Source: Bacteriovoracaceae bacterium (lineage in GTDB: Bacteria > Bdellovibrionota > Bacteriovoracia > Bacteriovoracales > Bacteriovoracaceae). From it: a stretch of DNA of 64,000 bases. How positions within the stretch are numbered: position 1 is the first letter of the stretch; each line of letters starts with the position of its first letter. The stretch covers positions 1,568,001 to 1,632,000 of the forward strand of contig JBLWTJ010000001.1 of the NCBI GenBank assembly GCA_048270185.1, written 5' to 3'. The notes under the pieces were generated by a model. It searched no databases. It was given only the letters and a program-made list of their open reading frames with translations, and had not been told where the DNA came from. Positions 1-64,000 of the stretch are shown in pieces. Made by a program: the position numbers and the translations under genes.

Positions 1-886
1 TCTTAATCCACTTGAGAAATGCTATCTCTACTCAAAGGATCGTGCAATTCCAGCGCGCCTTGATGTGGAACAATCGCAGTTACTTAAGCATAATATTGGT
101 AAGGTTGAATCTGAGTTTGAATTTGATAATCTCTATGAAGGTAAATTTGGTATCTCACCAAGAGATATTAAGAATATGATCTATCGCCTTGCTGATATGA
201 ACAAAGATATTACATTCATTGAAGTATTAGAATATTTCAAAAGAATCATTAATAAGAAATCAGAATATGATTTTTTAAATATGTCGGCTCATGGTGATTA
301 CCATAACCCACAAAAATTCATCGAGCTTATCAACGAAGACAGTCTTGATACTTTTGATAAGCAGCTTAGAGGATGTCTAGGACTTGTCGATGATCGCTCT
401 TATGAAGATTATCTACAAAAGTATATTCAACATATCAATGCTCTTATTAAGGGTGAAAAGATTAAGAATGAAGTGACTGGAAAGTATGAAGAAAGTGATC
501 AATACTTCATTAAAGAGTTTGAAAGTAATATCAATCTAAAAGAAGATGCTACTAACTTCCGCTCTCATTTAATCTCTAAGCTTGGTGCTTGGTATCTCGA
601 TAACCGTGGTGAGAAAGTTGATTATGTAAAGATCTTCCCTGAAGTTGTTGATCGTCTAAAAGAATCTTTTAGAAAAGAACAAGAGAAAGTAATTCACAAT
701 ATATCAAAGAATCTTGTTTTCTTTGAATCTGAAGTTTCAGGAAAAGAGATTAAAGGTCATATCCCTTTAAAAGAAGATATTAAGAAAGAGATTCAACAAG
801 TAATTGAAAATCTTAAATCAACATATGGTTATTCACAGAACGGATCATTTGCGCTAATAAAGTACCTAATTAAAGAAAGATATTAG
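1..886 (+). CDS. PrkA-family serine protein kinase / AAA+ protein, C-terminal part (5' truncated by window)
   Basis: Frame is open from position 2; 'LYEGKFGISPRDIK' and 'DYLQKYIQHINA..GEKIKNEVTGKYEE' resemble the PrkA C-terminal domain. Confidence 0.65.
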   Translation, partial: LNPLEKCYLYSKDRAIPARLDVEQSQLLKHNIGKVESEFEFDNLYEGKFGISPRDIKNMIYRLADMNKDITFIEVLEYFKRIINKKSEYDFLNMSAHGDYHNPQKFIELINEDSLDTFDKQLRGCLGLVDDRSYEDYLQKYIQHINALIKGEKIKNEVTGKYEESDQYFIKEFESNINLKEDATNFRSHLISKLGAWYLDNRGEKVDYVKIFPEVVDRLKESFRKEQEKVIHNISKNLVFFESEVSGKEIKGHIPLKEDIKKEIQQVIENLKSTYGYSQNGSFALIKYLIKERY

Positions 887-898
887 TACTTTATTTTT

Positions 899-1984
899 AT
901 GGCCATATTAAATAAGAAATTTACGACTCAAGTCTATGAAGTCACATACTATGTTGAGGAAACTCAGCAGGGTATGCGACTTGATCAATTTCTCCAAGTC
1001 TATCTTGAGACGTGGTCGCGCCAAGAAGTAAAAAAACGTATCAAGTCAGGTGATGTGCAAATTATTGGACGTCCAGGTAAGCATCGTCCTTCCACAACTC
1101 TCCACTACAAAGAAAAAGTCTTCTTTCGAATTGAGCGCACGACTCAAGAAGATGAATACTGGCGCGGTGAACTTATCGAACTCGATGAGAGGCCTGAAAT
1201 TATATTTGAAGACAATGAGCTTATCGTGATGAATAAGCCTCCCTATATGGCCTGCCACCCGACTGGCCGCCACCTCTTCTACTGTGCCACCGTCATGTTT
1301 GAAGAAAAGTATCAAAAGACCATTCACTCGATTCACAGACTCGATCGTGAAACATCGGGTGTCATGATGCTTGGAAAAGAGCCTCAAATTGCCAATCTCA
1401 TGGGAGAGGAATTCATTCATGACCGTGTGAAGAAATGCTACTTCTTCATTGCTCGTGCTAATGAAGACTATCAGGGGCAAACTGAGTTCTTTTCAAATGA
1501 AAGACTTGGTGCAAGTGAGGAAGGATTAAAGAGAGTCTATATTGATTCGCATCCATATGATTCCCACGATGGAAAGCATGCTCACACTGATTTTAAGATT
1601 CTCTTCCAAGAAGGTGACTATGTTCTGGGTCTGGCATTTCCACAAACAGGCCGTCAGCACCAGATTCGAGTTCACGCCATGCTACGAGGCCTACCTCTCT
1701 TAGGAGACAAACTCTATCTTGGCTCATTTGAAATGTTTCAGCGCTTTAAAGACAATCTTGCAAGCCCTGAAGAGTATGATGAGATGGAGCATAACCGTCA
1801 CTGTCTACATGCCATCGGACTCAAACTTCATTATAAGGGCGAAGATCGAATGTATATATCTTCTCTTCCAAAAGATTTCATCCCACTTCTTAAAGAACGT
1901 TTTAAGACACCAGTTGATGAAATTGAAGCTACGGTAAAGTCCGCTGCTAGAGATTATTTCTCAGGTAGTTTAGAACCCCGCTAG
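899..1984 (+). CDS. RluA/RluD-family pseudouridine synthase with N-terminal S4-like domain
   Basis: 'MRLDQFL', 'NKPP', catalytic 'HRLDRETSG', 'TGRQHQIRVH', 'LLGDKLY', 'LHA' motifs. Confidence 0.93.
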   Translation: MAILNKKFTTQVYEVTYYVEETQQGMRLDQFLQVYLETWSRQEVKKRIKSGDVQIIGRPGKHRPSTTLHYKEKVFFRIERTTQEDEYWRGELIELDERPEIIFEDNELIVMNKPPYMACHPTGRHLFYCATVMFEEKYQKTIHSIHRLDRETSGVMMLGKEPQIANLMGEEFIHDRVKKCYFFIARANEDYQGQTEFFSNERLGASEEGLKRVYIDSHPYDSHDGKHAHTDFKILFQEGDYVLGLAFPQTGRQHQIRVHAMLRGLPLLGDKLYLGSFEMFQRFKDNLASPEEYDEMEHNRHCLHAIGLKLHYKGEDRMYISSLPKDFIPLLKERFKTPVDEIEATVKSAARDYFSGSLEPR

Positions 1985-2681
1985 GCCCTTTATTTTCTTT
2001 ACCTCGTAAGATCACAGTTGGCCTAATATCAAGCTTATCTTCAACATCTTCGATATTACTCACACCAATAGAAGTCGCAACTTGATCAAACATTGATTGG
2101 TCATTTAGGTTGTCACCAAAGTAGATGGCATCTTTCTTCATATCGAGATCTGGAAAGAAAGTCTTAAACATGGCCTTAGCCGCATTTGCTTTTGAAAGAT
2201 TATCACACCAGAAATTTAAGTGAACATTTGAAGTTGAGTAATTAATTTGATGAGCATCCATCAGTTCACATAATTCTTTTCTAAAAGCTTCATCTTCAAG
2301 ATCACATAACTCGATAGCACGATCGGTAACGCGCCCAATGGAATCACTTGATAAGTATAGCTTTGGGTATGTTTTCTGAAGAAGAGTACAGAATTGTTCA
2401 AGGCGTGCAATCTCACTCTCGGCCAACATGAATTGATTTTGAATAAGCCCTTGTTCATCCTTATAACTAATGGCCCCTCCACCTTCTGAGATCACGATAG
2501 GAAGGCTTGAGAAGTGCGTAATAAAGAAATGTGCCCATGAGATACTACGGCCTGTGATAATAACAAATGGAAGCTTCTTCTCTTGGGAAATTTTTAGAAC
2601 CTCAAAGAACTCAGAAGTCATTTCTGTGTGATGAGTAAGTGTTCCGTCAAAGTCAGAGAGAATAATTTTTGGTGTTGTCAT
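1947..2681 (-). CDS. HAD-superfamily (IIB/Cof-like) hydrolase
   Basis: 'SDFDGTLT' motif I, 'ITGRS' motif II, 'SKA' and 'FGDNLNDQSMF' motifs. Confidence 0.88.
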   Translation of the reverse strand: MTTPKIILSDFDGTLTHHTEMTSEFFEVLKISQEKKLPFVIITGRSISWAHFFITHFSSLPIVISEGGGAISYKDEQGLIQNQFMLAESEIARLEQFCTLLQKTYPKLYLSSDSIGRVTDRAIELCDLEDEAFRKELCELMDAHQINYSTSNVHLNFWCDNLSKANAAKAMFKTFFPDLDMKKDAIYFGDNLNDQSMFDQVATSIGVSNIEDVEDKLDIRPTVILRGKENKGPSGVLNYLRNNL

Positions 2682-2692
2682 GACATGGCCTT

Positions 2693-2725
2693 AAAAAAAA
2701 GGGCAGACTTTGAGCCTACCCTTTC
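2693..2725 (-). terminator. Rho-independent terminator after the 2748-3350 gene
   Basis: Minus strand GGGTAGGC-TCAAA-GTCTGCCC followed by a run of T. Confidence 0.7.
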
Positions 2726-2747
2726 TTATGTATAAATTTTAATTTTC

Positions 2748-3350
2748 TTATAGTGGAAAAGATACACCAGCAAGAAAAGCTGTGAATGAATCTTTAAGTC
2801 CAACTTGAACTTCCATTGTTCCGTTAAGGTGTTTGAAACCATCGATTGGAAGTTGTCCGTTGATACCAGTGTTTAAACTAATTGTTGTTTCATAAGTTTG
2901 AGTATCACCGTTAAGAGCAAGTCCAACTGGAAGTGAAGCATATGGATAAGCTTCTTTCCCCCAGAAAGAAAAACCTTTTGTGATTGTTGGTGCTGCAGAA
3001 ATTTTCGTAACACCTTGATCAAATTCAGTTGAACGCTCAAGAATCCCTTTTACAGAGACACGTGGCTGTTGCATATAGTCTGGGTAAAGCTCATAGTCGG
3101 CACCGACAAATAATCTTTGTGAACGGTCTCCACCAGAGATTCCAATCCCACCATCAACAATAAGTTTTTGGTCGATTTTTTGAGTATAACGAACTTGCAT
3201 TCCCATCCCACCAGCATCTGATGTGATTCCAGTAAGTTCTGTAGCAATTTGCTTATTTCCGCTTAGCATTGGCATCGTTGATTGACCGATTCCGTAAGCG
3301 AAGATTGACGCTTGTGATAGCACCATTAATGATAGAAATACCTTTTTCAT
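2748..3350 (-). CDS. Secreted/outer-membrane beta-barrel-like hypothetical protein
   Basis: Signal peptide, alternating amphipathic strands, C-terminal 'AGVSFPL'; SD GGAAGGA upstream. Confidence 0.6.
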   Translation of the reverse strand: MKKVFLSLMVLSQASIFAYGIGQSTMPMLSGNKQIATELTGITSDAGGMGMQVRYTQKIDQKLIVDGGIGISGGDRSQRLFVGADYELYPDYMQQPRVSVKGILERSTEFDQGVTKISAAPTITKGFSFWGKEAYPYASLPVGLALNGDTQTYETTISLNTGINGQLPIDGFKHLNGTMEVQVGLKDSFTAFLAGVSFPL

Positions 3351-3464
3351 ATATCCTTCCTAGTTTTTAGATAACTTCACTAATCATTTTAATGCCTTGG
3401 GGCAATTTAATGCAAGGAATTCCTAAGACACTTCGCACAATCCTTACACAGGGTGAAATTCTTG

Positions 3465-3493
3465 TTGACTCATAACCCCTAAGCATTTATAAA
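3465..3493 (+). promoter_or_regulatory. sigma70-type promoter of tRNA-His
   Basis: TTGACT-17 nt-TATAAA just upstream of the tRNA. Confidence 0.55.
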
Positions 3494-3510
3494 TAATTCC
3501 ACATTCTTAT

Positions 3511-3587
3511 GGTGACCGTAGTTCAGTTGGTAGAGCGCCAGATTGTGATTCTGGTTGTCGTGGGTTCGAGCCCCATCGGTCACCCCA
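3511..3587 (+). tRNA. tRNA-His (GTG)
   Basis: Cloverleaf: G-1, acceptor GTGACCG/CGGTCAC, anticodon arm CCAGA-TTGTGAT-TCTGG, GGTTCGAG T-loop, C73 plus encoded CCA. Confidence 0.97.
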
Positions 3588-3590
3588 TTA

Positions 3591-3625
3591 AAAAAAGCCC
3601 CCGTATTCATACGGGGGCTTTTTTT
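3591..3625 (+). terminator. Rho-independent terminator after tRNA-His
   Basis: AAAAAAGCCCCCGTA-TTCA-TACGGGGGCTTTTTT. Confidence 0.9.
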
Positions 3626-3653
3626 ATTTGTGGTTATAGATTGGGTTTTGTAG

Positions 3654-3728
3654 CCATGACAAAGTCGTGGGTGGCCCTCACGATGAGGGTCCCCCGCGAG
3701 GCCACGATGGCCGTAAAGCGGGGTCACC
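3654..3728. other. GC-rich multi-hairpin intergenic element
   Basis: CCATGAC-AAA-GTCGTGG, GCCCTCA-CGA-TGAGGGT, CCCCGC...GGCCA-CGA-TGGCC...GCGGGG nested hairpins in an AT-rich context. Confidence 0.5.
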
Positions 3729-3821
3729 AACTCTGCACATCCACCACACATTCAAACTAGCACTACCCCATATTTATATGCTAAAACCCCTCAACCTCAT
3801 TAACCACACCGGACAAGCTTT

Positions 3822-4952
3822 ATGAAAGAATGGATGGCAACAAGCCCACATGAAACAATTGATATTCTCGAGCAAGAGCTTCTATCTCTTGGAATTACTG
3901 ATCTTGATAAGCAACATCGTGCCATTCTTTTTAACTGTGACATAGAGACTGCATATAAGGCCCACTATCTTCTGCGTACTGCAAGTAGACTTCAACGAGT
4001 CATTTGTAAGTTTGACTTTAGTGACATGAAAGATCTCATTAAGAAATTAGAGAGCATCCATTGGCCAGATCATCTTCGTCATCACAAAGGCTTTGCCGTA
4101 AGACCTGTCCTATCAGATGAAGATGCAAAAGCACTTGGTGAAGATAATGTTATCCAGTCATTTGTTGATTCAATCTTAAGTGCTCCTTTTGAAAAGGGCG
4201 CTCCTAAGCATACTCAAAATGCTGACAATCCAATCACACTTATTCCATTTGTAAGAAATGGTAATTGTGTTCTTAGTGTTGATACAGCAGGTAGAGCATT
4301 ACACAAGAGAGGATGGCGTGTTAATGGCCACCCAGCAGTTCTTAAAGAAACTCTTGCTTCAACAATTTTAATGATGGCCGGATACGATGGAAATGAGACT
4401 CTTCTTGATCCGATGTGTGGTTCAGGAACTGTTGCCATTGAAGCAGCTTATATTGCTCTTAACAAGGCCCCTCTTATCCACCGTGGAAAAGATGACTTTG
4501 CACTTGAGCACTTAGCAAATTTTGATCGCTTGCTGTGGAGGAAGACAGCTGATCGTTTAAGAGGTCAGAAGAAACAAGAACTCGAACATCCTATTTTTGC
4601 TTTTGATATCAATGAAAACTTTGTTGAAGTGGCAAAGAAAGGTGCCCTTCGTGCCAGAGTTGAAAAGTATATGAACTTTGGTGTTAGCTCTTTTCTTGAA
4701 CTAGACCCGCCAGCAGAATCAGGACTTCTCATCACCAATCTTCCTTATGGTGAGAGAATTGGTAAAGAGTATCTCAACTCACTTTATACAGGTGTAGGAA
4801 AATTGTTAAAAACCAAGTATGCGAATTGGCGTATCGCTCTTTTGGTCCCAGTCAAAGCACCGATTCATCTCTTAGATATTAAGGCGAAGAAGACTTATCA
4901 TTTTAAGAATGGTGCGCTTCCGGTAAAACTTCTGATAAGAGATAAGCTGTAG
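3822..4952 (+). CDS. rlmL: THUMP-domain class I SAM-dependent RNA methyltransferase (RlmL-like)
   Basis: 'LHKRGWR', 'LKETLA', 'DPMCGSGT', 'TNLPYGERI', 'NG' motifs. Confidence 0.85.
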   Translation: MKEWMATSPHETIDILEQELLSLGITDLDKQHRAILFNCDIETAYKAHYLLRTASRLQRVICKFDFSDMKDLIKKLESIHWPDHLRHHKGFAVRPVLSDEDAKALGEDNVIQSFVDSILSAPFEKGAPKHTQNADNPITLIPFVRNGNCVLSVDTAGRALHKRGWRVNGHPAVLKETLASTILMMAGYDGNETLLDPMCGSGTVAIEAAYIALNKAPLIHRGKDDFALEHLANFDRLLWRKTADRLRGQKKQELEHPIFAFDINENFVEVAKKGALRARVEKYMNFGVSSFLELDPPAESGLLITNLPYGERIGKEYLNSLYTGVGKLLKTKYANWRIALLVPVKAPIHLLDIKAKKTYHFKNGALPVKLLIRDKL

Positions 4953-4969
4953 GGTTTAATAACCCTACA
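4948..4969. terminator. Hairpin at the end of the methyltransferase gene
   Basis: TGTAGGGTT-TAAT-AACCCTACA perfect inverted repeat overlapping the stop codon; no clear U tail. Confidence 0.4.
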
Positions 4970-5417
4970 CCAATGGCCAGTAGTAGAATCCAAGCACCCA
5001 TGGCATAGTGATAGCGATAACTTTTTGAACTTTCATTTTTTGTTCGAATATACTTTACTTCGACAAATACCGATGACAACACCGGCTTTTGTCGGGGTCT
5101 CTTTCATTTAAGTTTTAACACTTAGGAGAATTGATCATTAAGAAAGCCTTCTTTATCTTAAATAAATTAATTTCTGAATTATTTTGAGTACTTATCGACC
5201 AAAATTCTTGGAACCCACAGAAAAAACTTACTAATCTTAAAATCATATACTTATAGCTCTAACCTATTTAAAACCTAAAAACCGAAACACTCTAAGTGTG
5301 CTATATAGAACCCTTAAGAGATTTTTACCCGCTAAACAATTGCTCAAATCTCTCTATACTTAAAACACTAGGCTCGATTTACTCGGGCCATTTTCTTTTG
5401 AAGTTTAGGAGACAGGA

Positions 5418-5795
5418 ATGAGTTTGACGGCCATCGGAATTGCTTGTGAAAATATTGAAGACTCACTCAAGTTTTACGAGTTACTTGGTTTTAACTTTGA
5501 AAAACTAGGTAAAGATCATTATGAAGCAACCACAAAACTTGGCCTTCGAATCATGCTTGATTCATATAGGCTACTTGAAGAAATTAATCCCAACTGGCAA
5601 AGGCCAGTCTCACCAGGTATTACACTTTGCTTTGAACGCGAAGAGATCGATCATGTTGACGATGTAACTGCTACACTTAAAAATAACGGATATGAAGTTA
5701 TCAAGGAACCTTGGGATGCATTCTGGGGACAACGTTATGCCTCAGTAAAAGATCCCAATGGGAACCAAGTAGATATCTTTGCCAATATTAAATAG
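5418..5795 (+). CDS. VOC/glyoxalase family protein
   Basis: 'SLKFYELLGF', 'PWDAFWGQRYASVKDPNGNQVDIF'; SD AGGAG. Confidence 0.9.
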   Translation: MSLTAIGIACENIEDSLKFYELLGFNFEKLGKDHYEATTKLGLRIMLDSYRLLEEINPNWQRPVSPGITLCFEREEIDHVDDVTATLKNNGYEVIKEPWDAFWGQRYASVKDPNGNQVDIFANIK

Positions 5796-5804
5796 TATGA
5801 GAAT

Positions 5805-5839
5805 AAAAAAGAAAGACAAGGGAGCCACCCTTGTCTTTC
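5805..5839. terminator. Terminator between convergent VOC and MCP genes
   Basis: GAAAGACAAGGG-AGCCA-CCCTTGTCTTTC with an A-run on the left (U tail on the minus strand). Confidence 0.8.
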
Positions 5840-5874
5840 CATGCTTGAGGAGCTTAAAGAATTGAGAAGATTCT

Positions 5875-7551
5875 TTACGCTATATGTTTTGTTAATTTAG
5901 AATTACTTGTAGCTGGTGAGATATTCACCTTAGTATTAATTTTAACTACATTATTAGTACTTACTTTCGAATGACCTGAAATGAGAACTTCCATAGCAGA
6001 AATTGATTGATTTAAGAATTTAACCTGACCTTGTAGTTGAGCTGCGATGTCAGAAGAACTATGAGCGATCTCAGTATTTGATTTTGATAGGACATCAACA
6101 TGAGAGATGGCAGTTTGTAACTGATTGATCCCAGTTGATTGTTCTTGAGTGGCCGTTGAAATCTCATGTACCGAATGAGTTGCACCATCAACACTTGTAA
6201 CGATATCACTTAGAATATTCTCACATTCTTTTGCAATCTCAGTTCCATTTGAGACATTTGTACGTACTTCATCGACGACTTTTGAGAAACGAACTCTTGT
6301 TTCATCCATAATTGAGTTTACTTGCCCAACACTTGAAGCGAGCATCTCAGTAATTTCAACAGCAGCAGCACCACCACTCATCTGTGCAAGCTTTCCTACT
6401 TCTTCAGCAACGACAGCAAAGCCCTTTCCAGATTCTCCGGCACGAGCAGCCTCGACAGAGGCGTTAAATGATAATAACTTCGTTTGAAAAACGATATCAT
6501 TAATTACTTTCGTTTTTTCATCAATACTACTAATGAGGGATGCTATTTGTTTCATCTTCTCATCGTTGAATTCAAGTTCTTTAACAATTGTATCAATACT
6601 ATGATGAATAGAGTCCATCGATATATTCATATCAGCAACTAGACTCTTACCTTTTGTCGCTCGTTCAAGGCTTCCTCCAGCAAGATCAGATGACGTCTTT
6701 GCATTCTCAGCAGTCATTCTAACCATTGAACTAATCTCTTCAAGAGAAGCCGTCGATTCATGAATCGCTGCATCTTGTTCCTGACTGGCCTCTGCAAGTT
6801 CACGTGAAGTTTTAGAAATTGTATTTGCATTAGATGTTAGTATTGAGGAACTATTTGTCAGGCCTTCAATTGTATCTCGAAATTGATTTGATATCTTAGT
6901 GGCAAAAGTAATTCCCACAAAAAGTCCAACAGAGATTCCCCCCACCATAACAATAACAAGAAGAAAATCAATAAACTCTATCTGCTTAGCTACATCATCT
7001 GATAAAGCAATGGATTCTGTTAGCTCTGTGTTTACCTCAGTATTATAATTATTGAGTGACGTTTGAAATTTTTCAGCAGCAACAGGACAATGAACTAAGA
7101 ATATCTCTAAGAGTTCTTTTCTTGAATCTTTATCATAAATTCGACCTAGCTCTAAAGCACGAACTCCAACTCCCTTAAACTTCATCCACTCATTCTCAAG
7201 CTCTGAATAGAGCCTCTTATATTTATCTGTCTTTAAATATTGCTTAAGATCTTTAGAAGCTCTTTCATAATTTGCTACTTCTCTTTGAGCATTTTCAATA
7301 GCGAGCTCTCTTTGCGTTTTGCTCAGATTATCTAGGCCTAGGGTCCTTACTTGAATACGAATTTTTTGATAACTAACATCCATATCTCTTAAAAGAGATA
7401 TTTTAGGAATAACATTCTTCGTAACATTATCTGAGACCTTAGAGAATGTGATAAATCCGTAAAGGGCCACTCCACCAATAACTAAACTGACAGATGACAT
7501 AAATAAACACAGTGATATTAACTTTGTTTTAAAATTTAAATTGGAAAACAT
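5875..7551 (-). CDS. Methyl-accepting chemotaxis protein with four-helix-bundle-type periplasmic sensor
   Basis: Two TM helices; signalling hairpin 'IVFQTKLLSFNASVEAARAGESGKGFAVVAEEV'. Confidence 0.93.
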   Translation of the reverse strand: MFSNLNFKTKLISLCLFMSSVSLVIGGVALYGFITFSKVSDNVTKNVIPKISLLRDMDVSYQKIRIQVRTLGLDNLSKTQRELAIENAQREVANYERASKDLKQYLKTDKYKRLYSELENEWMKFKGVGVRALELGRIYDKDSRKELLEIFLVHCPVAAEKFQTSLNNYNTEVNTELTESIALSDDVAKQIEFIDFLLVIVMVGGISVGLFVGITFATKISNQFRDTIEGLTNSSSILTSNANTISKTSRELAEASQEQDAAIHESTASLEEISSMVRMTAENAKTSSDLAGGSLERATKGKSLVADMNISMDSIHHSIDTIVKELEFNDEKMKQIASLISSIDEKTKVINDIVFQTKLLSFNASVEAARAGESGKGFAVVAEEVGKLAQMSGGAAAVEITEMLASSVGQVNSIMDETRVRFSKVVDEVRTNVSNGTEIAKECENILSDIVTSVDGATHSVHEISTATQEQSTGINQLQTAISHVDVLSKSNTEIAHSSSDIAAQLQGQVKFLNQSISAMEVLISGHSKVSTNNVVKINTKVNISPATSNSKLTKHIA

Positions 7552-7870
7552 ATAGAAAATCTCCGGCCTCTGACCTAGTTAACATAATTAACAATCGTGA
7601 AATTAAATTGAATTCGGCACAAGATAGGTTATTTACAGCTAATATCATTTAGCTGGCTAAGTAGCAGTATTTACTATGCCTGAAAATATTTTTTATTACG
7701 TAAGTGTCAAAGATTATTACTTGAGGATTTTCACGTAATAGTACGAACAAATATCAAAAGTAACGAAGGTAGACTGGCGAATATGCCTGCGAGGCAAGGC
7801 AGGGCCAGAGACAATTAACCTTTGAAAATAGCTCTTAATTTCGTGTTATCTATAATTTATGTACTAGTAA

Positions 7871-8800
7871 TTAAAATAGCGTATTAACAAAGCATTCATA
7901 TCTAATAGGTAATCTTTTGTTTGAAAGAGCTGTCTTTAATGAAGAAAGATTTGATTGATCAATTGTCCCCCAAATAAACTCTCTATCTCCAGCATTATCG
8001 GTTACAAATTTTCTTTGCATGGCTTTTGCAAGACCTCTCCCCTTCCACTTCTTATCAATAAAGATTTCATGGAAGTAGAGTCCAGAGTGTCCCAAGAAAG
8101 AAGAGTCTTCTGCGACGATTAAGCCGATCCTTTCACCATTAAGATCAACCTCTTGTAAAAGTCCCTGCTCAAGAGAATCACTCATGGACTCATGACTATT
8201 TACAGTGACTTTGGCTGCAAGTTGAGGCTGCTCTAAATGGAAATCTTCATAGCCCTGACGATACCATTCATAGTAACTATCATCAGTCACACGACGAAAC
8301 TTTAGTTTATCTTCAAATGGCCATGGTTTTACGGATAGAATCTGCTCAACTCGTTGAACAAGATGAACAGACCCGATCATATCAACATCCATTTCACTTG
8401 CATGGTGAAATGAAATATACATTGGACTAAACACTTCAAACTCTTCTTTAATCAATTGATAGATTGAGTGAGCATGTTCTGATGAAGCAATCCCAAAATC
8501 AGCGGTTAAATTTATAAATGGTCGATTTCGATCGCCACCCATGTGGCGAATTCCATAGATAATTCTCCCATCATCAATGGTCTTTAATCTTTCACGGTAA
8601 TCATCTTCAACAGCTCCTGTAATTTGAAAATGATTTAGACGTGCTCGCATAACCTCTATGGAGTTTAACTCTTTATATTCATCTGCTAACTCAGCGGCTA
8701 ATTCTTTAATAGCAACTTCGTTATCAACTTTAAGATTGGCCAATTCATAGCTCTGTAAACATGACTTAGCGAAGTCTTGCCATAATAATTGTGAATTCAT
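7871..8800 (-). CDS. Protein with C-terminal GNAT acetyltransferase domain
   Basis: 'EIFIDKKWKGRGLAKAM' acetyl-CoA motif A and 'NLSSLKTA' motif B. Confidence 0.7.
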   Translation of the reverse strand: MNSQLLWQDFAKSCLQSYELANLKVDNEVAIKELAAELADEYKELNSIEVMRARLNHFQITGAVEDDYRERLKTIDDGRIIYGIRHMGGDRNRPFINLTADFGIASSEHAHSIYQLIKEEFEVFSPMYISFHHASEMDVDMIGSVHLVQRVEQILSVKPWPFEDKLKFRRVTDDSYYEWYRQGYEDFHLEQPQLAAKVTVNSHESMSDSLEQGLLQEVDLNGERIGLIVAEDSSFLGHSGLYFHEIFIDKKWKGRGLAKAMQRKFVTDNAGDREFIWGTIDQSNLSSLKTALSNKRLPIRYECFVNTLF

Positions 8801-8854
8801 TTATTTACCCTCTTATTTAAAAATAAAACATAAGGGCGCTGTGGATACGTGAAT

Positions 8855-8905
8855 TTAAAAGCGATCCTTGGCGGCCCAACACTTAGTACAATTCGTCTTT
8901 TTCAT
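8855..8905 (-). CDS. Putative 16-aa leader peptide MKKTNCTKCWAAKDRF
   Basis: AGGAGG SD 5 nt before ATG at 8905; TAA at 8857-8855; ends 54 nt upstream of the GNAT start. Confidence 0.55.
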   Translation of the reverse strand: MKKTNCTKCWAAKDRF

Positions 8906-8974
8906 GATGTCCTCCTAGGTTAAAGATTTAATTGATGGCACTAGATATCTAAAATATTAATCTGTGTCAATTTA

Positions 8975-9919
8975 TTATAGGCCAAATGATTTTAATCCTC
9001 GGCGAGAAACATGGCTCTTGCCTTGTTGATCGATGACAAAACCAATTAATTCACGCTTATCAAGGTAAGTGATTGCTTCAGTTACAGAAAGATTCATTAG
9101 TATTGTTGCCGTCGTATCAGATTCAATGGCCGTTTCAGCAAGCACAGTACTTGCAATGACTTCCTCTCCACTAGTTCCACTTTTAGGATTGATGATATGG
9201 TGATCAGCGTGATCCTTAGCTTCAGGGTTAAAGTGAATATAACCTCCCGATGAGGCCACACTTCCACTCGTTAATTGAATTACACCAATTGATTTTGAAG
9301 CATCCTTAGATAGTGGGTTACGAATACCGATTCGCCATGGACGAGGAGCAGACTCATGGGAGTGAACTCTAATATCTCCTGATCCATTGACGTAGAAATT
9401 ATGCAGTCCTTCTTTCTTTAGGAGTTCAAAGACACGGTCAACAGCATATCCTTTACCAATACCACCAAGACCAATTCTCATATCTTGGTGAGGAAGAAAT
9501 ACACTCCTCTTTAATACGCCAAACTTAATTTTACGGTAGTCGATGAGAGCATGGCCTCGAGCTCGCTCAAGAGCAGAAAGTGTGCGCCCTTCATTCTTGG
9601 CCTTTCGCCAAAGATGTCCAATACTGGCAAATGTAATATCAAAAATACCGTTTGATTCTTTTGAGATTTCTTGAGATTTTTTAAGTAGATCCCAAAGTTC
9701 GTTATCAACGACAACTGGTTTCTGACCTGCGTTCACATTAATGTTATTTAGCTCACTCTCTTTAAAGTCTGTGAACTTATTTTCAATTCTTAAAACTTCT
9801 TCTTCGGCCTTTTTAAAGATGGCCAAAACATCTTCTTTTGAAAGAAAACTTTGAGGGAAGCACATTAACTTAAACTCCCCTCCCATGGCATTAAATATGT
9901 ACTCAGTCTGAATCGACAA
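8975..9919 (-). CDS. apbE: FAD:protein FMN transferase (ApbE/Ftp)
   Basis: 'AMGG', 'GIFDIT', 'GLGGIGKGYAVD', 'VNGSGDI', 'PWRIGIRNP', 'ASSGGY', 'HHIINPKSG'. Confidence 0.93.
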   Translation of the reverse strand: MSIQTEYIFNAMGGEFKLMCFPQSFLSKEDVLAIFKKAEEEVLRIENKFTDFKESELNNINVNAGQKPVVVDNELWDLLKKSQEISKESNGIFDITFASIGHLWRKAKNEGRTLSALERARGHALIDYRKIKFGVLKRSVFLPHQDMRIGLGGIGKGYAVDRVFELLKKEGLHNFYVNGSGDIRVHSHESAPRPWRIGIRNPLSKDASKSIGVIQLTSGSVASSGGYIHFNPEAKDHADHHIINPKSGTSGEEVIASTVLAETAIESDTTATILMNLSVTEAITYLDKRELIGFVIDQQGKSHVSRRGLKSFGL

Positions 9920-10354
9920 TTACAAATCCTTCGGCGGTTTATCACTGCTGTAGAGAATCTTCATCTTTGAATCGATAACAATCGAGCGAGGAAGTTCTGT
10001 TACATTAAGAGACTTTGAAACCTTACGATCATGATCTTCTAAAATCAGGTATGAAAACTTATGACGCTTTAAGAATTTAGTAATCTTCTTTGTCTTCTCT
10101 CCGGCATTAACGGCAATAAAGAGAGTACCTTGCTTTTCGTACTTGTTTTTTAATTCTTCAAGTTCTGGTATCTCTTGCACACAGGCCGTACACCAAGATG
10201 CCCAAAAATTAATGTAAACTTTCTTATACTTTTTCATTTCTGTCTTAAGACTGAAGGATTTATTAGTACCATAGATAGGTAGATTAAAATCTGTCACACT
10301 TTGAGAGAAAACATTGAAAGCTAAAAGACATAATAAGATAATCTTCTTCATCAT
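9920..10354 (-). CDS. TlpA-family thioredoxin-like disulfide reductase, exported
   Basis: Signal peptide; 'INFWASWCTACVQEIP'; cis-Pro motif 'LPRS'. Confidence 0.9.
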   Translation of the reverse strand: MMKKIILLCLLAFNVFSQSVTDFNLPIYGTNKSFSLKTEMKKYKKVYINFWASWCTACVQEIPELEELKNKYEKQGTLFIAVNAGEKTKKITKFLKRHKFSYLILEDHDRKVSKSLNVTELPRSIVIDSKMKILYSSDKPPKDL

Positions 10355-10360
10355 TATTTC

Positions 10361-11524
10361 CTAGAACTGAAAGCCAATTGAAGATTGGATATAGGCATAG
10401 TAGAGACCATTTGATCTCTTATATCCTGTCACACCATTCTTCCAAGTAATATCATCAAAGTCCACACCGTAAATATTCTTAGCATTATAGTGATTTGTTA
10501 ACATAAAGCTCATCTCATAGGCGTCAAAGTCTTCAAGATCAGAATCACTTGTCATAAAATCTTCACTCGTTGCAAACATATCTTTATAATATTCGACACT
10601 TGATTGAGAGTGATATCTAAATGCCACTTCGAAAAAATCTTCGTCGTCATTAATCTCTTTCAAGAAAGCTAAGCGAATTGTATGAGCATCAAGATCCCAT
10701 TGATCAAAGTAGTAACGGTATGAAAAATTCATGGCCATCTCTTCATTAAAACCATGTACCCAACGAGTTGAAATAGCATAACGATCTCTTACATCTGGAA
10801 GTACTTCAACTTGTCTGACTCCACCAACGACAACTGAACTTGCCGTAGATTCTAAGTACCCATCAGCGTGAACATAAGTTAAACCAATTTGTGCGATATC
10901 ACGACGAGTGAGAATTTGTGAAGCCGTTAGACTTGTGGCTAAAATCTTTCGAGATAGGTCTTCAGAAATTGTTGCTGTTGCAGGTGTACTTAAATCTTCA
11001 AAGAGACTAACGGTATCGTCATAGTATTGAATACCAAGACCTAGTGTGAAGTTATCCTTGGCCATCGACCTTTCTATACTTAGATTTCCATTAAGTGATT
11101 TGTAATCATATTCGGAAGAAAATCCAATTCCACCACTTAGTGTCCAATCACCAATTTCCTTTGTTACTCCAACATTACCTGATAGTCGAGACTGACCGCC
11201 ACGCCCTGGTCCACTTGCCCCAGTTGCACCATCAAGTTTTGTATCTGAAGCTGCTGTCCAAAAGTCGAAGACAAAGTGTGCTTTAATTGCAGTATCTTCT
11301 GTGATTTGATGTTCAACAAAGAGCATCGGCTCAATAACATTGGCCTCTTCCTTTCCTGAGTTATCAAAAACCTGCTTCCCGTCATCACTATTTTGATGGT
11401 AGAGATTAAAGAGAAATTTAAATTTAGTTTTTCCTTCTTCTATCATTTTACCAAATGAATTTCTTGCTGAAAGTATAAGAAGAATAAGAGTAAGTAGAAT
11501 TCTTTTAAACTTAGTTACAACCAC
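10361..11524 (-). CDS. DUF3570-like outer-membrane beta-barrel protein
   Basis: Context between DUF4266 and TlpA/ApbE; 'SSEYDYKS', 'LPDVRDR', 'YRYYFDQWDLDAHT', 'RYHSQS', 'SDSDL'; terminal Phe. Start moved to the GTG overlapping the DUF4266 end (ORF-track start 11671 overlaps the whole upstream gene). Confidence 0.78.
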   Translation of the reverse strand: MVVTKFKRILLTLILLILSARNSFGKMIEEGKTKFKFLFNLYHQNSDDGKQVFDNSGKEEANVIEPMLFVEHQITEDTAIKAHFVFDFWTAASDTKLDGATGASGPGRGGQSRLSGNVGVTKEIGDWTLSGGIGFSSEYDYKSLNGNLSIERSMAKDNFTLGLGIQYYDDTVSLFEDLSTPATATISEDLSRKILATSLTASQILTRRDIAQIGLTYVHADGYLESTASSVVVGGVRQVEVLPDVRDRYAISTRWVHGFNEEMAMNFSYRYYFDQWDLDAHTIRLAFLKEINDDEDFFEVAFRYHSQSSVEYYKDMFATSEDFMTSDSDLEDFDAYEMSFMLTNHYNAKNIYGVDFDDITWKNGVTGYKRSNGLYYAYIQSSIGFQF

Positions 11525-11714
11525 AACCACCTCCAACAGCAGCACTTCCACCGACAGCACCTTCTCTAAAGGCATGTACTTCTTCTTGGAAGACGCTTTC
11601 TTCAGGATGAGGATTAAGTTGCATAATTTTCTTTGATAAGAGACCTCGATCGATTTGATCAACGTTTGCACAAGACGCTAATAATAACAAAATCAGTAAT
11701 GTATATTTCTTCAT
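11511..11714 (-). CDS. DUF4266-like small lipoprotein
   Basis: Lipobox 'LASC'; hallmark C-terminus 'REGAVGGSAAVGGGCGCN'. Confidence 0.85.
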   Translation of the reverse strand: MKKYTLLILLLLASCANVDQIDRGLLSKKIMQLNPHPEESVFQEEVHAFREGAVGGSAAVGGGCGCN

Positions 11715-11787
11715 AAAAATCCTTTTTTAGTATTTTAGATGTGAATTAAGGATCTTTTCAACAATACAAAAGTTTGAATCACACAAC

Positions 11788-11817
11788 AGTAAATACTTGA
11801 TTACTCAAGTATTTACT
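11788..11817. terminator. Perfect 13-bp inverted repeat at the end of the 11813-13153 gene
   Basis: AGTAAATACTTGA-TTAC-TCAAGTATTTACT. Confidence 0.45.
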
Positions 11818-13153
11818 TTGGCGTCAGTGGACAAAGAGCATCAAGGACGAGTGAAGATGTCTTTGAGTAATTATCAAACCAAGCACATTCTTTTAAATCA
11901 CGGTAAGGATTAGATAAGAATAAAGAACCAGTAAGCTTCTTACTACAAAGAGCAATCGAGTTTTCGGCACCATTAATTAACTCATCTAACTTAGTTTGCA
12001 AGTTCTTTAGTGCTTCTTCGGATAGAATCTGATGAATTTGACTAAGAGGAACCCCCGTTCCATCTGGGTCAAGGTGATTAACAAAGAGTTGATTTGGATT
12101 CTGACGATTAAGAGGATAATCACGAAGCATCTGCCTACGACATACATCGAATCGGTCAACAATAGAAGTTTCATACTGAGAAGCATCCCCCATCATACGG
12201 GCCACTTCGATATTACGATAGAAATTAAACCACTGCCTACGATCAGGCTCCGTTGGAATAGGTAGTTTTGAATTTCGTTTTAGGTATTCAAAGAATGCAT
12301 TTTGAAATTCATCGTTATATCCCCAAGGTGTATATTCCATGGCCATATTAAGTCCCGCATCTGACGAAAGCATGGCCGATTTAATCTGTATTAAGAGTTT
12401 TCTAAACTGTTCAATATCTCTTAAATTTTGAATGGGAATTGTTAATGGATTAAGTCCTCTAAACTCTGCGTAGAGCACAGCTCTACGATTAGCTAGCTCA
12501 CGATTGAGTTCAGCTCTAATCTTAGGCTCAAGACTTGAGTCAAATAATCGAATATAAGTTTCGAGAAGATTCACAAATGACGTGTCATTTCCATCGGCAT
12601 CACGATTAAAGACTATATTAAACCAAGCTCCTGCATACTTATCGACAGAATTAACGTAACCACTGGCACATAACTCACCAAAGGAAAAGAAGTCGCCCGT
12701 TGTAATTAATTGCTTATAACGATCTTGTAAACTCACATAGTCCGTATCCCTTTCTCGCATAAATGTTGTCTTATGAAGCACCACTTGGACAGCACTTGAA
12801 ACTTTTTGATCTTGTTTCTTCAAGATAGCATCGACATGACTATTATAAATATTATTAAAATATTGACTAAAGAATGGATTATAAATAATCGTGCCCTGTA
12901 CTTTTTGTTCGACATTAAGTGAAATATTCGACTGCAAGGTTCCTTTAAAACCTTCTAAATCAAAGCAACTATTCGACTGTTTAAAAAGTCTTCTTGAAAA
13001 TCCATCGAGGAGTTTTAAATGTCCTTCTATTTGATTAACTCTAGGATCATCAATATAGAGAGAAGAGTGAAAATTTTCTTCAAAAGGAGAAGCCACAGTT
13101 GTGACTCCTCCAAAAAGATAAGTAAGTATAAGAAAATTAAATAGTGCTTTCAT
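11813..13153 (-). CDS. Secreted hypothetical protein, divergent paralog of the upstream gene (MACPF-like?)
   Basis: Signal peptide; motifs co-linear with the upstream protein (IDDPRV/IKDNRL, GDFFSFGELCASGYVNSV/GDVVGFFDSCGPYYVRSI, MEYTPW/MEVAPW, LDALC/LDNYC). Confidence 0.6.
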   Translation of the reverse strand: MKALFNFLILTYLFGGVTTVASPFEENFHSSLYIDDPRVNQIEGHLKLLDGFSRRLFKQSNSCFDLEGFKGTLQSNISLNVEQKVQGTIIYNPFFSQYFNNIYNSHVDAILKKQDQKVSSAVQVVLHKTTFMRERDTDYVSLQDRYKQLITTGDFFSFGELCASGYVNSVDKYAGAWFNIVFNRDADGNDTSFVNLLETYIRLFDSSLEPKIRAELNRELANRRAVLYAEFRGLNPLTIPIQNLRDIEQFRKLLIQIKSAMLSSDAGLNMAMEYTPWGYNDEFQNAFFEYLKRNSKLPIPTEPDRRQWFNFYRNIEVARMMGDASQYETSIVDRFDVCRRQMLRDYPLNRQNPNQLFVNHLDPDGTGVPLSQIHQILSEEALKNLQTKLDELINGAENSIALCSKKLTGSLFLSNPYRDLKECAWFDNYSKTSSLVLDALCPLTPK

Positions 13154-14550
13154 TAGACTTCTTCATCCTCAATTACAACACGTGATAATTCAGGCATACA
13201 GTAATTATCAAGAAGAGGTGAAATCGGTACACTTGTTGTTCTAGCATCTAAGCATGCAGGAATATTTCTAAAGTGAACGGTATCAATCCCACCTTCATGA
13301 ATGGCCTTGATACAAGCAATGGCACCTGTCTCAGGTTCTGGTGTTGGTTCGGCCTGTCCATAATTAAAAATATAATTAGCAGTTAAATACTCTTCTACTT
13401 TTTCACTTGATAAAACAGAATCAAAAGAAGCTAGTGAAATTTCTTCACTTTGACGATTTGGTTGAGTTAAACTTGAAAAGAATGTATTTTCTGGATCAAA
13501 ACCTCCGTTGAAGTCGTCTTCAACATTTAAGTATTGATCTTCCAGAATTCGACGACAATTACTGGCCTTAAAATATTGGTCGATTTGGGCACGATCAATT
13601 CGATCAAGCTCACTAATAATCTCAGCATTGGCCTCTAGTGTTTTCTTCTTTTCAAAAAGAAGCTTACCTTCTTCATCTTCGAGCTCTAGCAAATCTTGAA
13701 ATTGTGTATTCTCTATCCAAGGTGCTACTTCCATCGAAGTGATTCGACCTGCATTAGGGTCTTGCATAGTCTTAACAACATCTCTAATTGAATCTTTGAA
13801 GCTATCAATATCTGTTGGAATAATATCAGCTAGCTCGCCTTTACCAAGTCCGTAGGCCCAAATATTAATTTCAAGGCGTTTCTCTTGAGTTGATTGTCTA
13901 AATTCATTTGAAATAGAAGTATCCGTTGAACCACCAGAGAAAAATCCACGCATCTTAGCTTTTAGTTTTAGCTCAAAGTTCACATCCCTTTCACTTGAAG
14001 TTGTACGATAGCGAAGAAGACCTAAGAAGCTTGAGTGACGGCCAATAGAGCGAACATAATATGGTCCACAAGAATCAAAAAAACCGACAACATCACCTTT
14101 AGTTAGTAGGCTTTGAGCACTCTCGCTTAATTTACTCTCACCTTCAGATAGGGAATGATAGTAACTATCCACATCAATATCTGCAAAGATATAGTGATAG
14201 TGGTAAGTCGTATTACCTGAGACTTCAGTAAAGACATTTACATTTGACTTAAGGAAGAGAAATTTGAAGCTATTCTTTGTTTCAAATGTTGTACGATATT
14301 CATTCTCCCAGTCTTGTTCAATTTCAAGATAGCGGTACTTAAGATCATATGATGGTTGTGTTGTTTTAACTTCCCCCATACACGTACTCTGATAAGTATT
14401 TGTCGCAATCGAATAGCCACGACCTAGAACAGGTGAGACTCCTAAGTCATTTAGCCTGTTATCTTTTATCACTCGCGAAGAAGCAAGTGTACTTACGGCA
14501 CTTGTGGCCAGTAACGACAACGCCATTGTCGTTTTCAATAGTTTTTTCAC
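13153..14550 (-). CDS. Secreted hypothetical protein with MACPF/CDC-like motifs
   Basis: GTG start at 14550 behind GGGAGG; signal peptide; 'LGRGY...C' and 'FFDSCGPYYVRSI' echo MACPF motifs. Confidence 0.6.
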   Translation of the reverse strand: MKKLLKTTMALSLLATSAVSTLASSRVIKDNRLNDLGVSPVLGRGYSIATNTYQSTCMGEVKTTQPSYDLKYRYLEIEQDWENEYRTTFETKNSFKFLFLKSNVNVFTEVSGNTTYHYHYIFADIDVDSYYHSLSEGESKLSESAQSLLTKGDVVGFFDSCGPYYVRSIGRHSSFLGLLRYRTTSSERDVNFELKLKAKMRGFFSGGSTDTSISNEFRQSTQEKRLEINIWAYGLGKGELADIIPTDIDSFKDSIRDVVKTMQDPNAGRITSMEVAPWIENTQFQDLLELEDEEGKLLFEKKKTLEANAEIISELDRIDRAQIDQYFKASNCRRILEDQYLNVEDDFNGGFDPENTFFSSLTQPNRQSEEISLASFDSVLSSEKVEEYLTANYIFNYGQAEPTPEPETGAIACIKAIHEGGIDTVHFRNIPACLDARTTSVPISPLLDNYCMPELSRVVIEDEEV

Positions 14551-14673
14551 ATATCCTCCCTTGATATATTGTTTCAAAAAACTCTCAATAAAATATGCTT
14601 AATAAAAATCGCAAACGGAACTGATGTCAATTTAAGGAAGAGTAAAAATGTATTTAAGGAAAACTGAAGAAAT

Positions 14674-14762
14674 AAAAAAGGCCCTTGCGGATGCAAGGAC
14701 CTCTTTAATGTTCACAGACAGTAGCTGCAAACTGAGCAGTCATCCAGAGGATTCCTACCGTC
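14674..14762 (-). ncRNA. Candidate small structured RNA or attenuated leader with its own terminator
   Basis: Minus strand: extended -10 TGCTAAGAT (14774-14766), stem GACGGTAG/CTACTGTC enclosing two small hairpins, then AGGTCCTTGC-ATCC-GCAAGGGCCT plus T-run; no minus-strand ORF feeds this terminator. Confidence 0.5.
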
Positions 14763-14897
14763 TTTATCTTAGCACCAAAACATGTTCAGGTGTCTTTTTC
14801 CGAGGTAAATTTTTATTCGTTCTCCCCTATGAATACTTGCTTGAAATGACAGTTTAACTTAAAATTATTGAATAATATGCCAACTGGGGAGAGGATA

Positions 14898-15641
14898 ATG
14901 TTTAAGCTTCTAGTCATCATATCGATGCTATTTTTTACATCATGTGCAACAAAAGTTCACGGCCTTCAAAAATCTGCTGACTTCAACTACACAAGTGTTG
15001 TTAGTGGGAAAATTTTAATTGGAGGAATTGTTCACACCAATGAAGAATGGGATTATAAGAAGAAAATTAGTATGGCCAATACATTTAAGACAGAGATCAG
15101 AGAAGAGCGTCGTGATATTCGCGTCGACAATGCAGGGTTTCTTGTCAAGAGAGTTGGACGTGGCATTTATCGTGAGATGTTAAGAGAGATTTCAGAAGAT
15201 GGATTCTTATCTGATGCCAATATAGAATTACTTGCAAAGTCAGTTAAGAAGTATCGCTACGTAGTTTTTGGGCGTATTGAAAATGATCGTGTCCAAAACT
15301 CAAGAAACGAAAGTGAAGTTCTTGATAGCCAGGGAAAAGCAACAGGCCGTCGTGAGGTAAAAGCACTTAGTCAACGCGATATGGATATTAACTTCCTTGT
15401 TTACGATTTAACAACAAAAACTCAGTCATGGAATGGAGTTATCAAGAAGTACGCACAAAATGAGCACAAGTACCTTCTTGAGAAAGAAACAAATTTAGGA
15501 AAAATCATTGATCTCTTTGCTGGAGTGAAATCACAAGATGATATGAATAAGAAGTACCCATTCCCTAAAGCACCTACTGATCGAAAGATTCTTGTTCAGG
15601 CCTTTAGAGGATTTGCTGAAAACTTACCTGAAAAAGATTAA
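14898..15641 (+). CDS. Lipoprotein, hypothetical
   Basis: ATG 14898 behind GAGAGG; lipobox 'FTSC'. Confidence 0.7.
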   Translation: MFKLLVIISMLFFTSCATKVHGLQKSADFNYTSVVSGKILIGGIVHTNEEWDYKKKISMANTFKTEIREERRDIRVDNAGFLVKRVGRGIYREMLREISEDGFLSDANIELLAKSVKKYRYVVFGRIENDRVQNSRNESEVLDSQGKATGRREVKALSQRDMDINFLVYDLTTKTQSWNGVIKKYAQNEHKYLLEKETNLGKIIDLFAGVKSQDDMNKKYPFPKAPTDRKILVQAFRGFAENLPEKD

Positions 15642-15659
15642 AAACAATATAAAGGAAGG

Positions 15660-15914
15660 ATGAAGATGGAAAATATAAATATTATAACTTTTCTTGGATG
15701 GTGCACTGTCATTAACTTCATCCTTCTACTTGTTGCTGCGATTGCAGTTATCTTCCTACAGGGTCCTATCTCAAAAATACACTCTAAGTTATTTGATATT
15801 AAAGAAAAAAAGATCCGTCTTTCTTATTATAATTTTCTTGCAAATTATAAGATGCTCATCATTGTCTTTAATCTTGTCCCCTATATTGCTTTAAAAATTA
15901 TTACCACGCCTTAA
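15660..15914 (+). CDS. Small two-TM membrane protein (DUF6868-like)
   Basis: 'FLGWCTVIN...HSKLF...Y..LANYKMLIIVFNLVPYIAL'. Confidence 0.7.
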   Translation: MKMENINIITFLGWCTVINFILLLVAAIAVIFLQGPISKIHSKLFDIKEKKIRLSYYNFLANYKMLIIVFNLVPYIALKIITTP

Positions 15915-16815
15915 CAACGACAGTAATAACATCGAGATAATTTCCTGCTTCAGCATTTTGAGGGACAGTCCCTAACTCCACATAGAGTGGATAATTTTCA
16001 GCATTTTGTGAAGTTCCTGTATTTCGCTGAAACATATAAGTCTCTTGCCCTGCTGCTAAACTAGTATAGTTCGTTGGTCCAACTTTCACTTGATAAGGTA
16101 CTTCAGTAGGGCCATTAACTAATTTAGATCCATTTTGCGATGTCATATAAACACCAAATCCAACATTACCTTTAACATTCAAGGAAGCTGATTTAGTATC
16201 GCCACTTGTGAGATTGCCGAAGTCCATCACATATTGAGTCGCACTAGGATCATGAGCGCCATTTAAAGGTACTAAACTTAGCTCAGCGTAACGAGGAATA
16301 ATCAGCTGTAGATAAAAATAAGCTGTCGTTTGATATTCAAGATCACCATTACTCTTAATATTATAAAAGCTAACCTGGAGATTATCTCCAAAATATCCAG
16401 TCCCTGTTGTAAAGACAGTATCTAAATCAACCTGTTTTACATAAAATGAAAAGTTATAGTTAGAATTATCATTAATGAGATCACCTTGAATGTACTCATT
16501 TGCTTGAACAGCATCAGCGCTATCTTTTAAGACACTAGAAAGAGAACTGTCACTATAGAGATTATATGGAATAGACTGTCCATTACCAAATGCTTGGCGA
16601 TTGTAGCTACCAGCTCCCCCCATACTAAAGAAGGCACGAAAGTTTTCGCAATTCTTACTCTTTGATCCTCTCTTAATTGAAAAAGAATGAGATACAGCTT
16701 GGACTGAATTAGATATTGTTCCAACAAAATTACCAAGACTAATCGTATAATCACAATTAAGTGCTGTTGCCTGTCGCCCGACAAGTAATGAAAGTATAAA
16801 AATAATCTTCTTCAT
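15901..16815 (-). CDS. Two-domain spore-coat-U/Csu-type pilus tip adhesin (CsuE-like)
   Basis: Signal peptide, Cys pair, 'IPYNLYSD', C-terminal 'AGNYLDVITVVV' pilin strand; last gene of the usher operon. Confidence 0.8.
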   Translation of the reverse strand: MKKIIFILSLLVGRQATALNCDYTISLGNFVGTISNSVQAVSHSFSIKRGSKSKNCENFRAFFSMGGAGSYNRQAFGNGQSIPYNLYSDSSLSSVLKDSADAVQANEYIQGDLINDNSNYNFSFYVKQVDLDTVFTTGTGYFGDNLQVSFYNIKSNGDLEYQTTAYFYLQLIIPRYAELSLVPLNGAHDPSATQYVMDFGNLTSGDTKSASLNVKGNVGFGVYMTSQNGSKLVNGPTEVPYQVKVGPTNYTSLAAGQETYMFQRNTGTSQNAENYPLYVELGTVPQNAEAGNYLDVITVVVKAW

Positions 16816-16822
16816 TCCATAC

Positions 16823-19231
16823 CTACTTTATTTCAATAATTCCAAGATTGATAAGTCCTTTCTTTTCTTTTCCAACATCAATATATTCAACTTCTTTCCC
16901 ACTTACCTTTAAAAGATTGATATCTTCAGTAACCCCATCAACGAAGAAGAACCCATCTCGATCAGTAAAGAAGATTCGATCACCAAACTGACAGATCTCA
17001 AGTGCTACTGGTTTACCATCTCGTCTTAAATGTCCTGAAATACTTCTAACACCATTCTCTTTAAGTTCAATCAAGTGACCTGACTTATAAGTAGGATGCA
17101 GAACAAATTTTTCCTGCTCTAGACTTGAGCCATAATCCATTAGGCTAGGATCAACTTGAACCTCACGATACTGGTAAGGCACAAGATCAACAATAGCAGG
17201 CTCACCGAAAGCAGGACTTAGGGTTGATGCATAGATTGATGTTGTACGAATGGCCAATGGCTGTCGACTTAACTCATCTGAAGTTTTAAATATTGCAAAG
17301 CTTTGATTATTCGTACGGGCCTGAGAAAATGCGAATCCGTCTTTATATGCAAATAAGCTCGTTGTTGAAAAACCAAAGCCATATTGACGAAAGTTGCGAT
17401 CATCATCTCGAGCATAAGCAGCTCTAAGATATAAATCTGCCATTGGAGCAGGAGTGGTAGAAGAAATACTAGCACGAGTGTTGTTACCACTGTTATCAAC
17501 AGAGACGGTATAGCGAGGAACATAAATCTTATTACTATTATCTTGAGTAAAAGATATACGGCTATTATCATTTTCAACATCACGTTGAATATTTACATAT
17601 TGATTTCTCTTATCAAATGACCAAGTTAAAAAAGCCGACAATGAGTTAATGTGTTGGTTTTGACTATCCTCTGAACGTGAAGCATAAACACTTAAGTTGA
17701 TATTGTAAGTTGGGTTAAAACTGATTGAGGCACGATAGAAGTCACGATCCTTATTCATCGAGTCTCGATAGACAGAAGCTCCACCACCTAAATTCACATA
17801 CAATTTTCCAAACAAAGGAAAAGAAAGATTTAATATCGAGTTATGCTTTAAGAAGCCTGAATTATCATCAACACTATATTGAAAGCGGTTGTCGAAGTAT
17901 TCGTAACGAGTAGAGATCGACATACCTTTAAGATAGTTGCCAATAATATCCTGCAGTTCCCATGATACTGCACTTGCAATACCGTTATTACTTGCTAATT
18001 CATTATGAGAGTATGCATTTCCTAAAAAGAAATTTCCATACTTAGTACTAAAGCTATTTGAAATACCTGTTAGTCTAAATTTATCATCACTTTGATGATA
18101 ACCAGCTAAGGAATAATTATCTGTAAATCCATATTGTAGAAAACCACTTGAAAAATCCTCATCAAAATACTTTCGGCTTTTCCCACTATCATCAATCTTT
18201 CGTCCATGTGACAGAGAGTAATCAAACTCTCCTTTTTTTAGAATCGATAAGGAGATTGGAATATTGAATTCCAGAATTTCATTCTGTCCAACACCATCAT
18301 CTATTTCAACACGTATATTATTTAATCCACTAACTAAAGGCAGGCGAGATAATTTATAATTTCCAGCAGGAAGTATTTCATCTTTAACAAGACTTCCGTT
18401 TATATAAGTTTTTACCTTAGACCTTCTTACAATTTGAAATTCTTTTTCACCTTGTGAATATGACTTTGTATATGGATCAATATTGAATTCTTTTTTTACG
18501 TTAATACCACCAATGTATTTTGCACGCATAAAAGAATAGCCACGACTTGTTGTATCTCCAACACGAAGCCTTGTCCTTTGATCTTCAAAATCTTTTGTTA
18601 AATTGAAGTCTCTCCTTCGCCAATACTCTTCTTTTATCGGAGTACGATTCTTTATAAAGAAACCATCCATTTCAAGAACGAGACTATTGAAGTTAAAGAA
18701 TGTATTAAAGTTTACTGAGAAGTTATCACCACCAAGAAAATCGTCACCATAGTTCTTATCAACATAGTAGTTAATACTTCCTGCAAATGGAGCCGGCCCT
18801 ATTTTGGAATCACGGTATTTAAGATGAAGGTTATCTTCTAAAGAATAAAATATTGGTTTAAGCTCATTTGTAGGTAACTCTAAAGTCAGTCGTAATAAGT
18901 TTGTATTGTAATTAATTGCATAAGGAATCTTATCCGCATCAATCCACTTTTGACCGAGACTAATTCTTTGGTAAACACTATCTTTTATTATGACTCTTAA
19001 GTTACGATCAAGTGAGCTACTCTCATATGCAACGACCTTTGTTCCTTGAATTTTTACTGGGACATCACCAATGAACTTTCCATGAACAAATAGCTGCAGC
19101 TTCGTTTCATTGACGATTTTTCCAAAGACACTCTCAAATAATTGCGTATTATTCTTATCTTGAGCAAAAGATCGACTTGATAGAACCAACAAAAGTGAAA
19201 TTAAATAGTAAAGAGTCTTTTTACTCATCAA
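16823..19231 (-). CDS. Fimbrial outer-membrane usher (CsuD/PapC-like)
   Basis: 802 aa, signal peptide, 'RLRVGD', 'LPAGNY', 'GLNNI', 'LKKGEFDYS', 'YGFTD', 'FFTDRDGFF'. Confidence 0.88.
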   Translation of the reverse strand: MMSKKTLYYLISLLLVLSSRSFAQDKNNTQLFESVFGKIVNETKLQLFVHGKFIGDVPVKIQGTKVVAYESSSLDRNLRVIIKDSVYQRISLGQKWIDADKIPYAINYNTNLLRLTLELPTNELKPIFYSLEDNLHLKYRDSKIGPAPFAGSINYYVDKNYGDDFLGGDNFSVNFNTFFNFNSLVLEMDGFFIKNRTPIKEEYWRRRDFNLTKDFEDQRTRLRVGDTTSRGYSFMRAKYIGGINVKKEFNIDPYTKSYSQGEKEFQIVRRSKVKTYINGSLVKDEILPAGNYKLSRLPLVSGLNNIRVEIDDGVGQNEILEFNIPISLSILKKGEFDYSLSHGRKIDDSGKSRKYFDEDFSSGFLQYGFTDNYSLAGYHQSDDKFRLTGISNSFSTKYGNFFLGNAYSHNELASNNGIASAVSWELQDIIGNYLKGMSISTRYEYFDNRFQYSVDDNSGFLKHNSILNLSFPLFGKLYVNLGGGASVYRDSMNKDRDFYRASISFNPTYNINLSVYASRSEDSQNQHINSLSAFLTWSFDKRNQYVNIQRDVENDNSRISFTQDNSNKIYVPRYTVSVDNSGNNTRASISSTTPAPMADLYLRAAYARDDDRNFRQYGFGFSTTSLFAYKDGFAFSQARTNNQSFAIFKTSDELSRQPLAIRTTSIYASTLSPAFGEPAIVDLVPYQYREVQVDPSLMDYGSSLEQEKFVLHPTYKSGHLIELKENGVRSISGHLRRDGKPVALEICQFGDRIFFTDRDGFFFVDGVTEDINLLKVSGKEVEYIDVGKEKKGLINLGIIEIK

Positions 19232-19922
19232 AAGTTATACTTCCTCTATACTCTTCTGGAATCTTTCTCTTAATATCAATATCAAAATAGCGTTTTGACT
19301 TGGCCAAGATATTCTGCCCCTCAAGTTTTACTAAAGAGTCTTTAGAAAGCGTAATACTATCCTTACCATTATTAAAACTGATCTTAACGTTCCTTAGGTA
19401 TTGATGACGACTTCCCTTATTTTCAAGATATATTCTTAATTTCTTATCATTTTTAAATTTAGAAATGATGACATCAGACTTTGTCTTACCTGGGTTTACA
19501 TAGAGAACATTCATATACTTTAAAAGCATTTTAATACCGCCGCGATTTTTCATGCCTTTCTTTTTTACATTTATTGGTACTTGCTCAGCAACTATGCGAT
19601 ATGCCTTTTCATGTTCCAAAGTACTTGGCCCAGTCCAATCTACACGTATTGATTTCTTTTCACCTGGTGAAACAATCAACTGAGGAGGAAATACTTTAAT
19701 TTCGTTAGCAATAGGAAGGCTTTCTGTACCATCCTCTTTTTGAATTCTTTCGAATACCTTAACTGTTACCGGAATGATTTCTTTTGAACTATTTTCAATA
19801 TGAAATAATATTGTCTTCTGCCCTTCATTCAAATCAATAGTCTGACTCATAGGACGAAAACTAAATGAGAATAAAAGAGGTAATATTAATAATAGACCTA
19901 GAAACTTCAATAATCCCTCCAT
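19221..19922 (-). CDS. Periplasmic pilus chaperone (CsuC/PapD-like)
   Basis: 'VFPPQLIVSPGEKKSIRV', 'EKAYRIVAEQVP', 'LENKG..H', 'NILAKSKRYF'. Confidence 0.88.
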   Translation of the reverse strand: MEGLLKFLGLLLILPLLFSFSFRPMSQTIDLNEGQKTILFHIENSSKEIIPVTVKVFERIQKEDGTESLPIANEIKVFPPQLIVSPGEKKSIRVDWTGPSTLEHEKAYRIVAEQVPINVKKKGMKNRGGIKMLLKYMNVLYVNPGKTKSDVIISKFKNDKKLRIYLENKGSRHQYLRNVKISFNNGKDSITLSKDSLVKLEGQNILAKSKRYFDIDIKRKIPEEYRGSITFDE

Positions 19923-19973
19923 GCATATTGAAAAGTACTCATCTATTATATATGAATTTTGTCTATTAGGTCT

Positions 19974-20198
19974 CTAGTGGAAAGTTATCTCTATTACTTC
20001 AATATCTTTCTTTTTTACTTTTTTAATGGTGTAGCGATTGTTTTCAACATTAGAAGATATTTGTTTAGTGGCGTTAGTATCTTGAGTTACTTCAACAGAA
20101 GCAGGAACCCGTCCTTTTAATCTGATACTTTGAGCTTGCTTACCTAGAGAAGGTAGACAGAATAGAGCAAAAATAAAAAAAGGTAGGATATTGTTCAT
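19974..20198 (-). CDS. Short secreted pilin-like peptide
   Basis: Signal peptide followed by 'SIRLKGRVPASVEV', similar to the N-terminal strand of the upstream pilin ('TLLLKGNVAEILSI'). Confidence 0.55.
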   Translation of the reverse strand: MNNILPFFIFALFCLPSLGKQAQSIRLKGRVPASVEVTQDTNATKQISSNVENNRYTIKKVKKKDIEVIEITFH

Positions 20199-20238
20199 AC
20201 CCTACCTTTTCGGTTATCTGACTAATTTACTTTAGTAA

Positions 20239-20709
20239 TTAGTTAACTGCGATACTTAATGTAACAGTATCTGTGTAATCGCCAGCTGCAAGAGTGTTAC
20301 TCCCAGTGATATTAATTTTTAACTCTTTATTGATATCTTGCCCAGTACCTGGGTTATTATCAGTATATGTTCCATTACCTGCCGATAGATCAACCAGTTG
20401 ACCACCATAGTTTAGTGTATAATCAACAGTTTGTGAGGCAAGTCCTGTATTAACTAACTTACCAGCATTGGCCGAAGATAGCGTTACAGTATAACCTGTA
20501 GTTGAGTTTGACTTCTCAACAACATCAGCAACAAGAGTATCTGCTTCACCACCAATAAGATCAAGAGCTTGAGCATTTGCTGATTCTTGAACATCAATCG
20601 ATAGAATCTCAGCTACATTTCCTTTAAGAAGTAGTGTTCCACTCGTAGCTGCAAAAGCAGAAGATGAAAGTAGTAATGAGCTTAGTAGTAGTTCTTTAAA
20701 TAATTTCAT
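20239..20709 (-). CDS. Major pilin subunit, Csu/spore-coat-U type
   Basis: Signal peptide, 'SNSTTGYTVTLSSAN', C-terminal 'AGDYTDTVTLSI'; SD AGGAG. Confidence 0.85.
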   Translation of the reverse strand: MKLFKELLLSSLLLSSSAFAATSGTLLLKGNVAEILSIDVQESANAQALDLIGGEADTLVADVVEKSNSTTGYTVTLSSANAGKLVNTGLASQTVDYTLNYGGQLVDLSAGNGTYTDNNPGTGQDINKELKINITGSNTLAAGDYTDTVTLSIAVN

Positions 20710-20916
20710 TGTGTGTCTCCTATATATAATCTAGACGTTTAAAATCTAAACAGTTAATTTTAAAGCAATCTTCTTGCCAACTAAAATAGCATGAATCAAT
20801 TGCTTAACTAGATAGTAATGTAAGATTGATAGTCACGTGTCAAAGATTAGTCAGTCAATCTACTAATTATTGTAAATTTAATCACTAAATATTGTTAGGT
20901 CGGTTAAAATTAACAT

Positions 20917-21397
20917 ATGAACATAGTACTTCTAATTATTTCAGTACCTTATCTGATATTCTCCACAGCAGATGGGCCAGATCACTTTGAGACGAGACGT
21001 GATACGGCCATATATAACAATGCCAGTTTAGACTCTAAGAAGATAAAAGAAATTAAGCCCCACGCAAAACATATTAAGAACCTCGGTTGCAATAAGGCCC
21101 TATGGTGCCAAGTGCAGTATGGCCCTTTAAAGGATGGATTCCCCAAAGAGTTTAAGAGAAAATGCCGTTGTGACAAGACCAAGCTTTGATTGCAAGAAAG
21201 CAAGTGGTGTTGAGAAAAGTTTGAGAGTTGAATACGGTGATAAAAGTGATGTCTTTATAAAAAATGAAAACTCAAAAACATACAGCGCACATTTTGGTCG
21301 AGAGATTTTAATGGAAAAAGATTCGATTTCGTTGACTTGGAAGCTCAGTCAGCCATCACTTACTTGCATTCTCTCGAAACTTCCTCCAACACGCTAA
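20917..21397 (+). pseudogene. Frameshifted remnant of a secreted SH3-domain / 'SFDC' (lysozyme-inhibitor-associated) protein
   Basis: 'ADGPD...NLGC...WCQVQY' in one frame, the expected 'KGW' in a second, 'SPKSLRE..RPSFDCKKAS' in a third around 21125-21150. Confidence 0.55.
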
Positions 21398-21553
21398 GAA
21401 GAACATCACAGCAGCTGCTTCATCAAGATTACCGACGTATGGTAAATTATCAGGAATAAGTTCAAAAACTCCTGCCGTTGGATTCAACAAGTAGAAGCCA
21501 AAGAATAAAATCCCTAAAAAATAAATGATTTTACTTTCAAAAATTTTTTTCAT
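21356..21553 (-). CDS. DUF1232/YkvA-family small membrane protein
   Basis: 'YLLNP....ELIPDNLPYVGNLDE'. Confidence 0.85.
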   Translation of the reverse strand: MKKIFESKIIYFLGILFFGFYLLNPTAGVFELIPDNLPYVGNLDEAAAVMFFLACWRKFRENASK

Positions 21554-21639
21554 GAAATTGTTCTCCTACAATAAGTGTTGGAATTGACACAAATCTCCAA
21601 AAAGCGTGAGGAAGACTTTGATACAAATGATTATATCAC

Positions 21640-21666
21640 TAACTATCTTTTTTTCACTTCCGATAA
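21640..21666 (+). promoter_or_regulatory. sigma28 (FliA)-like promoter of the MCP gene
   Basis: TAAC-15 nt-TCCGATAA versus consensus TAAA-N15-GCCGATAA, upstream of a chemoreceptor. Confidence 0.55.
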
Positions 21667-21708
21667 CATGACTAACATCAGTTAATTAAGAATCACTTGA
21701 GGAGAAGT

Positions 21709-23295
21709 ATGAAAGCAATAGCGAAACTGAGTTTAAACACCAAGATTCTACTTATGGCACTGGTACCGTTCTTTTTTTACATTTGTATTTTTATGGCATT
21801 TTCTTATAGTTCGACGAAATCAGCTCTACTACAAGAGAAGAGACATCAAATTGCTGATGTGACAAAGACAGCATTTGATTTCTTGAACTCGATGGATAGT
21901 AAAGTTAAGTCGGGGGAATATACTTTAGAAAAAGCTCAGGCAATAAGTAAAGACTACCTTGGAAGTATTCGTTACGGTCGTGATAATAATGACTATTTAT
22001 GGGTAAACGACCTACACCCAAATATGATTGTTCACCCTAGTAAATCTTTAAGAGGAACTGATGTTAAAGCCTTTAAGGATAAAGCAGGAAAACCTCTCTT
22101 TATTGATGTTGTTAAATTAGTAAAGAAAGAAGAGCAAGGTTTTATCAATTACATTTGGAACAGCAAGACAGATAAGGATAAGCACGTAGAAAAATATTCT
22201 TATGTTAAGTTATTTAAACCATGGGGTTGGGTACTTGGAACAGGTATCTATGTTGAAGATGTAAATTCTTATATCTTTGGTGTTTTCATGAAGCAATTAG
22301 GGTTTGGGATGCTAGGCCTAGCTGTTATGGCAGGACTCTTTTCATTTGTACTAAAGACAGGAGTATCGAAACCACTCCTTCATATGGCAGAACTTTTGCA
22401 AAATACATCAAAGGGTGTTGCAACAGGTTCATCTGTTACACTAAATACATCAACACAGCTTTCTAATGCAACAAACGAACAAGCTGCTTCCCTACAAGAA
22501 ACTGTTGCTTCGGTTGATGAAATCTCTTCAATGATTAAGAGAAATACTGAGTTTGCAGAAGAATCAAAAAGGTCAGGACAGGAGTCTGAAAATGAGATTC
22601 AAAACGGTAAACGTACAATTGATGAAATGCTTGCGGCAATTGAGAATATCTCTAGTTCAAATACTGATGCTATGAAGAAGATGGAAAATAGTAACCTACA
22701 GATTCAAGAGATTTTAAATATTATTAAAGAAATAGAAAATAAGACCAAAGTAATTAACGATATCGTTTTCCAAACAAAGCTACTCTCTTTTAACGCGTCT
22801 GTTGAAGCAGCACGTTCAGGAGAAAGTGGAAAAGGTTTTGCCGTTGTTGCTGAAGAGATCGGAAGCTTAGCTGCTATGTCAGGTGGAGCATCAGATGAGA
22901 TCCGTGGTCTAATTGATGAATCGATCAAAACAGTTGAAGCAATTGTTTCTCAAACAACAGGCATGGTTAATGAAGTTATTGAGAGTAGTTCATCAACAGT
23001 TGAAGCAGGTCGACTAAAAGCAAGTGAGTGTAAAGAAGTACTCGATAAGATTGTCTACAATGTACAAAATGTTAATGGCAAAATCACTGAAATTGCCAGC
23101 GCTTGTAATGAACAATCAGTGGGTGTTAATGAAATTACAAAGGCCATTCGCCTAATTGATGAAGTAACAATGCAGAACAATAACGCAGCACAAGAAGCAT
23201 CAATGTCAGCAGAAAACCTTAAAGGCCAAGCAGATGATCTTGATAATGTTGTGAGATCAGTCATTCAACTTGTCGGTGGAAGTAAGGCCGCTTAA
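21709..23295 (+). CDS. Methyl-accepting chemotaxis protein with single Cache sensor domain
   Basis: 'IRYG...DYLWVND..PNMIVHP', 'GFINYIW', 'KYSYVKLFKPWGWVLGTGIYVED'; MCP signalling hairpin; ATG behind GAGGAG. Confidence 0.93.
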   Translation: MKAIAKLSLNTKILLMALVPFFFYICIFMAFSYSSTKSALLQEKRHQIADVTKTAFDFLNSMDSKVKSGEYTLEKAQAISKDYLGSIRYGRDNNDYLWVNDLHPNMIVHPSKSLRGTDVKAFKDKAGKPLFIDVVKLVKKEEQGFINYIWNSKTDKDKHVEKYSYVKLFKPWGWVLGTGIYVEDVNSYIFGVFMKQLGFGMLGLAVMAGLFSFVLKTGVSKPLLHMAELLQNTSKGVATGSSVTLNTSTQLSNATNEQAASLQETVASVDEISSMIKRNTEFAEESKRSGQESENEIQNGKRTIDEMLAAIENISSSNTDAMKKMENSNLQIQEILNIIKEIENKTKVINDIVFQTKLLSFNASVEAARSGESGKGFAVVAEEIGSLAAMSGGASDEIRGLIDESIKTVEAIVSQTTGMVNEVIESSSSTVEAGRLKASECKEVLDKIVYNVQNVNGKITEIASACNEQSVGVNEITKAIRLIDEVTMQNNNAAQEASMSAENLKGQADDLDNVVRSVIQLVGGSKAA

Positions 23296-23303
23296 ATTAT
23301 ATT

Positions 23304-23330
23304 GGCAGGGCCCTTGCCCTGCTATTTCTT
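23304..23330 (+). terminator. Terminator after the MCP gene
   Basis: GGCAGGGC-CCTT-GCCCTGCT then ATTTCTT. Confidence 0.7.
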
Positions 23331-23387
23331 AATTATTTCAATAAGATATCTTAGCTAAGCACATTGTTTGACCTATAAAACTTTTAT

Positions 23388-23415
23388 TTGACTTTAAAGA
23401 CAAAGGTGATAAGAT
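23388..23415 (+). promoter_or_regulatory. sigma70-type promoter
   Basis: TTGACT-16 nt-TAAGAT with extended TG. Confidence 0.5.
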
Positions 23416-23431
23416 GGCTACAGATTTAGAT

Positions 23432-23547
23432 ATTTATATCGGTTAGATGAATGCCATATTCCAAATATTCTTTTCTTTTTTATAGCAAATTCTTTCTTAT
23501 ATTCTTTTTTTTTGAACAATCCCAACTTTCATCTAACCAATATAAAT
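23432..23547. repeat. 20-bp inverted repeat (19/20 match) flanking a T-rich spacer
   Basis: ATTTATATCGGTTAGATGAA (23432-23451) and TTCATCTAACCAATATAAAT (23528-23547). Confidence 0.8.
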
Positions 23548-23590
23548 TTTCAACTTTGCACTCAAGAAGAACTCAACGTAAAATATAGAC

Positions 23591-23941
23591 ATGAACAAAA
23601 ACTTTGAAGTCCTGTACTACTTTATGAATGAAAATGTATCGATTATTGAGGTCAAAAGAACTGACCTACCTGAAGATGCACCTAAGAATCAAAAATATCA
23701 TTGGTTCTTTATTTTCAACGAAGAGCTTCAAATTGAAAAATTAGAATTTGAATCATCATTTGTTGATAATGTTAATGGGAACGATATTAATGTTCGAAAA
23801 TTTAAAGCTGCAGAATTTCGCTTTGATGATGCCTTTGGAAAGTTTCAAAACAAAGAGGGTGGGCATATCATCATGAAAGTCCCAAATGCTGTTCTTCCTG
23901 CACCACTAGAGGAATTAATTAACAAGAGTCTTATGAATTAA
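23591..23941 (+). CDS. Hypothetical protein
   Basis: 116-aa ORF with typical composition, no recognised motif. Confidence 0.65.
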   Translation: MNKNFEVLYYFMNENVSIIEVKRTDLPEDAPKNQKYHWFFIFNEELQIEKLEFESSFVDNVNGNDINVRKFKAAEFRFDDAFGKFQNKEGGHIIMKVPNAVLPAPLEELINKSLMN

Positions 23942-24542
23942 ACTTTTTCCATAGTTCTAAGAGTTTGATAGGTATTGGCTCTTTTAAAGTTGAAATCTTA
24001 TACTTCTGAAAGAGTAATTGGTTGGCCATCTCTTCACTCTCCTCATACATTTCATTTCTTTTTTCTTGAATTATCAAATCACTTTGACAGTCACCACCAT
24101 CTTTTTGATCTGGCTTACAAGGATTGAACGCGATACAACCATAGGGTTTGTGATCAATTCCTAGGCCACAACCAAATGAGGGATAAAAGTAGAAAGGACA
24201 AGTATAGGTTTTTCGGAAGAATTCACTTGGGCCGATTTGAATATATTGATCTAAACGAAACTCCTTAATACAGTCTTCAAGACGTTTCTTGGTTGAATCA
24301 TTTAAAAGCCCCCTTTCTTCTAAAAGGCTCATGGCCTCTAAGGCTTCTATCGAAGTCATCTGCATAGAGTTTGCCTCAAAAGTACAACAACGACCTGTAC
24401 AGCTCATACAATCTAGCCCCTGCTGCTCATTATTCTTCATTGACTCTGATAATATTGAACGCCTCTCTTTAGCATCAGCGACAGAAGCTTCCCTATACAA
24501 ATCTGTTAGCAGGTTTTTAAAGTTCAAAGAATTCCTCTTCAA
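23931..24542 (-). CDS. YkgJ-like cysteine-cluster (putative Zn/Fe-S) protein
   Basis: 'CMSCTGRCC', 'CPF....GC....KPYGC' pattern. Confidence 0.7.
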   Translation of the reverse strand: MKRNSLNFKNLLTDLYREASVADAKERRSILSESMKNNEQQGLDCMSCTGRCCTFEANSMQMTSIEALEAMSLLEERGLLNDSTKKRLEDCIKEFRLDQYIQIGPSEFFRKTYTCPFYFYPSFGCGLGIDHKPYGCIAFNPCKPDQKDGGDCQSDLIIQEKRNEMYEESEEMANQLLFQKYKISTLKEPIPIKLLELWKKFNS

Positions 24543-25305
24543 CAGATAGTTTTCCCTTTGAAGACTTCAACTCTTCAAATACCAGTGGTATATCCGACAG
24601 GGCCAACAAATCTTCTTCGTCGATGGCCTTTGTAACTTTCAACTTCTTTAAAATAGAATTCACTGTTGAACGTGCATACTCAGATAACTTCTTATCTCGA
24701 AAAGACTGAGAGTAGAGTTTAGGGTTTGGTAATAACATTGCTAAGAAAGCCGCTTCATTGGCCAAAAGATCCTTTGGTCTCTTTTTGAAGTAATACCAAC
24801 TTGCATTCTTAATACCGTAAAGTCCTTCACCAAATTCAATAATATTAAGATAAGTTTCAAGAATTTGATTCTTTGTCAGTCTCTTTTCGATATACATCGT
24901 TGTTAGCATTTCAAAGATTTTTCTCTCTAGGCTACGCTCACTCTTAGTATAAAGATTCTTCACGAGTTGTTGTGAAATAGTACTTGCGCCTCTTAACTTT
25001 TCACCTTGAAGATGGTCTTTAATGGCAATGTAGATCTGCCTAAAGTCGACACCTTGATGATTATAGAAAGACCAATCTTCACTAACGATAAAGGCATAAT
25101 AGACATGACGAGGCATATTTGAAATATTGGCCCATGACTTCGGTCTCTTTCTTGTTACAGTATAACTAACCTGCCCATCACTAAATGAAGTTGCGACAAA
25201 TTGTTTCTTTAGCTCTTCAATATTGAAGATAGGAATTCGATAGACGAAGTACGACAGGACAACAATTATTGATAGAATAAATATTTTAAATAAGATCGAC
25301 TTCAT
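24517..25305 (-). CDS. mtgA: Monofunctional peptidoglycan transglycosylase (GT51)
   Basis: 'SEDWSFYNHQGVD', 'RGASTISQQLVKNL', 'RKIFE', 'ILETYLNIIEFG', 'LPNP'. Confidence 0.9.
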   Translation of the reverse strand: MKSILFKIFILSIIVVLSYFVYRIPIFNIEELKKQFVATSFSDGQVSYTVTRKRPKSWANISNMPRHVYYAFIVSEDWSFYNHQGVDFRQIYIAIKDHLQGEKLRGASTISQQLVKNLYTKSERSLERKIFEMLTTMYIEKRLTKNQILETYLNIIEFGEGLYGIKNASWYYFKKRPKDLLANEAAFLAMLLPNPKLYSQSFRDKKLSEYARSTVNSILKKLKVTKAIDEEDLLALSDIPLVFEELKSSKGKLSVEEEFFEL

Positions 25306-25315
25306 TACAAATTTT

Positions 25316-26152
25316 CTAAAGTTTACAGTGGTTTACAACCTCTTGAATGAGCTCTTTAATATCCTTATCGGGTGGATATTGCAACTTTAAACCCTTATAT
25401 ACAATAACGTGTTCAGGGGAAGTTGGGCCAAAGAGAGCAACAATTTCTTTTCCCAATAGATTTGCTATATGGAGTCCGAGACTATCGAGAGTAATCAACG
25501 ACTTACAAGACTGAATCCATTGAATATACTCGCGAAGATCATAGAAGCCCTGTTGCCATGTAAGACTTAGGCCTTCTTTTTCAAGCCCTTGGTAAACAGA
25601 CTCCCAGAAAGACTTTGGCAATTCCTTTGTTGGCCACTTAGGTCCGGCCTTAAAGTTTAGGCCCCAATCATAAATTGGTTCATCTTTGGTAAGTTCAAGA
25701 CATAGGTTAGTAGAACGGTACTTAAGGCCAAAGACCTTCTCCATTTGATCTTCAAAGGCACCTGAGTACTTCGTCGTTAAATCAAAAGGTTCATTTGATA
25801 AAGTTATATTTCTAACAAAGAGTTTCCCATCTATCTTATTAAAACCTATGATTTTATGAAGGGGAATATTCTCTACTAAGAATCCCTTCTCAAAATTTAC
25901 AATATAATCAAATTGATTTAATTCGCGTTCATCCGAATTTGTAATTATATCCATCGGTGTATTAATTAAGCTAAAGAGTTGTATTGCGCTGATATCTGTA
26001 AGCCAAGTAAGTGAAGTGTATTTCAACTCTTCTTTTAAATGATCAAGAAAATAGAAATGCCTTAAAACATCGCCTAAACTGCACTTCGTGCTACTTCCTG
26101 CTTCATCAAGAGTTTCACTATAACCTGTCTTTATTATCAATACCTTACACAT
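25316..26152 (-). CDS. GT9-family (heptosyltransferase-like) glycosyltransferase
   Basis: 'SLGDVLR', 'GPKWPTK', 'ITLDSLGLHIA', 'ALFGPTS'. Confidence 0.8.
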   Translation of the reverse strand: MCKVLIIKTGYSETLDEAGSSTKCSLGDVLRHFYFLDHLKEELKYTSLTWLTDISAIQLFSLINTPMDIITNSDERELNQFDYIVNFEKGFLVENIPLHKIIGFNKIDGKLFVRNITLSNEPFDLTTKYSGAFEDQMEKVFGLKYRSTNLCLELTKDEPIYDWGLNFKAGPKWPTKELPKSFWESVYQGLEKEGLSLTWQQGFYDLREYIQWIQSCKSLITLDSLGLHIANLLGKEIVALFGPTSPEHVIVYKGLKLQYPPDKDIKELIQEVVNHCKL

Positions 26153-26170
26153 GCTTATAGTGTAATCTTT

Positions 26171-26200
26171 TTGACATAACTTTCATATCAATAATATAAT
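26171..26200 (+). promoter_or_regulatory. sigma70 promoter, probably giving a leaderless mRNA
   Basis: TTGACA-18 nt-TATAAT ending 5 nt before ATG 26206; no SD. Confidence 0.6.
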
Positions 26201-26205
26201 TAACC

Positions 26206-27057
26206 ATGTCTAAACCCATTGTTCTACCAGCTCATTACAACTATATAGGAGTCTTTCTAAGCCTCGGTTGTAATCTATCTTGTAGCTACTGTATCAATCA
26301 TCTTGTCGGCCTTAATCAAAGACGTCGCCATATGAGTGGGAAAGAATGGGTTGAGGTCATCAATAAAATTCAAACTCGGGCCAATCTTCCGATCTCTCTT
26401 CAAGGAGGAGAGCCAAGTATTCATAAGGATTTCTATTACATTCTTGAAAATATCAAAGAAGATGCACCTATCGATCTTTTGACAAACTTACAGTTTGATC
26501 CTGAATATTTCGTTAGTCGAATCCCAAAAGAGAGATTTGAAAGAGATCTTCCTTATCCATCCATTAGAGTAAGTTATCATCCAGAACAAATGGACTTGAA
26601 TGAGACAATTGATAAAATCATTTTCTTAAAAGATCGCGGCTACTCCATTGGCCTCTTTAGCGTAGATCATCCTCTTGCAAAGAATGATATTGCACGGGCA
26701 ATGAAGGTCTGTGCTGAAAATAACATCATCTTTAAAACTAAAGAATTTCTAGGTCAGTATGATGGCAAACTATATGGTACTTACAAGTATCCTGGCAGTG
26801 TTTTTAGTAAAGAGCATAAAACAGTACAGTGTAAAACAAGTGAGCTGCTCATTTCACCTGAAGGTTACGTCTATCGCTGTCATCATGATTTATACAATAA
26901 GAAGTCACCTATTGCAGATAGCTTAAACCCAGAATATGAGATAATAGATGAGTATAAGGAATGTACTTACTTTGGCAGTTGTAATCCCTGTGACGTTAAA
27001 TTAAAGAATAATCGTTTCCAAAAACACGGGCATTGCTCCGTCGAGATCGAATTCTAG
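26206..27057 (+). CDS. Radical SAM protein with C-terminal Cys-rich (twitch-like) extension
   Basis: 'CNLSCSYC', 'GGEP', 'C...LLISPEGYVYRC...C....SCNPCD'. Confidence 0.85.
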   Translation: MSKPIVLPAHYNYIGVFLSLGCNLSCSYCINHLVGLNQRRRHMSGKEWVEVINKIQTRANLPISLQGGEPSIHKDFYYILENIKEDAPIDLLTNLQFDPEYFVSRIPKERFERDLPYPSIRVSYHPEQMDLNETIDKIIFLKDRGYSIGLFSVDHPLAKNDIARAMKVCAENNIIFKTKEFLGQYDGKLYGTYKYPGSVFSKEHKTVQCKTSELLISPEGYVYRCHHDLYNKKSPIADSLNPEYEIIDEYKECTYFGSCNPCDVKLKNNRFQKHGHCSVEIEF

Positions 27058-27163
27058 CCCAAAACCGGCAGTTTTTTCCTAAACTAAAACTTTAGTAAGA
27101 ATAACTCCGTCTTAAACTTCATTATTCCGATTTTGTTTGTAACCACACACACAAAAAACGGAG

Positions 27164-28015
27164 TTGATTATGTTGAGACGCTCATTAAAACTAATGACAG
27201 CATCATGCTGCCTACTAATGACAAGTACAATGCCAGTATTTGCACAAGAAGATAAACCACTATTTCCAATTGGTAATATTACAACTTTAAATGCAGAGTA
27301 TGTTTCCCCTCAGGGAACAGGAACTGCAAATGCCATAAGCATCCAAGGTTTTGGAGATTTCTCAAACCCACAACTTGAGGTTGAAAACTATAATGGAATT
27401 CTAATGTTTACAGTCGATAATGATTCGTTTGAACTTGATCTATCGACTCTTCAAATTCAAGATGCAGATAAAATTAAAATTGATAATTTAAATTATACTA
27501 ATAATGATACAAGCCTTGGACTTAATCTTAGTAATATTAGTGCAAGTGGAGAGGGATTCAGCACAAGTTTATCAAACACTAAAGTTGAATGCCAAAAGGC
27601 TGCCAGAGAAGGTAAAGAGTATGAACAACTTTTGCAAAACTGCTTTAACTTTCTTAGTTTAAACGTTGATCGTGCAAGATTTAAGAGTTCAAAGAGAAGC
27701 TTTTACAACTTAACAAATGAATACGAAACCTTAGGTGATGCAGTTCAAATCGATGAACTTAAACTTGATATTCGTAATGGGAAGTTTAACGGTCGTCTAA
27801 AGGGAAATATTTCTAAAGGTGTAACAGTAAAATTTGAAGGGCGTGCTTCTTACGATATGAGTAATCGAATCGTAAATATTAAAATTAGTAAGGCCAAAGC
27901 TGGTTTATTCAATGTTCGTGGAACAATTTTTAAAGAGTTGGAAGAGTTTGAAAGTGACACAATTGAAGTGGATGAGCCAAATATTTATATCATCATTCCA
28001 GAAGATCAAGAATAG
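27164..28015 (+). CDS. Secreted hypothetical protein
   Basis: Signal peptide ending 'VFA'; beta-rich; start may be ATG 27170. Confidence 0.65.
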   Translation: MIMLRRSLKLMTASCCLLMTSTMPVFAQEDKPLFPIGNITTLNAEYVSPQGTGTANAISIQGFGDFSNPQLEVENYNGILMFTVDNDSFELDLSTLQIQDADKIKIDNLNYTNNDTSLGLNLSNISASGEGFSTSLSNTKVECQKAAREGKEYEQLLQNCFNFLSLNVDRARFKSSKRSFYNLTNEYETLGDAVQIDELKLDIRNGKFNGRLKGNISKGVTVKFEGRASYDMSNRIVNIKISKAKAGLFNVRGTIFKELEEFESDTIEVDEPNIYIIIPEDQE

Positions 28016-28017
28016 TC

Positions 28018-28056
28018 TTATTTCGAGAGGATCATTCGTTGATCCTCTCAAATAAC
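28018..28056. terminator. Hairpin between convergent genes, overlapping the LOG stop codon
   Basis: TTATTT-C-GAGAGGATCA-TTCGT-TGATCCTCTC-AAATAA. Confidence 0.55.
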
Positions 28057-28577
28057 TCTTCATTAGAATTTACTACTGTAATTAACTCTAAGTGCTCAGG
28101 CTTTAAGAAACCTTCTTTAACTGAGTGTTTTAAATGATTAATTAAGTGTTCAAAATAACCTGCAATATTAACTAGGTAGATCTTCTTCTTATGATATTGA
28201 AGCTGGGCCCAAGTTGTAATCTCACATAATTCATCAAGAGTTCCCATTCCTCCTGGATATGTTACAAAGACGTCTGATAGCTCATACATCTTTTCTTTAC
28301 GAGTATGCATCGTATCCACTTCATAGAATTCAGTTAAGCCTTGGTGCCCTACTTCCCATTCAATTAGAGACTTTGGCATAACACCTATAACATGGCATTC
28401 ATTTTCAAGAACAGTATCAGCAATCTTTCCCATCACTCCAATCGAAGCTCCACCATAGACAAGAGCATGCTTACCATTAGCAATTCTTTCACCTAGATCT
28501 TTAGATTCTTCTAAATACTTCGTTCCATTTCCACTTGCAGATCCACAAAATACACAAATTCTCATATTACTCTCCAA
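28032..28577 (-). CDS. LOG-family nucleotide phosphoribohydrolase (TIGR00730-like)
   Basis: 'ICVFCGS', 'LVYGGASIGVMG', 'MHTRK', 'PGGMGTLDE'. Confidence 0.92.
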   Translation of the reverse strand: MESNMRICVFCGSASGNGTKYLEESKDLGERIANGKHALVYGGASIGVMGKIADTVLENECHVIGVMPKSLIEWEVGHQGLTEFYEVDTMHTRKEKMYELSDVFVTYPGGMGTLDELCEITTWAQLQYHKKKIYLVNIAGYFEHLINHLKHSVKEGFLKPEHLELITVVNSNEELFERINE

Positions 28578-29352
28578 TTACTTTTAATAATTCATCAAGG
28601 CCCATCGAAGCTTTATCGCTATCTTTCTTTAGGTACATAAAGTACTCTTGGTTGCCACTTTTACGCCCTTTAATCACACAAGGTTCAAACCCTAATATTT
28701 TAAAGCCAATTCCTTCACATTGAACCTTTGCTGAAGTAAGTGCAGTTGCTACATACTCTGGTCCTTTTACAATTCCCTTCTTTCCAATCCCTGAACGACC
28801 TACCTCAAATTGAGGCTTAAAGAGTACAATAAGGTCTGCGCCTTCTTTGCAAATGGAATAAAGATTTTGCCAAATGAGATTGAGAGAAATAAACGATAGA
28901 TCAACAACGACTAATTCAACAGGCTCATCAAGTGAGTCGACTTCTCTAATATTTGTTCCTTCTAGATTTATAACTCTTTGATCTTCTCTGAGGCTCTTAG
29001 CAAGTTGTCCATGACCGACATCAATAGCAAAAACTTTATTGGCACCCAGCCCTAAACAGAATTGAGTAAAACCACCTGTGCTTGCTCCTACGTCAGCTAC
29101 CACTTTGTTTTTTACATCAATGGCAAAGCTATCAAAGGCTCCTGCAATTTTGTGGAAACCTCTTCCTACTTCATCCGAGTCTTCAGTTAAAGTAACTTCA
29201 TCATTTAAAACTTTATAAGAAGTCTTGGTAATGACTTTTGAGTTAACAAGAACCTTACCGTCTTGAATTAGTTGTTGAGCGCGACTACGAGTTTCAACGA
29301 GACCTAGCTCAACCAAACGCTTATCTAATCTTTCAAAATTTTCTTCTGACAT
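28567..29352 (-). CDS. tlyA: TlyA-family rRNA 2'-O-methyltransferase
   Basis: S4 domain 'RLDKRLV..GL..TRSRA', 'DVGASTGGFT', 'DVGHGQL', 'DLSFISL', 'KPQFEVG', 'GNQEY'. Confidence 0.93.
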   Translation of the reverse strand: MSEENFERLDKRLVELGLVETRSRAQQLIQDGKVLVNSKVITKTSYKVLNDEVTLTEDSDEVGRGFHKIAGAFDSFAIDVKNKVVADVGASTGGFTQFCLGLGANKVFAIDVGHGQLAKSLREDQRVINLEGTNIREVDSLDEPVELVVVDLSFISLNLIWQNLYSICKEGADLIVLFKPQFEVGRSGIGKKGIVKGPEYVATALTSAKVQCEGIGFKILGFEPCVIKGRKSGNQEYFMYLKKDSDKASMGLDELLKVIGE

Positions 29353-29747
29353 TAGTGAACAACTGGTTTTATTTTGATTTTAGTTTTCTGTCCAAGTTCA
29401 GGTTCATTGAAGACAATATCTCCTTCAGTACCAAGTTTAAGTTTCATTCTAAAATCTTTAGAAAGAGTTTTTGAGAGGACTCTTCCCTCAATCTCAACTT
29501 CAGAACTTGGGCCAAAGACAGATTCATCATCAATGAAATAACCACTAAGAAGTAAATCAATTTTACTTTTCATGACAAAGCGACTCATCTTATCTGGTTG
29601 AATATTTTCAATGAAATGAAGCTCACTCATGAGAATCGTCTGCCCTTCAAAGTCTTTTTCGTGCGTCATCACAACTTCAACGAAGATCGTCGCGTAAGTC
29701 GAGAGACTTATTAGACTAAAGAGGAATATGAATAAGAATCTTTTCAT
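29352..29747 (-). CDS. Secreted hypothetical protein
   Basis: ATG 29747 gives a clean signal peptide 'MKRFLFIFLFSLISLSTYA'. Confidence 0.6.
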   Translation of the reverse strand: MKRFLFIFLFSLISLSTYATIFVEVVMTHEKDFEGQTILMSELHFIENIQPDKMSRFVMKSKIDLLLSGYFIDDESVFGPSSEVEIEGRVLSKTLSKDFRMKLKLGTEGDIVFNEPELGQKTKIKIKPVVH

Positions 29748-30528
29748 TGAATTCACCTGAATAAATATATTTTGTCTGCCCACCTAAATAGACAGCACCA
29801 TCGATCTTCTTAACAAAGAGTATACCACCATTTGTTTGAAATTCTATCTCTTCACTGCTCTCGAGGCCCTTATCCCACAACATGCAAGCAGCAGCGACGT
29901 TTCCTGTTCCACAGGCATAAGTCTCATCTTCTACACCACGTTCATAAGTACGAATGCGGTACTCTCCTTCATCAATCTTATGAATGAAATTAGCATTTGT
30001 CCCACGAGGAAAATCAGCGTCATTACGAACTTTTCGCCCTATTGTAATCACGTCAATCTCTTGGCAGTCATAAGTTAGAAAAACACAGTGTTCAACACCC
30101 GTGTTTATATAGTAGGAATCAATGGCCTCAGGATATTTTCCAGAGATATCAACTAAGTCCTGATCGTAAATTTCTGTCATCTCAACCCAAATTGTATCCC
30201 CATCAACACTTGATGTGTAAACGCCATTACGAGTTGAAAATTTAAAGTCTAAATTACGAGTTCCTGAGATCATCTTATAAAAATCAGTAATGGCCCTTGT
30301 GGCATTGCCACACATATTTTCTTCTCCACCATCTGCATTGAGATAGCGCATATGAAAATCATATTCATCAGAAGACTCAAGAAAGACAACACCGTCGGCA
30401 CCAATACCAAAACAGCGCTTACACAGATGGGCCCACTTTTCTTTATTGGCAACATCCTGCTTCCCATCGCAGTTATCGATAACGATGAAGTCATTGCCAC
30501 TGGAGCTATACTTATAGAACTTAGTCAT
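29716..30528 (-). CDS. dapF: Diaminopimelate epimerase
   Basis: 'GNDF', 'GIGADG', 'NADG....MCGNA', 'FPRGTNANF', 'RTYERGVEDETYACGTG'. Confidence 0.95.
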   Translation of the reverse strand: MTKFYKYSSSGNDFIVIDNCDGKQDVANKEKWAHLCKRCFGIGADGVVFLESSDEYDFHMRYLNADGGEENMCGNATRAITDFYKMISGTRNLDFKFSTRNGVYTSSVDGDTIWVEMTEIYDQDLVDISGKYPEAIDSYYINTGVEHCVFLTYDCQEIDVITIGRKVRNDADFPRGTNANFIHKIDEGEYRIRTYERGVEDETYACGTGNVAAACMLWDKGLESSEEIEFQTNGGILFVKKIDGAVYLGGQTKYIYSGEFNEKILIHIPL

Positions 30529-30662
30529 AGATCTATCATTTCATTGTTTTATAAATTTGACTACTACCGCCATCTACACACTGCGCCACATGTCGCGCTT
30601 CAAAATTTTGTAGCCAGATTATCAATTCTTAGCTAAATTTAACTCTCAAATTACCAACTTAT

Positions 30663-30739
30663 GGGACATTAGCTCAGTTGGTTAGAGCCCCCGGCTCATA
30701 ACCGGGTGGTCACAAGTTCAAGTCTTGTATGTCCCACCA
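30663..30739 (+). tRNA. tRNA with CAT anticodon (probably tRNA-Ile2; elongator Met not excluded)
   Basis: Acceptor GGGACAT/ATGTCCC with paired G1-C72 (not initiator), anticodon arm CCCGG-CTCATAA-CCGGG, T-arm, encoded CCA. Confidence 0.93.
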
Positions 30740-30744
30740 AATAT

Positions 30745-30772
30745 AAAAACCACCCTTGCGGTGGTTTTTTTA
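30745..30772 (+). terminator. Rho-independent terminator after the tRNA
   Basis: AAAAACCACC-CTTGC-GGTGGTTTTTTT. Confidence 0.85.
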
Positions 30773-30941
30773 TTTGTGCGATATTCAAGATTTTTAAATT
30801 TTGATCATGGAACAAGTTGTTGAGGTGTCATTTAGCAGGAAGCTAAATGATACCGAGCACCCCTGACGACTGAGCAGGATGCGAAGGAGAGAGGGCCTCT
30901 AGTTAATCTCACAAAACTATTCATAATGAAGAAATCATTAA

Positions 30942-30963
30942 TCAAGTCTTGTATGTCCCACCA
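30942..30963 (+). repeat. Exact 22-bp direct repeat of the tRNA 3' end (att-like)
   Basis: TCAAGTCTTGTATGTCCCACCA at 30718-30739 and 30942-30963. Confidence 0.92.
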
Positions 30964-30965
30964 CT

Positions 30966-31000
30966 AAAAAAGCCCAGACGTAAACGTCTGAACTTTTCTT
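30966..31000. terminator. Terminator-like hairpin after the repeat / end of 31006-31575 gene
   Basis: AAAAG..CAGACGT-AA-ACGTCTG..CTTTT. Confidence 0.6.
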
Positions 31001-31005
31001 ATTTT

Positions 31006-31575
31006 TTACTCATCTTTCCCAAGCGGTGTCTTGAAAGTATCTGGCCATTCATCATAGTAAGTCGGATCAACACTTATATCACCAATTGATGCCCAGACAT
31101 GGACTTGTTTTTTATCGAGCATATTCACACCAAAATGTTTTTTCGGCGTCCAAGCTTTTTCTAGATAGATTGGATAAGCACCGATGACAGGATGATAGAG
31201 ATAAAGTTTACCATCCCAAATGAGAAAACCACTTCCTCCAGATTTAAAACCGTTAAAGCCGAGGCTTTTAACATCGGTCTTTTCTCCAATGCGATATGTT
31301 CCACTTTCAATAGGATTATTAGCGACAACTAAGCGCGCAACATTTTTTCCAACGTATTCGTTATACTTCAGAACAAACCTCAAAGCATAATCACCACACT
31401 GGCCTTTACGTTCTGTCTTCATTTCGCCAATGGTATAGTCAAACCACTTGGCCGTATCAATCGCAATATCACTAGCTTTCTTTATTTCAGCCTTTGTTGG
31501 TTTGTATATCTCAGATTTTGCAGTTGTATATTGACTAAATAAACCAAATAAAAAAAATAAAATCTTAATCTGCAT
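31006..31575 (-). CDS. Secreted protein with possible transglutaminase-like Cys-His-Asp triad
   Basis: Signal peptide; 'GQCGDYA', 'HVW', 'VDPT'. Confidence 0.6.
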   Translation of the reverse strand: MQIKILFFLFGLFSQYTTAKSEIYKPTKAEIKKASDIAIDTAKWFDYTIGEMKTERKGQCGDYALRFVLKYNEYVGKNVARLVVANNPIESGTYRIGEKTDVKSLGFNGFKSGGSGFLIWDGKLYLYHPVIGAYPIYLEKAWTPKKHFGVNMLDKKQVHVWASIGDISVDPTYYDEWPDTFKTPLGKDE

Positions 31576-31706
31576 ATTATACTCACGATTAAATTAACGA
31601 TAGAGCTAGTGCTTAAAATGGTGGCTCATTAGCTATCAACATCAATATAAATATAAATGTTAACGTCTTTTAACAACTTAGAATAGAATACACCAACAAG
31701 GGCCCA

Positions 31707-31991
31707 TTAAGTACAACTCGGATCAATATCCACATCACAGATACCACATAGCTCTTTCTTTTCTGCATAGACTGTATTCTTGCAATAACCAACATAATCC
31801 CCATGTCCGAGGTGTGATTCAAGAGAGTCCTTATTTACAGTGATCTCTTTTGCATTATCAGGGTTACCTGGTGGAACGTGGCACAGAAGCAATTTATTAT
31901 CTTGCTTTGGACAACGAGGCATCGGACGTCCTTTAGCATAAATTGAAGTTGAAAATAAAATCACTGTAATGATTGAAATTGTGTATTTCAT
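31707..31991 (-). CDS. Small secreted Cys/His-rich protein
   Basis: Signal peptide; 'LCHVPPGNP...ITV....L.SHLGHGDYVGYC' module; further Cys at the C-terminus. Confidence 0.7.
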   Translation of the reverse strand: MKYTISIITVILFSTSIYAKGRPMPRCPKQDNKLLLCHVPPGNPDNAKEITVNKDSLESHLGHGDYVGYCKNTVYAEKKELCGICDVDIDPSCT

Positions 31992-32202
31992 AATTCCCCC
32001 AAGATACCTCTATTATAACATTAAACAGGCCAATTTCTCACAAAGTGGGAATGCATTTAAAAATCAATAACCTATTGAAATTAAACATTATCTATTCAAT
32101 TATAATAATTTTATTAATTTCAAGGATTTATCATTCGTTGAATGTTGATGGCCTATTTCTTGATGTATAATATTGAACTAGTTGGAAATTTAAGAGGAAA
32201 GA

Positions 32203-33780
32203 ATGATTAAAGAAAAATATGACTATGTCATTGTAGGTTCTGGTTTTGGAGGTTCAGTTTCAGCACTTAGACTTGCAGAAAAAGGCTACAGTGTTCTTGT
32301 TATCGAAAAAGGTAAAGACTTCAGTGATACAAGTAAGTTTCCAAAAACTAATTGGAATCTACCAAGATGGATGTGGCTGCCACAACTTAAATTCTTTGGA
32401 ATACAACAATTAACATTCTTTCGTCATATCTCTGTTTTAAGTGGTGTTGGAGTTGGCGGAGGCTCACTTGTTTATGCTAATACACTTCCAAAACCTAAGT
32501 CACAATTCTTTCAACATGGCCCATGGAAAGACTTAAATAACTGGGAAGAGGAACTATCTCCATTTTATGATCTTGCATGGAAAATGCTAGGAGCCCAAAA
32601 CACAAAACACTATGGAGATGCAGACTATACATTTCAGGAACTAGCAAAAAGTATTGGACGTGAAGAGCATTTTGAGCCAACTAAAGTTTCAGTCTATTTT
32701 GGAGAAGATGGGAAAGAAGGACAAGTGGTTGCTGATCCATATTTTGATGGAAAAGGACCAACTCGTTCAGGCTGTATCTCATGTGGTGCCTGTATGACAG
32801 GGTGTCGCCATAATGCCAAAAATACTCTTGATAAAAATTATCTCTACCTAGCACGTCAACTTGGAGTTGATATTATTGCTGAAAATCAAGTCATCGATGT
32901 TAAGCCTCTGGACAGAGAGAATGGGAGTACTGGCTATTCAATTACAATGAAGGAATCTACAAAATATTTTGGTAAAAAGAGAACGGTCAAATCAAAAGGC
33001 ATCATCTTCAGTGCCGGCGTTTTAGGAACAATTAATTTATTATTAGATCTTAAAAAAACATCTCTTCCAAAGCTATCACCGGCACTTGGTGATACCATTA
33101 GAACGAATAACGAAGCCCTAATTCTAAATACAACATATAAGAAAGATATCGATATGAATAAGGGTGTGGCCATTGGTTCAATTATTGATATCGATGAGCA
33201 CTCACACTTAGAACCGACACGTTATGGCTCAGGGTCAGGTTTCTGGCGAGTACTAATGGTACCAATGATATCTGAGCCCAATTTCTTTTTAAGAATGATT
33301 AAACTAGTTATTGAACCATTAAAGGACCCTATTAAGTGGCTTCGAGTTTTAACGGTTAAGGACTTTGCCAAACAAACAAATATCCATCTCTTCATGCAGC
33401 ACCTTGATAGTACACTTAAGTTTTCAAAAGGTGTTTTCGGAATGAAGTCCGAGCTTTCAACAGGAAAGGCACCAACAGCTTTCATTACAACAGCGCATGA
33501 AATGGCAAAGAAATATTGTAAGATTATTGATGGAAAGCCAATGGTACTTTTTACGGAGACAATTACAGGTATTCCTTCAACGGCCCATATTCTTGGCGGT
33601 GCTTGCATGGGAGCAACCGAAAATGAAGGTGTCATCGACAAGGATAACAAAGTCTTTAATTATGAAAATATGTATGTCTTCGATGGTTCAATGATCTCGG
33701 CCAATCCTGGTGTAAACCCCTCATTGTCCATAACAGCTATTACAGAATATGGCATGAGCAAGGTTCCGAATAAAGCATAA
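32203..33780 (+). CDS. GMC oxidoreductase, cholesterol-oxidase (ChoD)-like
   Basis: 'VGSGFGGSVSALRLAEKG', 'GVGVGGGSLVYAN', 'CISCGACMTGCRHNAKNTLDKNYL', 'TAHILGGA', 'NPGVNPSLSITA'. Confidence 0.88.
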   Translation: MIKEKYDYVIVGSGFGGSVSALRLAEKGYSVLVIEKGKDFSDTSKFPKTNWNLPRWMWLPQLKFFGIQQLTFFRHISVLSGVGVGGGSLVYANTLPKPKSQFFQHGPWKDLNNWEEELSPFYDLAWKMLGAQNTKHYGDADYTFQELAKSIGREEHFEPTKVSVYFGEDGKEGQVVADPYFDGKGPTRSGCISCGACMTGCRHNAKNTLDKNYLYLARQLGVDIIAENQVIDVKPLDRENGSTGYSITMKESTKYFGKKRTVKSKGIIFSAGVLGTINLLLDLKKTSLPKLSPALGDTIRTNNEALILNTTYKKDIDMNKGVAIGSIIDIDEHSHLEPTRYGSGSGFWRVLMVPMISEPNFFLRMIKLVIEPLKDPIKWLRVLTVKDFAKQTNIHLFMQHLDSTLKFSKGVFGMKSELSTGKAPTAFITTAHEMAKKYCKIIDGKPMVLFTETITGIPSTAHILGGACMGATENEGVIDKDNKVFNYENMYVFDGSMISANPGVNPSLSITAITEYGMSKVPNKA

Positions 33781-33842
33781 GTATCTATAATCAAACACAA
33801 ATTTGCTAGATTTAACCTTGGGTTATCTAATATAATTTAAAG

Positions 33843-34868
33843 ATGTTTAGAGGGCCCAAGGTATCAGTAATCATACCGACATATAATAGCGAGAGGACTA
33901 TTGCTGACTGTATTAATTCAGTTCTTTCACAAGATTATTCAAATATCGAGTGCATTGTTGTTAATGATGCATCAACCGATCGTACATTTGAAATTTTGAA
34001 AACTTATCCAATTAGAGTAATTAACTTAGAGCAAAATATGGGACCTAGCTTTGCTCGTAATATTGGAGTTAATGAAGCGAAAGGTAATTTCATAGCCTTT
34101 ATTGATGCTGACTGTATTGCACCTATCGATTGGGTAACAAATTTTATCAATAATTACGAAGAAGAAAATATTTGTGGAATCACTGGGCCATATATCGACA
34201 GTGCAGATGATAATGCTCTATCGGCCACAGTTGACGCATTTATTAAACACGCTCAAGAAGAGCATTCAGAGTTTATTAATAACTGTATAACATCAAATGC
34301 TTTTATTAAAAGAGAAGACTTTCTGAAAGCCGGTGGATTTCCACTCTATCAATACCCTTGGGAAAATAAGTATCGCCATGGGAATGAAGATGGAGAATTA
34401 GCCTATATTTTGATTAAGAAATATCAGAAACCTTTTCTATGGCTAAAGGACAACGGCGTTAAGCATTACCATAGAGCAACTTATATAAAACACTTTAAGC
34501 AACAACGTTTTTTAGCAGAAGCGCTATTAGTATCTTTATTATACTTCCCTGGCTCACTAATAATGAGTTGGAGAAGTATCTTTACAATTCAACGACTTCT
34601 GATTCTTATACTTTCTCCTGCTATTTTTTATATTCTGTTACAAAGGCCTTATAGCGTCTTTCTCATATTACTATTACCATTATTCCTAATGATCTTTTAC
34701 TTTTATAAGAAAAGATATAATCAAAAGATAAAGCTCTTACCTTTATTTATCTATCCATTCCTATCTGCCTTAGCATGGATAATAGGTGGAATTGAGGGCG
34801 GTATAAAATTTCTATTATCACTACCATTTTGGCTACTTAAAGATGGAAAGGTGAAAATAAATGATTAA
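33843..34868 (+). CDS. GT2 glycosyltransferase with C-terminal membrane helices
   Basis: 'VSVIIPTYN', 'VNDASTD', 'GPSFARN', 'FIDADC', 'ED' catalytic motif, hydrophobic tail. Confidence 0.9.
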   Translation: MFRGPKVSVIIPTYNSERTIADCINSVLSQDYSNIECIVVNDASTDRTFEILKTYPIRVINLEQNMGPSFARNIGVNEAKGNFIAFIDADCIAPIDWVTNFINNYEEENICGITGPYIDSADDNALSATVDAFIKHAQEEHSEFINNCITSNAFIKREDFLKAGGFPLYQYPWENKYRHGNEDGELAYILIKKYQKPFLWLKDNGVKHYHRATYIKHFKQQRFLAEALLVSLLYFPGSLIMSWRSIFTIQRLLILILSPAIFYILLQRPYSVFLILLLPLFLMIFYFYKKRYNQKIKLLPLFIYPFLSALAWIIGGIEGGIKFLLSLPFWLLKDGKVKIND

Positions 34869-35958
34869 GTTACTAAAGAACTTTCTCTCATTTAATAAAA
34901 CCCCTAAAGCTCCTCCTTACTTAATACATTTTGTCGAGCAGCGATGTAATGCGGTCTGCCCACATTGCTTTGTTTATTCAGATGAATATGAAGAAATAAA
35001 TTCTGGGGAAGTTCTTTCTATTAATGAAATCAGAAAAGTTTGTTCTACATTAAAGGGACATCTCTATAGTGTCATTCTAACAGGAGGTGAGCCTTTTTTA
35101 AGAAATGACTTTGAAGATATTTGTCACGCCTATCTCGATGAAGCAGATGTCAATATTTTAATAATTTGTACAAATGGATGGTTTACAGACAAAACTTTAA
35201 ATCTCGTTGAAAAGCTCTCAACACTCTACCCTAATAAATCATTTGATGTATCGATTTCTTTAGATGAGCTCGAAGATAAACACGACGAGTATAGAGGCAC
35301 AAAAGGTGGATTTCAGAGGGCATTAAAAACATATATGGGCATGATGGCCTTGAAGAAAAAGAATGTCTCTGTCCATATTAACTTAACTTCCAATCAAAAA
35401 AACAACGACAACTTAAGTAATATTTATCATTCACTTAAGTATGACTATGCGATCGAAAGTGTGAGCGTTAGCCCGGCCGCAGGCTTCGCCAAGGATAAAA
35501 AATCGTTAGAAATTGATCGCTCAAAGTATATGAACTTTATGAACTCTATTAAGTGGAATACGCTTAAAGAGAATAAAAGACATTTCGCTGGTGATATCCT
35601 TTCAGCAAAAGATCGTTATTTGAAATACACGTTAACACCGAAAATTTGGTCAAAAGGCTATCAAACTCCTTGTTATGCGGGAAGACTTGCAGGAGTTATC
35701 CACGCCGACGGAAATGTCTATCCATGTGAGCGACTCATGGCCCCAATCGGTAACCTAAAAGATTTCGATTTATCATTTCTAAATCTATGGAAAAGCCTTA
35801 GTGCTAAGAAGACACGTAACTGGATTTGGAAAAACAAATGTTCATGTGATCACGAATGCTTTATGGGGATCAATATACTATTCAATCCAGTACAACTGAC
35901 AAAGAGTTTTAAAGAGTATTTTATAATAAAGATACAAAGAATTAAAAGAATTCTCTAA
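34861..35958 (+). CDS. Radical SAM protein with SPASM/twitch domain
   Basis: 'CNAVCPHC', 'TGGEPFLR', 'CYAG....IHADGNVYPCE...CSCDHEC'. Confidence 0.9.
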   Translation: MIKLLKNFLSFNKTPKAPPYLIHFVEQRCNAVCPHCFVYSDEYEEINSGEVLSINEIRKVCSTLKGHLYSVILTGGEPFLRNDFEDICHAYLDEADVNILIICTNGWFTDKTLNLVEKLSTLYPNKSFDVSISLDELEDKHDEYRGTKGGFQRALKTYMGMMALKKKNVSVHINLTSNQKNNDNLSNIYHSLKYDYAIESVSVSPAAGFAKDKKSLEIDRSKYMNFMNSIKWNTLKENKRHFAGDILSAKDRYLKYTLTPKIWSKGYQTPCYAGRLAGVIHADGNVYPCERLMAPIGNLKDFDLSFLNLWKSLSAKKTRNWIWKNKCSCDHECFMGINILFNPVQLTKSFKEYFIIKIQRIKRIL

Positions 35959-35961
35959 ATA

Positions 35962-37506
35962 CTATTTCCCATGCCAAACAACGGAATAAAGATCATGTCG
36001 ACGATCCTTTAAGTTCTTTACTGCCCCATTTTGACGGGCCTCAAGCAGTAAATCGACTCTTAGATCAGCAATGGCCACCATTTCAACATTTGGGGTTGTA
36101 TCTGCAGCTATTCCATCTAAAGCAAATGGAAAGTCACAAGGTGTTAGGATACAACTTTGTGCATATTGAATGTCGATATTATTAACACGAGGTAAGTTTC
36201 CAACATTTCCGGCCATTGCAACATAGAGCTGATTTTCAATGGCTCGAGCCTGACAACAATACTTCACACGACAATAAGCTTGTCGATTATCAGTCAAGAA
36301 TGGAACAAAGAGAATATTAACACCTTGATTTGCCAAGTGTCTTGTTAGCTCTGGAAATTCACTATCATAGCAAATCAAGACCCCAATAGGACCGCAATCT
36401 GTATCGATAACTTTAACTTCTTCACCACCTTCAATATTCCACCAGTATTTCTCATCTGGAGTTGGATGAATTTTGGCCTGTTCATGGATTTGTCCATCTC
36501 TTAAGCAAATATAACTAATATTTCTAACCTTATCTTCAACTTTAGTCGGATGAGAGCCTCCGATGATATTTACATTATACTTAACAGCTAAGCGTTGAAA
36601 TAATGCTTTCACCTGCTCTGTATAGGCTGTCATATGCTCAATTGCTACATTAGCTTCTACTTCTTCATTTTTAATTGAAAGTAGTTGCATTGTGAAAAGC
36701 TCAGGAAAAAGAACAAAATCGGCACGATAATCTGCTGTCACATCAACATAGTACTCAACTAGGTTTTCGAATTCTTCAAAGCTTTTAATTCCACGCTGTT
36801 GATACTGAACACAAACGACACGGATTGAGTTTTGTTTAAGTGGTTTATTCTTTTTTGATTGAGTTGCTTGATACTCTGGATTTCTCCATATTAAGTGAAC
36901 ACCATAACCGAGTGATTCTTTATCGGTTGGGAGGTAGTCCTTGAGAGGGCCCAGAACTTCAAATCCATTTCTAATTTGAAATTCAAGAGTTCTGTCCCTA
37001 ATCTTTTTCTCTTTAACTTGCTCAATATAGTCTTCAATTCCTTCAACTTGTTTAACTTTTTTATGAAAACTCGGGACACGGCCGACAAAGATAATTCCTT
37101 TAAGGCGCTCAAATTTAACAAGCCTTTTACGTGCATTATACAGTCTTTGTCCAATACGATGACCTCGAATATCAGGGTCGACACAAGTTTCATAACCATA
37201 GAGATATTCTCCATCTTCATCATGAGTTGAACCATAACCACCACCAGTAATACTGGCCCAAGTATGCGGCTTTAAAACATCTTTTTCTTTTAGTAGAACA
37301 CTTGCAGAATATCCTACAACCTTACCGTTTAAAGTAACAACAAAGTTGCCTTCAGGGTAATTTGTAATTTGGCCTCTAATCATTCCTTTCGTATAAGAGT
37401 CAGAAAAGCCAGAATATGACTTTTCAACTAGCTCAATTATCGCTTCAATATCTTTTGTACTAGAGAGCCTGACTTCCAGTTTCACTTGCTCTGTTTTCTT
37501 TACCAC
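35962..37506 (-). CDS. Bifunctional GNAT acetyltransferase / carbon-nitrogen hydrolase
   Basis: GNAT 'VDPDIRGHRIGQRLY'; nitrilase triad 'FPELF', 'QAKIH', 'ICYDSEFPE'; 'ARAIENQ'. Confidence 0.9.
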   Translation of the reverse strand: MVKKTEQVKLEVRLSSTKDIEAIIELVEKSYSGFSDSYTKGMIRGQITNYPEGNFVVTLNGKVVGYSASVLLKEKDVLKPHTWASITGGGYGSTHDEDGEYLYGYETCVDPDIRGHRIGQRLYNARKRLVKFERLKGIIFVGRVPSFHKKVKQVEGIEDYIEQVKEKKIRDRTLEFQIRNGFEVLGPLKDYLPTDKESLGYGVHLIWRNPEYQATQSKKNKPLKQNSIRVVCVQYQQRGIKSFEEFENLVEYYVDVTADYRADFVLFPELFTMQLLSIKNEEVEANVAIEHMTAYTEQVKALFQRLAVKYNVNIIGGSHPTKVEDKVRNISYICLRDGQIHEQAKIHPTPDEKYWWNIEGGEEVKVIDTDCGPIGVLICYDSEFPELTRHLANQGVNILFVPFLTDNRQAYCRVKYCCQARAIENQLYVAMAGNVGNLPRVNNIDIQYAQSCILTPCDFPFALDGIAADTTPNVEMVAIADLRVDLLLEARQNGAVKNLKDRRHDLYSVVWHGK

Positions 37507-37507
37507 T

Positions 37508-38734
37508 TTACTTACCTTTATATTTTTTCTTTATATGTGAATTAAAATATGGGACATCATATGTTCTTTTGAATGGAAACTTAGCTGTTTCTATTACTTT
37601 ATAAATATCATTCGTTAGTTTCCTAGGCATTCCAAGGTTATCTCGAAAGCCATTTTTTAGAACTTTCATACGCCGCTCTAGCATGGGGATTTCCTCGGCC
37701 CAAACATCTTCATTCCACTTCTCAAGCATAATTTTCATGATAGGCCACAGAAATTTAGTAAATCGTCCTAGCATGACATTATAGCTTATTTTGTAATGAC
37801 AGCTCTCATCACCATTTGGCTCAATTTTCACATGGGCCCAAAATGGAATTCCAAAGAGAGTTTTAGAGAAATTATAGAATGAATAATCTCCGTCTCTTAC
37901 AACCATTTCAAGTGAAGAGAGTTTAATAAATGAAAATATTGGTAATCTAAACTTAGTTGAAAAAACAAGAAAACGATCATCTTCATAGAGGACTTCTTCA
38001 CTTACGTAGCCTTTATGCATATAGTTTGTATGCTCTATGTCCATATGATTCCAGAAAACAATATGTGCAGGGTATTCTAGTTCACGAGTAAGAAACATCT
38101 TTTTAATAACTCTTTCTTTTCTCTCGCCTTTCATCGAACTCGTTAAGTCATCAATAGGTGATCTAACTGTGCGATTAACTTGAAGTTTCACTTCTTTAAG
38201 GCCTAGATTATTTACTTTTTTTCTTTCATCCACACTTTTTGGAATACCAACATTATCTCTAAAACCACTTTTTAAGACTTTAATCCTACGTTCGATTATT
38301 GGTAAGTCTTCTTCTAAAAATTTTCTATTCCAAATATTTAAAATAAATGAAAGAGGATATTTTAAAAACTTAAAAGCACCATTTAGAATAAAATTATATG
38401 ATATTTTGTAATTTGAATGCTCACTATTATCTTCACAAGGACTAATTTCAATGTGGGCCCAGCCAATAATTCCAAAGAAAGTCTTCTTATAATCAACAAG
38501 ACTATACTCACCTGTTCTAATGATATAATTAAGCTGAGTATTTGATAAGAATGGAATATATGGAATCTTCGTTCGCGTTAATAGTGTTGTGGATCGATCA
38601 GTTTCATTTAAGATTTTCGCATTAATATAATCCGGGTGAACACAAAGCAAGTGTTCGTGATCCCAATGATTCCAAAATAATACTGATGCAGGATAAGGTA
38701 CTCTTCTTGTAAAAGTTTTCTTAAAATGTGTCAT
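37508..38734 (-). CDS. Tandem duplication of a Rieske-oxygenase-type catalytic (SRPBCC/Bet v1 fold) domain
   Basis: Two repeats: 'FWNHWDHEHLLCVH...EEDLPIIERRIKVLKSGFRDNVG' and 'FWNHMDIEHTNYMH...AEEIPMLERRMKVLKNGFRDNLG'. Confidence 0.7.
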   Translation of the reverse strand: MTHFKKTFTRRVPYPASVLFWNHWDHEHLLCVHPDYINAKILNETDRSTTLLTRTKIPYIPFLSNTQLNYIIRTGEYSLVDYKKTFFGIIGWAHIEISPCEDNSEHSNYKISYNFILNGAFKFLKYPLSFILNIWNRKFLEEDLPIIERRIKVLKSGFRDNVGIPKSVDERKKVNNLGLKEVKLQVNRTVRSPIDDLTSSMKGERKERVIKKMFLTRELEYPAHIVFWNHMDIEHTNYMHKGYVSEEVLYEDDRFLVFSTKFRLPIFSFIKLSSLEMVVRDGDYSFYNFSKTLFGIPFWAHVKIEPNGDESCHYKISYNVMLGRFTKFLWPIMKIMLEKWNEDVWAEEIPMLERRMKVLKNGFRDNLGMPRKLTNDIYKVIETAKFPFKRTYDVPYFNSHIKKKYKGK

Positions 38735-39048
38735 GATATTAATATAATAACATCATCGTTTTCAATTTTATTAGAATAATTAAAAAGTTTTACTTTATAG
38801 TTACGATTTACACATTCCAATGACTTAGGACAGTATTTCAGTCCATGCCACTTACATTCAATTGTCTGAGTTTTTTTGTCAAACTTAAAATCGCCACCTT
38901 GATGTGGACAAATACTTGAGAAAGTATGAACGTTATTATCTTTGTCGAGATATGCACTAACTTCATCACGAAGTTCATCAACCCACTTAGTAATGTATTG
39001 AGTCTTTTTCAATTCTGAATAGCTACAAAATCTAATCTTTACGTCCAT
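38731..39048 (-). CDS. Stand-alone Rieske [2Fe-2S] protein
   Basis: 'CPHQG...CKWHG'; overlaps next gene by ATGA. Confidence 0.9.
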   Translation of the reverse strand: MDVKIRFCSYSELKKTQYITKWVDELRDEVSAYLDKDNNVHTFSSICPHQGGDFKFDKKTQTIECKWHGLKYCPKSLECVNRNYKVKLFNYSNKIENDDVIILIS

Positions 39049-39191
39049 ACTGAAACTCTTTTAAATATCGCCTTTATTTCTTGGCGAAAATAAAGTGCAA
39101 AAAATCAAATTGCAGTCCTAATAGATGGAATTCCCCCATCTTACAATTATATTTATTAATTTCCTAAGTTACTATAAAATCATAGAACAAT

Positions 39192-40736
39192 ATGAAAAAT
39201 ATAGTACTTATACGCCCACCAACAGTTACCAAGAAAAGTATGATAAGTTCTGTTAATGGAACTCCTCCTCTTGCACTAGCGTACCTAAAAGGTACGATAG
39301 AAAAAGCTGGGCACAAAGTCGATATTATTGACGCTTTTGGAGAAAGCATCAATGCCATCAGAAAACTAAAAGATACCGATCTAATTATTAACGGCCTAGG
39401 AACACAGGAGATCATTGAAAGGATTCCTGATTCAATTGACGTCATCGGCATATCCTCTATGTTCTCACATGAATGGATTTATGTAAAAAAACTTATTAGT
39501 GAGTTACGAAATAAATTTCCACAGAAATTAATCATACTTGGTGGGGAACATGTAAATGCTGACTATGATTACATAGTTAAGTGTTCAGATGATATTGATA
39601 TATTTGTCTTTGGTGAAGGTGAAGAAACCATAAGTGAAATTCTAAATAAATTTGGTTCTGATTATAGTGATATTAGTGGTATCGCCTACAAAACAAAAAA
39701 TGGTTACAAAAAAAATCCAATCCGCAACCGAATAAAGAAAATTGATGAAATTGCTTGGCCAAGTTGGGAGGGGATTCCCTTAGAGAACTATTTCAAAGCG
39801 GGGCTTGGGTACACACAATATAATGCAAGAACAATTCCTATGCTTGCAACAAGAGGCTGCCCATACCAATGTACCTTTTGTTCATCAGTCAGTATGTGGA
39901 CAACTCTTTGGAATTACCGAGACCCAGAAGATGTCATAAAAGAAATTAAATACTATATCGAACGTTATCAAATCAATAGCGTCGACTTTTATGATCTAAC
40001 TTTCATTATTAACAGAAAATGGATCTTAGAATTTTGTCGAATTTTAAAAAGAGAGAAGCTTGATATAAATTGGACATTCCCTTCCGGGACAAGATCTGAA
40101 GTTTTAGACCGTGAAGTATTAGAAGCACTTAAGAGTGTCGGAATTTCTAAGATTGGCTACGCACCAGAGTCAGGATCACCAACAACAATTAAAAGAATCA
40201 AAAAGAGAGTCAATCTCGACAAAATGGTTGCTTCAATGAAGATATGCATTGAACTTGGAATTCACTGTGAAGCAACATTAATTTTCGGCTTCCCTGAACA
40301 AACAATCAAAGAAGTAATCGAAAATTACCTATTCTTAATTAGGCTAGCATGGATTGGTGTTAATGATTTAACATGTTTTCCATTTGTCCCCTATCCAGGA
40401 AGTGAACTTCACAATGATCTGACAGCAAAGAGAGAGATTATTAAGAAAGAAGGAGATTACGAACTCTTTCTTAGTAACACTTTAAATAATAATATTGCAT
40501 ACGGAAAATCTTGGTCTAGGCATATACCAAGTTTCACAATTCCATTTCTAACACTTGGCGGGATTCTCTTTTTCAATATTTTAAAATATCTCTTTAGGCC
40601 GACAAGAGTTTTTAAAAGTATCAAGAATGTTATCAAGGGAGAGCCTGTTGGCATTATCGAGCCAATTATATGGGGGCTCTATATCAATATTTTCAAGCGT
40701 AAGAAGTACTCAAAATTTGTCAAGGAGCTCGATTGA
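39192..40736 (+). CDS. B12-binding-domain radical SAM protein
   Basis: 'PPLALAYL', 'LGGEH', 'GEGEETI', 'TRGCPYQCTFC', 'APESGS', 'PYPGS'. Confidence 0.92.
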   Translation: MKNIVLIRPPTVTKKSMISSVNGTPPLALAYLKGTIEKAGHKVDIIDAFGESINAIRKLKDTDLIINGLGTQEIIERIPDSIDVIGISSMFSHEWIYVKKLISELRNKFPQKLIILGGEHVNADYDYIVKCSDDIDIFVFGEGEETISEILNKFGSDYSDISGIAYKTKNGYKKNPIRNRIKKIDEIAWPSWEGIPLENYFKAGLGYTQYNARTIPMLATRGCPYQCTFCSSVSMWTTLWNYRDPEDVIKEIKYYIERYQINSVDFYDLTFIINRKWILEFCRILKREKLDINWTFPSGTRSEVLDREVLEALKSVGISKIGYAPESGSPTTIKRIKKRVNLDKMVASMKICIELGIHCEATLIFGFPEQTIKEVIENYLFLIRLAWIGVNDLTCFPFVPYPGSELHNDLTAKREIIKKEGDYELFLSNTLNNNIAYGKSWSRHIPSFTIPFLTLGGILFFNILKYLFRPTRVFKSIKNVIKGEPVGIIEPIIWGLYINIFKRKKYSKFVKELD

Positions 40737-41101
40737 TCTCCCCAAAAAGCTATGACGACTTTTCCAAAAGGAAGCAATTTCTTCTATTAGGCTTCATCAC
40801 TATAAATATTTATTTTGTACTTAAATACTTTAATATATCAACCTATCCAGAAGTAATCGCATCTTTAATTTTTGCATTGGCAATTAATTATGGAAAATTA
40901 AGAGAGTGTATCTGTAAGGGATGGCTAACGATCATTTATATTATTAATTTTCTAATTTCAGAAATCGTATTATTTTTAACTTATTTTTTAGTAGTGACAC
41001 CAACTGGAATCATTAGAAAGTTACTCTCGAATGAAGAGAATATTGAAAGTACATGGATCGTACGAAAAGAAAGAAATACTAACTTCAATAAACAATACTG
41101 A
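40733..41101 (+). CDS. SxtJ-like membrane protein
   Basis: 'LFLTYFLVVTPTGIIRKL...STWI.R....NFNKQY'; position before DUF5989 and carbamoyltransferase. Confidence 0.75.
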   Translation: MISPKSYDDFSKRKQFLLLGFITINIYFVLKYFNISTYPEVIASLIFALAINYGKLRECICKGWLTIIYIINFLISEIVLFLTYFLVVTPTGIIRKLLSNEENIESTWIVRKERNTNFNKQY

Positions 41102-41114
41102 AAGGTTACATATA

Positions 41115-41264
41115 ATGAGTACAATTAAAGAGTTTTTTAAATTTCTAATCGAGCGTAAGAAATACTGGCTTGTACCATTCTATATTGTAATCTTTGTATT
41201 AGCGATTTTAATAGTACTACTTCCAGGATCTCAAGTAGCACCATTCATCTACAGTATCTTTTAA
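41115..41264 (+). CDS. DUF5989 (SxtK-like) small membrane protein
   Basis: 'EFFKFLIERKKYWLVP...GSQVAPFIYSIF'; ATG at 41115. Confidence 0.85.
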   Translation: MSTIKEFFKFLIERKKYWLVPFYIVIFVLAILIVLLPGSQVAPFIYSIF

Positions 41265-41271
41265 GGGAATT

Positions 41272-43065
41272 ATGTATATTCTAGGAATCTCAGCATATTT
41301 TCATGACTCTGCGGCGGCCATAATTAAAGATGGGGAAATTTTATTTGCAGTCCAAGAAGAGAGATTTACTCGTATAAAAAATGATTCTGCCTTTCCAATA
41401 AACGCTATTAACTTTTGCCTAAAATCGGCCAACATATCGCTAAAAGAGATAAAGTATATAACATACTATGAAAAACCATTTATTAAATTTGAAAGATTGA
41501 TGAATAGTTACTTTCAAACAGTTCCTTGGGGATTTCAATCATTCAGAAAAAGTATGCCAATATGGCTTAAGGAAAAGCTCTTTACGAAAGACATAATAAT
41601 TAAAGAGTTATCTAAACTTGATAGAAACATAGATATTGAAAGTAAATTACTCTTTAGTGAGCATCACCTCTCTCACTTGGCCAGTAGTTACTATCCCTCA
41701 GGCTTTGAAGAGGCTACACTAGTTTCAATTGACGCCGTTGGTGAAAGTACAACAACAACAATTGCACATGCTATAGATAATGAGATAGAAATACTTAAAG
41801 AAGTACACTTCCCAAATTCTCTAGGTCTTCTCTACTCTGCCTTTACCTACTTCTTAGGATTTAAAGTAAATGAAGGTGAATACAAAGTGATGGGACTTGC
41901 CCCTTACGGAGAGGCTAAATATGTGGATATCATATTAGAAAAAATTATCGTTCTTCATGAGGATGGTTCATTCAAACTAAATACTAAATACTTCAATTTC
42001 ATTACCGGTTTAACGATGACCAATAATAAGTTTGAAAAGCTCTTCAATATCCAAAAGAGACAGCCTAATGAAGAACTTACTCAAGAACATATGGATTTAG
42101 CAGCATCAATTCAAGAAGTATTAAATCAATGTGTAGAGAGAATAGTTGTTCATGCTAAGAGTCTAACTAATTGTGAGAATCTATGTTTATCCGGTGGTGT
42201 CGCTCTAAACTGTGTCACCAATTCCACGATTAAGATAAAAAACATTTTCAAAAATATATGGATACAACCTGCTGCCGGCGATGCCGGTTCCGCAATCGGC
42301 TCTGCACTTGCTGCGTACCACATACATGAGGGGAAACCCTTACTAGAAGTTAAAGCTGGCCATCAAGACCATATGAAAAACAGCCTCCTAGGCCCTTCAT
42401 TTACAAATGATGAAGTTCTAAAGGAAATAGAAGAGCAAGGCCTTAATTACGAAAAGATTGAAAATGAAGATATTCTCATCAATCATCTACTTGATTCAAT
42501 TGAAAATGGAAAAGTCATCGGACTCCACAGAGGTGCACTAGAGTTTGGGCCACGTGCACTAGGAAATCGCAGTATCATCGCAGATCCAAGACTTAAAGAT
42601 ATTCAACAAACATTAAATTTAAAGATTAAGTTCAGAGAATCATTTAGGCCATTCGCACCTATTATCCTTGAAGAGCATTTAAAAGACTGGTATCACATCG
42701 AGGGCAATAGTCCTTATATGTTATTTACGGCACAACTTAAAGAGAACAAATACCAATCTAGTGATACTAATCGCAAGGGTATTCAAAAGCTAAAGCATAT
42801 AGATTCATCTATCCCTGGAGTTACACATGTTGATTATTCGTCACGTATTCAATCTGTAACAAAACAAAGTAATCGCTTTATTTATAAGTTACTAACAGGT
42901 TTTTTCCAACGAACTGGCTGTCCGATATTAATTAATACTTCTTTCAACACAAATGGAGAGCCAATCGTGTGTCACCCGAAAGATAGTATTAAATGCTTTT
43001 TACGAACGGATATGGATATTTTATATATTGAAGATTATATTATCAGGAAGAAAGAGAATGCTTAA
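41272..43065 (+). CDS. O-carbamoyltransferase (NodU/CmcH/TobZ/SxtI family)
   Basis: 'HDSAAA', 'QEERFTR', 'HHLSH', 'DAVGE', 'EYKVMGLAPYG', 'SGGVALN', 'GPRALGNRS', 'KFRESFRPFAP', 'NTSFN'. Confidence 0.95.
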   Translation: MYILGISAYFHDSAAAIIKDGEILFAVQEERFTRIKNDSAFPINAINFCLKSANISLKEIKYITYYEKPFIKFERLMNSYFQTVPWGFQSFRKSMPIWLKEKLFTKDIIIKELSKLDRNIDIESKLLFSEHHLSHLASSYYPSGFEEATLVSIDAVGESTTTTIAHAIDNEIEILKEVHFPNSLGLLYSAFTYFLGFKVNEGEYKVMGLAPYGEAKYVDIILEKIIVLHEDGSFKLNTKYFNFITGLTMTNNKFEKLFNIQKRQPNEELTQEHMDLAASIQEVLNQCVERIVVHAKSLTNCENLCLSGGVALNCVTNSTIKIKNIFKNIWIQPAAGDAGSAIGSALAAYHIHEGKPLLEVKAGHQDHMKNSLLGPSFTNDEVLKEIEEQGLNYEKIENEDILINHLLDSIENGKVIGLHRGALEFGPRALGNRSIIADPRLKDIQQTLNLKIKFRESFRPFAPIILEEHLKDWYHIEGNSPYMLFTAQLKENKYQSSDTNRKGIQKLKHIDSSIPGVTHVDYSSRIQSVTKQSNRFIYKLLTGFFQRTGCPILINTSFNTNGEPIVCHPKDSIKCFLRTDMDILYIEDYIIRKKENA

Positions 43066-44815
43066 ACTTGAAAAAGTAAAAGAACATATTTTAAAATTCT
43101 TTTCTCTCTACTTACTAGTTACTTTGTGTTTATTTCTTGGTAACTTTTCATTTACAAAAACTGACTTTGGAATTTATGATGCATATACGCGCAGTATCGC
43201 AAAAGACTTCGATCTCAATATAGAAAACCAACTCTACTTAGAAAACGCTCCCAAATTACTAACTGAATCCAATTACTTCTATAGCCAACATAATTATGGT
43301 ACAGGCTTGCTTATTTTTCCGAGCTATTACTACTCACAAGTAATTGTTAAGCTCAATGGTATTCAAAAAAGTGTTGATGAGAATATATACAGCCTAAATC
43401 AACCAAAGCTTAAAAAAGACTATTACAAACAGAATACAAAGCAATTCTTTGATGCCTATACCTTTGCTATTTTTACTTGTTTCTTATATATCCTCTTTTC
43501 ATTAAAGCTATTTGAACATATGCGAATACGCTATGAGATGACATCAAATCGAATCAGAAATAATCTTTTCTTTGGGTTGCTAATATCAGGTCCCCCTCTG
43601 TACTACTTAATGTATGAGCAGTCAGCACCAAGTCTACTTACAATTATTCCACTCTACTTAATTTTTAAATTTTCAAAAGATATAAAAGTTAAAGAAAATA
43701 CCATCGATAACTTTTGGCTAGGGGCGAGCTTTGGCCTAGGACTATTGATAAGAAATGACTTTGCATTTTATGGAGTATTCATTCTTCTTTGGTGGTATCA
43801 GCTACGTCCAAACATCAAGAGTCTTAGCCTACAAGCAGCAGGTTTAGCTACAGGGGCACTTCCATTCTTAGTTAGTAACTATGTAAAGGTAGCTTCTTTA
43901 TCAAACGGTTATCTTGCAACTTATGATTTTAACCCCGTTAATATCTTAGACACTATAATATCACCATTTGGTGGTATTTTACTCGTTCATCCAATATTTG
44001 CATTTATCATAGGTCTCTTATTTATTTTTTCACTAAAAAAGAGATCTGAGAACAAAGAGCTCACATGTGCACTTATCGTTTTAACACTGAAACTATTAGC
44101 TCTATCTTTAACATACTCCCATAATGGAGGCGTTTTCGGTGGACGCCAACTCATTGCTGAATATACTCTACTATCTATCTTTGCAGTTCTTTTAACAAGG
44201 CAAGTAACGGTTTTAGTTGTTCCAACTATTATCATGACATTCTCCAATCTAAAAAACTCGTTAATTTACGGAAATAGAGATTTATTAAGAATTAATTTTT
44301 TCTCATTTGATGACAATTACATAAGTTACTATAATCGCTTAAAGCTAAATTCAATCCTGCTTAGAGAAAACTTTAGCGCTCTTCTTAATCTACAAAATTT
44401 TCTCTATATTGTTTTGATATCATTTGGTGGAGTTATTATATTAATGACCCTTAGAAAGTATAAGATTAGGATGAAAGCGCAATACTTTCTAACATATGTC
44501 ATAATCATTCATTCGATATTAGTATTAAATGACTCATTAAAAAAATTTCGAGTAAAGAATGCTATAACAACGAATGACATTAACACTCTACTTTTTAACG
44601 AGAATGCTGGATCATTAATTGAGCGTATTCATTATCTTGAAACACGAAATCGAGACAAAGAACTCGAACAGACAAAAAGAAAACTTACTAATTATTATAA
44701 CAATACAAAAGTAACGAAAGACCTTAAGTATTTACTAATCGATGCAAATCCATATTATCTCGATTTATTCTCAAAGATGATCTTAGAGAGTACTTCAGTC
44801 CCTAGTAAGAAGTAG
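43058..44815 (+). CDS. Polytopic membrane protein, GT-C-like
   Basis: ATG 43058; acidic first external loop 'TDFGIYDAYTRSIAKDFDLN', many TM helices, 'FGGR' motif. Confidence 0.65.
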   Translation: MLKLEKVKEHILKFFSLYLLVTLCLFLGNFSFTKTDFGIYDAYTRSIAKDFDLNIENQLYLENAPKLLTESNYFYSQHNYGTGLLIFPSYYYSQVIVKLNGIQKSVDENIYSLNQPKLKKDYYKQNTKQFFDAYTFAIFTCFLYILFSLKLFEHMRIRYEMTSNRIRNNLFFGLLISGPPLYYLMYEQSAPSLLTIIPLYLIFKFSKDIKVKENTIDNFWLGASFGLGLLIRNDFAFYGVFILLWWYQLRPNIKSLSLQAAGLATGALPFLVSNYVKVASLSNGYLATYDFNPVNILDTIISPFGGILLVHPIFAFIIGLLFIFSLKKRSENKELTCALIVLTLKLLALSLTYSHNGGVFGGRQLIAEYTLLSIFAVLLTRQVTVLVVPTIIMTFSNLKNSLIYGNRDLLRINFFSFDDNYISYYNRLKLNSILLRENFSALLNLQNFLYIVLISFGGVIILMTLRKYKIRMKAQYFLTYVIIIHSILVLNDSLKKFRVKNAITTNDINTLLFNENAGSLIERIHYLETRNRDKELEQTKRKLTNYYNNTKVTKDLKYLLIDANPYYLDLFSKMILESTSVPSKK

Positions 44816-46128
44816 GTTTTTAACTGATAAAATGATCTCAACTGGAAAATTTGCTTAAGGATATAAGAGATATTGAAATAAAAATCTCTTTCATTCTTAG
44901 CTTTTATCTCTTGAATTCTTCGCTGGTAGGCTTGATCAACATGCCAATCAATAATCTCAGAACTGACATTGCCAGAGATAAAATCACTATCTAACAATCC
45001 TTGATTAATTAAATCATCGCGAAAGGTAGAGTTGATAACAGGGGATGCAACATTAAAAGAGGCAATATCCGCCCCGAGAGAATGAGCAAACAGACCCAAG
45101 TTCTCTTGTCCTGATAAGTCTTTATTATCGAGTCCAATGATAAAATATGCCAAAGTTTTAATTTTATATTTTTTTGCAAGCTTGAAAGCATTCCTTGTTA
45201 CTTCAATCGGTATAGCTTTCTTACATGAATCAACAGCCTCTTGATTATTACTTTCCACTCCAATCTGAATTGTATGACAGCCTGCTTTCTTCATCCAAAA
45301 GAGAAGTTCTTCATCTATCGAGTCAGCACGTATCTGACAGAGCCAGCTAAATCTTGTAGAGACGCTAATCATCAACTTACAAAATTCGATTGTTCTTTTC
45401 TTATTGAAGCCAAAGCTTGGATTATTAATAAAAAGCTCATATATATTCTTATCCCTCAAAGCATTTAGCTCTTCTAAAACACTCTCATCACTTCTGAAAA
45501 TATGCTGAACTCTCTCAAAAAAGCAAAATGTACACTTAAAGGGACATCCATAATCACTGACAAAATTTATAAAACGAGAAGTTCGCAATAGAGGATGGTT
45601 ATAATTGTATTTAAGAAATAAATTATGGTTTGGGACAGGGGTTGTTAACTCTCCTGTTATTTTATCAGATGCGATATTACGAATAGCAAATCCTATTGGC
45701 CGCTCCCCCCTCTGTAAATATTCCTTAATGTTGACCTGTAAGAAGTTTGTCACGATACCAAAGACAAAATTATTATCTTCAAGAATCTTAATAACTTCTG
45801 ATTTTGCATAATCGCCAGATAAAAATATTTTGGCTCCTGTTATTTCAAATATTCTTCTCAAGTAGACTTGATCTTCTTCCCAAGAGATTGATGAACACAT
45901 TGAAATAATTATTTCAGGATTAAAGCTAATGATTTCATCATTTATATCAGCTATAGAACGCTGGTCTTTCAATAAATCGAGATAAAGACAATTGTCTGTA
46001 GAGAAAAACCCTGAAAGATAAACAAGATCAGTACATGGCCACATATAACGGCCTTTTGTTTCGTGCCCACAATAGTAGTCACGACAAAAGCTCTTTGTGC
46101 CAGGAGGATTTAAAAATAAAATATTCAT
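44755..46128 (-). CDS. B12-binding-type radical SAM protein (HpnJ-like architecture)
   Basis: 'ILFLNPP', 'GCPFKCTFC', 'AGCHTIQIGVES', 'YFIIGL'. Confidence 0.88.
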   Translation of the reverse strand: MNILFLNPPGTKSFCRDYYCGHETKGRYMWPCTDLVYLSGFFSTDNCLYLDLLKDQRSIADINDEIISFNPEIIISMCSSISWEEDQVYLRRIFEITGAKIFLSGDYAKSEVIKILEDNNFVFGIVTNFLQVNIKEYLQRGERPIGFAIRNIASDKITGELTTPVPNHNLFLKYNYNHPLLRTSRFINFVSDYGCPFKCTFCFFERVQHIFRSDESVLEELNALRDKNIYELFINNPSFGFNKKRTIEFCKLMISVSTRFSWLCQIRADSIDEELLFWMKKAGCHTIQIGVESNNQEAVDSCKKAIPIEVTRNAFKLAKKYKIKTLAYFIIGLDNKDLSGQENLGLFAHSLGADIASFNVASPVINSTFRDDLINQGLLDSDFISGNVSSEIIDWHVDQAYQRRIQEIKAKNERDFYFNISYILKQIFQLRSFYQLKTYFLLGTEVLSKIIFENKSR

Positions 46129-46163
46129 ACCAATAACCGTTGTTCAATATTATAATATCATCA

Positions 46164-47207
46164 ATGCAAACTTATTCAATATATATAGGATACTTTAAGC
46201 GCCTAAGTAGACGTTTATTCAATTATTTCTCGGCAAAAATTCTAAGTCGATTTTCAACTTATTCTATTGCTCCAACAATGATTTTCCTCGGTATTACCAA
46301 CAAATGTAATATGAAGTGTGATTATTGTTTTCAGTCAGAAGAAAATAAGGATATTTTCGGCCACAGAGAGCAGGGCTTCATGAATGAGGAAACTTTCACG
46401 AACTTCTTAAATCAAATCGATGGCTGGGTTTCCTATATTTCTATCAACCTTTTTGGTGAGCCAACAATTCATCCTAAGTTAAAAAATTGGATTAAGTTAC
46501 TACATGATCGAAATATTCGATTAAATATTATAACGAATGGAAAAAAGCTAAGTGATGAACTAATTAAATCAATTGTCATCAATAAAGTAGAAAGAATATC
46601 ATTTTCACTTGAGGTAGAATCCTATAATTCAATTCGTATTGGAGCTAATTTTGAAGAAGTTATTTCAAACATAAAGAAATTGATTAATGAAAGAGGTAAT
46701 TCAACTTACCCAATTATTTCAGTGCAATCGGTAAAGAGCTCTCTAATTACTGATAAAGAGTATATTAAACACGAGAATTACTTAAAGCACATAGGTGTCA
46801 ATGAGGTTAACTTTTCAGAAATTAAAAACTGGTCAGGTGAGATTAAAACTGGAGATAATTTGATGGAAGGTGCAATTATTAATAAATGCGAGTATCCATG
46901 GACGACAATGACAGTCGACTGGGATGGAGCAGTGACATCTTGTTGTGAAGATTTTTCAATTAAAAATCAATACGCCAATCTGAACAAATCTCACTTGAAA
47001 ATGATTTGGAAATCTGAAGAGATTAAGAAGTTAAGAAAATATCTAATAAAGAACGATGTAACAGAACTTAAAGAAAACACAGGATGTCACAACTGTAGTG
47101 TCCTATTAGAGCCAGTAGGTCTAAATAGCAAGACATCTCTCAAAAACAATGTAAATTCCACATTAAATGAGATTAAGGCCCTTTATTCTGATCAACGTAA
47201 AGACTAG
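46164..47207 (+). CDS. Radical SAM protein with SPASM/twitch domain
   Basis: 'CNMKCDYC', 'FGEPTIHP', 'TNG', 'CEYPW..MTVDWDGAVTSCCED...CHNC'. Confidence 0.9.
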   Translation: MQTYSIYIGYFKRLSRRLFNYFSAKILSRFSTYSIAPTMIFLGITNKCNMKCDYCFQSEENKDIFGHREQGFMNEETFTNFLNQIDGWVSYISINLFGEPTIHPKLKNWIKLLHDRNIRLNIITNGKKLSDELIKSIVINKVERISFSLEVESYNSIRIGANFEEVISNIKKLINERGNSTYPIISVQSVKSSLITDKEYIKHENYLKHIGVNEVNFSEIKNWSGEIKTGDNLMEGAIINKCEYPWTTMTVDWDGAVTSCCEDFSIKNQYANLNKSHLKMIWKSEEIKKLRKYLIKNDVTELKENTGCHNCSVLLEPVGLNSKTSLKNNVNSTLNEIKALYSDQRKD

Positions 47208-48987
47208 GATCAAAGTAAGGTTCACCATAGAATTCTCTAAAATATGTTATAAAATTATCTCCTCGCGGATTATAAACAATCCCGTCTTTTGCATCGTTAT
47301 ACAGATCTTTTCGTACATTCAGCAAGCCTAGATAGTATGATGAGTCCTCACCCTTTGTCGCCCTAACATAATTAATTCTTTCTTCAATACTTCCGTATAA
47401 TTCATAGAACATAAAGTAAGCTGTGCCTTTTCCTATTAATGCATTAGAAAAAAAATCTCTCTTCTTTAATTCGGATACATTGCGTGGAGACATAATATAA
47501 TTACTTATAGAGAAACCACTATAAACAACTAGAAATGAACAAACAAATACAGATATACCTTTGGCATTAATCTTTAGTGATGAAATAATATACAGTATTG
47601 CAGACAATAAGATTATTAGAGGATAAAAGCTTAAGAGTTTACTAACGATTTCGACAAGATCCTTTTTAAAGATCATCATTAAAACATCAATAAAAGCGCT
47701 TCTATTAACCATTATATATTTTAAGTGATCGGTATAAGTAACATCCCAAGGAATACTAAAATCAGTTTTAACTAAAGGAAAGCTATAATAGAAACATGCA
47801 ATAATACTCCATAGAGAGCTAAAGCTTAAAATGACTTTTAAACTGTTTGTTTTAAAATACTTTTTTACTAAATATGCAAATAAAAAGAAATCACATATAA
47901 ATGGCCTAGCTCCAAAAACTCCAGATCCGTGAGAAATAGTTAAGCCAAAAGCGATAATTTTTAGAATAACCGACAATGAAACTACAGCAAAGAATTGCTC
48001 CTTCATTTCATGATCTAATATTTTAAAAGATTGTTTAATACAAAGTAAAAGTAGTACTATGAATAATGGCGTATAGATAACAATGCCATGATAGCTAGAA
48101 AATAGAGTGTCTAAGAGAACATCCCAGTTGGCCTTTAAGTTGTGATCATATCCAAAGAATATTTGATCGAATTTCACATATTCATTCAAAAAAATAGGCA
48201 GTGTACATAATACAAAGCCTAGACCAGCAACGAAGCTTTCTTTCAATCCCTTTTTATAATTTGACTTAATTTGAGTTAAAAAAGGCATTCCAACGAGTAA
48301 TGTATAAAATACAAAGTCTACTTTTATGATAAAACCAACACCAATAGCGATTCCAAGAAAGAATGAATCTAAAAGTCTCCCTTCTTCTTTAACTTTTGAA
48401 TACAACATGAGAAGTAACGGAGACATGAATATAAGAGGTAAGCTTGCATTGCCTGTTTCGATTAGAAAGTAGTACAAAGTCGAGAGAGATAGAAAGATAC
48501 CTACAAATATCCACTTATGAATATTTAATTTAAACTGATCTGATACTTTAACACAGAGTAAAAAACCTAAGAAAACATAGAATACAGCTGAAAGTACTAA
48601 GCCAACATCGATAATAAATTCTGCTGAACCAGTGGCGCGCCAATAAATCTTCTGTAGCCCTCCTTCAAGTTTAATCTCATGAGGAACACTTTTTAAGAGA
48701 TTATCGCTGAAAATACTATTAATTATTTCAGAATAAATAACAAAAGGAGCCCACAATACACTTGTACCGTTACTATGAAAGTCAGGGTGATTATAGGTTG
48801 TTGTTACATTAAATTTTTCACCACCATAATACATTTGATTGACGAGATTAAAATCACCATCCTCAATAATACTCGTCGCATAACCGTGATAAACACCCAT
48901 CTCAGTTTGAGCAAAATCTTTTGGTAGTATGATAAAAGTTAAGGCCATAATCAAAATAAGGCCATAGAACTTCTTATCTTTTAGCAT
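47173..48987 (-). CDS. Polytopic membrane protein, GT-C-like; paralog of 43058-44815
   Basis: 'TEMGVYHGYATSIIEDGDFN', 'SHGSGVFGARP', 'ELYGSIEERINY' align by eye with the paralog. Confidence 0.65.
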   Translation of the reverse strand: MLKDKKFYGLILIMALTFIILPKDFAQTEMGVYHGYATSIIEDGDFNLVNQMYYGGEKFNVTTTYNHPDFHSNGTSVLWAPFVIYSEIINSIFSDNLLKSVPHEIKLEGGLQKIYWRATGSAEFIIDVGLVLSAVFYVFLGFLLCVKVSDQFKLNIHKWIFVGIFLSLSTLYYFLIETGNASLPLIFMSPLLLMLYSKVKEEGRLLDSFFLGIAIGVGFIIKVDFVFYTLLVGMPFLTQIKSNYKKGLKESFVAGLGFVLCTLPIFLNEYVKFDQIFFGYDHNLKANWDVLLDTLFSSYHGIVIYTPLFIVLLLLCIKQSFKILDHEMKEQFFAVVSLSVILKIIAFGLTISHGSGVFGARPFICDFFLFAYLVKKYFKTNSLKVILSFSSLWSIIACFYYSFPLVKTDFSIPWDVTYTDHLKYIMVNRSAFIDVLMMIFKKDLVEIVSKLLSFYPLIILLSAILYIISSLKINAKGISVFVCSFLVVYSGFSISNYIMSPRNVSELKKRDFFSNALIGKGTAYFMFYELYGSIEERINYVRATKGEDSSYYLGLLNVRKDLYNDAKDGIVYNPRGDNFITYFREFYGEPYFDPSLYVDQNKGP

Positions 48988-49093
48988 TTTAAGAAGTAAT
49001 CTTCTAATACTCCTATCCCCTCTTTAAGAATTAAATACCTTATATTGTATCAAAGTATAAAACTAAAGTATAATAGGTACAAAAGAGAAATAT

Positions 49094-49816
49094 ATGATGG
49101 AAAATTTTAACACAAAAAAAGTGGCCTATTTACTCATTACAATCACAGTTTCAATACTTCTTCCTATTACATTATATGGATTAGTATTTGGTGGATTTTA
49201 TGATCTAGATGTACAAGGTCTAACAGAAGTAATTAAGACAACTAAAGCGCCTCACTTCTTGCTACTTATTCTACAACCACTAGGACTTCTATCACTAATC
49301 CCTCTTGCTGTGTTAATTACTAGAAAATTAATCGAAGACAATTCATATAACCTTGCATTTGCCTCTGTTATTTCGGCAATTCTTGTCACCATTACTTATA
49401 CTATTCCACAATTTGTATACATTATTATAAAGTATAAGTACGCAATTGAGGTTGTTGTGCAAAACACACCTTTTGAGCACTTTGCAAAAACTCCAACTGC
49501 AAAATTAATCCCAGACATATTAGTGATTATTGATACTATTCTTGTCGATGAACTGGGTTATTTCTTTTTTAATATATTTACTCTCACAATTTGTATTTCA
49601 CTATACCGCATATTAAAAGACAAAGTTATCTATTACTCTGGTCTTATGGTAACAGGCCTAAAGTTTCTGATGTTCTTAACAAATTTTATACTATGGGAAT
49701 TAAGAGAGATTCTTGCAGGAACAAAAGAAGTTATATCTATTCTGCTGATCATGTGGTTTGCATTTACAGGGATTTGGATTATCTTTAGTACTCGAAAGAA
49801 ATTACACTTTAAATAA
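49094..49816 (+). CDS. Integral membrane protein (about 6 TM), hypothetical
   Basis: Hydrophobic segments throughout. Confidence 0.7.
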   Translation: MMENFNTKKVAYLLITITVSILLPITLYGLVFGGFYDLDVQGLTEVIKTTKAPHFLLLILQPLGLLSLIPLAVLITRKLIEDNSYNLAFASVISAILVTITYTIPQFVYIIIKYKYAIEVVVQNTPFEHFAKTPTAKLIPDILVIIDTILVDELGYFFFNIFTLTICISLYRILKDKVIYYSGLMVTGLKFLMFLTNFILWELREILAGTKEVISILLIMWFAFTGIWIIFSTRKKLHFK

Positions 49817-50890
49817 GTATTGCATTATTCTTTTTGGGCTAAACATAATATTAGTTAGCACATCACATTCATGACGACAGAAACATTGGTTATTAATAAT
49901 ACGACCTTGAATTAATTTAGCACGATCAGACTTAACTAGTTCTTTTATGCTCATTCCATTAGAAACATTGCCAATAACACTATCTTTTTTTTCTGAAAGC
50001 ATCAGTGTCTCACATGGATAAATATCCCCATTAAAATTCAAAACTAGTCTTAATGAGCCTGAATAACATATAAGCCCAGAAAACTTGTTCGTTTCAAAGA
50101 CACGAGTTATATAATCAGCGCAAATGTCATCAAAAAACCTCAATAATTTCACAACTGGATTCATAGTCTTTTGAGCAAACTTGCTAATATGATTTTGAAG
50201 CTTCTTATAAATTGAAATATCGACATCTAATTCACTCTCATCAAGAGCTGAATTTCGCGCGAGAGAAACAGAGATATAGTCAGGGCCAAATTTACTTTGA
50301 GCACTATCATAGATATCAATAACGTGGGATTGGTTTGATGCTGTTTGAGTTACAATAAAGCCAATTAGTAAGTTCGGATACTTCATTTGTAGGTCTTTTA
50401 ATCCAGCATATGTCTCACAAAATTTCCGATAGGTATTCCTAACTCCAAAGAAGTCATCTGTTTTATCATTTGACTCTAAAACAGACATACTAATGTTAAC
50501 TTGCGTTAAAGGACATGATTTTAAAATTTCCTCAGTATCAGATAAGACTTTCTTTGTTAAAGTAGCATTTGTTGGAATCGATATATAAAGAGGTTTTGAG
50601 TGTTTGTAGATTGTCTTGACTACATCAACGAAGTCAGGACGAACAAAAGGTTCTCCACCAGAAAATAAGAGACGCATAAGATTAGGTGATTTCTTAAAAG
50701 CTGAATCCACTTCTTCTAAAGTTAAGTCACTGACAACATTATTTAATTCCTCATGATAGAAGCAATGAGGGCAAGTAGCATTACACTTACTTGTCACAAA
50801 ATAGGTTAATTCCACTGGAGTATTTTTAAAAATCATGGATTTTGATAAAAGAATATGACGATAAAGTCGGTATAAACTAACCAGCTTCAT
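49802..50890 (-). CDS. Radical SAM protein with SPASM/twitch domain; paralog of 34861-35958
   Basis: 'CNATCPHCF', 'SGGEPFVR', 'CYSG....NFNGDIYPCE...CFCRHEC'. Confidence 0.9.
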   Translation of the reverse strand: MKLVSLYRLYRHILLSKSMIFKNTPVELTYFVTSKCNATCPHCFYHEELNNVVSDLTLEEVDSAFKKSPNLMRLLFSGGEPFVRPDFVDVVKTIYKHSKPLYISIPTNATLTKKVLSDTEEILKSCPLTQVNISMSVLESNDKTDDFFGVRNTYRKFCETYAGLKDLQMKYPNLLIGFIVTQTASNQSHVIDIYDSAQSKFGPDYISVSLARNSALDESELDVDISIYKKLQNHISKFAQKTMNPVVKLLRFFDDICADYITRVFETNKFSGLICYSGSLRLVLNFNGDIYPCETLMLSEKKDSVIGNVSNGMSIKELVKSDRAKLIQGRIINNQCFCRHECDVLTNIMFSPKRIMQYLFKV

Positions 50891-51905
50891 TTACTCTCCA
50901 ACGAAAAAACAATTTCTTTGAAATAGTCACAGCAAGGCCAAAGGCAACCCCTAGGCCAATGACAAAGTAGTCTATAGGAAGAAAGAAGACACTTAGAAAA
51001 TAAGTTCTGATTTTTGAATTATTGAGAATATATTTTAAAAAACTAAGATTTAAAAAATAGATTATACTTAAGAATGTGACTGACCAGAGTATAGGGAGAA
51101 GGAACAAGCTTAAAATTGTTAATGCACAAAAGAGTACCGATAATATTTCTCGATTCCCAGTATGATCAAATCCTTCACCTTTACTAAGATTTCTAAATAT
51201 TAATTTATTAAATAAGAACTGGACACGATCAGCGGAGCGTTCAAAGTCATTCTTTAATAACCCCTTTACAGTTAACTCTTTTAAGTGATCACCGCTAAAA
51301 TTAAGTTTCAGCTTTAATTTCTTATTCACTCTCAGGGCCCGTAGACCAAATTCAAGATCTTCAACTGAGGCCTTTTTAAAGTCTGAATTGAAACCACCTA
51401 TTTCTTCAAATGCTTTCTTTGAGATAGAAAAGATAGCACCGTGACAAATATGTGTATCATCCCCTAGTTGTTCATGGAGAAAGACACTTCTTAGATGAAA
51501 ATATATCGATGAGAAATTCTCGTAGTAAGACTTCTTATTATAGAAGCCAACTATTGAATCACAATTTTCTACGGCGTAGTACTTTCGAAGCTTTTCTATA
51601 GCGTCATCATTTAGTGCGATATCAGCATCCAAGAATAATAGATACTTTCCACGGGCCAATGAAGCCCCCTTATTACGCCCGAAAGCTGGCCCTTGATTTT
51701 GTTCATTACGATAGATTCTAATATTTAAATTTGATTTCGGTATTTGGACAGGAAAATCACTACAGTCATCAATTATGATGATTTCGAATAACCACTGAGA
51801 TCTAATCCGATCTAAAGATTCGATTGATTTTCTAAGTGTATTATCACAATTATAGGCAGGGATAATAATCGATAGGTCAAAACTCATTACTGAAAGTCGA
51901 TCCAA
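50877..51905 (-). CDS. GT2 glycosyltransferase with C-terminal membrane helices
   Basis: 'LSIIIPAYN', 'IDDCSD', 'GPAFGRN', 'FLDADI', 'IGGFN....VEDLEFG'. Confidence 0.9.
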   Translation of the reverse strand: MDRLSVMSFDLSIIIPAYNCDNTLRKSIESLDRIRSQWLFEIIIIDDCSDFPVQIPKSNLNIRIYRNEQNQGPAFGRNKGASLARGKYLLFLDADIALNDDAIEKLRKYYAVENCDSIVGFYNKKSYYENFSSIYFHLRSVFLHEQLGDDTHICHGAIFSISKKAFEEIGGFNSDFKKASVEDLEFGLRALRVNKKLKLKLNFSGDHLKELTVKGLLKNDFERSADRVQFLFNKLIFRNLSKGEGFDHTGNREILSVLFCALTILSLFLLPILWSVTFLSIIYFLNLSFLKYILNNSKIRTYFLSVFFLPIDYFVIGLGVAFGLAVTISKKLFFRWRVNEAG

Positions 51906-53359
51906 GTCTTCTTTGTAAAGAAGTGCTGAATGGCCCTTGCAATATTTTTAAGAATCATCCTTGCACCAGACTTGGCACAATAAACAAGATTACTTAGGGA
52001 GCTCGAATGAAGAATAATATGTCTAAAAATAATATGTGGTCTTAAATAAAATTTAAAGAAAGCACGACGTCTCATGGCCTCTAAATCTGCGGTTGTAAAC
52101 CCATCAGGAATATAAACAGGGATACTTGCACCCTCTGCAACCTCATGCCAAATCTCGTCACTAAACTTCCCTTCTTTAACACCAGCTTTAAAAACGGCAG
52201 ACCCAGGAAGAGGACTAATCATATTTGAATCGAAGATATCCGGATCAAGGGCCACTAGATAGTCAATCGTATCGTACATATCCTGCTTCGTTTCAGTAGG
52301 AAAGCCAAAGAGAATATATGTAATCGTAAGCATATTATACTTTCTTAGAATTTTAATTTTCTCAACGGCCTTAGGAAGGTTTAAGTTCTTCCCCATGGTC
52401 TTTTGAATTCTCTTTGAACCAGTTTCAATACCGAATTTCATATTGAGACAACCGGCTTCACGAGCAAGCCTTACAAGGTTTTCGTTTACACAATCAATAC
52501 GCGTTTCTACACCCCATTTAATTTTAAGGCCACGTCTTATAATCTCTTCACAAAGCTCACGAGTGTGCTTGACGTTTAGACTGAAGATATCATCTTTAAA
52601 GTCAATGTACTCAAAACCTTGAGCAACTCTTAATTCCATCTCATCCACAATATTACTTGGGCTTCGAAAGTTAAACTTTCCTAAATGCGTCAGTCCACAA
52701 AACGAACAACTAAAAGGACATCCACGCGATGCTACCATTGTCGTTGCTTTATATGTGTAGAGTGGAAAACTATAATCTTCTGCTGGAAGTTTCTGTATAT
52801 CTGGAAATTTAAACTTATCTAATTCTTTTTCAGATGCTGGAATAACACTATCTACAAATGGATGATCTGCGTGAAAAAGTCCTGCTGATTCAGGCTTACG
52901 ATTTTCAACGATACTATCTGCTAATTCAATAATGGCCGCTTCACCGTCACCACGCACGCCAAAATCGGCTTTCATATACTTAACAGACTTTGGACTGTGA
53001 GTGATATGTGGACCACCTAAAACAATCTTCGCTTCCGGATTAATTTCTTTAATTAACTTTATTAAGTTATTAGCTCCACGAATACAAAATGATGTGAAAG
53101 AAACACCGACTAGATTTGTTTTATAACTTGATAGATGTTCTTCAATTTTTTCGCGTAATTGATAATCCGTCCAACAATCGATTACCTTTGATTCATAACC
53201 AACTTCGCCAAGAGCAGCAGAAAGATAGAGAATACCTAGAGGTGGATAGTGTTGATCATTAAATTGTCCAGCTTCGAATAATTTATTATCCTCATCCAAA
53301 GTTTTTGGATGGGCCATAAGTAGTAATATTCCTAGCTCGCTCTTATTCATCTGGCTCAT
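51887..53359 (-). CDS. B12-binding-domain radical SAM protein
   Basis: 'YPPLGILYL', 'LGGPHIT', 'GDGE', 'SRGCPFSCSFC', 'GIETGS', 'PLPGS'. Confidence 0.92.
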   Translation of the reverse strand: MSQMNKSELGILLLMAHPKTLDEDNKLFEAGQFNDQHYPPLGILYLSAALGEVGYESKVIDCWTDYQLREKIEEHLSSYKTNLVGVSFTSFCIRGANNLIKLIKEINPEAKIVLGGPHITHSPKSVKYMKADFGVRGDGEAAIIELADSIVENRKPESAGLFHADHPFVDSVIPASEKELDKFKFPDIQKLPAEDYSFPLYTYKATTMVASRGCPFSCSFCGLTHLGKFNFRSPSNIVDEMELRVAQGFEYIDFKDDIFSLNVKHTRELCEEIIRRGLKIKWGVETRIDCVNENLVRLAREAGCLNMKFGIETGSKRIQKTMGKNLNLPKAVEKIKILRKYNMLTITYILFGFPTETKQDMYDTIDYLVALDPDIFDSNMISPLPGSAVFKAGVKEGKFSDEIWHEVAEGASIPVYIPDGFTTADLEAMRRRAFFKFYLRPHIIFRHIILHSSSLSNLVYCAKSGARMILKNIARAIQHFFTKKTWIDFQ

Positions 53360-53454
53360 ATTGTTAGCATCTTATTTGAAATCATGTTATATATAACTAT
53401 ACATTAAGTTTAGTTTATTTCTTACTATTTTGCTAACTTTTGACAGAGATGTGT

Positions 53455-54939
53455 ATGGTTGACCTAATACTTATACGTACTTACCGACCAATGGAAGAAG
53501 AGTACGGAGAGATGTCTGATTTCGTAGCTGTCGAGATCGCTAATGGTATATGCTGGTTAGCCGCCGTCGCACGTGAAGACGGCTTTAAAGTGGAAATAAT
53601 CGACGCTGAGGCCCTTCGCATTTCAAATGATGAAGTTATCGAAATTCTAAAACAAAAAAAGCCAAAAATAGTAGGCATTTACGCATGTACACCACAAATC
53701 TATGATGCTCACGATATCTGTGAAGAAGTTAAGAGATTTGCTCCAAATACAATTACACTAATTGGTGGGCCTCACCTAACCGCAGTACCAAAAGAAACCA
53801 TGGATCGACTTCCTGATTTTGATATTGGAGTCGTCGGCGAAGGTGAAGCGACTTGTAAGGAATTATTCACTGCCCTACTAACAGACCATGGAAAGAACCT
53901 AAGTGAAATTAAAGGACTAATTCTAAGAAAGAATGGTCACGTTGTCACAACAGGACCTCGAGATACAATTAGTGACCTCGACTCAATCCCTCTTCCGGCC
54001 TGGGATTTATTACCAGATCTTAAAAAATACTATATGGCCCCTGCCTATACAAGATCATCCGGAGCAACAGCTACAATTATTACTTCTCGTGGTTGCCCGG
54101 CCAAGTGTACTTTCTGTGACCGAAGTGTTTTCGGAAACTCTACAAGGTTTCACTCTGCAGACTATGTTATTAAAATGATCGAAACTCTTTATAACGATCA
54201 CGGTATTCGTCATATTCGTTTCTCAGATGACAACTTTCTTCTTAATCGACCAAGACTTAAGAAGGTATGTAATTATCTGATTGAAGAAAGACCAGATGTA
54301 ACTTGGTCATGTCTTTCTCGTGTTGATACAATACGCGAACCAATCATGCCTCTGATTCAAAAAGCTGGGTGTGTTGCTATTGCCCTCGGGATTGAATCAG
54401 GTAATCAAGAAATTCTAGATCTCGAGATGAAACGTTGTACTCTTGAACAGATGGAGACTGCAGTAGCACTATGTCGTAAGCATAAGATCAGCGTTATTTC
54501 ACTTAACATGCTAGGCCATCCAAAAGAGACACTAGAGACTATTAAAGAAACTGTCGACTTTAACAAGAAACTTAAAGTTGATGAGTTTAAATTAGAATTC
54601 CTTACACCATACCCTGGAACAGAACTATATAGAACGGCACACCTCTACGGTGAGTTTGATGATGACTGGAGAAAGTTTCATTCAATTAAAGAGCCGCTCT
54701 TTATTCCACATGGATTAACAAAAGAAGAGTTAATGAAAGCCTCTCAAATGGCCTATTTCTCTTTTTATACTCAACCAAGAATTATCTACGCTTACCTTAA
54801 AAAGCTCAGAAACTGGGCCATTATTAGGGCCATGTTCACAGCAGTGTACCTCTTACTTAAATGGAAATTATTGGCCATTATTCAACCACTAGATAAGAAA
54901 AGGGTAATTCCATTGAAATCTGGTGAATTAAATGAGTAA
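53455..54939 (+). CDS. B12-binding-domain radical SAM protein
   Basis: 'IGGPHLT', 'GEGE', 'SRGCPAKCTFC', 'GIESGN', 'PYPGT'; start could be 53449 or 53440. Confidence 0.92.
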   Translation: MVDLILIRTYRPMEEEYGEMSDFVAVEIANGICWLAAVAREDGFKVEIIDAEALRISNDEVIEILKQKKPKIVGIYACTPQIYDAHDICEEVKRFAPNTITLIGGPHLTAVPKETMDRLPDFDIGVVGEGEATCKELFTALLTDHGKNLSEIKGLILRKNGHVVTTGPRDTISDLDSIPLPAWDLLPDLKKYYMAPAYTRSSGATATIITSRGCPAKCTFCDRSVFGNSTRFHSADYVIKMIETLYNDHGIRHIRFSDDNFLLNRPRLKKVCNYLIEERPDVTWSCLSRVDTIREPIMPLIQKAGCVAIALGIESGNQEILDLEMKRCTLEQMETAVALCRKHKISVISLNMLGHPKETLETIKETVDFNKKLKVDEFKLEFLTPYPGTELYRTAHLYGEFDDDWRKFHSIKEPLFIPHGLTKEELMKASQMAYFSFYTQPRIIYAYLKKLRNWAIIRAMFTAVYLLLKWKLLAIIQPLDKKRVIPLKSGELNE

Positions 54940-56476
54940 CGTTACACTTATACGTACTTCTTTAGTGCTATGTAAGGACTCCGCTTCCACCCACCAAGGA
55001 ATGCCTCCACTGGGAGTTGCTTATATTGCAGCAACTCTTAAGCAATATCATGATGTAACTGTTATCGATGCCTACGGTGAAGCAATTAATGACTTCCACG
55101 ACTTTCACCATGGAAAGTATTTAATCAATGGTCTAACACCACAAATGACGATCAGAAGAATACCAAATAACACAAAAGTTATTGGTATCTCTTGCATGTT
55201 CTCTAACGAATGGATCTATGCCAAGTATCTTATCAAGCTTATTAAGGAAGAATTTCCTGAAGCTGATATCATCATCGGCGGTGAACACGTAACAGCAGAC
55301 TACGACTATATTCTTGAGACTTGTCCACAGATTACGGCCTGTGTGCTTGGAGAGGGTGAGGAAACAATACTTTCAACAGTCAATGCGCTTGAAAGAGGAA
55401 CACCTCTCGAAGATGTTTCAGGTCTTGCTTTTATGAAAGAAGGCGCAATTCATAAAACAAATGCACGTACACGTATTAGAAATATCAATGAAATACCATG
55501 GCCTGCGTGGGATCTCATTCCCCTAGAAAATTATCTCAGTGCTGGACTTGGATATGGAAACTACGGCAATCGCTCTATCCCAATTCTAGCAACACGCGGA
55601 TGCCCATATAAGTGTACCTTCTGTACTAATCCTCAAATGTGGGGAACGAATTGGAATGCGCGAGAACCAGAAGATGTAATCAAAGAAATTAAGTACTATA
55701 TTAAAACTTATAAAATCGATAGCTTCGAATTCTTCGACTGGGTTGGCATTATGAATCGCAAATGGATTATAGCCTTTGCCAGCCTACTTATAAAAGAAGA
55801 TCTCGATATAAAGTGGGCCTATCCTACTGGCTCACGAACAGAAGCTCTTGATAAGGAAGTTCTAACACTTTTAAAAGAATCTAAGATGCGCTTTATTATC
55901 TATCCATCTGAGACAGGTTCTAAAAAAACTGTTGATCGAATAAAGAAGAGAATCAATCTTAAGAAGATGAAGAAATCAATGCGCGAATGTGTGAAACTTG
56001 ATATTCCATGTGAAGCGACACTAATCTTTGGTTTTCCAGGACAGACGATGTTTGAGGTCCTTGAAAGTTACCTCTTTCTTATTCAATGTGCATTTATCGG
56101 CGTGCATGAAATGACATGTTTCTACTTTGTACCCTATCCTGGAAGTGAGCTTTTCTTCCAACTATTGAAAGAAAAGAAAATTAAAAGAGAAGAAGGAAAG
56201 TATGAAGAAATGCTAGTGGACTTTGTTTACAATAGACCTTTCTCATTTAAGTCGTGGTCAGAACACATTCCAACATTCTTACTACCATTTTTAACAAATT
56301 TTGGAATGGCCTTCTTTTACATGCTGCAATTTACAATGCGTCCACATCGACTTTATATCGCACTTAGAAATATCATCCAAGGAAAGCCAGAAGGATTTTC
56401 ACAATGTATTATCTACGGCCTCTATATGAATATCGTTAAAGGCAGACGCCGCGCTAAGGCTTCAATCCCTCTTTAA
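54932..56476 (+). CDS. B12-binding-domain radical SAM protein; close paralog of 39192-40736
   Basis: 'PPLGVAYI', 'IGGEH', 'TRGCPYKCTFC', 'PEDVIKEIKYYI' shared with the paralog. Confidence 0.92.
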   Translation: MSNVTLIRTSLVLCKDSASTHQGMPPLGVAYIAATLKQYHDVTVIDAYGEAINDFHDFHHGKYLINGLTPQMTIRRIPNNTKVIGISCMFSNEWIYAKYLIKLIKEEFPEADIIIGGEHVTADYDYILETCPQITACVLGEGEETILSTVNALERGTPLEDVSGLAFMKEGAIHKTNARTRIRNINEIPWPAWDLIPLENYLSAGLGYGNYGNRSIPILATRGCPYKCTFCTNPQMWGTNWNAREPEDVIKEIKYYIKTYKIDSFEFFDWVGIMNRKWIIAFASLLIKEDLDIKWAYPTGSRTEALDKEVLTLLKESKMRFIIYPSETGSKKTVDRIKKRINLKKMKKSMRECVKLDIPCEATLIFGFPGQTMFEVLESYLFLIQCAFIGVHEMTCFYFVPYPGSELFFQLLKEKKIKREEGKYEEMLVDFVYNRPFSFKSWSEHIPTFLLPFLTNFGMAFFYMLQFTMRPHRLYIALRNIIQGKPEGFSQCIIYGLYMNIVKGRRRAKASIPL

Positions 56477-57656
56477 AATAATTTTTAAGTTTAAATGCGA
56501 CAGACATCATACGAGCTTCACTAATTTTATTATGATTAGGAATAAAAAGAGCTTCTCTTTCAATTAACTTTGCATTTGGCAGATCATTATAAGAAATTAA
56601 ATAGCCGGCCCTAGTATCAATACCAAGTCTAATTAGATCAAATCGAGTTTTCTTAATATCATCGACTCTGATGACATAATTAAGATGGCTCGAAACTTTA
56701 ACTCTTTGATGTTTAATACCTAATTCATCAAAGACTTGATCTAAGATTTCACTATTTCGCTTTTGCCTTTTCATATTTTGAGAAAAGGATTTGAGATTCT
56801 TTAATGCTACTAAAGCAAAGAAAGGTGGTAATTTATATTCTATTGCTTTGATATCGACAGGTGTTGGCTTCTCAGTGACGATAGCATCAATGACTTGTGT
56901 CTTATTAAGAACGAGAAATCGCCATATGTAGACTGTTATGAGATTAAAAATAAAAGGTGATGTCGCAATATTAGAAACGATTCCTTTAATAAGAACTTTT
57001 AGATTATCTCCAAAAGATCTTTCTTTAAAATAAACAATCCTCTCTCTTGCAAAAGTATTTAATTCGCTATCATTTGTCAGTAGTACTCCACCACAAAAGC
57101 CAGAGATTGGCTTAGTAAGACTTAAGCTTGAAAAACTTGCCCAAATATTAGCGGAGTCTTCAGTAATAATACCAAGAGAGTGAGCAGCATCTTCAATAAT
57201 TGGGATAAATCTCTCATCTAGAAATGAAATGATATCCGCGTAGTCACAAAGACTCCCATAACTATTTGTCATGAGAACACAGAGAGTTTTATCAGAGATA
57301 AGAGTTTTAATTTCTTTATTTGAAATATTGAAAGTATCTTTTTCGATATCACTAAAGATAGGAACAAGTCCTAAGGCCTTGATCACTTCGGCCATCGCAA
57401 AGAAATTATAACTAGAAAGAATAACTTCATTCTTATCAGGATATTTATTCTTTAAGAATTCAAGGGCGAGAAAGAAACTTGCTCTAGCTGATCCAGTCGT
57501 TAGGACAAATTCTTTCTTTACAAGACTTGCAACAGCGCTTTCAAAATCCCTAATGAATTCAACTTTCTTTGAATTAAATATAAACTTTGTAATAACTCCC
57601 ATCCAATCAAGTGGTGAAAGATAGAGATTTACGCAATCACTTGCGACACGAGACAT
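56454..57656 (-). CDS. DegT/DnrJ/EryC1/StrS-family PLP-dependent aminotransferase
   Basis: 'IIEDAAHSLG', 'SLSLTKPISGFCGG' with the PLP lysine. Confidence 0.85.
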   Translation of the reverse strand: MSRVASDCVNLYLSPLDWMGVITKFIFNSKKVEFIRDFESAVASLVKKEFVLTTGSARASFFLALEFLKNKYPDKNEVILSSYNFFAMAEVIKALGLVPIFSDIEKDTFNISNKEIKTLISDKTLCVLMTNSYGSLCDYADIISFLDERFIPIIEDAAHSLGIITEDSANIWASFSSLSLTKPISGFCGGVLLTNDSELNTFARERIVYFKERSFGDNLKVLIKGIVSNIATSPFIFNLITVYIWRFLVLNKTQVIDAIVTEKPTPVDIKAIEYKLPPFFALVALKNLKSFSQNMKRQKRNSEILDQVFDELGIKHQRVKVSSHLNYVIRVDDIKKTRFDLIRLGIDTRAGYLISYNDLPNAKLIEREALFIPNHNKISEARMMSVAFKLKNYFKEGLKP

Positions 57657-57658
57657 AT

Positions 57659-59179
57659 TTAGACCTTTTTTAGATAACTTTTAAATTGCTTAATTTTAAC
57701 AGAAATAAATTGATCCATCACATCTTCTTCGCTGGCCTTAAAAATATTTCGAATACGGCGATATAGCCTGATTGGCCTAAGAGTATATTGAAGTGCAAAA
57801 AACGAGAAGACCATCGTCATTTGAACAATTATTAAATGCCAATTCTTATAACCTTCATTATAGCTCTTTGAAGAGGCAGAGGCCCTAAGCAGTGTCGATA
57901 AGAAATACTGACGATCAAAAGTTATAAGACCTTTATTAACTAATTCTTTATAGAGTGGACTTCCAGGATATGGAGTAAAAATCATAACTCCAACACCATG
58001 AGCTCCCCAAAAAGCTGTCTTTAAGACAAAGAGATAAGACATAAGCATATCCCTCTTACGCTCACCAGGCAGACCTATAATAATATTATTATTAACAATA
58101 ATTCCGGCCTTAAGTGACATCTTCATAGCATCAATAAGCTTATTAAGCTTTAAGCGCTTTTGGATCTTCTTTAAGATATAGTCTGATCCTGACTCAGGAG
58201 CAAAAGCAAAGTTACGACAACCGCTTTCATAGAGAAGCTGAGTTATTTCTTCATCAAAAGCTTCAATTCGAGAGCCTTGAGGTAATTGCCAAGAGACATT
58301 GATATTTCGTTTTTTAATAAGTGCAAAAAATTCTCTGATCCACTTCTTATTGATAAATGATGTTAGATCATTAAAGTCGATATTTTGAATTCCATATTCA
58401 TTTATATAACTTTCAATTTCATTTACGACGTTCTCAGGAGAGCGAGTATTATACTTGGTTGTCCACATATTAACTGATGAACAAAATTGGCAACGATAAG
58501 GGCATCCACGACTCATAATCATTGGAATTGAGCGGCCACGATTAACTCCCCCAGAAAAACGATTATCCCAATACGCTTTAAGATTAAACTCTTTCCAAGA
58601 CGGAAGAGGTAATTCATCAATCGACTTTATTCTTGCTCTCTTTTCAGTGTGAACAATATTTTCACCTAGAACAAAGGCAAGTCCTGCGATATGAGAGAAA
58701 CCAGAATCATTTCTTATGGCCATAACTAATTCATGAAATGTTTCTTCCCCTTCACCAATAACGATATAATCAACTTCAGGTAAGTTTCTTAGAATATAAT
58801 CAGAGAAAGAAGAAGCATTCTCTCCTCCTAGGACAATCTTTACCTCAGGTCTTACACTTTTAATTTCACGAACTAGTCTTTCAATGATGAGATATTCATG
58901 AAGATACATATTTGTAATTCCAACGATATCACAATCATGTGGAAGCATCTGTGCAATCTCTTCAACACTTAGGCCGTGTTCTAATAATTCGAAGCCAGGC
59001 ATATCAACGGCCTTAAATGATTTCTTCGATTCTCCAATAGCATCAATGACACTAACGCTGATATTTTTCTTCTCTAAGTATGAAGCAATATAAGCAAGCC
59101 CCAAAGGAGGGACGGGCCCATAATAACTAAGGGAATTTTTCGCAATCCAATTGGGAGGATTTATTAGAACAACTTCCAT
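57659..59179 (-). CDS. B12-binding-domain radical SAM protein
   Basis: 'PPLGLAYIA', 'LGGEN', 'GEGEETF', 'SRGCPYRCQFC', 'APESGS', 'PYPGS'. Confidence 0.92.
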   Translation of the reverse strand: MEVVLINPPNWIAKNSLSYYGPVPPLGLAYIASYLEKKNISVSVIDAIGESKKSFKAVDMPGFELLEHGLSVEEIAQMLPHDCDIVGITNMYLHEYLIIERLVREIKSVRPEVKIVLGGENASSFSDYILRNLPEVDYIVIGEGEETFHELVMAIRNDSGFSHIAGLAFVLGENIVHTEKRARIKSIDELPLPSWKEFNLKAYWDNRFSGGVNRGRSIPMIMSRGCPYRCQFCSSVNMWTTKYNTRSPENVVNEIESYINEYGIQNIDFNDLTSFINKKWIREFFALIKKRNINVSWQLPQGSRIEAFDEEITQLLYESGCRNFAFAPESGSDYILKKIQKRLKLNKLIDAMKMSLKAGIIVNNNIIIGLPGERKRDMLMSYLFVLKTAFWGAHGVGVMIFTPYPGSPLYKELVNKGLITFDRQYFLSTLLRASASSKSYNEGYKNWHLIIVQMTMVFSFFALQYTLRPIRLYRRIRNIFKASEEDVMDQFISVKIKQFKSYLKKV

Positions 59180-59180
59180 T

Positions 59181-60596
59181 TTACCTCTGCTTTACCAGAT
59201 AGTATTTGAAGAAGTTATTAATGAGAAGAGTTAGATTCTTTACAGAGAAAGTATCAAGCACAAGTTTAAAAAATGGCCAGCGAAATAGATTGGCAAAAGA
59301 AGCATAACGAATAAGCTTACGTTGTTCTTCAACTGAAAATTCTTGATTATCAAGTAGTGCCTTTTGCTGACTATATTCGATAGTAAAATTTGATTTTGGA
59401 ATAAGGCCTTTCTCTAGCGCTTCATCATATAGCTGAGTACCAGGAAATGGAGAAGCTCCATAGAATTGAAAAGCACTTAATTTAAGTGACTTTGCAAATT
59501 CAATCGATTCTTTCGCAGAATGAATTGTTTCATTTGGAAGCCCTAAAATAAAGTGGCCAACCGTTTTGAGTCCGACTTTTTGAGCAGTTGCTACCGCTTT
59601 TTGCATTTGATCTTTATTGATACCTTTCTTTGATGCTTTAAGAATTTCTTCATTGGAAGACTCGAGACCAAAGGCAATCATCCAACATCCAGCATCCTTC
59701 ATGGCACGAGCGATCTCTTCATCAATAGTATCAACACGAGAATTACAGACCCAATTAATATTGAGCTCTTGAATCTTTAAGCATAGTTTTAAAACAAAGC
59801 GTTTATCGATCGTGAATGTATCGGCCCAGAATAGAAAATCTCTAACACCAAAGACCTCAACATTTCGCTTAATTTCATTATAAATTGAATCGACACTTCT
59901 TTTTCTAAGACTACTTCCATAGAAGCTTGGAGCAGTACAAAAAGTACAAGACCAAGGACAGCCACGAAGTGGTGCGATCATTAGATACGGTCTCCACTTT
60001 AATGGCAGTAAGTATTCTTTGAACTTGAAAAGTTCCCACGCTGGCTCACCAAGCTCATCAAGGTTACTGATAAACTTGGCCGGTTCATTTTTTTTAATCT
60101 CTCCATTATAGCGGAATGTGATTCCAAGCGATTTGAAATTGTATTCTTTACGTTGAATTTCCTGTGCTAATTTTAGAACAATATCTTCCGGCTCATTTCT
60201 GATGACGACATCAAGTTCAGGGCACTTTAATAGGGCCTCTTCAGATAGATTTGAAACGTGAGTCCCAATACAGGCAATATACACATTTGGTAGGCACTTT
60301 TTAATAAGGGCCACAACTTCTAAGTCAGAATTTATGCTTGGAGACCCAGTCGAGATAACAACGAGTTCCGGTTTATTATCAATCAGGTACTTTTGAAAGT
60401 TTTCACGAGAATGATGTCCAATAGAACCATCATACCCCAGGGCCTCAAAATGGTGCTTTTTAAGGTAGCCACCTATTGACGCGAGACTATAAGGAGGAAA
60501 AACCATGGACCATATACTGGCCTCTTGAGTACACCTTCCTTCACGAGTGTAACCTGTATTTTTAAATGAAGGTGGATTCAATAGAAGTATTTTCAC
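59181..60596 (-). CDS. B12-binding-type radical SAM protein (HpnJ-like architecture)
   Basis: GTG start; 'LLNPP...REGRC', 'NEPE', 'RGCPWSCTFC', 'AGCWMIAFGLES', 'PFPGT'. Confidence 0.9.
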   Translation of the reverse strand: MKILLLNPPSFKNTGYTREGRCTQEASIWSMVFPPYSLASIGGYLKKHHFEALGYDGSIGHHSRENFQKYLIDNKPELVVISTGSPSINSDLEVVALIKKCLPNVYIACIGTHVSNLSEEALLKCPELDVVIRNEPEDIVLKLAQEIQRKEYNFKSLGITFRYNGEIKKNEPAKFISNLDELGEPAWELFKFKEYLLPLKWRPYLMIAPLRGCPWSCTFCTAPSFYGSSLRKRSVDSIYNEIKRNVEVFGVRDFLFWADTFTIDKRFVLKLCLKIQELNINWVCNSRVDTIDEEIARAMKDAGCWMIAFGLESSNEEILKASKKGINKDQMQKAVATAQKVGLKTVGHFILGLPNETIHSAKESIEFAKSLKLSAFQFYGASPFPGTQLYDEALEKGLIPKSNFTIEYSQQKALLDNQEFSVEEQRKLIRYASFANLFRWPFFKLVLDTFSVKNLTLLINNFFKYYLVKQR

Positions 60597-60644
60597 TATT
60601 TAGCCTTGAACTTTAAACAGATATACAATTATACTATACTCTAC

Positions 60645-61394
60645 ATGAGAAATAAGTCAAAAATCCCTTATAACCGCAGTGTTGCCCTTGCAATACCCTG
60701 TCTTAACGAAGAAAAAACTATTTCTGATGTCATAAAAAACAGTCGCTCACAAATTGAAGATATTAATGTCTATGTTTTCGACAATGGTAGTAGTGATAAT
60801 AGTATAAAAATTAGTGAAAATTCTGGTGCTAAAGTAGTCAGAGTTTCAAAACTTGGTAAAGGTCATGTCGTTCATGAGATTCTTTCCACGCTAAGTGAAG
60901 ATTTTATTATTATCGTTGATGGTGACAATACCTACGATGTGACAAATATCAACGCTCATATCAAAGAAATGATTGAAGAAGAAATCGATATGATTATTGG
61001 TCACCGCCAATATGCTAGTTGTTATTCTCATTCTAAAACAAGACGATTTGGAAATTATCTCATCAGTAGTCTCTTTAATCTGTTATTCGGCCAAGATTAT
61101 AGCGATATCTTGAGTGGCTATCGCATTGTTAACCAAAGAGCTGCAAAACTTACTCTACCAAAGACAAGTGGATTCGAAGTAGAAACACTATGGACGTATA
61201 ACTCATCTCAAAGTGATATCAAAATATGCGAAAGAGTAATTAACTATATTACCAGACCAGAAGGTAGTAACTCTAAACTTTCTGTATTAAAAGATGGTTG
61301 TCGTATCTCTAAGCTGATGATGAAGCTTTTCCTTTTTGGTAACGAAACACAATCCAAAGAGAAAGCAATAGAAGTAAGCCAAAGAGAAAACTGA
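60645..61394 (+). CDS. GT2 polyprenyl-phosphate glycosyltransferase (DPM synthase/GtrB-like)
   Basis: 'IPCLNEEKTI', 'DNGSSD', 'GKG', 'VDGDNTY', 'DILSGYR', 'GFEVET', 'RPEGSNSKL...DG'. Confidence 0.88.
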   Translation: MRNKSKIPYNRSVALAIPCLNEEKTISDVIKNSRSQIEDINVYVFDNGSSDNSIKISENSGAKVVRVSKLGKGHVVHEILSTLSEDFIIIVDGDNTYDVTNINAHIKEMIEEEIDMIIGHRQYASCYSHSKTRRFGNYLISSLFNLLFGQDYSDILSGYRIVNQRAAKLTLPKTSGFEVETLWTYNSSQSDIKICERVINYITRPEGSNSKLSVLKDGCRISKLMMKLFLFGNETQSKEKAIEVSQREN

Positions 61395-63108
61395 TCTTTA
61401 GACCTAAATAAAAACCATCCGGAACAAAATGTAGAAAAATTGATTTTTGTCCTTTTTCTGCATGCACACCTATTAATCCATTGTAATCAAATACTCGATT
61501 ATCTTCGAAGCGCCAACCATCATGATAGTTTTGATTAACTATAATATCTGTATTTTCCTTAAGTTCAGGAAAGAATAAATTAATGCCATTTGGAACAAAT
61601 TGAAAAGAAATATCATTCTCAATGGTATTATCTAAGTAATAAACTTCACCACGATAATCTTTACTATCACGAGGACTTACAAATGTTTTAACTGTTGCGA
61701 CTTCTTCAGATTCATCATTATAAGTTGTCGATATTCCAGCAAGATAGCAGGGGTAAAAACCAATCTGCGTAGTAGTCATATACTCAATTCTAATTGGACA
61801 CTTTCTGACTGTAACAAAATCACCCCTTGCAGGCATAACGCTCTTAAAAGGAAATGCAAAAGTAGTAACATAGTAACTAACACAGATAATAGGAACTACA
61901 CTTAGTCCAAGAGTAAGGTATTTAACAAGATTTTTTCTATTATATTTATAAAAAATATACTCAAAACCTGCTGCGGAGAAATAAGCAAAACCGAAAAGAA
62001 AGAAAGCTCTGAAACGCATAGGAAAACGAATACTATCGAATGGAAAGAAATTATTTAAATACGTCCAAGGCCCATGTGGCAATCTTGTCCCAAACGAAAG
62101 TAATAAGAATGTTAATGTAAAAAATAAAATAGGACGACTAAACTTATCTTTATTAAATAGTCCTATGAAAAATAATATTATTGGGACCAGTCCAACAAAC
62201 ATTCCATTCTCATCCCACCAATGATTAATACCTCTAAGGAAGTCGCCTTTACCATCTGGAAATATTTTTTTGAAATCATTTTTCGCATATCTTTCAGAAG
62301 TTTCACGGTAAAGCTTTTGTCTAGGGTAAATCATCGAGTAAACAAGACCCTGAAGGCTGAAACCTGAATAAATATCACCTATCTCTCTAGGAGCATCTTT
62401 CATATATAAGACACCTGGATATAGCTTCACAGCACCTAAACCAATCCCTAGAACAACACCTATAATAAAAGCTTTTATTTTAGGAGTATTAGATTTATTC
62501 AAGTGATATAAGAACCAAATACCGAAGCTTAATAAAACTAATGTAATTGCGTGAGCCGCCCCCATCATTACCATCGAAAAAATATAGATAGGAATTCCTA
62601 TATAAATTGTTCGTTTTGAACCTCTTAGCCAGAACCAAAATAGAAGAGGAAATGTAACGTAATAAGCAAAACTCAACATCCCTGTTCCCATGATGAGAAC
62701 AAACATACTATTAAGTACACATACACTGACAAATAGAACACATGCGAGAGGACCAAATTTAAACTCTTTGGCGCACAAATAAGCGCCTATTACGCCTGTC
62801 AGATATGTCACAACACAGAGAAATTTAAAAGCTACAATATTGGAAAGAAAATATAATATTGGAGTTAGAATATGAAAGCCAGCTACAACAGGATATCCCC
62901 AAAAATTATTTCCACCACGTGAGTAGTGAATCCAAAAAGGAAGCTTCAAATTTCTAACTGAATCGAGATAGTGACTAAGGTTCATTATTTCATTATCGAA
63001 ATCTATCAGGCCCCAATTATCAATATTAAAAAATATCGGTAATATCGTAATCAAGGCAAGTACGATACATGTGATAAAAGAATGTCTATGCGTAAATTTT
63101 GACTCCAA
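61309..63108 (-). CDS. YfhO-like polytopic membrane glycosyltransferase (GT-C)
   Basis: TTG behind GAGGA; 'LPFW..Y..GG', 'RFPMRF', C-terminal 'VNQNYHDGW...F.FVP....GL..S'. Confidence 0.72.
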   Translation of the reverse strand: MESKFTHRHSFITCIVLALITILPIFFNIDNWGLIDFDNEIMNLSHYLDSVRNLKLPFWIHYSRGGNNFWGYPVVAGFHILTPILYFLSNIVAFKFLCVVTYLTGVIGAYLCAKEFKFGPLACVLFVSVCVLNSMFVLIMGTGMLSFAYYVTFPLLFWFWLRGSKRTIYIGIPIYIFSMVMMGAAHAITLVLLSFGIWFLYHLNKSNTPKIKAFIIGVVLGIGLGAVKLYPGVLYMKDAPREIGDIYSGFSLQGLVYSMIYPRQKLYRETSERYAKNDFKKIFPDGKGDFLRGINHWWDENGMFVGLVPIILFFIGLFNKDKFSRPILFFTLTFLLLSFGTRLPHGPWTYLNNFFPFDSIRFPMRFRAFFLFGFAYFSAAGFEYIFYKYNRKNLVKYLTLGLSVVPIICVSYYVTTFAFPFKSVMPARGDFVTVRKCPIRIEYMTTTQIGFYPCYLAGISTTYNDESEEVATVKTFVSPRDSKDYRGEVYYLDNTIENDISFQFVPNGINLFFPELKENTDIIVNQNYHDGWRFEDNRVFDYNGLIGVHAEKGQKSIFLHFVPDGFYLGLKISFLFGLLLLLSLWIVFRYQKGKASSSA

Positions 63109-63116
63109 TATTTCCT

Positions 63117-64000
63117 CTAATTAATACGATAGGCACGATGAATATCATTTTCATCAATTAATTCTAAGTTTAAATTCCAGCTTCGTGGGACGAGTATTAA
63201 ATCAACTTTATATTTATCTTTTAACATCACCCATTGTTGTCTATCTCTTTGACTCCATTCCTTAAATATTTTCTTTTCAATTAAATTGATACTATTCCTA
63301 TATGGTATTTCTGGTCTTAAGAATTCAATCCCATAAAGATCAAGCATGACATCACGATAAAATGACATCATATTCGAGTTGTAGACAAGGTCATCAATTG
63401 TATCAAGATCCATAATATTTGGAAGACCAGTTATTAACTGACATTGCTCACAAGAGGGAGTGGATAATAAAAAGGTCCCCTGTTTATTAACTTTTCTATA
63501 AAACTCATCATTTTCATAATACTTCATTTGAGACACATTAAAGCTATAGGCCTTCTTAGAAGTAGTAGCGTAAAGTGTAAAAACGAAGATTGCAAATATA
63601 CTTATAATTGAAATAAATAGTTTATTCGTATAAATAGGTAGATCTTTAAAACGTGGAAGAAGAAGTGAAATGCAAAGGCCATATAAAAATATAAGTACAA
63701 TATTCTTATAAATGGCATATCGATCGAGCATATATATAAAGCTCCAATCCGCCAAAGCGGAGTCAAAAAGAAATAAGAGAAACAAAGTCAAAATAGCTTT
63801 AGACACGACACGAGTTTTTGCTATTGCAAAAGTAATAAGAACGCCAGGAGCTAGAAACAAAGTATAGTTTAATAGTCTTGTCGCCAAGGTACTCCACCAA
63901 TAGGCCGGCATAAAGTTAACTAGATATTGACCAAAGTGGCCCTGAAAAAAACCAATTAAACTCAAAGTCAGTAATGTCGTAAAAAGAAGTTTTAATTGAT
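63117..64000 (-). CDS. Membrane protein, C-terminal part (5' end beyond window)
   Basis: Frame is open to the window edge; several TM helices then a soluble tail ending 'KYKVDLILVP'. Confidence 0.65.
   Translation of the reverse strand, partial: QLKLLFTTLLTLSLIGFFQGHFGQYLVNFMPAYWWSTLATRLLNYTLFLAPGVLITFAIAKTRVVSKAILTLFLLFLFDSALADWSFIYMLDRYAIYKNIVLIFLYGLCISLLLPRFKDLPIYTNKLFISIISIFAIFVFTLYATTSKKAYSFNVSQMKYYENDEFYRKVNKQGTFLLSTPSCEQCQLITGLPNIMDLDTIDDLVYNSNMMSFYRDVMLDLYGIEFLRPEIPYRNSINLIEKKIFKEWSQRDRQQWVMLKDKYKVDLILVPRSWNLNLELIDENDIHRAYRIN

Follow-up and report, generated by a model that had tools for sequence, protein, structure and literature searches.

We describe here a gene island of about 60 kb in a Bacteriovoracaceae bacterium, a likely predator, that very probably serves to build a surface glycan, whatever the acceptor. 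We give even chances to a more specific model, in which the island builds radical-tailored sugars that pass by way of a polyprenyl carrier to GT-C transferases, with a pilin fibre as one likely acceptor. The island comprises 13 radical SAM genes (eight B12-type and five SPASM-type), five GT2 domains and five GT-C-like membrane proteins (Table 1). An initial annotation of the 64,000-nucleotide stretch analysed (the window) had proposed an assembly line for modified sugars on a lipid carrier and had noted that the cluster runs off the end; indeed, the island extends about 30 kb beyond the downstream edge. Overlooked at that stage were a block of NDP-sugar genes, the fixed hypervariable position of the island and the pilin-fibre gene, whose product is the best candidate acceptor.

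Table 1. Features of the island. Genes are named by their first coordinate; extended positions, used for genes past the window, are contig C1 positions minus 1,568,000.
Feature	Position	Strand	Basis
GT2, C-terminal membrane helices	33843..34868	+	Pfam PF00535 E 5e-36; TM scan
Radical SAM/SPASM, paralogue of 49802 (30%)	34861..35958	+	Pfam, pairwise comparison
GNAT-nitrilase fusion	35962..37506	-	Pfam
Putative tandem oxygenase catalytic domains	37508..38734	-	two NxxDxxH motifs
Stand-alone Rieske [2Fe-2S] protein	38731..39048	-	Pfam PF00355
B12-domain radical SAM; clade with 54932 (51%) and 57659 (35%)	39192..40736	+	Pfam, NCBIfam, pairwise comparison
Small membrane ORFs: 122 aa (40733-41101), 49 aa (41115-41264)	40733..41264	+	
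Carbamoyltransferase, NodU/CmcH type	41272..43065	+	Pfam PF02543 + PF16861; NodU model below cut-off
GT-C-like membrane protein, paralogue of 47173 (27%), first ATG at 42953	43058..44815	+	
Radical SAM, B12-type length, degenerate N-terminal domain	44755..46128	-	Pfam, NCBIfam
Radical SAM with SPASM/twitch domain	46140..47207	+	Pfam, NCBIfam
GT-C-fold membrane glycosyltransferase (predicted)	47173..48987	-	AlphaFold, structure search
240-aa membrane protein, flippase candidate	49094..49816	+	TM scan; no Pfam family
Radical SAM/SPASM	49802..50890	-	Pfam
GT2, C-terminal membrane helices	50877..51905	-	Pfam; TM scan
B12-domain radical SAM	51887..53359	-	Pfam, NCBIfam
B12-domain radical SAM	53440..54939	+	Pfam, NCBIfam
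B12-domain radical SAM, widespread clade	54932..56476	+	Pfam
Divergent DegT-family PLP enzyme	56454..57656	-	Pfam
B12-domain radical SAM	57659..59179	-	Pfam, NCBIfam
B12-domain radical SAM, closest model HpnJ (250 bits, cut-off 578)	59181..60596	-	NCBIfam
GT2, polyprenyl-phosphate sugar synthase type, AglJ-like below cut-off	60606..61394	+	Pfam, NCBIfam
GT-C-like membrane protein, YfhO/PTPS_related look-alikes	61309..63108	-	ESM Atlas features 0.97-0.99
576-aa membrane protein, weakly GT-C-like; C-terminal half in window, gene start at extended 64847	63117..64000	-	
B12 radical SAM	extended 64847-66352	-	
Transketolase pair, three DegT proteins, HddA-like kinase, WbuC cupin	extended 66362-72949		
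GT2-radical SAM-SPASM fusion	extended 72946-74583	-	
Radical SAM/SPASM	extended 74692-75723	+	
Oxidoreductase, PgfS/ArnC-like GT2 (76713), epimerase, HddC-like transferase, Gmd-like dehydratase, NDP-sugar C-methyltransferase	extended 75707-81502		
Pilin-adjacent GT-C-like protein, 551 aa	extended 81513-83168	-	
Prepilin-fibre, 689 aa	extended 83172-85241	-	
SGNH protein, TIGR04323/TIGR04324 pair, second transketolase pair, epimerase; then aroB-aroA	extended 85442-93474		

All ten radical SAM ORFs annotated in the window have an intact CxxxCxxC motif and a Pfam Radical_SAM match, and the three assigned to the SPASM/twitch type (34861, 46140 and 49802) have Pfam SPASM matches. The count of seven B12-domain enzymes holds for six, which pass the Pfam B12-binding cut-off; over the whole island, seven of the eight B12-type proteins combine this domain with CxxxCxxC. 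The exception, 44755, has no B12-binding match, and the GGxH and GEGE-like stretches found in its paralogues are missing, so its cobalamin domain is degenerate or unproven. The cobalamin itself may be scavenged; neither CobS nor a cobalamin riboswitch was found in the 96% complete genome, which encodes one BtuB-like receptor scoring below cut-off. Precedent for sugar C-methylation and ring contraction comes from the cobalamin-dependent radical SAM enzymes HpnJ, MoeK5, GenK, OxsB and SD1168, as covered in the consulted sections of a review (PMC9204698) whose main text does not contain the word "glycan". The island enzymes share their B12-binding plus radical SAM architecture. However, no island protein reaches a family cut-off, and hopanoid, phosphonate or antibiotic scaffold genes are absent from the island; NCBIfam models of radical SAM maturases were all below cut-off for the window's proteins. 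Since the best NCBIfam models for the B12-type enzymes are HpnJ, BchE and Sden_1168, one could suppose that they modify a lipid skeleton or head group (a hopanoid cyclitol ether, a phosphonolipid or a ladderane-like lipid). We find this extremely improbable: the models score far below cut-off (HpnJ 250 of 578 bits, Sden_1168 203 of 575), and squalene-hopene cyclase (PF13243) and PEP mutase (TIGR02320) have no match in the 96% complete genome, so that the locus corresponds neither to the hopanoid branch (HpnI/K/J) nor to the phosphonate P-methyltransferase cluster (Sden_1168, PhpK).

The density of these enzymes is not a matter of chance, as, of the 36 CxxxCxxC ORFs of at least 200 aa in the genome, 13 fall in one 41-kb stretch of the island, none of 73 other 40-kb windows used as controls contains more than two, and seven of the genome's ten B12-binding matches lie inside the island. 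The island ORFs are full length. The annotated lack of an NRPS, PKS or terpene core and of a precursor peptide extends to the adjoining sequence: no core synthase was found among the ORFs scanned by Pfam up to aroC, the NRPS Condensation domain has no match in the 96% complete genome, and no RiPP precursor peptide was found, the longest gap between ORFs of at least 100 aa being 201 bp and a 171-bp gap being occupied by a 49-aa membrane ORF.

Pfam recognised the three GT2 enzymes annotated in the window, and together with those downstream they would load sugars onto polyprenyl phosphate; 60606 scores 151 of 325 bits against the AglJ model, and 76713, past the window, scores 190 of 500 against PgfS and 116 of 529 against ArnC, all below cut-off. 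The five GT-C-like proteins, judged by predicted fold, may then transfer the sugars outside the inner membrane. The proposed GT-C fold is best seen in 47173, whose AlphaFold model (pLDDT 90.7) retrieved exclusively GT-C-type folds in the top 20 rows of a VIA structure search (Z 8.0-14.2, next row 6.0), including ALG12 (Z 14.2, rmsd 4.2, 334 aligned), AftB (14.2) and ArnT (13.8). Foldseek gave no row at E ≤0.001 (best ArnT, 2.6e-3), the family profile had no meaningful PDB sequence match, and D43, D45 and N47 are conserved after helix 1 in the family alignment. We regard the predicted fold of 47173 as confident and the protein as a putative glycosyltransferase. Homology to 47173 suggests the same type for 43058, and the case is weaker for 81513 (related to the 47173 family; own structure model pLDDT 52), 61309 (no Pfam match) and 63117 (hhalign 78% against the 47173 family).

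Carbamoyltransferases, DegT enzymes and B12 radical SAMs are also known from pathways to diffusible natural products, according to the sections consulted of PMC9204698, and the best PDB match of the main B12 clade is AprD4, albeit a weak one (E 1e-18). Nevertheless, it seems very unlikely that the cluster makes an aminoglycoside-like, carbamoylated amino-sugar or aminocyclitol for release: the presence of polyprenyl-phosphate-type GT2s and of five GT-C-like proteins argues for transfer outside the cytoplasm, Pfam detected no exporter or regulator among the scanned island ORFs, and the locus behaves as a surface antigen locus.

The statement that NDP-sugar genes are missing is true of the window, but they lie directly downstream of it. 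Such enzyme families make amino, deoxy and branched NDP-sugars, and by their family matches the kinase, nucleotidyltransferase, 4,6-dehydratase, epimerases, aminotransferases, transketolase pairs and C-methyltransferase would supply NDP-sugars here. The eight B12-type and five SPASM-type radical SAMs, the carbamoyltransferase and the Rieske pair could tailor these in the cytoplasm through C-methylation, oxidation or epimerisation, and perhaps an HpnJ-like ring contraction; fusion of a radical SAM to a GT2 (72946) ties the radical step to glycosyl transfer. The annotated O-carbamoyltransferase has both Pfam domains, and the DegT aminotransferase has a family match (residues 33-204) and the lysine motif. 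The split Rieske oxygenase is supported by Pfam for the Rieske ORF; 37508 has no Pfam match and two NxxDxxH motifs, which we take to be the motif typical of Rieske oxygenase catalytic domains. As for the "SxtJ" and "DUF5989" partners, the 122-aa and 49-aa membrane ORFs, both ORFs exist and the names lack support, the former having no match in Pfam or NCBIfam and the latter none in NCBIfam. Past the window, TIGR04323, TIGR04324 and WbuC members score over cut-off and recall the "sporadic carbohydrate cluster" LIC12192 pair with its WbuC cupin, which accounts only for a small mobile part of the island; to our knowledge the product of the pair is uncharacterised.

The island occupies a constant position, with dapF on one side and aroB/aroA on the other, whose content is hypervariable. 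This interval is readable in eight relatives, seven of which have a pilin-fibre gene and 7-11 CxxxCxxC proteins there, and the eighth (G003) has neither and represents a natural empty site. The island shares no gene with five same-genus genomes, where the pilin fibre is accompanied by another radical SAM cassette in which no GT-C or GT2 is seen, versus 19 shared with G021, a member of another genus. By this comparison the content tracks fibre-tip type and not genus, and it is swapped between strains and genera. The GNAT-nitrilase 35962, 85-87% identical in the five same-genus genomes, is a conserved gene caught in the island and probably stands outside the pathway. The 19 orthologues come from both island halves, with three adjacencies surviving among them; strand changes occur at 17 of 38 gene junctions, and different subsets are shared with different relatives. 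Together with three close B12 paralogues and the embedded conserved gene, this scrambling would suit a patchwork of small independent tailoring cassettes at a hot spot better than one pathway. Full-length ORFs and the joint recurrence of 19 genes of both halves in the G021 island make that account improbable for the island as a whole; for part of the genes it is compatible with our model of sugar tailoring, polyprenyl carrier and GT-C transfer. Of the original assembly line, sugar tailoring with lipid-carrier chemistry is supported, with the radical enzymes acting on either lipid-linked or nucleotide-linked sugars, and its single-line character is weakened by the scrambled order and by subsets that travel separately. 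The proposal also survives the three checks set for it at the outset: the flanking DNA encodes sugar enzymes but no core synthase, 47173 has a predicted GT-C fold, and the island genes occur together elsewhere.

The candidate acceptor is a type IV prepilin (N_methyl match) fused to a tail-fibre-like body, encoded 3 bp upstream of the GT-C-like gene 81513 on the same strand. With an N_methyl motif and an added C-terminal module it has the marks of a modular type IV pilin, and it is not the major pilin; the genome encodes a prepilin peptidase and, near it on contig C4, a 191-aa PilA-like ORF. Modular pilins of N_methyl plus S74 architecture have been catalogued (PMC8179133, sections consulted); like them, our protein joins a class III signal to a tail-fibre-like body, and its orthologues carry a terminal S74 module that has an SDxxxK motif, but the island's copy lacks S74. 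Bdellovibrio MAT fibres, as described in the consulted part of PMC10769870, start with an ordinary signal peptide followed by a conserved 130-aa beta-rich domain, whereas the 689-aa protein starts with a class III signal and a pilin-like head. The words "pilin" and "glycosyl" are absent from the main text of the MAT paper, and the consulted parts of both papers draw no link between such proteins and a glycan island.

The compared genomes are kin, so the following counts overstate: an 81513-family gene lies directly behind the pilin fibre on the same strand in 9 of 14 family-bearing genomes (four of the nine not used in building the profile) and not in the other five; the fibre is present in 13 of these 14 genomes versus 50 of 151 overall; and at least three radical SAM (CxxxCxxC) motifs occur within 20 kb in 15 of 20 further pilin-fibre loci versus 0 of 73 control windows, four of the 20 having no radical SAM nearby. 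The pilin/81513-family pairs stay adjacent at 22-68% identity while the remaining gene order is scrambled. A near-identical strain has a different pilin head (codons 57-309) next to an unchanged GT-C gene, which means that the head is not a fixed partner of the GT-C. We discarded as proof a Fisher test and a correlation of 81513-family with tip identity (rho 0.66, 28 dependent pairs), both confounded by linkage and kinship, and also an argument from 18 N-x-S/T sites in 689 aa, as the composition is Asn- and Thr-rich and the conserved tip motif NPSNS is not a conserved sequon. The Ser+Thr share of the fibre part, 0.15-0.24 in eight GT-C-linked fibres versus 0.13-0.15 in five S74-type ones, is a weak difference, beta-helices being Thr-rich anyway.

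In P. aeruginosa, the tfpW gene follows pilA (pilA-tfpW-tfpX), much as 81513 directly follows a prepilin gene with a class III signal. By gene order, the 551-aa GT-C may act like TfpW on its own pilin, and the remaining four would lengthen or decorate the glycan or work on different acceptors. In the parts consulted of the relevant reports, group IV pilin glycosylation pairs the membrane glycosyltransferase TfpW with a type IV pilin and a lipid-linked sugar, D-Araf (10.1101/2020.04.19.049825), and pilin glycosylation protects against phage (10.1101/150227). The likeness is one of gene arrangement, pilin glycosylation here being a prediction; in contrast to the TfpW system, the candidate acceptor is a modular pilin-fibre, GT-C-like proteins number five, and 13 radical SAM enzymes stand in place of D-Araf synthesis. 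Several points count against the pilin-fibre reading. Some are given above, namely the same-genus genomes whose fibre comes with another cassette, the four loci that have no radical SAM nearby, the five genomes in which the adjacency is absent, the replaced head and the low pLDDT of the 81513 model; in addition, five GT-Cs exceed the need of one protein acceptor, and linked genes may co-vary without working together, as the embedded GNAT-nitrilase seems to illustrate.

The sugars could instead decorate a glycolipid or, in the manner of ArnT or Gtr systems, LPS (side groups on lipid A-core or O-antigen), and the pilin fibre would then be just another variable antigen that shares the recombination hot spot. 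For 47173, ArnT heads the Foldseek rows and ties for the top in VIA, the island encodes HddA/HddC-like heptose enzymes, S74-type pilin loci have no GT-C, and a satellite DegT/radical SAM/membrane set elsewhere adjoins a GT9 heptosyltransferase gene, which points to LPS. In other lineages the B12 clade has a GT2 nearby in 41 of 79 loci, along with GT-C-type proteins, MBOAT and Wzx-type flippases. A prepilin motif lies by just one of the 79, and the module is therefore not restricted to pilins. We still rate LPS or a glycolipid as a somewhat unlikely destination, for it leaves the pilin-81513 adjacency unexplained, and Wzx, Wzy and the initiating phosphoglycosyl transferase (WecA) are encoded outside the island (C4:139-163 kb and C1:1035-1051 kb). 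These three have no Pfam match among the island ORFs, which do not make up a Wzx/Wzy O-antigen or capsule locus. A predicted GT-C fold transferase, serotype-like variation and GT2s that resemble polyprenyl-phosphate sugar synthases below cut-off recall three-component systems (GtrB/GtrA/GT-C, GT136; Arn pathway; PMC11127046, sections consulted); unlike these, the 96% complete genome has no match to the GtrA flippase family, and the island has multiple GT-Cs and putative radical-tailored donors. An LPG_synthase_TM protein is encoded on contig C4.

Returning to the pilin fibre, we tentatively propose that a pilus-tip fibre adhesin travels in Bacteriovoracaceae-type predators as a serotype-like cassette, together with a dedicated GT-C oligosaccharyltransferase and a radical SAM sugar factory. 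The coat of the fibre would consist of sugars that no glycoprotein is known to carry, bearing C-methyl groups, branches, carbamoyl groups or contracted rings. If true, cobalamin radical chemistry would here underlie a pathway of protein glycosylation, and an acceptor could be named for the widespread, unexplained islands pairing B12 radical SAM with GT2 and GT-C genes, which recur in many uncultured phyla and on whose product we found no paper. The likely benefit would be a cell surface that keeps changing, as a defence from phages or for contact with prey, and a variable pilus-tip-fibre glycan would matter for how predatory bacteria recognise prey and escape phages. New sugar chemistry is likely to be found among the thirteen divergent radical SAM enzymes. 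Because the island offers a fixed address, natural alternative alleles, an empty site (G003) and a concrete candidate acceptor, and because the family includes cultured predators, the question is testable. The literature searched, with subscription journals outside its coverage, describes no cluster of this type; supplementary gene lists (PMC3526173; PMC8179133 Dataset S1; PMC10769870 Tables 3-4) may name these genes. No RNA dataset was listed for the sequence words queried, and three DNA runs contain half or more of them.

A shared-word homologue search recovered the query alone, both for 47173 and for the 81513 alignment, and a HMMER library search with 47173 yielded 172 representatives. The 47173 alignment is highly divergent, too much so for a locus scan. 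Among its longer homologues, 19 of 22 tested are fused to TPR arrays, which protein-modifying TMTC-type GT-Cs also carry, and one is fused to a GT2.

The island between dapF and aroB/aroA is a real, uncharacterised locus that reads as a variant of GT-C glycosylation islands and stands out by the size of its radical SAM set. Each of the ten radical SAM ORFs that the initial annotation had claimed in the window was found, with CxxxCxxC present, and its GT2s, carbamoyltransferase, DegT protein and Rieske ORF were borne out. Six of the seven radical SAMs assigned to the B12 type score above the Pfam B12-binding cut-off and 44755 (genes are named by their start) falls below it, while none of the seven reaches an NCBIfam cut-off (best HpnJ 250/578 bits, BchE 220/481, Sden_1168 203/575). 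The density of CxxxCxxC proteins is far above background: 13 of the genome's 36 such ORFs are packed into 41 kb of the island, and none of the 73 other 40-kb windows holds at least three. Outside the island, window 26206-28015 encodes a 283-aa radical SAM and then another protein of 283 aa, which has no Pfam match, and CxxxCxxC proteins are grouped on two short contigs (C6:2144-6244, three; C23:500-3118, two). The genome (G000, with the window at C1:1568001-1632000) is 3.35 Mb, 96% complete and ~36% GC; two of the best named-genome matches to the main radical SAM clade (39192/54932/57659) carry Bacteriovoracaceae and Bacteriovorax titles, and the host is probably a Bacteriovoracaceae-type predator.

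As the initial annotation had noted, the cluster runs off the window; it continues to aroB-aroA (93474). The apparent lack of NDP-sugar genes did not survive this extension, such genes lying just past the edge. The extended island did not yield a core synthase, Wzx, Wzy or clear precursor peptide either. Wzx occurs with a WecA-type gene at one locus elsewhere in the genome and Wzy with a phosphoglycosyl transferase at another; the island is a third glycan locus. Within it (33843-64000, on to C1:1653241), 9/9 convergent gene pairs overlap or lie <30 bp apart, compared with 121/224 in the remaining contig sequence upstream, and its GC is 0.344 vs 0.369 for the contig. A satellite set (L155:8467-13479; C1:351467-356479) encodes a GT9 heptosyltransferase, a DegT-like protein, a radical SAM that has the B12-type length but no canonical CxxxCxxC, and a membrane protein of 501 aa with a weak match to the 81513 family.

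Island genes past the window edge (positions are contig position minus 1,568,000)
Feature	Position	Placement
Eighth B12 enzyme, radical SAM	64847	
Split transketolase		after 64847
Three further DegT proteins		
HddA-like kinase		
WbuC cupin		
GT2-radical SAM-SPASM fusion	72946	
One more SPASM enzyme		after 72946
Oxidoreductase		
PgfS/ArnC-like GT2		
Epimerase		after PgfS/ArnC-like GT2
HddC-like nucleotidyltransferase		
Gmd-like dehydratase		
NDP-sugar C-methyltransferase		
551-aa membrane protein 81513	81513-83168	
689-aa prepilin 83172	83172-85241	
SGNH protein		after 83172
TIGR04323/TIGR04324 'sporadic carbohydrate cluster' pair		
Second transketolase pair + epimerase		last before aroB-aroA (93474)

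The GT-C fold proposed for the membrane proteins is confident for 47173, by predicted structure. Its AlphaFold model (pLDDT 90.7, built with 103 sequences), compared with 48,161 chains, returned GT-C-type folds in all top 20 rows, led by ALG12 (Z 14.2, rmsd 4.2, 334 aligned), AftB (14.2), ArnT (13.8), ALG3 (13.7) and AglB (13.5), the next unrelated row having Z 6.0; Foldseek again placed the GT-C class first, with weak E-values. D43, D45 and N47, which follow helix 1, are conserved in the family alignment. Domains were scanned in 51 of 150 listed representatives of its homologues: PMT_2 was matched at E <=0.001 in 8/29 of similar length and above the cut-off in one, and longer homologues carry TPR arrays (19/22) or GT2 (1/22). 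The arrays are long and frequent (P0031, P0036, P0044 and 16 more proteins); the GT2 domain occurs once (P0063). 43058 is a paralogue of 47173, and 81513 aligns to the 47173 family with a probability of 96% over 131 columns; its model is poor (pLDDT 52), its top 18 rows being nonetheless GT-C-type (Z 8.4-11.2). The look-alikes of 61309 are YfhO/PTPS_related, and 63117 is the weakest GT-C-like case (hhalign 78% to the 47173 family).

The fibre protein 83172 starts with a class III signal (Pfam N_methyl), has conserved cysteines in its head and a Cys-bearing tip, and resembles phage baseplate hub proteins (PHROG 430) over residues 341-545; orthologues in the genus carry an S74 chaperone at their C-terminal end and match tail fibres. 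The genome also encodes a prepilin peptidase. Two further large prepilins are encoded at L153:9264-10694 (476 aa, thrombospondin type 1 domains) and L158:9345-10514 (389 aa, no Pfam match at E 1e-6). The head profile matches in 50/151 family genomes; in 20 of the 49 others, picked from the best rows with contig room, the 20 kb on each side hold at least three CxxxCxxC proteins in 15/20 (14/20 with a stricter motif), one in 1/20 and none in 4/20.

The 81513 family occurs in 14/151 genomes, 13 of which have the pilin fibre, and in 9/14 its gene lies directly behind the fibre gene on the same strand. Five of these nine contributed to the 81513 profile (G000, G021, G095, G049, G006) and four lie outside it (G125, G116, G001 and G005, where a contig end cuts the fibre gene). 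In G015 and G145 the gene stays in the region but 22-27 kb off; it is distant in G118 and on a separate contig in G048, G045 having a weak match without pilin. Five other genomes have, next to the pilin gene and on its strand, a gene for a membrane protein with TPR matches, which in three of them are below cut-off. Island content appears to follow tip type, with a median of 11.5 shared genes within groups vs 0 between, a figure inflated by kinship and linkage. In sequencing run X1, a contig identical to G000 over the 81513 gene and the C-terminal half of the fibre has 778 unlike bases in place of 754 (codons 57-309, the head; L004:4317-5072), and run X2 contains both head forms; thus strains can be near-identical, with one unchanged GT-C gene, and still differ in the head.

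What the analysis directly establishes is the set of gene families, their order and variability, and a single confident GT-C fold. By the established chemistry of these families, island enzymes would make NDP-sugars, which the radical enzymes may tailor in the cytoplasm; B12 radical SAM enzymes are described as carrying out methylation or rearrangement, with sugar-ring contraction proposed for HpnJ and the substrate of SD1168 not known (PMC9204698). The GT2s would load the sugars onto lipid, a flippase would export them, and the GT-Cs would build and attach the glycan; polyprenyl-phosphate loading by GT2 and transfer by GT-C are established chemistry (PMC11127046). By analogy, 81513 could act like TfpW, which polymerises a lipid-linked sugar and transfers it to pilin (10.1101/2020.04.19.049825), and pilin glycans protect P. 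aeruginosa against phage (10.1101/150227). Cobalamin would be scavenged rather than made: CobS was not found in the 96% complete genome, where a BtuB-like receptor scores below cut-off and B12-binding proteins outside the island number three. A surface-glycan role for the island is very probable.

The initial expectation that these genes co-occur elsewhere was confirmed, the B12 radical SAM clade lying near GT2 and GT-C-type proteins in other lineages. The 39192/54932/57659 clade was confirmed in 601 stretches, the best 79 loci coming from Omnitrophota, Elusimicrobiota, Planctomycetota, Alphaproteobacteria, Myxococcales and others; near the clade in these 79, many of them short, are GT2s (41/79), proteins with at least seven helices (57/79), epimerases (22/79) and a prepilin motif (1/79). 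Among the 80 of 89 nearby membrane proteins scanned, 19 match PMT_2, PMT, YfhO, PTPS_related or DUF6044, which we take to be GT-C-type by clan, 42 have no match and 19 match other families, including 6 MBOAT and 4 Wzx-type. From these neighbourhoods, 'B12 radical SAM + GT2 + GT-C' is a module for tailoring glycans in general and is not specific to pilins. The main rival, in which LPS or a glycolipid is decorated, is possible but rather unlikely; we put at about even chances that the pilin fibre is an acceptor.

The island would work like a three-component GT-C system, and its gene layout is like that of a pilin glycosylation island. With a flippase looked for and not found, a pilin other than the major pilin and no glycan seen, it is at most a putative member of either class. 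It does not qualify as a hopanoid, phosphonate, RiPP, NRPS or Wzx/Wzy cluster. S74-bearing modular pilins have been catalogued (PMC8179133), pilins and glycosylation are not mentioned in the main text of the MAT fibre paper (PMC10769870), and the text of the B. marinus genome paper reports islands with 'pili and glycosyl transferases' and does not contain 'radical SAM' (PMC3526173). A radical SAM glycan island of this kind is not described in the literature that we searched, although supplements of these papers may list the genes; what is new here is the large radical SAM set in a GT-C glycosylation island together with a testable candidate acceptor.

dapF and aroB/aroA were detected in 11/11 relatives searched, on a single contig in 8. 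The interval between them spans 63 kb in G000, 64 kb in G021, 66 kb in G015 and 26-34 kb in six same-genus genomes, and contains a prepilin homologue and 7-11 CxxxCxxC proteins in 7/8 relatives, that of G003 having neither prepilin nor cassette. Five same-genus genomes, whose aroB-aroA is 76-81% identical, share no island orthologues with G000; in the cassette that they carry instead, eight CxxxCxxC proteins are accompanied by a DegT protein, deacetylases, a UDP-sugar dehydrogenase and ORFs of phage-like type, and no GT2 or GT-C was seen. G021, of another genus, has 19 orthologues in common with the G000 island, the order being kept for only three adjacent pairs; the same-genus G001 has a related island in different gene order, and the 54932 protein is matched in 1/40 relatives at E 1e-40. 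We infer that the slot behaves as a surface antigen locus under swapping. The alternative cassette (L014:3686-20000 and L015:1-6700 in G008; also in G002, G004, G009, G011 and G041) adjoins a pilin-S74 fibre gene and includes a Cys/His-rich 183-aa ORF, PIG-L and polysaccharide deacetylases and ORFs matching phage families of unknown function. aroB-aroA is fused in G000 (L002:11474-13669) and five same-genus genomes, whereas four more genomes of the genus and two from other genera have aroB and aroA as separate genes.
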